In this document: one piece after another, positions 1 to 24,000 of the stretch
Layout: the number at the start of each line of letters is the position of its first letter
Numbering within the stretch: the stretch's first letter is position 1
Origin: Sinomonas atrocyanea
GTDB lineage: Bacteria; Actinomycetota; Actinomycetes; Actinomycetales; Micrococcaceae
DNA length: 24,000 nt
Direction of reading: 5' to 3'
Assembly: GCF_001577305.1 (NCBI RefSeq)
Contig: NZ_CP014518.1
Location: 135,365 to 159,364 of the forward strand
The notes under the pieces: model-generated
Told to the model about the DNA's origin: nothing
What the model saw: only the letters and a program-made list of their open reading frames with translations
Database searches by the model: none
Position numbers and translations under genes: made by a program

Positions 1-64
1 CCCAACGAGTCATCGACCTGGCCTTTCATTCGGCCGCGACACCTCAGCGATAGAGAGAGCAGTC

Positions 65-1132
65 ATGGGAACCACCACTCACCAGGCATCCTTCGGGGAG
101 CCCTCGGCATCCCGCGGGGACACGCAGGTCCAGAACACGGCGTCGCCCGCGACGCGCACCGCCAGGACCTCTCCCGCCGGCGTCCGATCAGGGGCCGCCC
201 GCGCCCTCCGGGCCCTCCCGGGCCCGCTGCTCGGGCTCGTCGCCGTCATGATCGTGTTCTCGATCCTCTCGCCCTACTTCCTCACGTGGCGCAACCTGTC
301 CAACATCATCAGCCAGAACGCCGACCTCGGCATCATGGCGGTCGGGGCCGCGCTGGTCATCCTCATCGGCGGGATCGACCTCTCCGTGGGCTCCAACCTC
401 GCGCTGTCCCTGATGGTCAGCGCGTGGCTGTTCCGCTCGGGGGGCCTGCCGTTCGGCCTGTGCGTCGTGATCGGGCTCGTGACCGGCGCGGCCGTGGGGC
501 TGGTCAATGGGATCCTCTCCACCTACGGGCGCATCCAGCCCTTCGTCGCGACGCTCGCCACCATGTCCGCCTGCGCGGGCCTGGCGCTCTACGTCACCAA
601 CGGCAACCCCATCAACGACTTCCCGGACTGGTACCTCGCCCTCACCAGCACCCCCGTCCTCGGCATCCCGCTCGAGGGGCTCATCATGGTCGCGATCTTC
701 GTGCTCGCCGCCTTCTGGCTCCGCTTCCGCCCCACCGGGCGGGCGCTGTACGCCATCGGAGGCAACGCCGAGGTGGCGCGCCTGTCGGGCCTGAACGTGA
801 CCAGGATCAAGATCGGCGTGTACATGATCGCCGGCCTCCTGGCCGCGGTGGCGGGCGTGATCGTCGGATCCCGGCTCGACTCCGCGCAGCCGACGGCGGG
901 CACGGCCGACCTCCTCAACGTCATCGCCGTGGTCGTGATCGGCGGAGCGAGCCTCTCCGGCGGCTCGGGCGGAATGCTCAACACCTTCATCGGCCTGCTC
1001 ATCATCGGGGTCCTCAACAACGGGATGTCGCTGCTCAATGTCTCCCCGAACCTCCAGCCCGTGGTCATCGGGGTCGCCATCATCGTCGCCGTCCTGACCG
1101 ACCGCGCCAGCCGAAGCCGCCAGGGCTCATGA
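65..1132 (+). CDS. ABC transporter permease, CUT2 (ribose/monosaccharide) type
   Basis: 355-aa ORF with many hydrophobic spans. RbsC/AraH-like motifs are present (GGIDLSVGS; RPTGRALYAIGGNAEVARLSGLNV; VVIGGASLSGGSGG). An ORF open from the window edge stops at 51-53, just upstream, so this is probably an internal gene of an operon that starts left of the window. Confidence 0.9.
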   Translation: MGTTTHQASFGEPSASRGDTQVQNTASPATRTARTSPAGVRSGAARALRALPGPLLGLVAVMIVFSILSPYFLTWRNLSNIISQNADLGIMAVGAALVILIGGIDLSVGSNLALSLMVSAWLFRSGGLPFGLCVVIGLVTGAAVGLVNGILSTYGRIQPFVATLATMSACAGLALYVTNGNPINDFPDWYLALTSTPVLGIPLEGLIMVAIFVLAAFWLRFRPTGRALYAIGGNAEVARLSGLNVTRIKIGVYMIAGLLAAVAGVIVGSRLDSAQPTAGTADLLNVIAVVVIGGASLSGGSGGMLNTFIGLLIIGVLNNGMSLLNVSPNLQPVVIGVAIIVAVLTDRASRSRQGS

Positions 1133-1162
1133 CGCCGGGCCGCGCGCAGAAGAGGAATCTCC

Positions 1163-2641
1163 ATGTCCACTGAGACGTACATCGTCGAACCGATCGCCGA
1201 GATGCTCGACGAGGCCGATCCGGGGCGGACGCTCGCCCCCTGCGGCATCGACCAGCTCATCATCGGCCCTGACGCGCTGAGCGCCGTGCCGGCCACCCTG
1301 GGCGAGCTCCTGGCCTCCGCGGCGGCGCCGCGGGACGGGGCTGCCCGGGCGCGCGTGGCGCTCCTCGTCGACAGGACCCCGATCCTGCGCGGCGAGCAGA
1401 ACGTCAAGGACGCCGTCGAGGCGCAGCTCGCCGACCAGTTCGACGTCACCCGCACGGTGCTCGACGACGGGCACCCTGAACTCCACGTGGTGGACCCGAT
1501 CCTCGACGAGGCGGCCGAGGCGGCCGCGGGCAAGGCCGCGGTGGTGGCCATCGGCGGGGGCACCATCAGCGACATCGCCAAGGTCGCCGTCCAGCGGGCA
1601 GGGGAGGCCGGAGAGCGGCCGGTCCTGCTCACGGTGCAGACTGCCGCCTCCGTGGACGGCTTCACGGACGACGTCTCCGTGGTCCTCCGCAACGGCGTCA
1701 AGCGCACGGTGCCCTCGGCATGGCCGGACGCGGTGGTCTCGGACACGCTCACCATCGCCGGCGCACCGGAGGCCATGAACCGCGCTGGCTTCGGCGAGAT
1801 GACCTCGATGCTCGTGGCGCCCGCGGACTGGCGCCTCGCCTCCCTCGTGGGGACCGACCCGACGTTCAAGCCCAGCGCGGTGACGCTGCTCGCCTCCGTC
1901 GGCAAGGACCTCGAGAGCTGGAGCGCGGGAGTGCGCGAAGCCCGCTCCGATGCGGTGGCCTCCCTGGCGCGCGCACTCGCCCTGCGCGGCATCGTCACCG
2001 GGGTGGCAGGGACCACGGCCGTGCTCTCCGGCGTCGAACACCTCATCAGCCACATGCTCGACCAGTACCGCGGCGGCCACGGGCTGCCGATCGGCCTCCA
2101 CGGCGCCCAGGTCGGGGCCGGCGCGGTCATCGCCGCGACCGCCTGGGAGATGCTCTTCGAGCGCCTGGAGCGTGCCTCGGACCGGCCGAGGATCGCCACG
2201 AAGGCGCTGGACCGGGGCCGCAGCCGGGAGCGTGTGCTGTCCGCCTTCGAACGGGTCGATCCTAGCCTGCAGGTCGCCGAGGAATGCTGGAAGGACTTCT
2301 CGGCCAAGCTCGACGCCGTGGAGCGGAACCTCCCTCGCATCACTGCTCTGCTGGGCGACTGGGCCGAGGCCCGGGACGAGCTCCGCGGCCTCGTCCGCCC
2401 CGCGGACGCCATCGCCTCGGCCCTCACCGAAGCGGGCGCACCTGCCGCCCTCTCCGATCTCGAACCGGCGGTGGAGCCCGAACTGGGCCGCTGGGCCGTC
2501 GAGAACTGCGCGCTGATGCGCAACCGGTTCACGGTCGTGGACCTGCTCACGCTCCTCGGATGGTGGGAGCCGCAGGATGTGGACGAGGTGCTGGAGCGGG
2601 CCGCGCGCGCCGGCGCGAAGGCGGAAGCAGGAGGGAAGTGA
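1163..2641 (+). CDS. sn-glycerol-1-phosphate dehydrogenase-like oxidoreductase (AraM/EgsA family, iron-ADH/DHQS-like superfamily)
   Basis: 492-aa ORF. Family motifs: glycine-rich nucleotide loop AIGGGTISDIAK, metal-ligand region QTAASVDGFTDD, SGVEHLISHMLD, C-terminal RNRFTVVDLL. AGAGGAA lies upstream of the ATG, 30 nt after the permease stop. It is longer than typical family members, so substrate assignment is uncertain. Confidence 0.75.
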   Translation: MSTETYIVEPIAEMLDEADPGRTLAPCGIDQLIIGPDALSAVPATLGELLASAAAPRDGAARARVALLVDRTPILRGEQNVKDAVEAQLADQFDVTRTVLDDGHPELHVVDPILDEAAEAAAGKAAVVAIGGGTISDIAKVAVQRAGEAGERPVLLTVQTAASVDGFTDDVSVVLRNGVKRTVPSAWPDAVVSDTLTIAGAPEAMNRAGFGEMTSMLVAPADWRLASLVGTDPTFKPSAVTLLASVGKDLESWSAGVREARSDAVASLARALALRGIVTGVAGTTAVLSGVEHLISHMLDQYRGGHGLPIGLHGAQVGAGAVIAATAWEMLFERLERASDRPRIATKALDRGRSRERVLSAFERVDPSLQVAEECWKDFSAKLDAVERNLPRITALLGDWAEARDELRGLVRPADAIASALTEAGAPAALSDLEPAVEPELGRWAVENCALMRNRFTVVDLLTLLGWWEPQDVDEVLERAARAGAKAEAGGK

Positions 2642-2645
2642 CACC

Positions 2646-4160
2646 ATGCAGCGGGACTACGTGATCGGCGTCGACTGTTCGACCACCGCCGCCAAGGCGG
2701 TCGTGTGGAACTCCCGCGGCGACGCCCTCGCCCAGGCGCGCTGCGCCTTCGGCCTGAGCCAGCCCCATCCGGGGTGGGGCGAGCAGAATGCAGAGGACTG
2801 GTGGGCGGCCTCGGTCGAGGCGATCCGGCGGGCCTCCCAGGCCGTCGACGTCTCGCGCATCGGCGCCGTGTGCATCACCCACCAGCGCGAGAGCTTCGTC
2901 TGCCTGGACGCCGAGGGCCTCCCCCTCAGGCCCGCGATGCTGTGGCTGGATACCCGGGCCACCAAGGAGGTCTCCGCGTTCGGGACGGAGGAGGTCCACC
3001 GGCTCACCGGCAAGCCCGCCAATCCGACGCCGGCCTGGTACAAGCTGCACTGGCTGGCCGCCAACGAGCCCGACACCGTCGCCCGGATCGGGAAGGTGGT
3101 CGACGTCCACGGCTTCCTCGTCCACCGCTTCACCGGGCAGTGGCTCACCTCCTGGGCCTCCGCCGACCCGCTCGGCCTCGTCGACATGACGACCTTCGAC
3201 TACGACCAGTCCCTCCTGGACGCCGTGGGCCTCGAGCGCGGCCAGCTCAGCGAGCTGCGCGCCCCGGGGAGCGTGCTGGGTCGTCTGACGGACGACGCCG
3301 CGCGGCAGCTCGGTCTTCCCCGCGACGTTGTCGTCGTGGCCGGCGCGGGGGACGGCCAGTGCGCCCAGCTCGGGTCCGGGGCCACGGTGGGCGGGCGGGC
3401 ATACCTCAACCTCGGCAGCGGCATCGTCTCCGGCACGTTCTCCGAGCACTACTCCTACGCCCAGGAATACCGGACGCTCTCGGCGGCCCAGCCGGGCGCG
3501 TACACGCTCGAGACCTTCATCGGCGGCGGCACCATCAACCTGACCTGGTTCGTCGAGAAGTTCTCCGGGATCACGCAGGGCGCGCTCGGCCTCGACCTCA
3601 CTCCCGAGCAGATCCTCGAGACCGCTGCGGCGAAGCTGCCCCCGGGCGCCGAGGGCCTGCTGGCGCTCCCGTACTGGACCGGGGCGCTCACGCCCTACTG
3701 GGACCACCACGCCCGGGGAGTCCTGGTCGGGCTGACCGGCATCCACGGCAAGGCCCACGTCTACCGCGCCCTCCTCGAGGGGCTCGCCTTCGAGCAGCGC
3801 CTCCTGACCACGGGGGCCGAGCAGGCCCTCGCGGAGCCGGTCGCCGAGATCATCGCCCTGGGCGGCGGGTCGCGGAGCCCGGTGTGGTGCCAGATCATCG
3901 CCGACGTCATGCAGCGCAGCGTCTCGGTGGTCCGGGAGCCGGAGAGCACCTGCCTGGGTGCGGGGATGCTGGCGGCCTCGGCCGTGGGCCTCCACGAGTC
4001 CGTCGCGGCCGCGGCCAAGGCCATGAGCGGGCTCGGTGTCTCCTATGAGCCGCGGCCGCAGCAGGCCGCGGTCTACGACCGCCTCTACGACGTCTACCGG
4101 GACATCTACCCGTCCAACCGGGCACTGTTCGCCCGCCTGGCAGAGGCGGTGCGGCCATGA
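2646..4160 (+). CDS. FGGY-family carbohydrate kinase (xylulokinase-like)
   Basis: The track ORF is 2577-4160. I place the start at ATG 2646 (MQRDYVIGVDCSTTAAKAVVW), preceded by GGAGGGAAG and 4 nt after the upstream stop. FGGY hallmarks: GVDCSTTAAK, ITHQRESFVCLD, VVAGAGDGQCAQLG, GGGSRSPVWCQIIADV. Confidence 0.85.
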   Translation: MQRDYVIGVDCSTTAAKAVVWNSRGDALAQARCAFGLSQPHPGWGEQNAEDWWAASVEAIRRASQAVDVSRIGAVCITHQRESFVCLDAEGLPLRPAMLWLDTRATKEVSAFGTEEVHRLTGKPANPTPAWYKLHWLAANEPDTVARIGKVVDVHGFLVHRFTGQWLTSWASADPLGLVDMTTFDYDQSLLDAVGLERGQLSELRAPGSVLGRLTDDAARQLGLPRDVVVVAGAGDGQCAQLGSGATVGGRAYLNLGSGIVSGTFSEHYSYAQEYRTLSAAQPGAYTLETFIGGGTINLTWFVEKFSGITQGALGLDLTPEQILETAAAKLPPGAEGLLALPYWTGALTPYWDHHARGVLVGLTGIHGKAHVYRALLEGLAFEQRLLTTGAEQALAEPVAEIIALGGGSRSPVWCQIIADVMQRSVSVVREPESTCLGAGMLAASAVGLHESVAAAAKAMSGLGVSYEPRPQQAAVYDRLYDVYRDIYPSNRALFARLAEAVRP

Positions 4161-5008
4161 GGGCGCCGGCTCCCGGGGCGCCGGGGGTGCCCGAGGCCAC
4201 GGACGTGAAGGCCTACGAGGGCTACCTCTTCGACCTCGACGGCACGATCTACCTCGGAGACGAGCTCCTGCCCGGAGCCGAGGACCTCATCCGGGGGCTG
4301 CGCAGCTCCGGCCGGGAGACCCTCTTCCTGTCGAACAATCCCACCAAGGACCCCCAGATGTACGCCGACAAGCTGACCAGGCTCGGCCTGGCCACGTCGC
4401 CGGAGCGGATCGTGAACCCCTTGGTCACGATCGTCGCGTGGCTGCGTCGGGAGGCGCCGGGCGCGGCGGTCTTCGTCATCGGCGAGGACCCCCTCGTGCG
4501 GGCCATCAGCGCGGCGGGCTTCCGCCTGACCGAGGACCCCCGGGAGATCGATGTGGTCGTGGCCAGCTACGACCGCGGCTTCGACTACCGCAAGCTGCAG
4601 ATCGCGTTCGATGCGCTGTGGCAGTACCGGCGGGCGCGGCTGGTCGCGACGAATCCCGACGCCTACTGCCCCATGCCGCAGGGCCGGGGCGAACCGGACG
4701 CCGCGGCGGTGATCGCCGCCATCGAGGCGAGCACGGGAGCCAAGTGCGAGGCGAACGTGGGCAAGCCCGCGGCCGTCATGCTCACGACGGCGCTCGAGGT
4801 GCTGGGTCTGCCCGGGGCGCAGTGCCTCATGGTGGGCGACCGGCTGCACACCGACATCGCCATGGCTGCCTCGGCCGGCATCGACTCCGCACTCGTCCTG
4901 ACGGGCGAGAGCACCGAGGAGATGGCGCGCCAGCTTCCGCGGGACCGCCAGCCCACCTACATTCTGCCGCGGATCGACGCGCTTCTGGCCCCGTTCGCCG
5001 GGGCCTAG
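4157..5008 (+). CDS. HAD-IIA family sugar-phosphate phosphatase (NagD/AraL-like)
   Basis: 283 aa. All four HAD motifs are present: LFDLDGTIY, FLSNNPTK, NVGKPAAV, VGDRLHTDI. ATGA start/stop overlap with the kinase (4157-4160). Confidence 0.85.
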   Translation: MRAPAPGAPGVPEATDVKAYEGYLFDLDGTIYLGDELLPGAEDLIRGLRSSGRETLFLSNNPTKDPQMYADKLTRLGLATSPERIVNPLVTIVAWLRREAPGAAVFVIGEDPLVRAISAAGFRLTEDPREIDVVVASYDRGFDYRKLQIAFDALWQYRRARLVATNPDAYCPMPQGRGEPDAAAVIAAIEASTGAKCEANVGKPAAVMLTTALEVLGLPGAQCLMVGDRLHTDIAMAASAGIDSALVLTGESTEEMARQLPRDRQPTYILPRIDALLAPFAGA

Positions 5009-5026
5009 GAAACCGGGTTGAAGAAG

Positions 5027-5087
5027 CCCTTGCTCCATGGCCGCACCCATCGGTAGAATTTCAATTCAGATCAGGAATATTTACTCA
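5027..5087 (+). promoter_or_regulatory. Predicted promoter plus two operator-like quasi-palindromes for the E1-lipoyl-aldolase-E2 operon
   Basis: This is the only AT-rich stretch in the 88-nt gap after the HAD gene. Elements: CCCTTGCTCC (-35 TTGCTC at 5030-5035), an 18-nt spacer, and TAGAAT (5054-5059). GAAT-TTCA-ATTC at 5056-5067 overlaps the -10. GAAT-ATTT-ACTC lies at 5075-5086, exactly 19 nt downstream. The same motif pair occurs at three other promoters in the window. Confidence 0.5.
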
Positions 5088-5096
5088 AAGCGAGGA

Positions 5097-6086
5097 ATGA
5101 TGGATCTCTCCCCAACCACCCAGCTGGAGATGCAGCGGCGCATGCTGCGGATCCGCCGCTTCGATGAGCGGGCCTCGCGCATGGTCAAGCGCGGGCAGAT
5201 CCCGGGAACCGTGCACACGAGCATCGGCCAGGAGGCCCAGGTCGTGGGCGCCTGCATGGCGCTCGGCGACGGCGACTACATGTCCGGGAACCACCGCAGC
5301 CACGGGCACCCCATCGGCAAGGGCTCGCCGCTGGGCCCGCTGATGGCCGAGCTCGTGGGCAAGGCCACCGGAGTGTGCCAGGGCAAGGGCGGGTCCCTGC
5401 ACCTTGCGGACTTCGCCGTCGGCAGCCTGGGGGAGTCGGGCATCGTCGGCTCCTCGATCCCGATCGCCACCGGTGCGGCCCTGTCGAGCAAGGTGCTCGG
5501 CAACGGCAAGGTCTCCCTGGCGTTCTTCGGGGACGGCGCCGCCAACCAGGGCTGCCTGTACGAGGCGATGAACCTCGCCGGCGTCTGGAAGCTGCCCGTC
5601 GTCTTCCTCTGCGAGAACAACCAGTACGCGCTCTCGACCCCCGCCCACACGGTCACCTCCGGCGTGATCGCCGAGCGTGCCGCCGGATTCGGCATGCCCG
5701 GCGTGCGCGTCGAGGACGGCCAGGACGTCCTCGCGGTCCACGAGGCCGTGGTCGAGGCGGTCGAGCGCGCCCGCCGCGGAGAGGGCCCGTCCCTCGTGGA
5801 GGTGGTGACCTACCGCTTCAACGAGCATTCCGAGGGCCTGCGCCTCGGCACCGACTACCGCGACGCGAGCGAGAAGGCGGCCTGGGTCGAGCGCGACCCG
5901 ATCGTCCTGTTCCGCCAGCGGCTCGAACGTGAAGGGGTGGCCTCCGCCGAGGAGCTGGACGCCCTCGAGGCCGAGGTCATGGCCGAGGTCGACGAGGCGG
6001 TGCGCTTCACCGACGAGAGCCCCTACCCGGACCCCAGCGTCGCCTTCAAAGACCTCTACACCGAACCGATCGGAGCGATCGCATGA
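5097..6086 (+). CDS. Thiamine-diphosphate-dependent dehydrogenase E1 alpha subunit (acetoin/pyruvate dehydrogenase E1 family, AcoA-like)
   Basis: The track ORF starts at 5037. I prefer ATG 5097 (or 5100), preceded by GCGAGGA, because 5037-5096 is promoter-like AT-rich sequence. Family motifs: HTSIGQEA, NHRSHGHPIGKG, TPP-binding FFGDGAANQG...CENNQYA. Confidence 0.9.
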   Translation: MMDLSPTTQLEMQRRMLRIRRFDERASRMVKRGQIPGTVHTSIGQEAQVVGACMALGDGDYMSGNHRSHGHPIGKGSPLGPLMAELVGKATGVCQGKGGSLHLADFAVGSLGESGIVGSSIPIATGAALSSKVLGNGKVSLAFFGDGAANQGCLYEAMNLAGVWKLPVVFLCENNQYALSTPAHTVTSGVIAERAAGFGMPGVRVEDGQDVLAVHEAVVEAVERARRGEGPSLVEVVTYRFNEHSEGLRLGTDYRDASEKAAWVERDPIVLFRQRLEREGVASAEELDALEAEVMAEVDEAVRFTDESPYPDPSVAFKDLYTEPIGAIA

Positions 6087-7129
6087 CTGTCATGAGCTAC
6101 CTCGGCGCCATCGGTGCCGCCCAGCGCGAGGCCATGGAGGCCGACGAGCGGGTGGTCATCATCGGCGAGGACGTCGAGGCCAACGTCTACGGCACCACGG
6201 GCGCCGGCAAGTCCCGCAAGGACAAGGGCGACTTCCTGGAGATGTTCGGGTCCAACCGGATCCGCAACACCCCGATCTCCGAGGAGGTCATCGTCGGTTC
6301 GGCCATCGGCGCCGCGATGACGGGCCTGCGCCCTATCGTCGACCTCTCGTACTCGAGCTTCCTGTACATGGCCATGGACCAGTTCGTGAACCAGGCGGCC
6401 AAGAACCGGTACATGTTCGGCGGCCAGGCCTCCATCCCCGTGGTCTTCCGCTCGGCGATGTTCTACGGGCTCAACACCGGAGCGCACCACTCGGACCGCC
6501 CGTACCCGATGTTCATGAACGTCCCCGGCCTGAAGATCATCGTCCCCGCCACCCCGTACGACGCCAAGGGGCTCCTGCGCACTGCGGTCGACACCGACGA
6601 CCCGGTGCTGACCTTCGAGGCCTGCATGCTCTGGGGCAGCAAGGGCGAGGTGCCCGAGGAGGAGTTCTGGATCCCCTTCGGCCAGGCCCGGGTGGCGCGC
6701 CAGGGCAGCGATGTCACGGTGGTCGCGATCTCCAGCGCCGTGCCCGAGGCCCTCGCGGCCGCAGAGGTCCTGGGAGAGGACGGCCTCTCCGTCGAGGTGA
6801 TCGACCCGCGCACCCTCGTGCCGTTCGACACCGAGGCGGTGATCCGGTCCGTGCAGCGCACCGGCCGGCTCGTGATCGCCGATCCCGCGCACCGCACGTG
6901 CTCCGCGGCGGCGGAGATCTCGGCGATCGTCGCGGAGGAGGCCTTCGAGTCGCTCAAGGCGCCGATCATGCGCGTCACGACGCCGGACACCCAGATCCCG
7001 TTCAGCCCGGCGCTCGAGAAGCAGCTGTACCCGAACCGGGCCAAGATCGAGGACGCCATCCGACGGGTCACCGGCCTGATGGCGAACACCTCCAACCCAG
7101 AACTGACGTCGCCCGCGCCGCGGATGTGA
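6083..7129 (+). CDS. E1 beta subunit (transketolase-like pyrimidine-binding and C-terminal domains, AcoB-like)
   Basis: 348 aa. Motifs: VIIGEDV, RNTPISEEVIVGSAIGAAMTGLRPI, KIIVPATPYDAKGLL. ATGA overlap with E1 alpha (6083-6086). Confidence 0.9.
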   Translation: MTVMSYLGAIGAAQREAMEADERVVIIGEDVEANVYGTTGAGKSRKDKGDFLEMFGSNRIRNTPISEEVIVGSAIGAAMTGLRPIVDLSYSSFLYMAMDQFVNQAAKNRYMFGGQASIPVVFRSAMFYGLNTGAHHSDRPYPMFMNVPGLKIIVPATPYDAKGLLRTAVDTDDPVLTFEACMLWGSKGEVPEEEFWIPFGQARVARQGSDVTVVAISSAVPEALAAAEVLGEDGLSVEVIDPRTLVPFDTEAVIRSVQRTGRLVIADPAHRTCSAAAEISAIVAEEAFESLKAPIMRVTTPDTQIPFSPALEKQLYPNRAKIEDAIRRVTGLMANTSNPELTSPAPRM

Positions 7130-7164
7130 CGGTCCTACAGAACACCGATTGAAGGAGAGAAGAC

Positions 7165-7407
7165 ATGGCTAGAGTCGAGGTCCTGCTGCCGCAGTGGGGT
7201 ATGGGCATGAGCGAGGGCACCGTTGCCACGTGGCTCAAGAACGTCGGGGACAGCGTCGCCGAAGACGAGCCGCTCGCCGAGGTCGAGGCGGAGAAGGTCG
7301 AGGAGACCCTCGAGTCGCCGGCCTCCGGCGTCCTGGCCGAGATCGTCGTCCCCGAGGGCGAGACGGTCGAGGTCCGCGCCGTGCTGGCCTACATCGAGAC
7401 GGCCTGA
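7165..7407 (+). CDS. Stand-alone lipoyl-attachment domain protein (E2 N-terminal lipoyl domain only)
   Basis: 80 aa. E2-type signature LPQWGMGMSEGTVATWLKNVGDSV...LAEVEAEKVEETLESPASGVLAEIVV. The predicted lipoyl-lysine is K44 (codon 7294-7296). Strong RBS GAAGGAGAG. The ORF stops immediately after the domain (IETA*). Confidence 0.8.
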   Translation: MARVEVLLPQWGMGMSEGTVATWLKNVGDSVAEDEPLAEVEAEKVEETLESPASGVLAEIVVPEGETVEVRAVLAYIETA

Positions 7408-7437
7408 CCGGGGCCGGGAGCAGGAAGGGACAGGACC

Positions 7438-8304
7438 ATGCCACAGGTTGACCCCCGCCAGATTGTCGACGAGGCCACCAGCGGCGGCTACGCCGTCGGA
7501 GCGTTCAACATGCACAACGAGGAGACCACCGAGGCCCTCGTCAGGGCCGCCGAGCGCGCCCAGTCTCCGGTCTTCCTCCAGGTCGGACGGGCGATCGTCC
7601 CGCACATGGGCCTCAAGAAGGCCTACGAGATGACGCGGCGGATCGCCGAGGAGTCGGACGCGGAGTACGTCATCCACCTGGACCACGGCCCGTGGGACGA
7701 GGTCTTCGAGGCGATCAAGCTCGGCTTCACGTCCATCATGTACGACGGCGCGCACCTTCCGTTCGAGGAGAACATCCGCACCACCCGCCGGGTGGTCGAG
7801 GTGGCCCACGCATTCGGCATCCCGGTGGAGGCCGAGCTGGGCAAGATCCCCAACGCCGACGAGCAGGTCGACTGGTCCTCGTACTACACCGACGTGGCCG
7901 AGGCCGAGCGGTTCGTTTCCGAGACGGGAGTGGACTTCCTCGCGATCTCCGTGGGCATCGTCCACGGCGTGCCCCTCGCCAAGCCGCAGCCGCTCGACAT
8001 CCAGCGCGTCAAGCAGATCGAGGCCGCGGTCGGCATCCCCCTGGTCCTGCACGGCGCCTCCGGGGTGCCCGACAACGAGATCCTCGCGGCGATGGCCGCC
8101 GGCGTGCACAAGTTCAACGCCGACACGGACCTCCGCCTCGCCTTCCGCTCGGGCATCGAGGATGTCTGGGCCCAGGGCGACCGCCAGCTCGAGGAGGCCA
8201 TGGCCGAAGGCCGCGAGCGCATGATCGAGGCAACCGTCCAGAAGATGAAGCTCTACGGCTGTGCCGGCAAGGCCCAGCATCGCCGGCAGCTGGTCCAGCA
8301 GTGA
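7438..8304 (+). CDS. Class II (metal-dependent) fructose/tagatose-bisphosphate aldolase family protein
   Basis: 288 aa. Motifs: YAVGAFNMHN, VIHLDHG, GFTSIMYDGA, VEAELG, LAISVGIVHG, LVLHGASG. RBS AGGAAGGGA. Confidence 0.9.
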   Translation: MPQVDPRQIVDEATSGGYAVGAFNMHNEETTEALVRAAERAQSPVFLQVGRAIVPHMGLKKAYEMTRRIAEESDAEYVIHLDHGPWDEVFEAIKLGFTSIMYDGAHLPFEENIRTTRRVVEVAHAFGIPVEAELGKIPNADEQVDWSSYYTDVAEAERFVSETGVDFLAISVGIVHGVPLAKPQPLDIQRVKQIEAAVGIPLVLHGASGVPDNEILAAMAAGVHKFNADTDLRLAFRSGIEDVWAQGDRQLEEAMAEGRERMIEATVQKMKLYGCAGKAQHRRQLVQQ

Positions 8305-8969
8305 CCACCGAGCAGCGCGAGGACAGCGTCACCACCCCCCTCAAGGGCATCCGGCGCACCGCCGCGCGGCGGATGACGGCCGCCTGGGGCGCGCCGGCGT
8401 TCCACCTCTCGACGAGCGTTGACATGGGTTCGGCGCTCTCCGTGAAGGAGCGCGTCCCGGGGGCCACGGTCACGGACGCCATCCTCGCGGCCTGCGCGGC
8501 GGCGCTCCTGGAGCATCCGGCGATCAACGCCCACTACGCCGACGAGGCCGTGACCGCGTTCGGGCAGGTCAACCTGGGCCTCGCCGTCGACACCCCGGCC
8601 GGACTCATGGTGCCGGTCATCAAGGATGCGGCCCGGCTCGACCTGACTGGCATCGCGGAGGCGAGGCGCGACCTCGCCCAGCGTGCCCGCCAGGGCAGCC
8701 TGACGATGGCGGACGTCTCGGACGGGACCTTCACGGTCTCCAACCTGGGCATGCTGGGCATCGACTACTTCGACGCCATCCTCAACGTGCCCCAGGTGGC
8801 GATCCTCGCCATCGGCACCACGCGCGAGGAGCAGGTCAGGGACGGCGACGGCGCCATCAGCTGGCGCCCTCGGGCCCGGATCACCCTGACGTGCGACCAC
8901 CGGGCCGTCGACGGCGCGACCGGGGCCCGGTTCCTCACCACGGTGAAGGACCGGCTGGAGACCGCGTAG
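8301..8969 (+). CDS. 2-oxoacid dehydrogenase E2 acyltransferase catalytic domain only (no lipoyl domain, no peripheral-subunit-binding domain)
   Basis: This is the last 222 codons of track ORF 7692-8969. The upstream part of that ORF is off-frame aldolase sequence. GTG 8301 overlaps the aldolase stop (GTGA). The protein starts about 10 residues before the conserved PLKGIRRTAARRM entry of the catalytic domain. It has GTFTVSNLG and the active-site motif CDHRAVDGA. Confidence 0.8.
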   Translation: MTTEQREDSVTTPLKGIRRTAARRMTAAWGAPAFHLSTSVDMGSALSVKERVPGATVTDAILAACAAALLEHPAINAHYADEAVTAFGQVNLGLAVDTPAGLMVPVIKDAARLDLTGIAEARRDLAQRARQGSLTMADVSDGTFTVSNLGMLGIDYFDAILNVPQVAILAIGTTREEQVRDGDGAISWRPRARITLTCDHRAVDGATGARFLTTVKDRLETA

Positions 8970-9000
8970 CGCAGCGCGGACTGAGGCCACTGCGGCAGAG

Positions 9001-9035
9001 AGGGCGCCCCCGGCCGGGAAGGCCGGGGGCGCCCT
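9001..9035. terminator. Bidirectional stem-loop between convergent genes
   Basis: AGGGCGCCCCCGGCC / GGGAA loop / GGCCGGGGGCGCCCT gives a perfect 15-bp GC-rich stem. It lies between the E2-core stop (8969) and the EIIC stop (9059). Confidence 0.7.
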
Positions 9036-9058
9036 GTGGCTTGGCGCGAGAGGGCACG

Positions 9059-10567
9059 TCAGCTGTTCGCGGGCACCTTCCGCGGCTCTGGGGCATCCTG
9101 CGAGGCCAGCCATTGGGCACGGTCCTCAGCTGGCAGCCAGCCCTTGTCGACACACCGGACTTTGAAGATCCAGGCGGACGCGACCAGAGCCAGGGCGAGT
9201 GCAATCATGCTCACCGGGGCGAGCGGCATGCCCGTCCGCGCGATCAGCCCGTCCACGGTGCCGAACCACCCGAAGTCGGCGTCGCCGAACGTGCTGTTGG
9301 CCATGCCGAGCGAGCCGAGCACGGTGAGCAGGAACGCGGGCAGGAGCGTGATCAGGACGCCGTTGAGGAAGCCGCCCACGATCGCGCCCCGCCGGCCTCC
9401 CGTGGCGTTGCCGAACACCCCGGCCCCTCCGCCGTCGAAGAAGTGCGGGACCATCCCGGGAAGGATGAGCGCCAGCCCGAACTGCGGGCCGAGCCAGACG
9501 GCGATCAGGGTCAGGGCCACGAGGCCGCCGGTGAAGGACGCGAGGAACCCGATGAGCGACGCGTTGGGTCCGAAGGGGAAGACGATCGGCACGTCCAGCG
9601 CGGGCTTGGCGCCCGGCACCACGCGCTGGGCGATCCCCTGGAACGCCGGAACGAGCTCACCGAGGATGATCCGGACGCCGTAGAGGATGATGCTGACGCC
9701 GATCCCGAACTGCAGCGCCTGGGCGAACGCCGCCATGACGTAGGCGCCGATGTCTGCGGAAGCGCCCGACGTGGAGTCCGCGAAGACCTTCAGGAGCGCG
9801 TCGTGCGGAATCGCGATGATGCCCCAGACGGCGAAGACCATGTAGAGCACCATCATCAGCACGGTGGTCGAGACCATGGAGTCCCTGAGGAAGCTGAGCC
9901 CATGGGAGAACTTCACTTCCTCGGCGGACCTCGAGCGCTTCCCGACCGCGGCCCCCGCGGCTCCGGCGATGATGTAGCCCAGGGTATTGAAGTGGCCGAT
10001 GGCCAGGTTGCCGTCCCGCGACCCGACAATGCGGTTCATGAACGGCTGGGCGAAGGTCGGCATGACGACCATGATGGCGCCCATGAGCACGGACCCGACT
10101 GCGATGACCCAGAAGTCCTGGTGGGCGCCGAATCCGACGGACAGGACGACGGCGAGGAGCGTCGACATGAAGACCATGTGGTGTCCCGTGAGGAAGACAT
10201 ACCTCAGGGGGGTGAACCTCGCCAGCAGCAGCATGATGATGAATCCGAAGACGATGATGTACGCCGACTGGGCTCCGAACTGGCTCGCTGCCTGGGCGGT
10301 GATCACCTCATTGGTCGGGACCACACCGTGGGCCCCGGTGTCCTTGAGGATGAGATGCCCGAAGGGCGACAGGGAGTTGATCACGACGGTGGCGCCGGCG
10401 CCGAGGATCAGGTAGCCCATCGCGGCCTTGAGGGCCCCGGCGACCACTTCCCCCGGTTTCTTCTTCATGGCGATCAGCCCTACGGCCGCCACGATCCCCA
10501 TCAGGTAGGCGGGGACGTTGAGAATCTGGACGCTGATGAAGTGCAGAATCGAAATGAACCACGACAT
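9059..10567 (-). CDS. PTS ascorbate-family EIIC permease (SgaT/UlaA-like)
   Basis: The track ORF is 9059-10585. The start is taken at ATG 10567 (MSWFISILHF), preceded by GGAGAGAGG. Polytopic membrane protein, collinear by eye with UlaA (LTGHHMVF, IGHFNT, GVRIILGELVPAFQGIAQRVVPGA, PGMVPHFF). Confidence 0.9.
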   Translation of the reverse strand: MSWFISILHFISVQILNVPAYLMGIVAAVGLIAMKKKPGEVVAGALKAAMGYLILGAGATVVINSLSPFGHLILKDTGAHGVVPTNEVITAQAASQFGAQSAYIIVFGFIIMLLLARFTPLRYVFLTGHHMVFMSTLLAVVLSVGFGAHQDFWVIAVGSVLMGAIMVVMPTFAQPFMNRIVGSRDGNLAIGHFNTLGYIIAGAAGAAVGKRSRSAEEVKFSHGLSFLRDSMVSTTVLMMVLYMVFAVWGIIAIPHDALLKVFADSTSGASADIGAYVMAAFAQALQFGIGVSIILYGVRIILGELVPAFQGIAQRVVPGAKPALDVPIVFPFGPNASLIGFLASFTGGLVALTLIAVWLGPQFGLALILPGMVPHFFDGGGAGVFGNATGGRRGAIVGGFLNGVLITLLPAFLLTVLGSLGMANSTFGDADFGWFGTVDGLIARTGMPLAPVSMIALALALVASAWIFKVRCVDKGWLPAEDRAQWLASQDAPEPRKVPANS

Positions 10568-10598
10568 TGTAGTACCTCTCTCCACGAAAGCCGTGAAC

Positions 10599-10853
10599 TC
10601 AGGCCCGGGGGAGATGGCCGGAGAGCGCGGACTCGATCTCCTGGGCGTCCATGAAGTTGTTGACCACGGCGACGGGCGCAGGGATGTCGGCCAGCTTGTC
10701 CGCCAGCTCGGCCGAGGTCAGCACCAGGTCGACCCCCTGCGCAGCGCCGCGGGCGGCACTGATGTCGGCCGTCGTCACCGTGCCGGGGACATTCAGCTTG
10801 CCGAGGGCGGACTCGGTATTCATCTTCAGCAGGATTGACGTGCCGATTCCCAG
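10599..10853 (-). pseudogene. PTS EIIB (SgaB/UlaB-like), 5'-truncated: lacks start codon and catalytic Cys
   Basis: Homology begins at LGIGTSILLKMNTESALGKL... and runs to PVAVVNNFMDAQEIESAL...*. The expected MKIxxVCG N-terminus is replaced by ...HDDVRR, which is simply the antisense of the inverted fragment at 10854 onward. No in-frame ATG/GTG/TTG occurs near the junction. The first internal ATG (10823) would give a 74-aa product without the phosphorylation site. Confidence 0.65.
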
Positions 10854-10943
10854 TCTGCGGACATCATCATGACCAACGCCGAGATGGCCCGGCTGCTCGG
10901 CGACCTTGCGAGCCCGGTCGCAGTGATCGCCAACTTCATGGAC
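10647..10943. repeat. Inverted repeat formed by the conserved parts of the two EIIB copies
   Basis: 10647-10676 and the reverse complement of 10914-10943 match at 25 of 30 positions (hand alignment). This includes a perfect 13-mer: GTCCATGAAGTTG at 10647-10659, and its reverse complement CAACTTCATGGAC at 10931-10943. Confidence 0.6.
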
Positions 10944-10991
10944 ACGGACGAGATCATGCGGGCGGTTCGGGCCGTCATGGAGAAGCCGTAG
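10854..10991 (+). pseudogene. 3' fragment of a second, inverted PTS EIIB paralogue
   Basis: My translation of the plus strand gives SADIIMTNAEMARLLGDLASPVAVIANFMDTDEIMRAVRAVMEKP*. It aligns with the C-terminal half of the minus-strand EIIB (about 19 of 43 residues identical by hand) and with the UlaB GADIIIAST... region. It has no N-terminal half, no RBS, and a stop codon 5 codons upstream (10836-10838). Confidence 0.6.
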
Positions 10992-11048
10992 ATCCGCTGC
11001 GCCGAGTGCCGTGGCGTGGGACCTCGCCTGCCCGCGGGACGTGCAGAA

Positions 11049-11101
11049 GGGCTCCCCGGGCATGAGGCCGAAAGTACTTCAGCCCCGTGCCCGGGGAGCC
11101 C
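11049..11101. terminator. Long stem-loop between the EIIB fragment and the pepD 3' end
   Basis: GGGCTCCCCGGGCA (11049-11062) pairs perfectly with TGCCCGGGGAGCCC (11088-11101). The 25-nt loop contains the palindrome AAGTACTT. It lies 57 nt downstream of the pepD stop. It has no clear U-tract. Confidence 0.4.
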
Positions 11102-11157
11102 TGCAGTGCGGCGCGGATGCTGGTGTGCCGCGGCCGAGCTGGACGAGCGGGTCGCCG

Positions 11158-12621
11158 TCAGTGGAGGCGGCTCACCACCTCGCGGATGAGGGGCCACACG
11201 CGCGCCACCGAGGTGAAGTTCACCGACTCCTTGGGGGAGTGGAGGTCGTGGAGCTCCGTGCCGATCGAGATGATGTCGAGGCCTGGCAGCTTCTGGCTGA
11301 ACATGCCCAGCTCGAGGCTGCACTGGGAGACGTGGACCTCGGGATCGGTGCCCATGACCTCCGAGTAGGCCTTCCGGGCGACGTCGAGCAGCTTCGAGTC
11401 CGGCCGGTAGGGGAACTCCGGCGCGTCGAGCCCGTACTGCTCGACCGACGCGCCGCCGCCCGCGAGGGCGACCAACGAGCGCACCCTGTCCAGGATCTCG
11501 TGCTTGCGCGAGGTGACGGCCGCCGTGATGGTCGACATGAGCCGTGCGCCGTCCGCGGTGGTGCGGACCGTCCCGAGGTTGTTCGAACTCTCCACGATGC
11601 CCGGCACCGTGAGGCTCCAGCTCAGGACGCCGTTCGGGATCAGCGCGGTGAGCCGCGCGAAGCGCGCCCCCGCGGCCGCCGAGAAGACGTCCTCCGGGCG
11701 CTCCGCCGAGTCGAGCTCGAGCCGGATGCCCGGATCGGCCTTGCGGTACTCGTTGAGCAGCGTGCGCTCGAGCTCGGAGACGGCGTCGGCCACGGCGCGG
11801 ACGTCCTCCGGCCGCAGCGACAGCACCACCTGGGCGTCCGCCGGGATGGCGTTGTTCTGCGCTCCGCCGTGGGGATCGCTGATCCTGACGTCGAACCGGT
11901 CCATCAGGGTCGTGAGCGCCCGCGCCAGGACGAGGACGGCGTTCGCACGCTCCAGGTGGATGTCGAATTCGCAGTGCCCGCCGGCCAGGCCGCGGACCTT
12001 GAGCAGACGCGTCTCGGTATGCGTGCCGGGCACCGGCTCCCACTCTGCGGGCACGTCGACGGTGAAGGTCACGTCGCCGCTGCAGCCGGCGAGGATCTCC
12101 TTGTCGGTGATCCAGTTGAAGTCGATCATCCGCTTCCCGGACAGCTTCGACGTGTCGAACTGGGCGGCTCCCACCTTCCCCTTCTCCTCCATGGCGGTCA
12201 GGACCGCCTCGAGGGGCGGGTGCGGGATGTCCTTCGAGTCGAGGAGCGCCAGGATGTAGGAGACGCCGATGCCGTTGTCGGCCCCGAGGGAGGTCCCGTT
12301 CGCGGTGACGAAGTCACCGTCGATGAGGAGCTCGATCGGATCCTGTTCGAAGTCGTGGGTGACGCCGTCCTCCTTCTCGCACACCATGTCCAGGTGCCCG
12401 TGGAGGATCAGCGGCGGTGCGCCCTCCAGGCCATGCTGGCCGGGCTTCTTCACGAGGACACAGTGCAGATCGTCCTGCGTCGCCTCGAGGCCGCGCTCGC
12501 GGGCGAAGTCGACGACCCAGTCGGCGACCTCCTTCTCGTTGCCGGAGCCGCGGGGGATGTTGGACAGGCTCTCGAAGAACGAGAACACCTCTTGGGGCTG
12601 GATCGATGTGAGGGTGGGCAT
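11158..12621 (-). CDS. pepD: Aminoacyl-histidine (Xaa-His) dipeptidase, M20C family
   Basis: This is the C-terminal 487 aa of track ORF 11158-13635. The start is at ATG 12621 (MPTLTSIQPQEVFSFFESLSNIPRGSGNEKE), preceded by AGAAGGAA. PepD hallmarks: HGHLDMV, LGADNGIG, EEKG, ELHDLHSPKE. Sequence upstream of 12621 in that ORF is off-frame permease sequence. Confidence 0.9.
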   Translation of the reverse strand: MPTLTSIQPQEVFSFFESLSNIPRGSGNEKEVADWVVDFARERGLEATQDDLHCVLVKKPGQHGLEGAPPLILHGHLDMVCEKEDGVTHDFEQDPIELLIDGDFVTANGTSLGADNGIGVSYILALLDSKDIPHPPLEAVLTAMEEKGKVGAAQFDTSKLSGKRMIDFNWITDKEILAGCSGDVTFTVDVPAEWEPVPGTHTETRLLKVRGLAGGHCEFDIHLERANAVLVLARALTTLMDRFDVRISDPHGGAQNNAIPADAQVVLSLRPEDVRAVADAVSELERTLLNEYRKADPGIRLELDSAERPEDVFSAAAGARFARLTALIPNGVLSWSLTVPGIVESSNNLGTVRTTADGARLMSTITAAVTSRKHEILDRVRSLVALAGGGASVEQYGLDAPEFPYRPDSKLLDVARKAYSEVMGTDPEVHVSQCSLELGMFSQKLPGLDIISIGTELHDLHSPKESVNFTSVARVWPLIREVVSRLH

Positions 12622-12644
12622 CGGGCTGTTCCTTCTCTGGCTGC

Positions 12645-12672
12645 CCGGGCCGCCTGCGAGGGGCGGCCCCGG
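12645..12672 (-). other. Intercistronic GC-rich hairpin between permease and pepD
   Basis: GGGCCGCC (12647-12654) pairs with GGCGGCCC (12662-12669). Two extra pairs form across a one-base bulge. No U-tract. The function (attenuator or mRNA stabiliser) is not established. Confidence 0.3.
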
Positions 12673-12707
12673 ATGGTGGTCGTGGAGGCTGGGGGAGCGA
12701 CCTGGGG

Positions 12708-13724
12708 CTACTTCACCACGCCTTGGCGCTTCCTGCCCATGGTCAGGGCAACGGCGACGATGATGACGAGCCCGTAGACGAGGCTCTGGGCCTGGGGGCT
12801 GATGCCCACCGAGGTCGCGCCGATGGGCACGAGGCCCACGGTGAGGGCGCCGAACACGATGTTGATCGGATTCGTGACACCGCCGGTGATGGCCGTGCCG
12901 CCCACGATCGCGGCGGTGATGCCCGGGAGCAGCAGGTCGCTGCCGAGCCCGAAGGAGGAGGCTGCGCCCGCCTGGGCGATGACGAGCACGCCGGCCAGCC
13001 CGGACAGCAGGCCCGAGAGGGCGAAGGCTGCCACCTTCAGCCAGCGTGTCCGCAGGCCGGAGAAGAGGGCGCCGCTCTCGTTCAGGCCCACGGCGGTCAT
13101 CCCCTGCCCGGACCGGGTGAACCGGAGCACGGCCCACAGGACGACGGCGCACACGACGCCGACCCAGAACGCCAGGGGCAGGCCCACGAGCGCGGTGCCG
13201 AACAGCGGGGCGAGCAGATCCGTGTTGGCGGTGGCGTAGACGGTCGTCGCGTGGCTGACCTCGAGCGATGCGGCCTGCACGATGCCGAGCGTGCCGAGCG
13301 TGAGGGCGAACGAGGGGATCTGGCCGAAGGCGATCAGGAACCCGTTCACGGCGCCGATCAGGGTCACCACGACGAGCGTGAGCAGGGGGGCCGCCGGGCC
13401 GAGGGGCTCCAGCGCCTGCGCGAGGATCATCGCCGAGAGCACCACGGTGGCGGCGTTGGAGAGGTCGATGGAGCCGACGTTGAGCACCATCGCCTGGCCC
13501 AGGGCCACGAGCAGGATGGGCGCTGCCTGCACCGTCAGGATGCCGAGGCCGCCGCCTGTGACGAAGGTCGGAGTCAGGACGGCCACCAGGGCGAACAGGG
13601 CGATGAAGACGGCGACCGGGCCCACGGTCTGCCACAGGCCGGCGGGGCGCAGGGTCACCCGCTTCTGCTTGCCCGAGGAGGGGGCGGAGAGCGGCTCCGG
13701 TCGGAGAACGGCGTTGTGTGTCAT
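12708..13724 (-). CDS. ABC transporter permease, CUT2 type (second permease)
   Basis: 338 aa, polytopic. Motifs: GSIDLSNAA, RFTRSGQGMTAVGLNESGALFSGL, IVGGTAITGG. Confidence 0.9.
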   Translation of the reverse strand: MTHNAVLRPEPLSAPSSGKQKRVTLRPAGLWQTVGPVAVFIALFALVAVLTPTFVTGGGLGILTVQAAPILLVALGQAMVLNVGSIDLSNAATVVLSAMILAQALEPLGPAAPLLTLVVVTLIGAVNGFLIAFGQIPSFALTLGTLGIVQAASLEVSHATTVYATANTDLLAPLFGTALVGLPLAFWVGVVCAVVLWAVLRFTRSGQGMTAVGLNESGALFSGLRTRWLKVAAFALSGLLSGLAGVLVIAQAGAASSFGLGSDLLLPGITAAIVGGTAITGGVTNPINIVFGALTVGLVPIGATSVGISPQAQSLVYGLVIIVAVALTMGRKRQGVVK

Positions 13725-13728
13725 GGGA

Positions 13729-15285
13729 TCACACCATCTTTTCCAGGAGGTCTAGGGCTGTGGGGGACTCGACGGAGAGGTCGAAGCTGCCGGTGATCTC
13801 GCCGTCGCGCATCACGAGGACGTCGTCGCCCATCTCGAGCGCCTCCTCGAGCGTGTCGGGGAGGAGGACGACGGCGGCTCCGGCACTCTGGGCGGCACGG
13901 ATCTGTTCGTTCACCGTCTGGGCAGCTCCGGGGTCGAGGCCCCTGAGCGGGTGGTCGAGGAGGAGGATCTTCAGCTCGTCCGAGGCGAGCCACTTGGCGA
14001 GGACCACCTTCTGCTGGTTGCCGCCGGAGAAGCTCGCGAGGCGGAGGCGCGGGTTGCGCGGGCGGATGTCGAGCCGCTCGAACCAGTCGGCTGCCGCCTT
14101 CGCCTGGGTGCGCCGCTTCAGGAACGGGCCCCACGCGGCCTTCCCGGGGTGGGCGAGGGTGAGGTTCTCGGCGGCGCTGAAGCCTCCGACCATCCCTTCG
14201 ACCTTCCGTTCGGCGGGGATGTAGGCGATTCCGGAGCGCACGGCCGCCCGGATGGACCATGAGCGGACGGGACCGCCGGCGACGGCGATCGTGCCCGAAT
14301 CGAAGGTCTCGGCGCCGAAGATCGCCCGGCTGAGGGATTCGCGTCCTGAGCCGAGGGCGCCGACGATGGCGGTGCAGCGGCCCGGGGCGAGGGAGAAGGA
14401 GATGTCCTTGAACTGGCCCTTCTTCTTCAGGTCCTTCACCTCCAGCACGGCAGGCTCGGGCGCGGTCCGCTCGGCCCGCTGCTTCGGGGCGGCCTTGGCC
14501 TCGTGGCCGATCATGAGTCGGAAGAGGTCATCCTCGGTCACGGATTCCCGCCGCCGGTCGGCAACGACCTGGCCGTGCCGCATGACGATCACGCGGTCGC
14601 AGATCCTGAGGATCTCGTCGAGGCGGTGGGAGACGAAGAGCACCGAGCCGATGCGCTTGAGGGCGCGGATCTCGCGCTCGAGGATCTCCGTCTCGTTGCG
14701 TTCCAGGACGGCCGTGGGCTCGTCCAGGATGACCAGGGGCGCGGCGTGGACTGCCTCGTCGACGCGCAGCGCGCGGGCGATCTCCACCATCTGGCGGTCC
14801 ACGAAGGAGAGATCGCCGACGGTCGCGCGGGGATCGATCGTGGAGCCGACGCGCTCGAGGACCTTCCCGGCCTCCTGGTTGAGGCGGTTCCAGCGGTAGA
14901 AGCCGTACCGGGTGGCCGCATCCTTCGAGGAGAGGGCGTTCATCGCGATGTTCTCGGCCACGGAGAGGTTCGTCAGGAGTGACTGCTCCTGGTGGACGAC
15001 GCCGATCCCTGCTGCCACTGCGTCCTGCGGCCGGCGGAACTTCACCTCGCGGCCGTCTGCCTCGATCACCCCGGAGTCGGGCTGGTGGAGGCCCGTGAGG
15101 ATCTTCAGGAGCGTGGACTTGCCGGCGCCGTTCTCGCCGATCAGGCCGACGACCTCGTGCCTCGGGATCTCCAGGGAGATGTCCTTCACGGCCTGGACGG
15201 GGCCGAAGGACTTCGAGACGCGGGTGAGCTTCAGGGCGGGGCTGTGGAGCGCTGCTGTGGCGGGTGCCACGGATGCGTGGGTCAT
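13729..15285 (-). CDS. ABC transporter ATP-binding protein, duplicated NBD (RbsA/MglA-like)
   Basis: This is the C-terminal 518 aa of track ORF 13729-15864. The start is at ATG 15285 (MTHASVAP), which overlaps the upstream permease stop (ATGA). NBD1: GENGAGKST, VILDEPTA. NBD2: GALGSGRES, FSGGNQQK, LLLDHPLRGLD. Confidence 0.9.
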   Translation of the reverse strand: MTHASVAPATAALHSPALKLTRVSKSFGPVQAVKDISLEIPRHEVVGLIGENGAGKSTLLKILTGLHQPDSGVIEADGREVKFRRPQDAVAAGIGVVHQEQSLLTNLSVAENIAMNALSSKDAATRYGFYRWNRLNQEAGKVLERVGSTIDPRATVGDLSFVDRQMVEIARALRVDEAVHAAPLVILDEPTAVLERNETEILEREIRALKRIGSVLFVSHRLDEILRICDRVIVMRHGQVVADRRRESVTEDDLFRLMIGHEAKAAPKQRAERTAPEPAVLEVKDLKKKGQFKDISFSLAPGRCTAIVGALGSGRESLSRAIFGAETFDSGTIAVAGGPVRSWSIRAAVRSGIAYIPAERKVEGMVGGFSAAENLTLAHPGKAAWGPFLKRRTQAKAAADWFERLDIRPRNPRLRLASFSGGNQQKVVLAKWLASDELKILLLDHPLRGLDPGAAQTVNEQIRAAQSAGAAVVLLPDTLEEALEMGDDVLVMRDGEITGSFDLSVESPTALDLLEKMV

Positions 15286-16313
15286 TTGACGATCCTCAAT
15301 CTGCTGCGATGGGGCCAGGCTGCGGCGAGGACAGCCGCGATGAGGACTGCTCCGGACACCGCGGACTGGAGGTTCGGGCTGACGCCGCTGAGGATGAGCC
15401 CGTTGTTCAGGACGGTGAGCATCAGCACCCCGACTGCGGTGCGGAGGATTCCGCCCTTCCCTCCTGCGAGGGAGGTCCCGCCGATCACGACGGCGGCGAT
15501 GGTGAGGAAGAGGTTGCCGGTTCCGACCGTAGCCGAGCCTGCGCCGAGCTGCAGGCTGGCGAGGATCCCCGCGCCGGCACTGCAGGCGCCTGCCGCCACG
15601 AAGACGTAGACCTTGTACCTGCCGACGGGCACGCCGTTGGCCCGGGCGATCTCCTCGTTGTTGCCGATCGCGTAGGCGAAGCGGCCGAGGCGGGTGAACC
15701 TGGTGACGCCGATGCCCACCAGGGCCACCACGGCGGCTAGGAGGAACGAGTTCGGCAGGCCGAGGGTGAGGCTCGTGGGCCAGGACTTGAGGCCCTGGTC
15801 GGAGAGGAACGGGATGGACGCCTGGCCGAACAGCAGCGTGGCGATGCCGAGCCCGACGAACCACACGCCGAGGGTGACGATGAAGGACGGCACCTTCAGC
15901 TGGGTGTGCACGAGGCCGTTGACCAGGCCGAGCCCTGCGCCGACCGCCAGCGCGACCGGGATGGCCCAGAACCCGAGGTCGGCGGTGCCGCGGCTGTTGG
16001 CCGAGAGGAGGACGAAGGTCATCCCGGCGGCCCCCATGAGGCCCTCGACCGAGAGGTCGATGGAGCCGGTCAGGATGACGAGCGTCGACCCGACCCCGAT
16101 GATCAGGGGAAGCGCGGCGTGGTCCAGGATCGTCCGGGCGTTGTCCGGGCTGAGGAAGGAGGAGGGGTTGAGTGCCGCGAACACCGCGATCAGGGCGATC
16201 AGGGCGGCAACCTCGCCGAGATTCCTGAGCTCGAAGCGGTGCCGGCTCGGGGTGGGTTTGTGCTGAGCGGGTGCCGGGATCAGAAGCCCCGTGCCGCTGT
16301 CCTTTGCTGTCAT
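15282..16313 (-). CDS. ABC transporter permease, CUT2 type (first permease)
   Basis: 343 aa, polytopic. Motifs: GSIDLSVEG, RFTRLGRFAYAIGNNEEIARANGVPV, VVIGGTSLAGGKGG. Confidence 0.9.
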   Translation of the reverse strand: MTAKDSGTGLLIPAPAQHKPTPSRHRFELRNLGEVAALIALIAVFAALNPSSFLSPDNARTILDHAALPLIIGVGSTLVILTGSIDLSVEGLMGAAGMTFVLLSANSRGTADLGFWAIPVALAVGAGLGLVNGLVHTQLKVPSFIVTLGVWFVGLGIATLLFGQASIPFLSDQGLKSWPTSLTLGLPNSFLLAAVVALVGIGVTRFTRLGRFAYAIGNNEEIARANGVPVGRYKVYVFVAAGACSAGAGILASLQLGAGSATVGTGNLFLTIAAVVIGGTSLAGGKGGILRTAVGVLMLTVLNNGLILSGVSPNLQSAVSGAVLIAAVLAAAWPHRSRLRIVK

Positions 16314-16340
16314 TGCTCTCTCACCTGCTGTTGTTCGGGT

Positions 16341-16381
16341 GTGCGGCGGCTCCGTCAGGAGTCCGGACGGAGCCGCCGCAC
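16341..16381 (-). other. Intercistronic stem-loop after the binding-protein gene
   Basis: GTGCGGCGGCTCCGTC (16341-16356) pairs perfectly with GACGGAGCCGCCGCAC (16366-16381), giving a 16-bp stem and a 9-nt loop. It sits in the 75-nt gap between the SBP stop and the permease start. No U-tract. The position is typical of hairpins that raise SBP:permease expression ratios. Confidence 0.55.
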
Positions 16382-16388
16382 GGGGCCG

Positions 16389-17516
16389 TCAGGGCAGCTT
16401 CTCCGGACCGCCGCCGACGAGGGGGGTGGGCTGGGTGTCCCACGGCCCGTTCTTCACCAAGTCGTCGATCCAGCCGTCGATGTTGCTGTCGTACTTGGTG
16501 AACTCGGAGAGGTTCTGCGGGGTCACGCAGCTGAGCTTGAAGAGGCTGTCCCGCTTCTCGTGGGGCAGCTCCGAGGGCTTGATCGCGCCGGTCGCCGCCT
16601 GGTAAGCGGTGTACAGGCCGATCGCTGCGGCCATGAAGCCGCGGTGGAAGGTCTCGCCGACGATCGCGTCATTGCCCATGTGGTTCTGCATGTCGGCGAC
16701 CTCCTGCGGGTAGAGGCCATCCGTGGCGAACTTGACGTCGTTGATCCGCCCGGCGTTCTGCACAGCCTGGATCGCGCCGATCGTCATGCCGTCGTCGGCC
16801 GACCAGATACCGTTGATCTGGTTGCCGTACTTCGCCATGAGGTTCTGGGTGACCTGGAGGGCCTGCTGGGGATCCCAGTTGGCCGGCTGCGTGTCGAGCA
16901 GGTGCACGTTCGGGTAGGCCTTCAGGGCCTGCTGCATGCCCGCCACGCGGGTCTGGCTCGTGGTGCTGTCCTGCACGCCGCCGAGGGCGACGATGTTCCC
17001 CTTGCCGCCGATGCTCTTCGCGAGCGCGTCGGCCGTGCACTGCCCGCTCTGGACGCCGGAGTACTTCTGGAAGGCGACGAAGTTGTCGCCGACATTCCAG
17101 GGCTCGTAGTTGTCCGGCTTGTTCCACCAGACGCTCACGTAGCCGCCGGCGGCCTTGACCGCGTTGACGATCGGCGCCGCATCCGAGCTCGCGACCGTGT
17201 TGACCATCAGCGCGACCTTCTTGCCCTGGGCGAGGATGGCCTGGATCTTCGAGATCTCCGTCTGCGAGCTGCCCTGGGAGTCGACGATCTGCAGGGGGAC
17301 GCCGAGCTTCTTCGACAGGGCCTGCGCGCCCTGGATCATCGACGCCATGTACGGGTTGGTGGTGTTGATGACGGACGCGACGAGGACGATGTCCTTCTTG
17401 TCGATCGGCTGCGACGACGCGGCGGTCGTCGAGGTGCACGCTGTCATCGCCGCCAGCAGGCCGACTGCGGCCACGCCGGCCGCCAGCCGCTGTCGAATGC
17501 TGTTCCGGAGGGGCAT
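16389..17516 (-). CDS. ABC transporter substrate-binding lipoprotein (type I periplasmic sugar-binding fold)
   Basis: The track ORF is 16389-17627. The start is at ATG 17516 (MPLRNSIRQRLAAGVAAVGLLAAMTAC), preceded by GAAGGAG. It has a signal peptide with a lipobox-like MTAC. The body resembles RbsB/LacI-type binding proteins (VLVASVINTTNPYM, NIVALGG, ANWD). Confidence 0.85.
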   Translation of the reverse strand: MPLRNSIRQRLAAGVAAVGLLAAMTACTSTTAASSQPIDKKDIVLVASVINTTNPYMASMIQGAQALSKKLGVPLQIVDSQGSSQTEISKIQAILAQGKKVALMVNTVASSDAAPIVNAVKAAGGYVSVWWNKPDNYEPWNVGDNFVAFQKYSGVQSGQCTADALAKSIGGKGNIVALGGVQDSTTSQTRVAGMQQALKAYPNVHLLDTQPANWDPQQALQVTQNLMAKYGNQINGIWSADDGMTIGAIQAVQNAGRINDVKFATDGLYPQEVADMQNHMGNDAIVGETFHRGFMAAAIGLYTAYQAATGAIKPSELPHEKRDSLFKLSCVTPQNLSEFTKYDSNIDGWIDDLVKNGPWDTQPTPLVGGGPEKLP

Positions 17517-17562
17517 CAGTGACTCCTTCGTAAGAGATGGCCCGGGGTTCCTGCAGATCGAT

Positions 17563-17630
17563 GAATAACAATTCAGTGCCTGCATTTGGATTCTTCGAGT
17601 GTGCGGCACGTCACTTCTGCGTGTCAAGGG
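17563..17630 (-). promoter_or_regulatory. Predicted promoter plus two operator-like sites for the ABC-transporter operon
   Basis: Read on the minus strand: CCCTTGACAC (17630-17621), an 18-nt spacer, then CACACT (17603-17598). GAAT-CCAA-ATGC follows at 17593-17582 and GAAT-TGTT-ATTC at 17574-17563. The two sites are 19 nt apart, and the second lies 46 nt upstream of the start codon. Confidence 0.5.
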
Positions 17631-17670
17631 ATCAAATTCCCGCGGGGCCAGAAGACGCCCGCGGCGCGGA

Positions 17671-17707
17671 AAGAGGGAGGACCCTGCGGGGCAGGGTCCT
17701 CCCTCTT
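17671..17707 (-). terminator. Rho-independent-type terminator downstream of the epoxide hydrolase gene
   Basis: AAGAGGGAGGACCCTGC pairs with GCAGGGTCCTCCCTCTT, giving a 17-bp perfect stem and a 3-nt loop. It lies 18 nt after the stop codon. On the minus strand it is followed by a short pyrimidine/T-containing run (CTCTTTCC). Confidence 0.7.
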
Positions 17708-17724
17708 CGGGCGGCGGCGAGCCG

Positions 17725-18969
17725 TCAGCGGAAGGCGCGGAAGAAGGTCCTCACGTCGTCGACGTACGTGTCCGGCACCTCGAGGGGGGCGAAGTGGCCG
17801 CCCTCGTCATGGACGCGGTACTGCTGGAGATTGAAGTACTTCTCGGTCCACGTGCGCGGGGGCTTGTAGATCTCCCCCGGGTAGATGGACACCGCGGTGG
17901 GGGCACCCACCACGGGCAGCCCGTCGTGGCTCGGGCGCCACGGGTTCCCGCGGCATTCCCAGTAGTAGCGTGAGGAGGTCCCGCCGGTGTTGGTGAGGAA
18001 GTAGACGGCCGCGGTCGTGACGAGATCCTCCTTGGGCCACACCCGCTCGAAGGGCTCGGTGCCGACGCCGCGCTCCTCGAGTCCCCAGAAGTAGCGCTTC
18101 TCGGTGATCCAGGCCAGCTGGCCGGCGGGCGAGTCGGCGACCAGGGCCGCGAGCGTCTGCGGCTTGGTCAGCTGGATCTCCCCGTAGCCGCTCTCGTTCT
18201 GCACGAAGAGCTTGCCGCGTTCGAACCACCCCTTCTCGGTCGAGTCGTCGTACTCCTCCGCGGCCGGAAGGCCCAGGACGGGGTCGAACTTGACCCCCGG
18301 AGGGGCGTCGGGGTGCTCGGCCAGGTAGTGGCTCATCTGGGCCGGGAAGTGCGTGTAGACGCCGAAGACATCCTTCTCGTACTTGTGGCCGTGCTGCTGG
18401 GCCACGAGGGCGCCCCAGTCCCCTCCCGCGGTGGCGTACTTCTCGTACCCGAGCACCTTCTTCATGAGGGTGTTCTCGAGGTCGGCAGTCCGCCACCAGT
18501 TCCATCCCGGCTCCGTGAGCGGAGAGGAGAACCCGTAGCCGGGGAGGGAGATGAGGACGACGTCGAAGGAGTCCGCAGGGTCGCCGCCGTAGCTCGCGGG
18601 ATCGGTCAGGGGGCCGATCACCTTGCGCAGGTCCCAGAACGTCCAGGGCCACCCATGGTGGATGAGGAGGGGCATCGGGTTGGGCCCCTTCCCCTTGGCA
18701 TGGATGAAGTGGAGCGGCACGCCCATCAGGTCCGTCTTGAAGTGGGGCAGCTCATTCATCCGCCGCTCCACGTCCCGCCAGTCGTATTCGTTGATCCAGT
18801 AGTCGACGAGCTGCTTGTGGTACGCCGTGTTGTAGCCGTACCGCCAGTCGTCGTTGGCGAAGTCCTGCGGATAGCGGGTCTTGCGGAGCCGCTCGTACAT
18901 GTCCTTGAGGTCTTCTTCGGGGATGGAGATCGTGAAGGGACGGATCTCGCCTTCGTGGTGCGCAGCCAT
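17725..18969 (-). CDS. Epoxide hydrolase, microsomal/EHN-domain type (alpha/beta hydrolase)
   Basis: 414 aa. N-terminal EHN region: IRPFTISIPEEDLKDMYERLRKTRYP. Oxyanion motif HHGWPWTFWD. Nucleophile motif GGDWGA. RBS GAGGAGG. Confidence 0.9.
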   Translation of the reverse strand: MAAHHEGEIRPFTISIPEEDLKDMYERLRKTRYPQDFANDDWRYGYNTAYHKQLVDYWINEYDWRDVERRMNELPHFKTDLMGVPLHFIHAKGKGPNPMPLLIHHGWPWTFWDLRKVIGPLTDPASYGGDPADSFDVVLISLPGYGFSSPLTEPGWNWWRTADLENTLMKKVLGYEKYATAGGDWGALVAQQHGHKYEKDVFGVYTHFPAQMSHYLAEHPDAPPGVKFDPVLGLPAAEEYDDSTEKGWFERGKLFVQNESGYGEIQLTKPQTLAALVADSPAGQLAWITEKRYFWGLEERGVGTEPFERVWPKEDLVTTAAVYFLTNTGGTSSRYYWECRGNPWRPSHDGLPVVGAPTAVSIYPGEIYKPPRTWTEKYFNLQQYRVHDEGGHFAPLEVPDTYVDDVRTFFRAFR

Positions 18970-19041
18970 TGCGCCTCCTCGTGAGATGGGTGGGGTCGGA
19001 GGATGAAGTTCGTGGGGCGCCCAGGGGGCGCCGGGCGCCGT

Positions 19042-19989
19042 TCAGGCGATGTTGTAGAGGGCCCGTGCTTCCTGCTGGGTGGCGATGGGGCGGCCCACTT
19101 CGCGGGCGATCTCCTGCACCTGCTGGAGGAGCTCGAGGTTGGTCGGGTTGCGCGCCGGGTCGTAGAAGAGCTCCAGGCCGGTCTTGACGTGGCCGCCCAG
19201 CTCGATGGCCCTGCGCAGGATCCCGGTGTCGTCCAGTGCACCCTGGCCCCAGACCGAGACGTACCACGGATGCTTGACCTTGGCCTCCTCGATCATCCAG
19301 AGGTAGTAGTAGAGGCTTTCGAGGCTCGGCTTCATGCCGTTGGTGCCGATGGGCTCGGTGGCCGTGAGGCCGTAGTCGCCGATGAGGTAGAAGTCCCACA
19401 TCGAACCGGGTGTCGAGAGCCCGCGGTTCACGTAGTGCATCGCGTGGCGCAGATGTCCGGGCTCGTAGATGCCGAAGACCATGGCAAGATCGCGTTCTCG
19501 GAACATCTTGACCTGGCTGGCGACCCGCTTGAAGTTGAACCCGAACTCCGGCCCCGAGAGGTACCCCTCCTCGTCGGTGTCCACTGCGAAGAGCGTCAGG
19601 CCGGTGTCGACGCAGCCGATCCGCACGTTCGCGCCCTCGTAGAGGAACGGCACATGCTCCAGGCCGTTCTCCTCGGGCTGCAGCCGGAGGTTGTTGCAGG
19701 TCGTGGGGTACCAGGTGATGTCCGGGTACTTGGCAAGAACGCTCTCCCACGTGCGCATGTAGTCTTTGTAGGCGTTCTCGCCGAGCAGGTCGAAGCTCGT
19801 ATTGTGGGCGTGGATGGCGCCCGCGCCGGCCTCCCAGCACCGGATGGCATCCTCGGCGATCTCCTCGTAGGTGATCGGGGTGTTCGGGTTCATCTCCTTG
19901 GTGCGGACCCCGTTGATGTGGGACTCGATGACCACCGGATAGTCCCACTGCGGTTCCATGTCCGCGTACTTGTCCAGTGCAGTAGGCAC
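19042..19989 (-). CDS. Beta-keto acid cleavage enzyme family protein (BKACE / DUF849, 3-keto-5-aminohexanoate cleavage enzyme-like)
   Basis: The track ORF is 19042-20067. I prefer GTG 19989, which lies 5 nt after GGAGG. Alternatives are ATG 19959 (no SD) and ATG 20067 (inside the promoter-like region). Family features: PVVIESHINGVRTKEMNPNTPITYEEIAEDAIRCWEAGAGAIHAHN (Zn-ligand HxH). Confidence 0.85.
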   Translation of the reverse strand: MPTALDKYADMEPQWDYPVVIESHINGVRTKEMNPNTPITYEEIAEDAIRCWEAGAGAIHAHNTSFDLLGENAYKDYMRTWESVLAKYPDITWYPTTCNNLRLQPEENGLEHVPFLYEGANVRIGCVDTGLTLFAVDTDEEGYLSGPEFGFNFKRVASQVKMFRERDLAMVFGIYEPGHLRHAMHYVNRGLSTPGSMWDFYLIGDYGLTATEPIGTNGMKPSLESLYYYLWMIEEAKVKHPWYVSVWGQGALDDTGILRRAIELGGHVKTGLELFYDPARNPTNLELLQQVQEIAREVGRPIATQQEARALYNIA

Positions 19990-20034
19990 GGCTACCTCCA
20001 AGAGCGACGGACCGAGCGGCCCGATGACAGCTGT

Positions 20035-20099
20035 GAATTGATATTCGTAGATCCAATCAATATGCACTCATGGTGCGATGCGGATCACACTGCTGTCAA
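20035..20099 (-). promoter_or_regulatory. Predicted promoter plus two operator-like sites for the BKACE/epoxide-hydrolase operon
   Basis: Read on the minus strand: CCGTTGACAG (-35 TTGACA at 20099-20094), an 18-nt spacer, then CACCAT (20075-20070). GCAT-ATTG-ATTG follows at 20065-20054 and GAAT-ATCA-ATTC at 20046-20035. The two sites are 19 nt apart, and the second lies 45 nt upstream of GTG 19989. Confidence 0.5.
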
Positions 20100-20131
20100 C
20101 GGTCCGTGCGGAATCGATGCTCTCCGCGCCG

Positions 20132-21136
20132 TCAGGGGGCGGTGCGGGCCCCTGCCCGTGCGGCCTCGGCGGCTGAGCCGGCCGGCTCGCTCAGGAGGAA
20201 GGCCGCGGTTCCCGCATCAGTGACGAGGGTGTCCACCCAGCCTCCGGCCACCGCGGCGCGGATGGCCTGGTGCTTGCGTTCCCCACCGGCCACGGCCCAC
20301 CGGTGGCGGGCGTTCCGGAGCTGGTCGAGCGTCACTCCGACCACGAGGTCTTCGAGCTCGGAGTCGATCGGCTTCCCCTCCGCATCGATGAAGTGCAGGC
20401 ATACCTCGCCGACCGCGCCCCGCTCCCGGACGTGCTCGAACTGCTCATCCGTGAAGAAGTTGTCTCCGGAGCGCAGCTCGGGGTCCCGCTCGCACGTGCC
20501 GATGCCGACGAGCGCGACGTCGATGGAGTCCAGCATCTCCATGGCCATGCGCACGTACGGGTCCCGCGCGATGAGGAGCTCCTTGATCTCGCGGCTGGGC
20601 ACGACTCCCGGGGTCCGGAGGAAGACCGGCTGGGCGCCGGTCAGCGTGGCGAACTGCTGGGTGGAGCGGGCCGCATCGTGCTGCAGCTCGGGCGGCCCGA
20701 GGTCACCGAGGGTCTCCACCACGTACTCGCCGCGCGTCCGCAGGGGCAGGAGGGCATCGACCATGAGCCGCAGCGTCTTGCTCCACGAGGTGAAGGCGAT
20801 CGTCTTCACCTCGAACGCCAGCTCGTAGAGGAGGGAGGCCATGGTGTGGGCGAGGTCCTTGTTGACCTCGGACTCGTCGTGGCTGACCGTGTCGACCACG
20901 TGCACCTCGCTGAGTCCGTAGCGCGCCTCGATCTGCTCCTCGAGCTCGGCATGGATGTGCTGGGGCACGGCGACGACGGTCCGGACGATCGAGGCCTCTT
21001 CGGCCTGGGCGAGCAGCCGGGAGACGCGCGACTGGGAGATCTGGAGACGCTTGGCGATCTCCGTCTGGCGCACGCCGTGCGTGTGGTAGAGCCGCGCCAC
21101 TTTGATCATGAGGCGCTGGGTGTCATTGTCAGCCAT
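20132..21136 (-). CDS. SorC-family sugar-binding transcriptional regulator
   Basis: The track ORF is 20132-21247. The start is at ATG 21136 (MADNDTQRLMIKVARLYHTHGVRQTEIAKRLQISQSRVSRLL), preceded by GGAG. It has an N-terminal HTH and a C-terminal SorC/DeoR-type sugar-phosphate-binding domain (VALVGIGT, AVGEVCLHFIDAEG, VAGGERKHQAIRAA). Confidence 0.85.
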   Translation of the reverse strand: MADNDTQRLMIKVARLYHTHGVRQTEIAKRLQISQSRVSRLLAQAEEASIVRTVVAVPQHIHAELEEQIEARYGLSEVHVVDTVSHDESEVNKDLAHTMASLLYELAFEVKTIAFTSWSKTLRLMVDALLPLRTRGEYVVETLGDLGPPELQHDAARSTQQFATLTGAQPVFLRTPGVVPSREIKELLIARDPYVRMAMEMLDSIDVALVGIGTCERDPELRSGDNFFTDEQFEHVRERGAVGEVCLHFIDAEGKPIDSELEDLVVGVTLDQLRNARHRWAVAGGERKHQAIRAAVAGGWVDTLVTDAGTAAFLLSEPAGSAAEAARAGARTAP

Positions 21137-21202
21137 GGTGCTCCGTTTCTTGCCTGTCAGGGAGGAGTATCGCGCGGCGGGCGCCGTCACCGGAACCCCC
21201 GA

Positions 21203-21269
21203 CCCTTGACACCGGGATCGCCGCAGCAGACACTCGTAAATGTCCATGCGACTGCTAAATATTTATTCT
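21203..21269 (+). promoter_or_regulatory. Predicted promoter plus two operator-like sites in the sorC / glpD-like divergent region
   Basis: CCCTTGACAC (21203-21212), a 17-18-nt spacer, then GACACT/ACACTC (about 21229-21235). AAAT-GTCC-ATGC follows at 21238-21249 and AAAT-ATTT-ATTC at 21257-21268, 19 nt apart. The whole region is collinear with the ABC-operon promoter at 17630-17563. Confidence 0.5.
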
Positions 21270-21298
21270 AGCGATGTTCCGGCAGGAAGGAAACTGCA

Positions 21299-22939
21299 AT
21301 GGAGGAGCTGGCTGCCCCGTTCGACCTCATCGTCGTAGGCGGGGGCATCAACGGGCTCGGAATCGCCCGCGACGCCGCGGTGCGCGGCCTGCGGGTGATC
21401 CTGCTGGAGCAGGACGACCTGTGCAGCGGGGTGTCGGCCTGGTCGGGCCGCCTCGTCCACGGTGGCCTCCGCTACCTCGAGCATCGCGACTTCCCCCTCG
21501 TGCGGGAGTCGCTGCGCGAACGCGAACGGCTCTTCCGCCTTGCCCCGCACCTCGTGAAGCCGCTGCGCCTCCTCATGCCAATGTACTCCCACAGCAGGCG
21601 TCCGGCGTGGCTGATCCGGGTGGGGATGTACCTCTACGACGCGCTCTCGTTCGACAAGAAGACCGAGGGCCATGAGGTCCTCAGTGCCGAGGCGACACGC
21701 AGGCGGTTCCCCGGCATCGCCGACGACGGCCTCCGGGGCGCGGTCGTGTTCACCGACGGGCAGGTCGAGTACGCCGAGCGGCTGTGCGCCGAGGTGGCCG
21801 TCGCCGCGGCCGGCGCCGGGGCCGTGATCCGGACCAAGGCCCGGGTGGAGGAGCCCGTCATGAAGGCCGGGCGGGTGGCGGGCGTCCGGTTCCGCGACAT
21901 GCTCACGGGAGAGATGCACGAGGCCCTCGCGCCGGTCGTCTTCAACGTCGCCGGTCCGTGGATCGACCGCATCTTCCGGCGCGGGGCGCCCGAGCAGCCA
22001 CGGCTCAACGGCGGGACGAAGGGGAGCCACCTCGTGGTGGACCCGTTCCCCGGGGCGCCCTCCGACGTGGTCTACTACGAGTCCAAGACCGACGGCCGCC
22101 TGGTCCTCGTGATCCCCTGGATGGGCCGCTACCTGATCGGCACCACCGACCTCCGCTTCGACGCCGATCCGGGCGAGGCCAGGTGCGACGCCGACGAGAT
22201 GGCGTACCTGCTCGGCGAGGTGAACGAGCTGATCCCCGAGGCGCACCTGACGCCGGACGACGTGCTGTTCACCTACTCCGGGGTCCGGCCGCTGCCGTAC
22301 GCCCCGGGGGTGCCCGAGTGGCGGGTGCCGCGCAGCCATATCCTCCACGACCACGCCCCCGACCTCCCCGGCCTGGTGACCGTGGTCGGCGGGAAGCTGA
22401 CGACGTATCGCCAGCTCGCCCAGGACGCGGTCGACGACGTGTTCAAGCGGCTGGGCCGCAAGAGCCCCGCCTGCGTCACGGCCAACCTCCCGCTGCCCGG
22501 GGCCGCGGGGAACCTCGAGGAGGCCCGAGGGCACCTCCTGGCCGGTGGCCTGCCGGCGGCGACCGCAGACCGGCTCGTGGCCCTCTACGGAAGCCGGGCA
22601 CTCGACGTCGTCCGCGAGGCCGAGGGCGACAGCAGCCTCCTCGCCGTGCTGGACCCGGGAACGGGAGCCATCGCCGCCGAGCTGGTGTTCGCCGTGCGGC
22701 ACGAGTTCGCCAAGACGCTCACCGACGTCCTGGCCCGGCGCATGCTCCTCGCCTTCGAACCCGACCACGGGGTCCCGGCCGTCCAGGAGGCCGCCGCCAT
22801 CCTGGCCTCGCAGCTCGGCTGGGACGCGGAAAGGAAGGCCAGCGAGATCGCCGCGTACTTCGACTGGCTGTCCCGCCTCGCCGTTCCCGGCCGCGCCGGA
22901 GCGCAGGCGGACAGCGCCCTGGGGGGACCGGTCCGGTGA
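21299..22939 (+). CDS. FAD-dependent glycerol-3-phosphate dehydrogenase family protein (GlpD-like)
   Basis: 546 aa. N-terminal dinucleotide fold FDLIVVGGGINGLGIARDAAVRGLRVILLEQDD...GRLVHGGLRYLEH is collinear with GlpD. RBS GGAAGGA. Confidence 0.9.
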   Translation: MEELAAPFDLIVVGGGINGLGIARDAAVRGLRVILLEQDDLCSGVSAWSGRLVHGGLRYLEHRDFPLVRESLRERERLFRLAPHLVKPLRLLMPMYSHSRRPAWLIRVGMYLYDALSFDKKTEGHEVLSAEATRRRFPGIADDGLRGAVVFTDGQVEYAERLCAEVAVAAAGAGAVIRTKARVEEPVMKAGRVAGVRFRDMLTGEMHEALAPVVFNVAGPWIDRIFRRGAPEQPRLNGGTKGSHLVVDPFPGAPSDVVYYESKTDGRLVLVIPWMGRYLIGTTDLRFDADPGEARCDADEMAYLLGEVNELIPEAHLTPDDVLFTYSGVRPLPYAPGVPEWRVPRSHILHDHAPDLPGLVTVVGGKLTTYRQLAQDAVDDVFKRLGRKSPACVTANLPLPGAAGNLEEARGHLLAGGLPAATADRLVALYGSRALDVVREAEGDSSLLAVLDPGTGAIAAELVFAVRHEFAKTLTDVLARRMLLAFEPDHGVPAVQEAAAILASQLGWDAERKASEIAAYFDWLSRLAVPGRAGAQADSALGGPVR

Positions 22940-24000
22940 CTGCGCGGTACGTCCTCGCGCTGGACGAGGGCTCCACGAGCGCCAGGGCAGTCCTGGTCAG
23001 CCTCGAGGGCGAGATCGTCGCCGAGGCACGCAATCCGGTGGTCCCGACGTTCCCGCGGCCCCGCTGGGTGGAGCTCGATCCGATGGCCCTCTGGGAGACC
23101 CAGCGCCGGAGCATGCAGGCGGCCATGGCCAAGGTCGGCGCGACCACGGACGATCTCGCGGCGGTGGGGATCACCACCCACCGCGAGACGTGCCTGGTCT
23201 GGGACAGGCGCACCGGCGAACCTGTCCACCCGGCCCTGATGTGGATGTCGAAGCAGACCGACGCGATCATCGACGGCTGGCGCCTGGACGGCCTGGACGC
23301 CGAGTTCAGGAGCAGGACGGGCCTCTTCAACGACTCCTTCTTCAGCGCGGCGAAGCTCGCCTGGATCCTGGAGAACGTCCCGGGTGCGCGCGCCCGCGCG
23401 GAGCGGGGCGAGCTCGCGGCCGGCACCGTGGACACGTGGCTCCTCTGGCAGCTCACCGGCGGCAGATCGCACTTCACGGACCACAGCGAGGCGTCCCGGA
23501 CGGCCCTCTTCTCGCTCGACGCGCTCGACTGGGACGAGAAGCTCGCCGAAGCGTGCGGCATCCCGCTGCGCCTGCTGCCCCCGGCCCTCGCCTCAGACTC
23601 GCACTTCGGCGAGATGCGGCCGCAGGACGTGGGGCTGCCGGGGACCGCCTCGGTCCCCATCATGGCCATCATGGCCGACCAGCAGGCGGGGATGTTCGGG
23701 CAGGCCTGCTTCGAGTCCGGCTCGGTCAAGAACACCTACGGCACGGCGGGCGTGCTCACCGCCAACACCGGCTCCACGCCGGTCGTCGTGGACGGGCTGA
23801 CGGCCAGCGTCGGCTGGACGGTGGCCGGCACCACGGCGTACGAGCTCGAGGGCGTCGTGTTCCACTGCGGCCAGACGCTCCAGTGGATGCGCGAGCGCCT
23901 CGGGGTGCTCAAGCCCGAGGAGCAGATCGAGGAGGTCGCCTCGCGCGTGCCGGACACGGGCGGCGTCTACGTGGTGCCCGCCTTCGCCGGGCTGTGCGCG
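22936..24000 (+). CDS. Glycerol-kinase-like FGGY kinase, 3'-partial (runs off window)
   Basis: Not in the supplied track. I translated frame 1 from GTG 22936, which overlaps the GlpD-like stop (GTGA): VTARYVLALDEGSTSARAVLV...ITTHRETCLVWD...MADQQAGMFGQACFESGSVKNTYGTAGV...GGVYVVPAFAGL. All 355 codons to position 24000 are open. Confidence 0.85.
   Translation, partial: MTARYVLALDEGSTSARAVLVSLEGEIVAEARNPVVPTFPRPRWVELDPMALWETQRRSMQAAMAKVGATTDDLAAVGITTHRETCLVWDRRTGEPVHPALMWMSKQTDAIIDGWRLDGLDAEFRSRTGLFNDSFFSAAKLAWILENVPGARARAERGELAAGTVDTWLLWQLTGGRSHFTDHSEASRTALFSLDALDWDEKLAEACGIPLRLLPPALASDSHFGEMRPQDVGLPGTASVPIMAIMADQQAGMFGQACFESGSVKNTYGTAGVLTANTGSTPVVVDGLTASVGWTVAGTTAYELEGVVFHCGQTLQWMRERLGVLKPEEQIEEVASRVPDTGGVYVVPAFAGLCA

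Follow-up and report, generated by a model that had tools for sequence, protein, structure and literature searches.

In the 24,000-nucleotide window of the Sinomonas atrocyanea genome analysed here, three consecutive forward-strand genes are probably the entry module of an undescribed but widely conserved island for sugar-alcohol breakdown, and neither a copy of the Bacillus ara operon nor a true sn-glycerol-1-phosphate (G1P) pathway. They encode a 492-aa long-form dehydrogenase resembling G1P dehydrogenases (G1PDHs) (1163–2641; Pfam Fe-ADH_2), a 504-aa FGGY carbohydrate kinase (2646–4160; Pfam FGGY_N and FGGY_C) and a 283-aa HAD-IIA phosphatase of the NagD/AraL/PGP type (4157–5008; Pfam Hydrolase_6 and Hydrolase_like). 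We propose, at odds slightly better than even (a probability of about 55%), that this triad and the CUT2 importer encoded upstream serve as the uptake and activation module of a SorC-regulated island for a small sugar alcohol or ketose, by the mechanism set out below. A first-pass annotation had suggested an uncharacterised polyol or ketose route at this locus, and that general idea holds; no described pathway matches the island.

The three genes are tightly packed behind a CUT2-type sugar/polyol ABC permease gene (65–1132, forward strand; Pfam BPD_transp_2, best NCBIfam match ribose permease), which is the last transporter gene of its operon. Just outside the window, on its upstream side, are the genes for the binding protein and the ATPase (L002 9827–10879 and 10898–12418), and the closest PDB entries to the binding protein are ribose-binding proteins. 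The permease stop codon (TGA, 1130–1132) is followed by 30 nt, including AGAGGAA, before the dehydrogenase ATG at 1163; the dehydrogenase stop (TGA, 2639–2641) is separated by CACC from the kinase ATG at 2646; and the kinase stop and phosphatase start overlap in ATGA (4157–4160). The sequence as read agrees with the three junctions reported in the first-pass annotation (30 nt, 4 nt and an ATGA overlap), and its three family assignments are correct by Pfam and NCBIfam matches. The G1PDH motifs it listed were located at residues 131 (GGGTISDIAK), 161 (AASVDG) and 292 (EHLISHMLD) of the dehydrogenase, which also carries LHGAQVG at 312 and MRNRFT at 452, and the four HAD-IIA motifs it mentioned at residues 26 (DLDGT), 58 (LSNN), 202 (GKP) and 227 (GDRLHTD) of the phosphatase.

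The arrangement of dehydrogenase, kinase and phosphatase is far beyond chance. In a survey of 80 genomes of Actinomycetota and Alphaproteobacteria, an FGGY kinase gene lay directly downstream of the dehydrogenase gene in 74 of 75 related loci, spanning both phyla. Of 69 loci, 45 had the HAD phosphatase gene next in line behind the kinase gene; it is present in the actinomycetotal versions and mostly missing from the alphaproteobacterial ones. Among the 48 loci with full flanks, 46 had genes for E1 alpha, E1 beta, a lipoyl carrier and a class II aldolase no more than 10 kb from the dehydrogenase gene, 39 had an E2 core in the same range, and the transporter genes (binding protein SBP1) were co-conserved in 25; the triad is thus co-conserved with the E1/E2/aldolase genes, the link on which the earlier reading had been staked. 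In Alsobacter, a minimal operon consists only of the dehydrogenase, the kinase, SorC, E1 alpha and beta, the lipoyl carrier, the aldolase and a lipoate ligase, while alphaproteobacterial operons contain both a G1PDH-like and a GlpD-like enzyme and a single kinase.

The downstream genes, all on the forward strand and assigned by Pfam and NCBIfam, encode E1 alpha (5097–6086), E1 beta (6083–7129), a free lipoyl carrier of 80 aa (7165–7407), a class II ketose-(bis)phosphate aldolase (7438–8304) and an E2 reduced to its catalytic core (8301–8969). For the aldolase, the nearest matches are KbaY and a ketose-bisphosphate aldolase (PDB 8q57 and 8q58). The E1 alpha start most likely lies at 5097, not 5037, which leaves an 88-nt AT-rich gap behind the phosphatase gene (5009–5096) with a promoter-like TTGCTC...TAGAAT and the AT-rich operator-like repeats GAATTTCAATTC and GAATATTTACTC. 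The E1 genes, though next to the triad, therefore probably belong to a transcription unit of their own that is regulated together with it. In Kocuria and Nocardioides a SorC gene is located between the HAD and E1 alpha genes; here, the island's SorC/DeoR-type sugar-phosphate-binding regulator is encoded on the reverse strand at 20132–21247 (Pfam Sugar-bind); among NCBIfam models, that for B. subtilis DeoR matches it best, at 192 bits, which is under the cut-off of that model.

In fold, sequence and catalytic residues, the dehydrogenase is closest to the proven G1PDHs, AraM and archaeal EgsA. The best fold match of its AlphaFold model (mean pLDDT 93) is AraM (9h4x; TM-score 0.81, normalised to the target), and D165, K180, E292, H293, H297, H313, R453, R455 and T457 are common to it and the G1PDHs. 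Phylogenetic placement, which the first-pass annotation had proposed as a check, puts it with 100% SH-aLRT in a separate long-form clade (~440–500 aa) outside that of the proven G1PDHs, and the G1PDH model NF002022 scores it at 113 bits against an NCBI cut-off of 413. Residues D169, R275 and Q159 are specific to this clade. The first two are changes in the pocket: G1PDHs all have Ser at position 169, and Ser, Cys or Asn at position 275. A conserved 55-aa insert in the region 345–410 carries ECWxD[YF]xxKL, in which E374 and K382 are invariant. The separate clade, the insert, D169 and R275 argue for a substrate different from that of the G1PDHs. The length of 492 aa, earlier thought to exceed that of typical family members, is normal for the subfamily: the best 120 homologues measure ~480–510 aa, with two truncated fragments as the sole exceptions. 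Homologues of this protein are annotated as G1PDH by JGI.

The likeness to G1PDHs stands at the level of fold and residues, but DHAP/G1P activity should not be assumed, because the protein falls outside the proven clade and far below the curated cut-off. Its C-terminal RxRxT is kept in AraM and in the M. jannaschii G1PDH, whereas E. coli GldA, the substrates of which are unphosphorylated, has CAEGET instead; from this distribution we read RxRxT as a putative phosphate-binding motif. We predict that the enzyme is a metal- and NAD(P)-dependent dehydrogenase of a polyol phosphate or ketose phosphate. PcrB is the known consumer of G1P, and a genome search found PcrB/GGGPS to be absent from this Sinomonas genome.

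By model scores, the kinase is XylB/GntK-like and not ribulokinase-like: the XylB model TIGR01312 gives 297 bits (cut-off 380), the ribulokinase models give 136 and 105 bits, and the protein lies under every equivalog cut-off. The phosphatase passes the HAD-IIA model TIGR01460 (126 bits, cut-off 100). FGGY kinases also adjoin dehydrogenases of other long-form subclades, and a 1001-aa FGGY::Fe-ADH_2 fusion (P0209) exists in the wider family. The kinase half of this fusion is of the GlpK type, with only 25% identity to the triad kinase; the fusion is evidence that the two families are coupled, but not that these two particular genes are.

The window also holds a GlpD-like FAD-dependent (polyol-)phosphate dehydrogenase gene (21299–22939, forward strand; Pfam DAO and DAO_C, NF008899 370.7 bits, cut-off 360) and a GlpK-like FGGY kinase gene (22936–24000, forward strand; TIGR01311 540 bits, cut-off 590), the latter running off the window and encoding a full protein of 504 aa. 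A canonical glpK/glpD pair resides elsewhere in the genome, at ~2.30 Mb (glpK at C1:2299370–2300857, 742 bits with TIGR01311), and besides the island's GlpD-like gene the genome has two others, one of which adjoins the canonical glpK. The island pair are divergent paralogues of this housekeeping pair, and in many species they are found inside the E1/aldolase operon, the GlpD-like gene between the lipoyl-carrier and aldolase genes. The two are probably pathway enzymes and not simply the sn-glycerol-3-phosphate (G3P) branch suggested earlier.

We infer a kinase-then-dehydrogenase order, a phosphorylated substrate, and the regiochemistry, stereochemistry and substrate class of the route as follows. 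The XylB-like kinase would phosphorylate the imported compound at a terminal CH2OH, and the G1PDH-like enzyme, with its metal site D165/H293/H313 and NAD(P)+, would then oxidise the secondary hydroxyl beside the phosphoester with the stereochemistry of sn-G1P to DHAP. sn-G1P, which is D-glycerol-3-phosphate, has the same configuration as the phosphorylated end of terminal phosphates of D-sugars and D-polyols, and these are what a xylulokinase-type kinase makes. The product would have a 1-phospho-2-keto (DHAP-like) end, so that the class II aldolase could cleave it to DHAP and a short aldehyde, and a two-carbon ketol or aldehyde fragment may be handled by the E1, lipoyl carrier and E2 core. The phosphatase would be accessory: it may vent phosphorylated intermediates, the relief-valve role that has been put forward for AraL, or dephosphorylate one of the end products. 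The substrate is most likely of C4–C6 size, and our best guess is a compound the size of a pentitol or pentulose. The kinase pairing, the metal ligands and RxRxT, the KbaY-type aldolase, the CUT2 transporter, the SorC/DeoR regulator and the absence of PcrB support this mechanism. Against it, the dehydrogenase has all catalytic residues required for plain DHAP/G1P chemistry, and translational coupling of a phosphatase to the kinase would seem to achieve nothing unless the two enzymes work on different phosphoesters. No complete pathway with a necessary role for every conserved gene was derived, the gaps being the E1/lipoyl system and the presence of GlpD-like and G1PDH-like dehydrogenases together.

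The likeness to Bacillus AraM, AraB and AraL drawn in the first-pass annotation is real at the level of families and goes no closer. As in the Bacillus ara operon, the three families share one sugar operon; araL and araM overlap there too, and AraM has the metal ligands, EHxxSH, HGxxVG and RxRxT of the dehydrogenase. However, identities to the B. subtilis proteins are 28% for AraM (core only), 23% for AraB and 37% for AraL, and the dehydrogenase is ~100 residues longer than AraM through the insert and a C-terminal helix. Its partners are E1, the lipoyl carrier and the aldolase in place of arabinose enzymes, and neither araA nor araD is present here. Archaeal EgsA (M. jannaschii 4RGQ, P. calidifontis 5FB3) shares the fold, metal site and RxRxT, but it is ~17–18% identical in structural alignment, lacks the insert and works in lipid biosynthesis, whereas the long-form clade is catabolic in context and kinase-paired. 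The erythritol pathway of Brucella and Sinorhizobium comprises the FGGY kinase EryA, the GlpD-like polyol-phosphate dehydrogenase EryB, the SorC regulator EryD and a CUT2 transporter. The proposed route resembles it in phosphorylating first and then oxidising the hydroxyl beside the phosphoester, and the island shares its CUT2 importer, SorC regulator and GlpD-like paralogue. The kinase-paired dehydrogenase, however, is predicted to be NAD(P)- and metal-dependent with G1P-type handedness here, and is FAD-dependent and of G3P type there; the main ORFs of the window, when scanned with Pfam, included no EryC, TpiA2 or RpiB-type isomerase, in place of which stand the aldolase and the E1/lipoyl system. 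For the downstream genes, the nearest described systems are the acetoin dehydrogenase system (AcoABC) and the transketolase step of D-apiose catabolism, with which they share a TPP-dependent E1 alpha/beta with lipoyl transfer adjoining sugar-phosphate enzymes. Here, though, the E2 comes in two parts, a free lipoyl carrier and a bare core, whose genes flank that of the aldolase. D-apiose itself is a poor fit as substrate, because the carbon beside its CH2OH groups is tertiary and could not be oxidised by a G1PDH-type enzyme.

Three other explanations were weighed. The phosphatase could remove the phosphate from a ketose-1-phosphate that the class II aldolase assembles from DHAP and a C2 aldehyde, and the XylB-like kinase could restore one at the other end, giving for example xylulose-5-phosphate for the pentose phosphate pathway. 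Translational coupling through ATGA, the closeness of the kinase to xylulokinases and the aldolase itself would suit such a shuffle, but we regard it as very improbable, since most alphaproteobacterial versions and the minimal operon do without the phosphatase yet invariably retain the kinase/dehydrogenase pair, and the dehydrogenase would be left without a role. The first-pass annotation favoured a true sn-G1P dehydrogenase in a locus channelling both glycerophosphate enantiomers to DHAP. AraM and archaeal G1PDH as best fold and sequence matches, the fully kept active-site motifs, the JGI annotations and the GlpD-like/GlpK-like pair on the same island are in keeping with this, yet it seems improbable given the NF002022 score, the separate clade, the insert with the D169 and R275 changes, and the genome's lack of PcrB/GGGPS. 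Moreover, the window's main ORFs and the upstream transporter genes include no GDPD-type phosphodiesterase or Ugp-type transporter as a supply of G1P, and the obligate partner kinase would be roleless unless it turned glycerol into sn-G1P, duplicating GlpK/GlpD. Glycerophosphodiester salvage, also suggested earlier, finds no support either: Pfam/NCBIfam scans of the window's main ORFs revealed no GDPD-type domain and the transporter is of the CUT2 monosaccharide/polyol type.

A precedent also stands against G1PDH activity: a haloarchaeal protein annotated as G1PDH was shown to be without it and is the glycolaldehyde reductase GaR (PMC9700705). It belongs to a non-carboxylating pentose bisphosphate pathway with a HAD RuBP 5-phosphatase and a ribulose-1-phosphate aldolase (Sato et al. 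2022, PMC9700705), and here, too, a HAD phosphatase occurs together with a DHAP-forming aldolase and a G1PDH-like enzyme. The dehydrogenase might likewise act after the aldolase, reducing the aldehyde set free, for example glycolaldehyde, or converting an aldehyde phosphate such as L-glyceraldehyde-3-phosphate to sn-G3P that the GlpD-like enzyme would oxidise to DHAP; in this scheme the two dehydrogenases of the single-kinase alphaproteobacterial operons would work together. We nevertheless find it doubtful. Orthology is lacking, the haloarchaeal models matching very weakly (26.7 bits against 550 for the reductase, 38 against 330 for the phosphatase); the aldolase is of FBA/KbaY type here and FucA type there; and the haloarchaeal pathway has neither an FGGY kinase nor an E1/lipoyl system. 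Near-obligate kinase adjacency and occasional fusion point to the kinase product as substrate, and a glycolaldehyde reductase would presumably not need the RxRxT that is kept. We thus favour the entry module of a sugar-alcohol island, and the haloarchaeal case carries a wider meaning for these enzymes: annotation within the G1PDH family does not predict substrate.

The putative dehydrogenase, kinase and phosphatase genes lie on the forward strand of a window with a G+C content of 70%, in a complete genome of 4.49 Mb, where the window spans C1:135365-159364. They follow the gene for a CUT2 sugar ABC permease (65-1132, +), whose binding protein and ATPase genes are found just upstream, outside the window, and encode a long-form dehydrogenase of 492 aa (1163-2641, +; Pfam Fe-ADH_2), a kinase of 504 aa with FGGY_N and FGGY_C domains (2646-4160, +) and a HAD-IIA phosphatase of 283 aa (4157-5008, +; TIGR01460). 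As read from the sequence, the permease and dehydrogenase genes are 30 nt apart, the dehydrogenase and kinase genes 4 nt apart, and the kinase and phosphatase genes overlap in ATGA, exactly as described in the first-pass annotation, and all the motifs quoted there were recovered in the three proteins. Downstream of this triad are genes for E1 alpha and E1 beta, a lipoyl-domain protein of 80 aa, a class II aldolase and an E2 catalytic core. The 88 nt that follow the phosphatase gene (5009-5096) are AT-rich and contain TTGCTC...TAGAAT as well as two AT-rich half-palindromes (GAATTTCAATTC and GAATATTTACTC); this stretch looks like a promoter with operators, and the E1 alpha start is probably 5097 rather than the first ATG at 5037. 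The position equivalent to 5009-5096 is taken by a SorC gene in Kocuria and Nocardioides. In the same two genera, a beta-lactamase-family (PF00144) gene comes after the E2 core (18828-19715 in locus L003 and 13996-14844 in locus L004), while at this position the window has no PF00144 gene and carries a PTS EIIC gene on the opposite strand instead.

Farther along the window are a SorC regulator, a GlpD-like/GlpK-like pair and, at 11158-20067 on the reverse strand, genes for a second CUT2 transporter, an M20 dipeptidase of the beta-Ala-His type, an epoxide-hydrolase-like protein and a BKACE protein. Several genera have this last set together with the triad (the retrieved loci L019, L024, L052 and L082 are examples), so that its genes may share a regulon or a pathway with the triad.

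We examined the conservation of the island in a scan that took a single genome from each species, in which 168 species had a relative; the best 80 loci were probed by tblastn with the proteins of the window, and they come from related genomes and are not independent samples. The closest public locus in the scan is from Sinomonas atrocyanea (98% protein identity), and the best 80 span Micrococcaceae, Nocardioidaceae, Nakamurella, Geodermatophilus, Nanopelagicales, Acidimicrobiia, Rhodobacteraceae and Hyphomicrobiales. The kinase gene lies directly 3' of the dehydrogenase gene in 74 of 75 loci. Among the 48 loci with full flanks, the genes for E1 alpha, E1 beta, the lipoyl carrier and the aldolase are all found within 10 kb in 46, and the E2 core within the same distance in 39; a GlpD-like gene is this close in 27 and a GlpK-like gene in 17. 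The dehydrogenase and FGGY kinase thus form a near-obligate module tied to the aldolase and the E1/lipoyl system. The triad had been correctly recognized from the sequence, its association is far beyond chance, and its proposed co-conservation with the downstream E1/E2/aldolase genes is borne out by these counts. The HAD phosphatase gene follows the kinase gene in 45 of 69 loci, being present in Actinomycetota and mostly missing from Alphaproteobacteria.

A common gene order is E1 alpha, E1 beta, lipoyl carrier, GlpD, GlpK, aldolase, E2 core, dehydrogenase, kinase and HAD phosphatase, and a minimal version, in Alsobacter, consists of dehydrogenase, kinase, SorC, E1 alpha, E1 beta, lipoyl carrier and aldolase together with a lipoate ligase. 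In the locus of an Alsobacter soli MAG (L077), this ligase is a private one of the LplA/LipB type, encoded 3' of the aldolase gene (17002-17709), no E2 core is present, and a gene for a Zn-dependent MDR dehydrogenase lies directly 5' of the G1PDH-like gene. The dehydrogenase gene occurs in only 5 of 200 other genomes of the same order and is missing from all 11 sampled genomes of the same family, a patchy distribution that fits an accessory, mobile island.

The dehydrogenase has a DHQS-like/Fe-ADH_2 fold (Pfam PF13685, E = 1.9e-17), and its only solved relatives by sequence are sn-glycerol-1-phosphate (G1P) dehydrogenases and the related 3ce9 protein, with glycerol dehydrogenases being marginal. 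An AlphaFold model built from 38 homologues (pLDDT 93, pTM 0.93) has B. subtilis AraM (9h4x) as its top fold neighbour in the PDB (TM-score 0.81 on the target), followed by the G1P dehydrogenase (G1PDH) of Methanocaldococcus jannaschii. The protein is nonetheless not a member of the G1PDH equivalog (NF002022, EC 1.1.1.261), since it scores 113.4 bits against a cut-off of 413, is only 28% identical to AraM over 206 residues and belongs to a separate clade. In a maximum-likelihood tree, calculated without an outgroup and with archaeal rows restricted to core segments, it groups with 44 proteins of ~440-500 aa in a long-form clade (SH-aLRT 100%), from which the AraM clade and the archaeal group of G1PDHs and 3ce9, each supported at 99%, are separate. 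The phylogenetic placement proposed by the first-pass annotation therefore puts the protein outside the clades of proven G1PDHs.

The length of 492 aa, previously regarded as atypical, turned out to be a trait of the family: nearly all of the best 120 homologues have 480-510 aa, and a profile search of 1.84 billion representatives returned 706 clusters at E < 1e-30, with most full-length members among the 150 clusters listed having 440-500 aa. The surplus consists of a helical insert of ~55 residues (query 345-410) and a C-terminal helix. The insert bears the conserved motif ECWxD[YF]xxKL, and its E374 and K382 do not vary among the long forms.

The metal ligands D165, H293 and H313 are common to the query, AraM and the M. 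jannaschii G1PDH, as are E292, H297, K180 and the C-terminal R453-x-R455-x-T457. The motifs EHxxSH and HGxxVG are present, and the query clade keeps D165, H293, H297 and H313 without exception, in alignment with AraM and with the G1PDHs of M. jannaschii and P. calidifontis. In the E. coli glycerol dehydrogenase, whose substrates are unphosphorylated, RxRxT is replaced by CAEGET, so that its retention here suggests a phosphorylated substrate, whose phosphate the motif may bind. Other pocket positions set the clade apart: D169, which is a serine (after DG[FI][TA]), and R275, which is a serine, cysteine or asparagine, in AraM, the M. jannaschii and P. calidifontis G1PDHs and 3ce9, are both invariant in the query clade, which also has Q159 and E212 where proven G1PDHs have proline and aspartate. 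Although homologues are labelled as generic iron-containing alcohol dehydrogenases (NCBI) or as 'glycerol-1-phosphate dehydrogenase' (JGI and some UniRef entries), the evidence says that the long-form proteins make up a distinct clade of kinase-coupled dehydrogenases, which has an insert and a pocket of its own.

The genome, which is 100% complete, has no match to PcrB/GGGPS (PF01884), the user of AraM's G1P in Bacillus, in a search whose control found the B. subtilis and archaeal proteins. A less likely alternative is that the dehydrogenase works as a reductase, for example of glycolaldehyde. There is precedent for this, and against trusting the annotation, in a haloarchaeal protein that is annotated as G1PDH, has no G1PDH activity and instead acts on glycolaldehyde, which it reduces in a pathway after the steps of a HAD phosphatase and an aldolase (Sato et al., PMC9700705). 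However, neither the dehydrogenase nor the phosphatase of the triad is an orthologue of the haloarchaeal RuBP phosphatase/glycolaldehyde reductase pair, the scores being far below the cut-offs of the respective models (38 bits against 330 for NF053830 and 26.7 against 550 for NF053832).

Among all FGGY models, the kinase scores best with xylulokinase XylB (TIGR01312; 297 bits, below the cut-off of 380.25), followed by the FGGY gluconokinase model (235 bits); of the proteins with solved structures, a Lactobacillus 'gluconate kinase' and E. coli XylB match it best. The ribulokinase models give 136 and 105 bits and their cut-offs of 428 and 583 are not reached. The phosphatase passes HAD-IIA TIGR01460 (126.1 bits against 100.15) and has motifs I-IV as DLDGT at 26, LSNN at 58, GKP at 202 and GDRLHTD at 227; it is 37% identical to AraL over 252 aa, and HAD-IIA proteins of the NagD/pNPPase type are about equally close. 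The likeness to AraM, AraB and AraL pointed out in the first-pass annotation consequently holds at the level of protein families and, at least for the kinase and the dehydrogenase, does not extend to orthology, as the kinase is only 23% identical to AraB with poor ribulokinase scores and the dehydrogenase 28% identical to AraM. The companions seen in the Bacillus ara locus used for comparison (L090), namely araA, araD and genes for arabinose uptake or arabinofuranosidase, were found neither in the window nor upstream of it. Since the HAD phosphatase is dispensable in many lineages, we read it as accessory, perhaps serving as a relief valve or dephosphorylating one of the products.

The GlpK-like protein of the island scores 540 bits with TIGR01311, below the cut-off of 590, while a canonical glpK, which scores 742 bits and adjoins another GlpD-like gene, is found at 2.30 Mb (G000:C1:2299370-2303440 on the genome contig), 2.1 Mb from the island; a third GlpD-like gene of this genome is at C1:3019407-3020852. 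The island pair are therefore, as judged from these scores, paralogues and not the canonical pair of the genome. Because GlpK and GlpD genes lie inside the E1/aldolase operon in many species, they are probably enzymes of the pathway rather than a plain glycerol branch.

Other long-form subclades likewise adjoin FGGY kinases. One homologue (P0209) is an FGGY::Fe-ADH_2 fusion of 1001 aa; its kinase half resembles GlpK and shares only 25% identity with the window kinase, which rules it out as an orthologue of the window's gene pair, and in another genome an open frame of 976 aa (G154:C13:28740-30116, locus L104) is an FGGY/long-form Fe-ADH_2 fusion or near-fusion. Elsewhere, a long-form paralogue and an FGGY kinase stand beside a Puu-like gamma-glutamylation set of amino-acid permease, glutamine-synthetase-like protein, peptidase C26 and aldehyde dehydrogenase (L109, 1023-10942) or beside a GH38 alpha-mannosidase (L110, 1414-8174), and a further paralogue lies next to xanthine-dehydrogenase-like genes, where no neighbouring FGGY kinase was found (L103, 3802-12442). 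These contexts are too diverse for naming a substrate. At the D165 metal-ligand column, asparagine is the most frequent residue (41%) in the other long-form subclades, a hint that metal binding may be altered there or that some members are not catalytic.

There is good support for the suggestion of an uncharacterized polyol or ketose route that is conserved together with the E1/E2/aldolase genes, and we found no described pathway for this gene cluster in the literature. The more specific claim that the window encodes routes leading from both enantiomers of glycerophosphate to DHAP is not established, given the missing PcrB, the score below the G1PDH cut-off, the separate clade and the paralogous nature of the GlpK/GlpD pair. 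We propose that the FGGY kinase would act first on the substrate and that the dehydrogenase would then oxidize the hydroxyl beside the phosphoester, as in the conversion of G1P to DHAP by G1PDH. sn-G1P is D-glycerol-3-phosphate, and its configuration matches the last two carbons of the terminal phosphates of D-sugars and D-polyols, which are the products of xylulokinase-type kinases; the opposite, L-type end is the one used by GlpD-type enzymes, such as EryB in the breakdown of erythritol. With this D-end stereochemistry, oxidation next to the phosphoester would yield the 1-phospho-2-keto end needed by class II aldolases of the FBA/KbaY family. We speculate, giving it about one chance in five, that the island holds two mirror-image pairs, GlpK/GlpD-like for the sn-3 (L) end and FGGY/G1PDH-like for the sn-1 (D) end, which would convert either end of a meso-polyol, or either enantiomer, into a DHAP-like end ahead of cleavage by the aldolase and the lipoyl-dependent E1.

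Several other substrates were considered and rejected. Salvage of glycerophosphodiesters or of G1P is disfavoured by the CUT2 transporter and the lack of PcrB, and no GDPD-type domain was found; the isomerases of a Brucella-type erythritol route were not seen in the window. The carbon beside the CH2OH groups of D-apiose is tertiary, and 2-deoxyribose, once oxidized, is without the beta-hydroxyl for retro-aldol cleavage. Some conserved gene is left without a necessary role by a pentitol yielding DHAP and glycolaldehyde, by a ketose bisphosphate yielding DHAP and phosphoglycolaldehyde, and by 1-deoxy or 6-deoxy sugars yielding acetyl-CoA.

To our knowledge, stereochemistry of the G1P type has so far been described from archaeal lipid synthesis and AraM. 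If the two mirror-image pairs operate as proposed, it would gain a catabolic role in bacteria, and the dehydrogenase would have a new activity, that of an NAD(P)-dependent D-polyol-omega-phosphate 2-dehydrogenase. The long-form clade comprises several hundred clusters at 50% identity, and counting its members as G1PDH inflates claims of archaeal-type G1P metabolism in bacteria. Overall, the clade is the conserved partner in an undescribed system of lipoyl-dependent sugar cleavage, which ranges from soil Actinomycetota and freshwater Nanopelagicales to marine and soil Alphaproteobacteria, and the substrate of the kinase and dehydrogenase is the most direct way into this pathway.

Follow-up and report, generated by a model that had tools for sequence, protein, structure and literature searches.

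Operators of known SorC-family regulators

In the ery locus, a regulator gene lies beside the genes for a GlpD-family dehydrogenase, an FGGY-family kinase and a CUT2 ABC transporter. The repressor of this system in Brucella and Ochrobactrum, EryD, belongs to the SorC family, and truncation and EMSA experiments placed its operator, eryO, in a single element of 29 bp (bioRxiv 10.1101/2022.10.03.510612). In Bacillus subtilis, DeoR occupies the dra-nupC-pdp operator as a tetramer on two half-operators with a repeat period of 22 bp, and the repeats recognised by CggR have a period of 20 bp in an operator located at +32 to +77 (PMC11229326). The locus described here carries paired sites that are, with a probability that we put at roughly 0.8, the bipartite operators of the following protein:

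20132-21136, minus strand: SorC/DeoR-subfamily regulator of 334 aa, the proposed operator-binding repressor (Pfam Sugar-bind, 183 bits)

A candidate regulator and its gene neighbourhood

This is the sole transcription-factor gene in the window, by which we mean the whole 24-kb stretch of DNA analysed, and the only SorC gene when the flanking 12 kb (L079, L081) are included, the single other regulator being a MerR gene in an unrelated neighbourhood. The protein aligns over its full length, DNA-binding domain included, with B. subtilis DeoR (8r7y, E 8.5e-39), and its recognition helix, invariant among its orthologues, reads ISQSRVSRLL against ISRPTVSRLL in DeoR. Judged from its sequence, it belongs to the DeoR subfamily of SorC proteins, with a short homeodomain-like HTH, and not to the winged-helix subfamily of CggR, which makes DeoR the better analogue. 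A literature search turned up no experiment on binding, footprinting or expression, either for this regulator or for any of its orthologues. The candidate target operons found in the window are:

65-5008, plus strand: distal part of a fifth operon, with a permease (65-1132), a Fe-ADH/G1PDH-like protein (1163-2641), an FGGY kinase (~2646-4160) and a HAD-IIA phosphatase (4157-5008)
5100-8969, plus strand: E1 operon, with E1alpha (5100-6086), E1beta (6083-7129), a free lipoyl protein (7165-7407), a class II aldolase (7438-8304) and an E2 catalytic core (8301-8969), by Pfam
11158-17516, minus strand: CUT2 ABC operon, with SBP (16389-17516), permease (15282-16313), ATPase (13729-~15285), a further permease (12708-13724) and M20 (PepD-like) peptidase (11158-~12620), by Pfam, NCBIfam and called genes in L081
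17725-19989, minus strand: BKACE operon, with BKACE (19042-19989) and an EHN-type epoxide hydrolase (17725-18969), by Pfam and called genes in L081
21299-24000, plus strand: glpD operon, with a GlpD-type FAD dehydrogenase (21299-22939) and a GlpK-subfamily kinase from 22936, cut by the window end

The gene labels of a first-pass annotation (E1/E2/aldolase, CUT2 ABC, BKACE plus epoxide hydrolase, SorC and GlpD/GlpK) were right by Pfam, and every product of the E1 operon scores under the cut-off of its NCBIfam equivalog. The PTS genes at 9059-10853 lie outside the conserved cluster.

Paired sites at a fixed spacing

The same annotation had proposed that eight 12-nt quasi-palindromes stand in pairs before four of these operons. 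All eight are present at the positions given, and in each region exactly 19 nt separate the start of one site from the start of its partner:

5056-5086, plus strand: operator of the E1 operon, site A GAATTTCAATTC at 5056-5067 and site B GAATATTTACTC at 5075-5086
17563-17593, minus strand: operator of the CUT2 ABC operon, site A GAATCCAAATGC at 17593-17582 and site B GAATTGTTATTC at 17574-17563
20035-20065, minus strand: operator of the BKACE-epoxide hydrolase operon, site A GCATATTGATTG at 20065-20054 and site B GAATATCAATTC at 20046-20035
21238-21268, plus strand: operator of the glpD-glpK-lplA operon, site A AAATGTCCATGC at 21238-21249 and site B AAATATTTATTC at 21257-21268

The formula originally given, RAAT-N4-ATKC, is strongly over-represented, with nine strand matches (six distinct sites) in the window against 0.56 expected, a count reached by none of 100 shuffles; taken strictly it misses two of the eight sites, GAATATTTACTC at 5075 and GCATATTGATTG at 20054-20065, and RMAT-N4-ATKY fits better. 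As a 31-nt pair (RMATN4ATKY-N7-RMATN4ATKY, up to two mismatches), the pattern occurs in the 24-kb window at the four claimed places and at no other, where 0.03 matches are expected and no shuffle reached four. The heptamer CAATTCA (TGAATTG), said to be confined to three places, is indeed seen at 5062, 17569 and 20034 and nowhere else in the window, for an expected count of 0.51.

Since the site pairs fall in the only AT-rich stretches of a window of 69% GC, the similarity might reflect promoter architecture, namely an AT-rich -10 region, discriminator or initial transcribed region common to strong promoters, instead of a transcription-factor site. This reading, anticipated in the annotation as a caveat on composition, would also find some comfort in the E1 promoter, where the first site provides four of the six bases of the -10 hexamer TAGAAT. 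Against it, each site is dyad-symmetric, with invariant AT/AT positions flanking a free N4 core, which is the hallmark of a dimeric HTH protein, as is the exact 19-nt repeat. Moreover, the sites lie past the -10 hexamer at four promoters and on it at the fifth, so they are not a fixed promoter element, and AT-rich windows elsewhere in foreign DNA hardly ever carry the pair (see below). Altogether, we consider this origin highly improbable.

Promoter layout

The conserved layout runs from TTGACA over a spacer of 17-18 nt and a -10 hexamer to site A (RMATnnnnATKC) and, after another 7 nt, site B (GAATAwwTATTC). In every promoter, site A comes before site B in the direction of transcription. The elements are:

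5030-5059, plus strand: putative E1 promoter, TTGCTC at 5030-5035, 18 nt, TAGAAT at 5054-5059, read from the sequence
17598-17627, minus strand: putative ABC operon promoter, TTGACA at 17627-17622, 18 nt, CACACT at 17603-17598, conserved in orthologues
20070-20099, minus strand: putative BKACE operon promoter, TTGACA at 20099-20094, 18 nt, CACCAT at 20075-20070
21206-21234, plus strand: putative glpD promoter, TTGACA at 21206-21211, 17 nt, GACACT at 21229-21234
L079 7345-7414: fifth promoter/operator, TTGACA-N18-CACCAT-cgat-GCATACACATTT-N7-GAATAAAAATGT

Some 2.5 kb before the left end of the window stands the fifth operator, identical in layout, ahead of an SBP0-ABC-permease-FeADH-FGGY-HAD operon whose distal genes occupy 65-5008, which places these positions in the candidate regulon as well. 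The TTGACA-like -35 boxes reported earlier are there, as exact TTGACA 26-28 nt 5' of the first site at three promoters of the window and as TTGCTC at E1. Site A begins 3 nt past the -10 hexamer in the glpD promoter, whose TTGACA and GACACT are kept in orthologues, and 4 nt separate the two elements in the ABC operon promoter. The exception is the E1 promoter, where the first four bases of site A overlap TAGAAT and whose orthologues retain cTTGyCA-N17/18-TA|GMAT. A consensus promoter scan called neither the E1 promoter nor the GACACT, CACACT and CACCAT hexamers of the other three, which are weak -10 elements.

Since the layout puts the site pair directly after the -10 hexamer, the operator would cover about +1 to +31 at the glpD, BKACE, ABC and SBP0 promoters, where it begins 3-4 nt past that hexamer. 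Starting from about +1, as deduced from promoter position, and 13-45 nt before the start codons, the pair would be transcribed at these four promoters and could in principle act in RNA as a conserved 5'-leader element. We find this idea scarcely credible: the sites are palindromes at the DNA level whose centres vary, an extended conserved stem is absent, site A of E1 sits on the -10 hexamer and is largely untranscribed, and a similar motif also precedes SorC genes that are distantly related and stand in other contexts.

A second layer of control is somewhat doubtful yet conceivable, in which a CRP/GlxR-type protein would exert catabolite control by binding between -35 and -10 of the same promoters, at an element resembling TGTGA-N6-TCRCA. 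The two matches to GTGAY-N6-CRCA that the window contains, at 17600-17614 and 20074-20088, both fall in such spacers, a third copy stands in the SBP0 promoter, and TGTGA is conserved at the spacer position in many orthologous promoters. On the other hand, two matches against 0.94 expected are not significant alone, the glpD promoter of the window lacks the element, and its 3' half coincides with the proposed -10 hexamer, so that its conservation may stem from the promoter. Such a layer would in any case add to the SorC explanation and not replace it.

Conservation in other actinobacteria

We trained a weight matrix on the window sites only and ran it across 1.34 Mb of DNA surrounding SorC relatives in 78 other actinobacterial genomes. 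Phylogenetic footprinting of this kind, a check suggested in the first-pass annotation, was clearly positive: 72 pairs were found at a spacing of exactly 19 nt and 0-11 at each other spacing from 10 to 60. The scan gave 73 strong pairs, of which 71 fall 350 bp or less from homologues of the cluster genes of the window and none inside such homologues, and the remaining 681 kb of foreign DNA holds two. Per AT-rich 31-nt window, pairs are thus ~290 times commoner beside cluster genes (71/2,907) than elsewhere (2/23,627), and AT-rich composition as the source of the similarity can be set aside.

The pairs also mark operon starts. They precede glpD in 24 of 40 foreign loci, E1alpha in 18 of 32 (~14 nt ahead of the gene), SBP in 13 of 23 and BKACE in 7 of 14, and none of 156 operon-internal genes. 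The glpD pair occupies the sorC-glpD intergenic region in those 24 loci, and in most others glpD is internal to another operon; where the epoxide hydrolase gene comes first, it is preceded by the pair instead of BKACE. In rearranged gene orders, the pairs still track the 5' ends of operons. Pairs, 19-nt spacing and position relative to TTGACA are kept before orthologous operons in Sinomonas, Pseudarthrobacter/Arthrobacter, Kocuria, Nocardioides/Marmoricola, Nakamurella, Geodermatophilus and Kineococcus, and dozens of other actinobacteria retain the site pairs. In all these loci, a SorC gene bearing the helix ISQSRVSRLL lies in or adjoining the cluster. That regulator and motif occur together is in part a product of the sampling, since foreign loci were collected via the SorC protein and partly via the peptide ISQSRVSRLL; the tests of 19-nt spacing and of operon starts are independent of that collection.

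The earlier proposal that the SorC protein is the common regulator finds support in this comparison of loci. The sites could alternatively be real operators bound by another protein, either a SorC paralogue elsewhere in the genome or an unrelated regulator, in which case the window SorC would have another target or share the sites. SorC2 paralogues (47-53% identity) have a nearly identical helix, [LM]SQARVSR[LV]L; many other genera have one inside the cluster, which in Kocuria, Nocardioides, Marmoricola and others adjoins the E1 operator directly upstream, and in a high-GC metagenome contig a site pair lies just 3' of a SorC2-type paralogue. Such a binder is nonetheless unlikely, given the single SorC gene in the window and its flanks, the operators kept in Sinomonas loci without in-cluster SorC2, and the motif itself, whose likeness to the core of the DeoR half-operator suits a DeoR-type HTH.

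The ABC operon has an identical gene order in more than 20 foreign loci. The gene set stays clustered across orders, glpD-glpK is placed within the E1 operon in Nakamurella-type loci, and a lipoate-protein ligase gene follows glpK just past the window end. These last three arrangements lend independent support to the earlier idea of one pathway. The site pairs are very probably the operators by which the repressor acts on a sugar/polyol catabolic gene island of ~27 kb.

Proposed mechanism

By analogy with DeoR, each quasi-palindrome of 12-14 bp, (T)RMAT-N4-ATKC(A), would bind one dimer of DNA-binding domains, and two sites with centres 19 bp apart would jointly hold one tetramer as a dimer of dimers. 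As for the sign of regulation, position suggests that the bound tetramer, whether past the -10 hexamer or on it, would keep RNA polymerase from binding, from forming an open complex or from escaping the promoter. The effector, as the family suggests, may be a phosphorylated pathway intermediate that binds the C-terminal sugar-binding domain and releases the tetramer, so that all five transcription units (~25 genes, ~27 kb) would be switched on together.

Comparison with known systems

The B. subtilis DeoR shares with the window SorC its domain architecture, a similar recognition helix and a regulator gene adjoining the target operon, and it is freed by a phosphorylated pathway intermediate, as proposed here. 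Its left half-operator TTGAAcaaaatTTCAA (TTGAA-N6-TTCAA) and the GAAT-N4-ATTC of the window have a common GAA-N6-TTC core. However, the window protein is not its orthologue (NCBIfam DeoR 192 bits against a cut-off of 420) and has Q35/R37 in the helix where DeoR has R/T. The operators differ in period (19 against 22 bp), in position (+1 to +31 or on the -10 hexamer, against -60 to -21) and in number, with five operators and ~25 genes against one DeoR operon, and in the window both halves are recognisable palindromes.

CggR, the model initially chosen, is likewise a SorC-family tetramer on a tandem operator, with a 20-bp period close to that of the window and a roadblock position past the transcription start, as for four of the five operators here (PMC11229326). 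Its DNA-binding domain is a winged helix of ~100 residues, its alignment with the window protein is confined to the effector domain (residues 65-316, E about 1e-5), and it recognises CGGGAC/TGTC repeats, binding cooperatively as two dimers. These differences in domain, repeats and binding mode make CggR the less apt model, and the cooperative binding assumed from it gives way to that of DeoR, which binds as a preformed tetramer. At 19 bp, the spacing falls short of that for either protein, which counts against the main explanation.

EryD has a comparable neighbourhood, judged by gene families and operator size, the 29 bp of eryO being near the 31 bp of the window pair. It is nevertheless an alphaproteobacterial system whose operator lies between -35 and -10, and the ery locus is without E1/E2, aldolase, BKACE and epoxide hydrolase genes. 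The autoinducer-2 regulator LsrR of Enterobacteria is also a SorC/DeoR-type repressor over a CUT2 ABC transporter and an FGGY kinase, with regulon enzymes that yield DHAP and acetyl-CoA, but LsrF and LsrG homologues are absent here. The JGI annotation of the window SorC orthologues as 'LsrR (DeoR family)' is, by sequence comparison, a family-level label and not one of orthology (NCBIfam LsrR 104.6 bits against a cut-off of 486; PDB LsrR matches at E about 5e-23). Altogether, the system appears to be of a kind already known, a SorC/DeoR-subfamily repressor with a bipartite operator.

Paired predicted operators and transcription units

The first-pass annotation had proposed that four promoters share two 12-nt palindrome-like sites whose starts lie 19 nt apart; the upstream one is here called site A, the downstream one site B. 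All eight 12-mers were recovered where claimed, with this same distance in every region:

5056-5086, +, operator of the E1 operon
17593-17563, -, operator of the ABC operon, ahead of its CUT2 binding-protein gene (SBP)
20065-20035, -, operator of the BKACE operon
21238-21268, +, operator of the glpD operon

The formula originally given, RAAT-N4-ATKC, finds six distinct sites (nine strand matches) in this window of 69% GC, against 0.56 expected from dinucleotide-preserving shuffles. It holds for those six and fits loosely the other two of the eight (GAATATTTACTC at 5075 and GCATATTGATTG at 20065-20054), so that RMAT-N4-ATKY describes the whole set better. The paired form RMATN4ATKY-N7-RMATN4ATKY, allowing up to two mismatches, occurs four times in the 24 kb, at the claimed positions and nowhere else, versus 0.03 expected. 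The restriction of CAATTCA in the window to the three strongest sites was also borne out, as were the TTGACA-like -35 boxes: three promoters have an exact TTGACA 26-28 nt ahead of their first site, and E1 has TTGCTC-N18-TAGAAT. A single candidate at 1155 (GAATCTCCATGT, weight-matrix score 10.9) was discarded, as it corresponds to the ribosome-binding site and ATG of the Fe-ADH-like gene and has no partner at +/-19 nt.

Pfam scans agreed with the earlier gene labels and gave the following map, where the gene for the SorC-family regulator (SorC) is the sole one for a transcription factor:

65-1132, +, ABC permease
1163-2641, +, Fe-ADH / glycerol-1-P-dehydrogenase-like enzyme
~2646-4160, +, FGGY kinase
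4157-5008, +, HAD-IIA phosphatase
5100-6086, +, E1alpha
6083-7129, +, E1beta
7165-7407, +, free lipoyl protein of 80 residues
7438-8304, +, class II aldolase (ketose-bisphosphate type)
8301-8969, +, E2 catalytic core of 222 residues
9059-10853, -, PTS EIIC/IIB, ascorbate-type
11158-~12620, -, M20 peptidase
12708-17516, -, CUT2 ABC transporter
17725-18969, -, epoxide hydrolase (EH)
19042-19989, -, BKACE
20132-21136, -, SorC
21299-22939, +, GlpD
22936 onward, +, GlpK

GC-rich hairpins at 9004-9036 (the convergent E2/EIIC junction) and 17655-17700 (between the EH gene and the SBP promoter) are likely terminators parting transcription units; lacking a T-run, neither was listed by a terminator scan of the window. 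The PTS genes, placed between the M20 and E2 genes, are missing from the orthologous clusters and for this reason resemble an insertion. The gap of ~300 bp upstream of them (10854-11157) shows neither an operator pair nor an obvious promoter, and three candidate sites by these genes (10522, 10546 and 10810) were rejected, since they fall within coding sequence at spacings other than 19 nt.

Reading the flanks in GCA_042433815.1 (L079 on the left, L081 on the right) revealed a fifth operator, ~2.5 kb left of the window and ahead of a second CUT2 binding-protein gene (SBP0), in the arrangement TTGACA-N18-CACCAT-cgat-GCATACACATTT-N7-GAATAAAAATGT. The SBP0 operon runs in the order SBP0, ATPase, permease, Fe-ADH-like enzyme, FGGY kinase and HAD phosphatase, covering window positions 65-5008. 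Just past the right end, the glpD operon continues after glpK with a lipoate-protein ligase gene (Pfam LplA-B_cat, without an NCBIfam family; L081 13149-13901). This ligase probably serves the free-standing lipoyl protein at 7165-7407, which would tie the glpD operon functionally to the E1 operon.

Anatomy of the predicted operators and promoters

Pair-anchored alignments and counts over 61-65 non-redundant operators gave the consensus R-M-A-T-N4-A-T-K-C for site A and G-A-A-T-A-W-W-T-A-T-T-C for site B. Positions A3, T4, A9 and T10 are nearly invariant (58-64 of 61-65 operators), and with the enrichment of a 5' T and a 3' A at the flanks each site approaches a dyad of 14 bp. The order A then B relative to transcription is common to every promoter class, and the alignment of orthologues disposed of a possible reversed polarity of the E1 operator. 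A consensus promoter scan called none of the five promoters, because their -10 hexamers are weak, and the architectures below were read from the alignments instead.

Table. Promoter architecture, 5' to 3'
glpD, BKACE, SBP and SBP0: cTTGACA, 17-18 nt, (G/C)ACACT or CACCAT, 3-5 nt, site A, 7 nt, site B
E1: cTTGyCA, 17-18 nt, TA|GMAT, the -10 being formed by TA and the first four bases of site A

Taking the usual 6-7 nt between -10 and start, the operator would span about +1 to +31 of the predicted transcripts at four promoters, and from the -10 to about +20 at E1. These positions fit repression, not activation. That the pairs act instead as an element of the RNA leader is unlikely, given that the sites are DNA palindromes and that site A of E1 lies on the -10 itself. 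As for sorC, in its orthologues a separate TAnnAT hexamer is seen nearer to this gene, between it and the glpD -35; if used by sorC, the operator would sit ~45-75 bp upstream of its start.

A second layer, catabolite control, may be added by a CRP/GlxR-like element, TGTGA-N6-TCRCA, in the -35/-10 spacers. Matches to GTGAY-N6-CRCA (e.g., TGTGATCCGCATCGCA) occupy the SBP spacer at 17600-17614 (-) and the BKACE spacer at 20074-20088 (-), with a further copy at SBP0 (L079 ~7354-7369), and TGTGA is kept at the same place in many orthologous promoters. On the other hand, two window matches against 0.94 expected are not significant alone, and the element could simply be part of the -10.

Conservation in foreign genomes

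The footprinting suggested by the first-pass annotation was carried out with 22 aligned SorC orthologues and 78 loci fetched from other genomes, a sample of 1.34 Mb picked partly via the peptide ISQSRVSRLL. A weight matrix built solely from the eight window sites returned 72 pairs at exactly 19 nt in this foreign DNA, compared with 0-11 at any other spacing between 10 and 60, a test that is independent of base composition. As to location, no strong pair of the 73 falls inside a window-gene homologue, and 71 are at most 350 bp away from such a gene; the remaining 681 kb of the foreign loci hold two. The pairs precede only the first genes of operons.

Table. Loci with an operator pair upstream of the gene
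glpD: 24/40
E1alpha: 18/32
SBP: 13/23
BKACE: 7/14
EH: 4/22
internal genes (aldolase, E1beta, permeases, glpK, M20, Fe-ADH): 0/156

Where glpD or E1alpha has no pair, the gene mostly lies within a longer operon that itself starts with one, as in loci of the Nakamurella and Geodermatophilus types.

The caveat that AT-richness may partly explain the likeness of the sites is answered in the negative by the count per AT-rich 31-nt window, 71 of 2,907 near cluster genes versus 2 of 23,627 elsewhere. Promoter composition also fails as an explanation in that the sites have dyad symmetry and do not keep one position with respect to the -10, and that other AT-rich DNA is almost devoid of the pair. Altogether, non-random occurrence, fixed geometry, promoter location and conservation in orthologous loci characterise the pairs as cis-regulatory sites, to which a protein would bind.

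In a regulator-blind scan of metagenome contigs with ATN4ATGC-N7-GAATAN2TATTC, chance matches in low-GC contigs dominate the matches listed; of the four listed from contigs of at least 60% GC, one corresponds to the cluster's EH/SBP promoter and another adjoins a SorC paralogue, which is weak support short of a decision. An identical 29-mer, ATTATGATGCGTAATAAGAATAAATATTC, was seen in at least ~25 low-GC (35-40%) contigs (e.g., L085, L086, L088, L100 and L103), several of them from human-gut metagenomes, and presumably stems from a single conserved locus in some common organism, with no relation to the actinobacterial operator.

The proposed regulator

SorC is a protein of 334 aa matching PF04198 over residues 63-316 with 183 bits (cut-off 27), the family of the ~250-residue sugar-binding, NagB-like effector domain that forms the C-terminal part of SorC-family regulators. 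PDB matches of this domain include 2r5f (E 3.5e-44). At the N-terminus, weak Pfam matches of the HTH_23, Sigma70_r4 and MarR types (residues ~12-50) indicate an HTH, and residues 2-52 align to the DNA-binding domain of DeoR (7bhy, 8r7y), a composition expected of a SorC-family member. In the SorC/DeoR subfamily, a homeodomain-like HTH of 50-60 residues stands directly before the effector domain, versus a winged helix of ~100 residues in SorC/CggR (PMC11229326). As the effector domain begins here at residue ~56-63, the short HTH places the protein in the former. Its alignment with B. subtilis DeoR (8r7y; 2-316 against 6-316, E 8.5e-39) takes in the full length, whereas that with CggR covers the effector domain only, from query residue 65 and CggR residue 103. 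By alignment, DeoR is a closer relative than CggR, the example first put forward. The closest homologue of SorC, with 97% identity, belongs to Sinomonas atrocyanea. By its scores against the NCBIfam equivalogs for DeoR (NF053881, 192.3 bits, cut-off 420) and LsrR (NF011947, 104.6 bits, cut-off 486), the protein is an orthologue of neither.

In all these loci, the operators occur together with a SorC gene whose recognition helix, ISQSRVSRLL, is invariant. This co-occurrence alone is circular, because the sample was partly selected via that peptide, and the argument draws independent support from structure-based knowledge of the family, namely the full-length alignment with DeoR, DNA-binding domain included. 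We assign a probability of roughly 0.8 to SorC being the binder of the operators and a repressor. The proposal that one SorC-family protein co-controls the operons is supported, in the form of a bipartite-operator regulon of a predicted SorC/DeoR-subfamily repressor.

Less probably, a paralogue encoded elsewhere in the genome binds the operators instead. Many other genera carry a second paralogue within the cluster (SorC2; 47-53% identity, helix [LM]SQARVSR[LV]L), directly upstream of the E1 operator and between the HAD gene and E1alpha (e.g., L007 15998-16912, L011 16000-16932 and L013 17563-18501). However, SorC2 is missing from the window and its flanks, and the HAD-to-E1alpha gap of the window measures just 91 bp.

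More distant homologues of SorC (37-43% identity) share the ISQSRVSRLL helix and have GMAT-N4-ATKC sites upstream in other arrangements, such as two sites at a distance of ~67 bp, or a spacing of 18 nt by an actin-fold kinase gene. They come from L056, L064 and L068 (Actinoplanes), L065 (Arsenicicoccus), and L074 and L076 (Nanopelagicaceae-type).

A candidate catabolic pathway

The genes of the set stay together, though not always in one order, in Micrococcaceae, Nocardioidaceae, Nakamurella, Geodermatophilus, Kineococcus and one Streptomyces. In five Nakamurella-type loci (L037, L038, L040, L043 and L044), glpD and glpK lie within the E1 operon (E1alpha-E1beta-lipoyl-GlpD-GlpK-...-aldolase-E2core), which suggests that the GlpK/GlpD-type enzymes work in the E1/E2 pathway. 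The split E2 (7165-8969), with the aldolase gene between lipoyl protein and catalytic core, recurs in over 30 of the foreign loci; the cluster has no gene for E3. Between Sinomonas and the Nakamurella/Geodermatophilus-type loci (L029-L052), EH, BKACE and E1alpha are 83-92% identical, which points to unusually strong constraint or recent transfer, while kinases, transporters and SorC fall to 50-75%, SorC itself to ~50%. Among the cluster enzymes, GlpD alone reached an NCBIfam equivalog cut-off and GlpK passed a subfamily model only; NCBIfam, and the PDB relatives of the Fe-ADH-like enzyme and of both binding proteins, yielded names at the family level only and pointed to no substrate.

Tentatively, the pairs may delimit an undescribed soil-actinobacterial pathway, shared across orders, converting one family of imported polyols or (deoxy)ketoses into DHAP and acetyl-CoA, with SorC sensing a phosphorylated intermediate. 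It would comprise a PDH/acetoin-dehydrogenase-like E1, the free lipoyl protein and the stand-alone E2 core with the embedded class II aldolase. Further components would be the dedicated lipoate ligase, the GlpK/GlpD-type enzymes, the G1P-dehydrogenase-like enzyme, FGGY kinase and HAD phosphatase, as well as BKACE, the epoxide hydrolase and two CUT2 importers.

With these results, 27 kb of loosely annotated 'sugar' genes become a defined, testable regulon of five transcription units with one predicted repressor and one operator grammar. The grouping of unrelated-looking enzymes (split E2 with aldolase, BKACE, epoxide hydrolase, M20 peptidase, GlpK/GlpD and lipoate ligase) as a single unit across many genera of actinobacteria is where a search for the substrate can begin. 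The logic of the regulation is conventional; of greater interest is the actinobacterial catabolic island that it outlines, widely conserved and apparently uncharacterised. A literature search found nothing specific on an actinobacterial SorC regulon or on the enzyme cluster. The compact 31-bp candidate repressor-operator module is also a possible tool for high-GC hosts.

Comparison with known regulators

To our knowledge, very few operators of the SorC/DeoR subfamily have been characterised, and the present work adds a well-supported predicted one, whose half-operator period is 19 bp and whose A/B polarity is conserved. The gene for EryD, a SorC repressor, adjoins GlpD- and FGGY-type genes. 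The DeoR targets dra-nupC-pdp are unrelated to the genes of the predicted regulon. The recognition helices of the two proteins align (ISQSRVSRLL in SorC, ISRPTVSRLL in DeoR). Both DeoR and CggR bind as tetramers to operators of two half-sites (PMC11229326), and the paired quasi-palindromes, with their constant period of 19 bp, would fit such a dimer of dimers. The operator eryO of EryD has been mapped to 29 bp (bioRxiv 10.1101/2022.10.03.510612), similar in size to the 31-bp pair described here. The left half-operator of DeoR, TTGAAcaaaatTTCAA, has a GAA-N6-TTC core in common with the GAAT-N4-ATTC found here; the repeat period is 22 bp in DeoR, 20 bp in CggR and 19 bp in the Sinomonas operators.

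Follow-up and report, generated by a model that had tools for sequence, protein, structure and literature searches.

The question raised by this locus of Sinomonas atrocyanea is how a dehydrogenase whose E2 component is divided between two genes, with an aldolase gene between them, might operate and to what end. The window analyzed here is the whole 24,000-nt stretch at positions 135,365 to 159,364 of the forward strand of NZ_CP014518.1 (GCF_001577305.1). Its positions 5097 to 8969 encode, in order, E1 alpha, E1 beta, an 80-aa lipoyl protein, a class II DHAP aldolase, and a 222-aa E2 core, with coding-type GC3 of 0.92 to 0.96 across the five ORFs. These genes constitute a single operon, which the original prediction took as the extent of the system; that extent was too small, as the operon lies within a co-regulated island spanning approximately positions 1163 to 24000 (Table 1).

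A profile search gave the Pfam domains expected for all five ORFs. The division of E2 falls at domain boundaries, as had been proposed, with the lipoyl and core ORFs each matching one near-complete profile and nothing else (positions 2 to 73 of 73 for Biotin_lipoyl and 3 to 226 of 232 for 2-oxoacid_dh). The PSBD and linkers had also been predicted to be missing, and the PSBD profile (PF02817) indeed had no match in 41 core homologues or 31 lipoyl homologues with the limit relaxed to E ≤ 1, a related full-length E2 serving as the positive control (PSBD detected, 2.2e-15). Aligned to a 429-aa sister E2, the lipoyl protein and the core correspond to residues 3 to 76 and 207 to 406, and the stretch left uncovered by both halves consists of its linkers and PSBD. 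Unlike the split system, rhizobial sister clusters retain a full-length E2.

Table 1. Features of the window (positions are those of the 24,000-nt stretch).
Feature	Position	Strand	Evidence or remark
Feeder module A	1163..5008	+	Pfam and NCBIfam assignments
Fe-ADH_2, glycerol-1-phosphate-dehydrogenase-like, 492 aa	1163-2641	+	module A
FGGY kinase, XylB-like	2646-4160	+	module A
HAD-IIA phosphatase	4157-5008	+	module A
Two palindromic operator copies, GAATA-NN-TATTC	5056-5067, 5075-5086	.	AT-rich leader of E1 operon
E1 alpha, ThDP-dependent dehydrogenase subunit	5097..6086	+	PF00676 E1_dh, E = 1.9e-82
E1 beta	6083..7129	+	PF02779 Transket_pyr and PF02780 Transketolase_C
Free 80-aa lipoyl carrier protein	7165..7407	+	PF00364 Biotin_lipoyl only, E = 3.6e-20
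Class II, metal- and DHAP-dependent aldolase	7438..8304	+	PF01116 F_bP_aldolase, E = 3.5e-86
E2 catalytic core only, 222 aa	8301..8969	+	PF00198 2-oxoacid_dh only, E = 5.9e-68
Transport and hydrolase operon(s)	11158..20067	-	Pfam, NCBIfam, solved-structure matches, neighbourhood counts
M20 PepD-like dipeptidase	11158-12642	-	
Permease	12708-13724	-	
ATPase	about 13729-15300	-	
Permease	15282-16313	-	
Sugar-binding protein	16389-17627	-	
Epoxide hydrolase	17725-18969	-	
BKACE	19042-20067	-	
Operator sites within transport/hydrolase region	17563-17574, 20035-20046		
SorC-family sugar-binding transcriptional regulator	20132..21247	-	PF04198, E = 8e-54
Operator site in divergent gap beside SorC gene	21257-21268		
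Feeder module B	21299..24000	+	GlpD-like and GlpK-subfamily genes
GlpD-like FAD dehydrogenase	21299-22939	+	NCBIfam GlpD 370.7 vs cutoff 360
GlpK-subfamily FGGY kinase	22936-24000, cut by window end	+	NCBIfam GlpK-like kinase

Both halves of the E2 are intact at their key residues. The lipoyl gene is preceded by a good Shine-Dalgarno sequence, GAAGGAGAG, and its product carries a predicted lipoyl-lysine, K44, in the context EAEKVEE. This residue aligns with the lipoyl-lysines of both M. tuberculosis DlaT and human E2p and is invariant (62/62) among loci in which the protein measures 79 to 81 aa, bearing out the earlier view that the lysine context is intact; more than 1500 database proteins match at the same length. 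For the lipoyl protein, AF2 gave a model of low confidence. The catalytic motifs of the core are also intact, as first read: S147, D199, and H200 do not vary among 74 sequences, and residue 204 is D in 73 of these and E in 1. Its AF2 model (pLDDT 87) superimposes on E2 cores with a TM of ~0.8, and more than 2600 database proteins match it at the same length. Core residue 220 aligns with residue 640 of the 647 in human E2p, the C terminus being ~5 residues shorter, and human residues 642 to 647 form a helix that links trimers (PMC12995895). By this alignment, the core has lost the inter-trimer helix at its C terminus, through which E2 trimers assemble into 24- or 60-mers, a loss missing from the first sequence-only reading. 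Some Microbacteriaceae cores retain a short hydrophobic tail (PLGV, PLVA), which might still mediate inter-trimer contacts.

The ATG start of E1 beta overlaps the E1 alpha stop. E1 alpha, which is 80 to 94% identical between actinobacterial families, contains a GDG-X26-NN motif, and E1 beta retains in AHHSDR the catalytic His equivalent to beta-H128 of the G. stearothermophilus E1 (PMC2663715). Neither subunit reaches its PDH equivalog cutoff, E1 alpha scoring 323 bits against 394. The aldolase gene, also preceded by a good Shine-Dalgarno sequence, is complete at 288 aa; among 66 orthologues checked for metal and DHAP residues, seven (D82, H83, E131, E133, H176, S208, and T230) never vary, and 65 orthologues retain H205 and D229. 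Its proposed tight coupling to the core is upheld, as the GTG start of the core at 8301 overlaps the aldolase TGA (cagcaGTGAcc) and this 4-nt overlap is kept in 59 of 67 loci. In two loci, L036 and L047, the core directly follows the lipoyl protein, with no aldolase.

We collected 74 genome loci and counted genes in the 36 related ones that span 18 kb or more (long loci), all of which have the five core genes and at least one feeder module. The AT-rich element at ~5054 holds two conserved palindromic operator copies. The GAATA-NN-TATTC motif is conserved 5' of E1 alpha in ~50 loci, occurs six times in the window against 0.66 expected, and is promoter-proximal at 70 of 75 sites across the 74 loci. 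It is probably the binding site of the SorC-type regulator, the gene for which is found in 27 long loci. The shared operator ties the E1 operon, SorC, the sugar ABC transporter, and the GlpK/GlpD-like and Fe-ADH/FGGY/HAD modules into one regulon. ADH2 and HAD occur together in 32 long loci and the GlpD-like gene in 23. Identity to the E. coli proteins is 36% for the GlpD-like enzyme and 42% for the GlpK-like kinase; of the six residues with which E. coli GlpK binds glycerol, this kinase retains five. As originally noted, no E3 is among the neighbourhood genes of the window, nor were lipoylation genes found within its 24,000 nt. E3 lies directly 3' of the core in L052, L057, L058, L059, L065, and L067, where it is a bona fide dihydrolipoyl dehydrogenase that clears the 409-bit cutoff with 509 bits, and lipoyl ligase-like genes or LipA/LipB accompany 25 of the 36 clusters. 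The E3 and lipoylation genes of these clusters reinforce the reading of the lipoyl protein as a free carrier, which was already the natural one.

We lean toward the explanation that these genes are the core operon of a polyol/sugar island with a deconstructed 2-oxoacid/acetoin dehydrogenase; we hold its architecture with good confidence and its particular pathway order only tentatively. In the proposed cycle, a heterotetramer-type ThDP E1 (alpha plus beta) would form an acyl group and load it reductively onto K44 of the carrier, the minimal E2 acyltransferase would hand it from the carrier to CoA, and the carrier would be reoxidized by E3, cluster-encoded in some genomes and here supplied by the host. 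Since E1, core, and E3 are unlinked, the carrier would shuttle among the three enzymes in the manner of the glycine-cleavage H protein, rather than act as a tethered swinging domain. The core is probably a bare trimer because lipoyl domain, PSBD, and C-terminal inter-trimer helix are all missing. Upstream, the sugar ABC transporter would bring in a small polyol, an FGGY kinase would phosphorylate it, and a GlpD-like or glycerol-1-phosphate-dehydrogenase-like enzyme would oxidize it next to the phosphate, yielding a ketose 1-phosphate. The class II aldolase, in fixed ratio with the core, would cleave this to DHAP and a small carbonyl co-product, an alpha-hydroxy-ketone or aldehyde, for E1/carrier/core/E3 to turn into acyl-CoA. 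We infer that the carrier diffuses freely and that the core is trimeric, as well as which way the aldolase works and what substrate and acyl group are involved. To our knowledge, an aldehyde as E1 substrate is without precedent, which counts against this explanation, as do the two loci with no aldolase between lipoyl protein and core. Furthermore, with five of six glycerol-binding residues kept in the GlpK-like kinase and the GlpD-like enzyme at its cutoff, the feeders might simply make DHAP from glycerol, which would require the aldolase to condense rather than cleave.

A condensing aldolase is the basis of the alternative that survives best, although we consider it unlikely. E1 would cleave an imported alpha-hydroxy-ketone (erythrulose- or acetoin-like) to acyl-lipoyl and a toxic aldehyde, which the aldolase would trap on DHAP. 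Glycerol or glycerol phosphates would be the source of this DHAP, by way of the GlpK/GlpD-like and Fe-ADH modules. Together, HAD phosphatase and XylB-like kinase would then relocate the phosphate of the product from C1 to the opposite end, allowing entry into the pentose phosphate pathway. Such a scheme accounts for a phosphatase and XylB-like kinase pair that is otherwise difficult to explain, and for feeders that are homologous to enzymes making DHAP from glycerol 3-phosphate and glycerol 1-phosphate and that retain substrate-binding residues. Aldehyde capture would also fit the tight aldolase-core coupling, and two separate ABC systems are present. However, the cluster-specific GlpK/GlpD paralogues score below or just at equivalog cutoffs, arguing for a non-glycerol substrate, the GlpD-like gene is missing from 13 of 36 loci, and phosphatase and XylB-like kinase are both absent from several minimal loci. 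Making a bigger sugar during catabolism would, moreover, be unusual.

Less plausible still is a true 2-oxoacid dehydrogenase, in which the aldolase would split a phosphorylated keto sugar acid into DHAP and an aldehyde-acid, either glyoxylate or tartronate semialdehyde isomerising to hydroxypyruvate, for oxidative decarboxylation by E1/carrier/core/E3 to formyl- or glycolyl-CoA. Against it, the ABC system is a neutral-sugar transporter of the CUT2 type, the clusters contain neither a dehydratase nor an isomerase for sugar acids, and cheap standard routes already exist for glyoxylate and tartronate semialdehyde. In its favor are the pyruvate dehydrogenases as best family matches of E1 and core, the conserved arginines R249 and R259 of the aldolase, located distally in its pocket and potentially able to bind an anionic group, and an FGGY-type gluconokinase as the second-best score of the module A kinase. 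A further point in favor is that release of an acid semialdehyde is known for one class II aldolase, IolJ.

We doubt strongly that the locus encodes an ordinary acetoin/pyruvate dehydrogenase with an incidentally split E2 gene, a complex that still assembles normally, and an aldolase as unrelated passenger. Every component does come from the PDH/acetoin dehydrogenase families, and two loci have no aldolase between the halves. Nevertheless, the operon has no PSBD or linker, the inter-trimer helix is absent, and both E1 subunits miss the PDH cutoffs; all 36 long loci have the aldolase, the gene for which shares 4 nt with the core gene in 59 loci, and the context is polyol catabolism under a shared operator, without acetoin or butanediol genes. 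Finally, we see virtually no chance that the split reflects misassembly, a frameshift error, or an E2 pseudogene in decay, a reading raised solely because such origins of splits are possible; nothing was found in its favor, and conservation refutes it. More than 60 independent assemblies, representing several orders and two phyla, show this split at unchanged lengths, catalytic residues are invariant, a complete aldolase gene separates the halves, and the core frame 5' of 8301 yields only Arg/Pro/Gly-rich out-of-frame sequence.

The split E2 is therefore genuine, and the original judgment that it does not reflect decay stands. An architecture recurring in more than 60 independent genomes and MAGs is the product of neither chance nor mis-assembly. 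A second, diverged split system retains FGGY, GlpD, aldolase, E1, lipoyl protein, core, E3, SorC, and ABC genes. Our literature search found no paper describing the split-E2 arrangement, and no described pathway matches it. The gene order is kept in relatives, as anticipated, but a Shinella plasmid shows that it is not confined to Actinobacteria, and the island is found on plasmids of Rubrobacter as well. The island is conserved and horizontally mobile across phyla, and it most likely serves polyol catabolism through lipoate-dependent C-C cleavage by an untethered system.

Pfam assigns the five closely packed genes of the operon, which lie in a window of ~70% GC and have GC3 of coding type, to two E1 subunits, a lipoyl domain, an aldolase and an E2 catalytic domain (see the table). 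The 80-aa carrier is a single lipoyl domain and nothing more (PF00364 profile positions 2-73 of 73, E = 3.6e-20), and the 222-aa core is likewise a single catalytic domain (PF00198 profile positions 3-226 of 232, E = 5.9e-68). The five reading frames of the original prediction, with their free lipoyl domain and bare core, are thus borne out where it had placed them, and the coupling that it had seen between the core and the aldolase is read in the sequence as an overlap of the GTG at 8301 with the aldolase stop. The E1 beta ATG overlaps the stop of E1 alpha, and strong ribosome-binding sites precede the lipoyl and aldolase genes. No component of the operon reaches an NCBIfam equivalog cutoff for pyruvate dehydrogenase (PDH), fructose-bisphosphate aldolase (FBA) or known E2s, E1 alpha scoring 323 versus a PDH cutoff of 394 and E1 beta 299 versus 321 and 290 versus 454. 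Database entries name the core "2-oxo acid dehydrogenase subunit E2" (97% identity to an S. atrocyanea protein) and the carrier "lipoyl domain-containing protein" (99% identity to an S. soli protein).

Features of the operon, its surroundings and related loci (window coordinates unless a related locus, L, is named)
Feature	Position	Strand	Remarks
Module A, Fe-ADH_2/XylB-like FGGY/HAD-IIA	1163-5008
Fe-ADH, glycerol-1-phosphate-dehydrogenase-like, 492 aa	1163-2641		upstream of operon
XylB-like FGGY kinase and HAD-IIA phosphatase			upstream of operon
Palindrome GAATA-NN-TATTC	5056-5086		two copies before E1 alpha
Five-gene operon	5097-8969	+	Pfam in gene order: E1_dh; Transket_pyr + Transketolase_C; Biotin_lipoyl; F_bP_aldolase; 2-oxoacid_dh
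Lipoyl carrier, 80 aa	7165-7407	+
Class II aldolase	7438-8304	+
E2 core, 222 aa	8301-8969	+
Insertion with phosphotransferase (PTS) genes	9036-11150
PTS EIIC, ascorbate/galactitol type	9059-10585	-
PTS EIIB	10599 to ~10900	-
PepD-like M20 peptidase	11158-12642	-	passes beta-Ala-His dipeptidase subfamily cutoff
CUT2 sugar ABC transporter		-	downstream, other strand; binding protein at 16389-17627
Palindrome	17563-17574
Epoxide hydrolase, microsomal-type	17725-18969	-	true homologue
BKACE (beta-keto-acid cleavage enzyme)	19042-20067	-	co-regulated with sugar ABC operon
Palindrome	20035-20046
Palindrome	21257-21268
SorC regulator, GlpD-like dehydrogenase, GlpK-subfamily kinase			beyond transporter operon
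Module B, GlpD-like/GlpK-like	21299-24000
Second split system	L039 and L071, ~600-10700		GlpD-aldolase-E1 alpha-E1 beta-carrier-FGGY on one strand; E3-core-ABC-FGGY on other
Formaldehyde dehydrogenase gene, Shinella plasmid	L079, 28915 onward
Free lipoyl protein and neighbors, Sphingobium plasmid	L081, 10001-14268
Sister system	L083, 8586-13239; L084, 8607-13254		DXR-II-like, E1 alpha, then full-length E2, LpdA, LipA beside polyol transport genes

As the reference for what the E2 has lost, we took the full-length E2 of a Sinorhizobium plasmid, a 429-aa protein in which Pfam finds a lipoyl domain, a domain for peripheral-subunit binding (PSBD; residues 124-159) and a core. The carrier aligns with residues 3-76 of this protein and the core with residues 207-406; both linkers and the PSBD are therefore missing. 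The PSBD profile, PF02817, was found in none of 41 cores and none of 31 lipoyl proteins at E <= 1, nor by Pfam in the remaining operon proteins, and the same model does detect the PSBD in the sister full-length E2. Profile search and alignment thus agree on the absence of linker and PSBD that had been predicted. A further loss had been overlooked, that of the C-terminal helical turn for 24- or 60-mer assembly. In human E2p, residues 642-647 form a terminal helix that plugs into the neighboring trimer and builds the 60-mer (PMC12995895). The core terminates 2 residues past the position aligned with residue 640 of the 647 in human E2p, most members of the core family end in L-E-S-x, and some in Microbacteriaceae carry a short PLGV or PLVA tail. 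An AF2 model of the core (pLDDT 87) has the standard E2 core fold, with a TM score of ~0.8 to the E2p, E2b and E2o cores, and ends within the last long helix. We infer that the core would be a free trimer.

The division of the E2 is widely conserved. A core profile search of reference genomes and metagenome-assembled genomes returned 74 loci, from Micrococcaceae, Nocardioidaceae, Microbacteriaceae, Kineosporiaceae, Streptomyces, Nakamurella, Nanopelagicales, Acidimicrobiales and others. In more than 60 loci the lipoyl protein and the core are encoded apart, with the aldolase (288 aa in the window) separating them. In a gene-order table built by reference-based tblastn, the string E1 alpha-E1 beta-carrier-aldolase-core recurs in ~50 loci, and ~10 have GlpD and a kinase between carrier and aldolase; all five genes are present in 36/36 long loci (>=18 kb). 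Lengths are equally stable, at 79-81 aa for the carrier in 62 loci and 214-236 aa for the core, and the overlap of aldolase stop and core start is exactly 4 nt in 59/67 loci. A public protein collection holds >2600 core and >1500 carrier homologues, and in each set the 120 nearest proteins share the short length. At 50% clustering, the core family is one distinct group (390 bits), followed at <300 bits by a mixture of short and full-length E2s. The active-site Ser, His and Asp of the core, in the SNLG and DHRxxDG motifs, are preserved as well, with S147, D199 and H200 invariant in 74 sequences and D204 present in 73 of the 74. The split is neither an artefact nor decay. The recurrent architecture and invariant residues uphold the original prediction on both the intact motifs and the lack of decay, and its proposed search of actinobacterial genomes for a lipoyl-aldolase-core order has turned up just that order.

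The carrier has the sequence features of an E2-type lipoyl domain, and its lipoylation is predicted. K44 is invariant (62/62) within E-A-E-K-V, a motif that is itself invariant or nearly so, and it aligns with the lipoyl-lysines (DK) of DlaT and human E2p. It is flanked by acidic residues and not by the Met-Lys-Met motif of biotinyl domains. The protein is the size of excised lipoyl domains solved by NMR (77-80 aa); its AF2 model, at pLDDT 49, was unusable. Genes for lipoylation often accompany the cluster, as a PF21948 lipoyl ligase/transferase-like gene after the core in many loci and as LipA plus a LipB-like gene in others, with one kind or another in 25/36 long loci. Directly after the core, several Microbacteriaceae loci encode a bona fide dihydrolipoyl dehydrogenase (509 bits versus a cutoff of 409), which argues for a normal oxidative cycle. 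The window contains no lipoylation gene and, as predicted, no E3, so the host must supply both. On a Sphingobium plasmid (L081), a free 79-aa lipoyl protein follows an M24 peptidase, E1 alpha and E1 beta and precedes a PQQ dehydrogenase, with no E2 core near it; free carriers may therefore be more widespread.

The aldolase has the Zn histidines, the catalytic Asp and the DHAP phosphate-binding residues predicted for a class II DHAP-dependent enzyme (PF01116). D82, H83, E131, E133, H176, S208 and T230 never vary, 65/66 sequences retain H205 and D229, and the conserved residues correspond to those described for YaSqiA (PMC10665668). It misses every FBA equivalog cutoff. The distal-phosphate loop reads QVGRA, like that of sulfofructose-phosphate aldolases (QVGQK), as opposed to the S-x-G of FBA. 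HMMER places a Glu opposite the Arg of the partner-subunit DPRK motif, and, across an alignment gap, a conserved Arg (R249, in GDRQ) is found three positions away. The closest solved structures are class II sulfofructose-phosphate aldolases. A sulfoquinovose pathway is nonetheless rejected, as the margin over ordinary FBAs is small, the clusters lack sulfoquinovosidase and isomerase, and class II sulfofructose-phosphate aldolases are absent from Actinobacteria (PMC10665668).

The surroundings of the operon form an island of polyol-type genes. One or both of the kinase/dehydrogenase modules are present in every long locus (n = 36), and no conserved gene families beyond those named here were found across the 74 loci. 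The GlpK-like kinase is 42% identical to E. coli GlpK, passes the subfamily cutoff, stays under the equivalog cutoff and carries a Val where the E. coli protein has the pocket residue F270; together with a GlpD-like protein that scores at the GlpD cutoff, this suggests a substrate that is glycerol-like but larger. The Fe-ADH_2 protein is ~100 aa longer than the glycerol-1-phosphate dehydrogenases that it resembles, and its best PDB matches cover residues 118-354. The closest solved structures to the epoxide hydrolase are hydrolases of enediyne clusters (5f4z, 4i19), and across actinobacterial families this protein is 80-90% identical versus 53-73% for the E2 core. The M20 dipeptidase is always the last gene of the sugar ABC operon; neither it nor BKACE fits the pathway proposed below. 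The PTS genes beside the operon might be taken as a clue to an ascorbate- or galactitol-like substrate, a lead that we rejected because the insertion is peculiar to the strain: in S. atrocyanea DS1015 the corresponding stretch measures 490 bp, and these genes occur in 0/36 long loci.

A common operator appears to join these operons. When the E1 alpha leaders of 52 loci were aligned, a conserved palindrome emerged, TGAATA-nn-TATTCA, which in the window also marks the start of the transporter operon and of BKACE and lies in the divergent gap between SorC and GlpD (6 sites versus 0.66 expected). Of 75 sites across the 74 loci, 70 are promoter-proximal to E1 alpha, the sugar-binding protein, SorC, GlpD, the epoxide hydrolase, ADH2 or BKACE; on this evidence the operons belong to a single regulon, presumably controlled by SorC, with GAATA-NN-TATTC probably its operator. 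The operator is visible only by this cross-locus alignment: a default repeat finder returned no inverted repeat in the E1 leader, and neither a scan for consensus sigma-70 promoters and terminators nor Rfam returned anything.

Evidence of mobility comes from plasmids. A Rubrobacter plasmid carries the whole split cluster, as does a plasmid of the alphaproteobacterium Shinella, whose E1 alpha is 76% identical. Just outside the Shinella cluster (L079), after a transposase, lies a gene for glutathione-independent formaldehyde dehydrogenase, possibly by chance and possibly as a hint of formaldehyde production. About 160 Rhizobium-group plasmids carry a sister system, with E1 alpha 47-49% identical. 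These sister clusters, on Rhizobium, Sinorhizobium and Agrobacterium plasmids, resemble the island in having SorC, a GlpD-like protein, a Zn-dehydrogenase, sugar kinases, transporters (ABC or sorbitol-type PTS), LpdA and LipA. They differ in having a full-length 429-aa E2 with lipoyl domain, PSBD and core, in having no aldolase, and in a DXR-II-like oxidoreductase (PF21135) directly before, and coupled to, E1 alpha. The split is therefore a derived state in a wider E1/E2 clade tied to sugar-alcohol phosphates. The DXR-II-like gene hints at a 1-deoxy-ketose or branched polyol phosphate as the substrate of the E1 clade; the 2013 paper on its family does not give gene context. A lead from this gene to the DXP/MEP pathway may be entertained as conjecture at most, since no actinobacterial locus contains a DXR or DRL gene. 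Salinibacterium and Cryobacterium have a second, diverged split system (E1 ~43% identical), which keeps kinase, GlpD, aldolase, E1, carrier, core, E3, SorC and ABC transporter and so defines the minimal set.

Comparison with known systems places the cluster between several of them. With PDH and the other 2-oxoacid and acetoin dehydrogenases it shares a thiamine diphosphate-dependent E1, a lipoyl-lysine, a chloramphenicol acetyltransferase (CAT)-like acyltransferase with Ser/His/Asp, an E3 and, presumably, the chemistry. Their E2 is a single chain, whereas here the linkers, PSBD and inter-trimer helix are absent, an aldolase gene separates the halves and the context is that of polyols. Of the acetoin dehydrogenase system (AcoABCL), E1 subunits of the right kind are present, but no fused AcoC; acetoin or butanediol genes are lacking, the neighbors being polyol kinases, dehydrogenases and sugar ABC transporters. 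By analogy, the carrier would resemble the H protein of glycine cleavage, which is small, free and lipoylated and serves several separate enzymes one after another. The carrier does not belong to that family, matching PF01597 over a partial stretch only at 19.4 bits versus a cutoff of 22.2, and whereas the H protein has the P and T proteins as partners, the carrier is an E2-type lipoyl domain with E1 and the E2 core as partners. In the quinocarcin and naphthyridinomycin pathways (Peng et al., PNAS 2012), a two-component transketolase reportedly works with an E2-like lipoyl protein whose lipoyl group accepts a C2 unit from a ketose phosphate and not from a 2-oxo acid. That system differs in being biosynthetic, in its transketolase-type enzyme and in passing the unit to an acyl carrier protein.

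The front end of the island has another counterpart in the erythritol catabolon of Brucella and rhizobia, EryA/EryB/EryD with a CUT2 transporter. The two are alike by gene type (FGGY kinase, GlpD-like dehydrogenase, SorC-type regulator and CUT2 ABC transporter) and differ at the back end, which consists of isomerases in the catabolon and of aldolase and E1/carrier/core here; no EryC, EryH or EryI-type isomerase gene lies within 10 kb. An analogy to AI-2 uptake (lsr), also with SorC, FGGY kinase and CUT2 genes, fails, as the kinase is best classed as XylB-like, not LsrK-like, and LsrF and LsrG are missing.

For single features there are partial precedents, the actinobacterial OdhA/Kgd and the trimeric E2p of C. 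glutamicum. OdhA has an E2-like domain without a lipoyl domain of its own that uses the lipoyl domains of another protein (PMC10415282), and C. glutamicum E2p is a bare trimer that forms no 24- or 60-mer (PMC12995895). In OdhA, however, the acyltransferase forms one protein with E1o and relies on lipoyl domains that belong to a normal, tethered E2p, whereas the core here is a separate protein with a dedicated free carrier; C. glutamicum E2p, unlike this core, retains lipoyl domains and PSBD. A full-text literature search yielded neither an account of a free lipoyl carrier paired with a core lacking the PSBD nor one of such a gene cluster. The system would work like a cross of PDH or acetoin dehydrogenase with an H-protein shuttle and is a member of neither as defined.

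Judged by sequence, the catalytic parts needed to form an acyl group with thiamine, to acylate the lipoyl group, to transfer the acyl group and to carry out DHAP aldol chemistry are all intact and conserved, and their genes are coupled and share regulation. Since the sequences offer no means of tethering carrier, E1, core and E3 to one another, the carrier would diffuse between the other three. A kinase and an FAD- or NAD-dependent dehydrogenase would convert an imported polyol to a 1-phospho-2-ketose, which the aldolase would cleave to DHAP and a small carbonyl compound, and E1, carrier, core and E3 would turn the latter into an acyl-CoA. The aldolase could act in cleavage or in aldehyde trapping; E1 could use a hydroxy-ketone, an aldehyde or a 2-oxo acid; and the acyl group could be acetyl, glycolyl or formyl. 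Active-site residues gave no substrate type for E1, only the universally conserved catalytic His and Glu and the thiamine-diphosphate motifs being mappable. Tentatively, and with more doubt than confidence, we propose that the cluster encodes the first natural, fully untethered system of 2-oxoacid dehydrogenase type, with a dedicated diffusible carrier, free E1, minimal trimeric acyltransferase and E3, in an undescribed sugar-alcohol pathway that runs from ketose 1-phosphate to DHAP plus carbonyl and through thiamine and lipoate to acyl-CoA.

In an attractive version of this pathway, the substrates would be branched or C4-C5 polyols, such as 2-C-methylerythritol, other 2-methyltetrols, erythritol or threitol. 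Kinase and dehydrogenase would yield the 1-phospho-2-ketose, the aldolase would release DHAP and hydroxyacetone or glycolaldehyde, and E1 would cleave or oxidize that product toward acetyl- or glycolyl-CoA. This version would fit the DXR-II-like enzyme of the sister E1 operons, the co-regulated epoxide hydrolase and the pairing of two dehydrogenases whose relatives have opposite stereochemistry, those of one being for glycerol 3-phosphate and those of the other for glycerol 1-phosphate. In a bolder variant, E1 would act on the ketose 1-phosphate itself and the enamine would expel phosphate to leave acetyl-thiamine diphosphate; if true, this would be a phosphoketolase-like, redox-neutral route to acetyl-CoA.

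In the textbook view of 2-oxoacid dehydrogenase complexes, tethered lipoyl arms swing between active sites on an E2 scaffold. If the proposed untethered system is real, a natural example without linkers, E1/E3-binding domain or scaffold helix would mean that the chemistry works with a diffusible carrier, and would allow lipoyl-domain recognition to be studied in a minimal model with four parts, all small and soluble, while supplying simple building blocks for engineered modules that form acyl-CoA. A direct handle on the inducer, and hence on the substrate, is provided by SorC and the conserved operator. For metabolism, the cluster would mark an undescribed route joining polyol catabolism to DHAP and acyl-CoA, on an island that is abundant in soil and freshwater Actinomycetota and present too on alphaproteobacterial plasmids.
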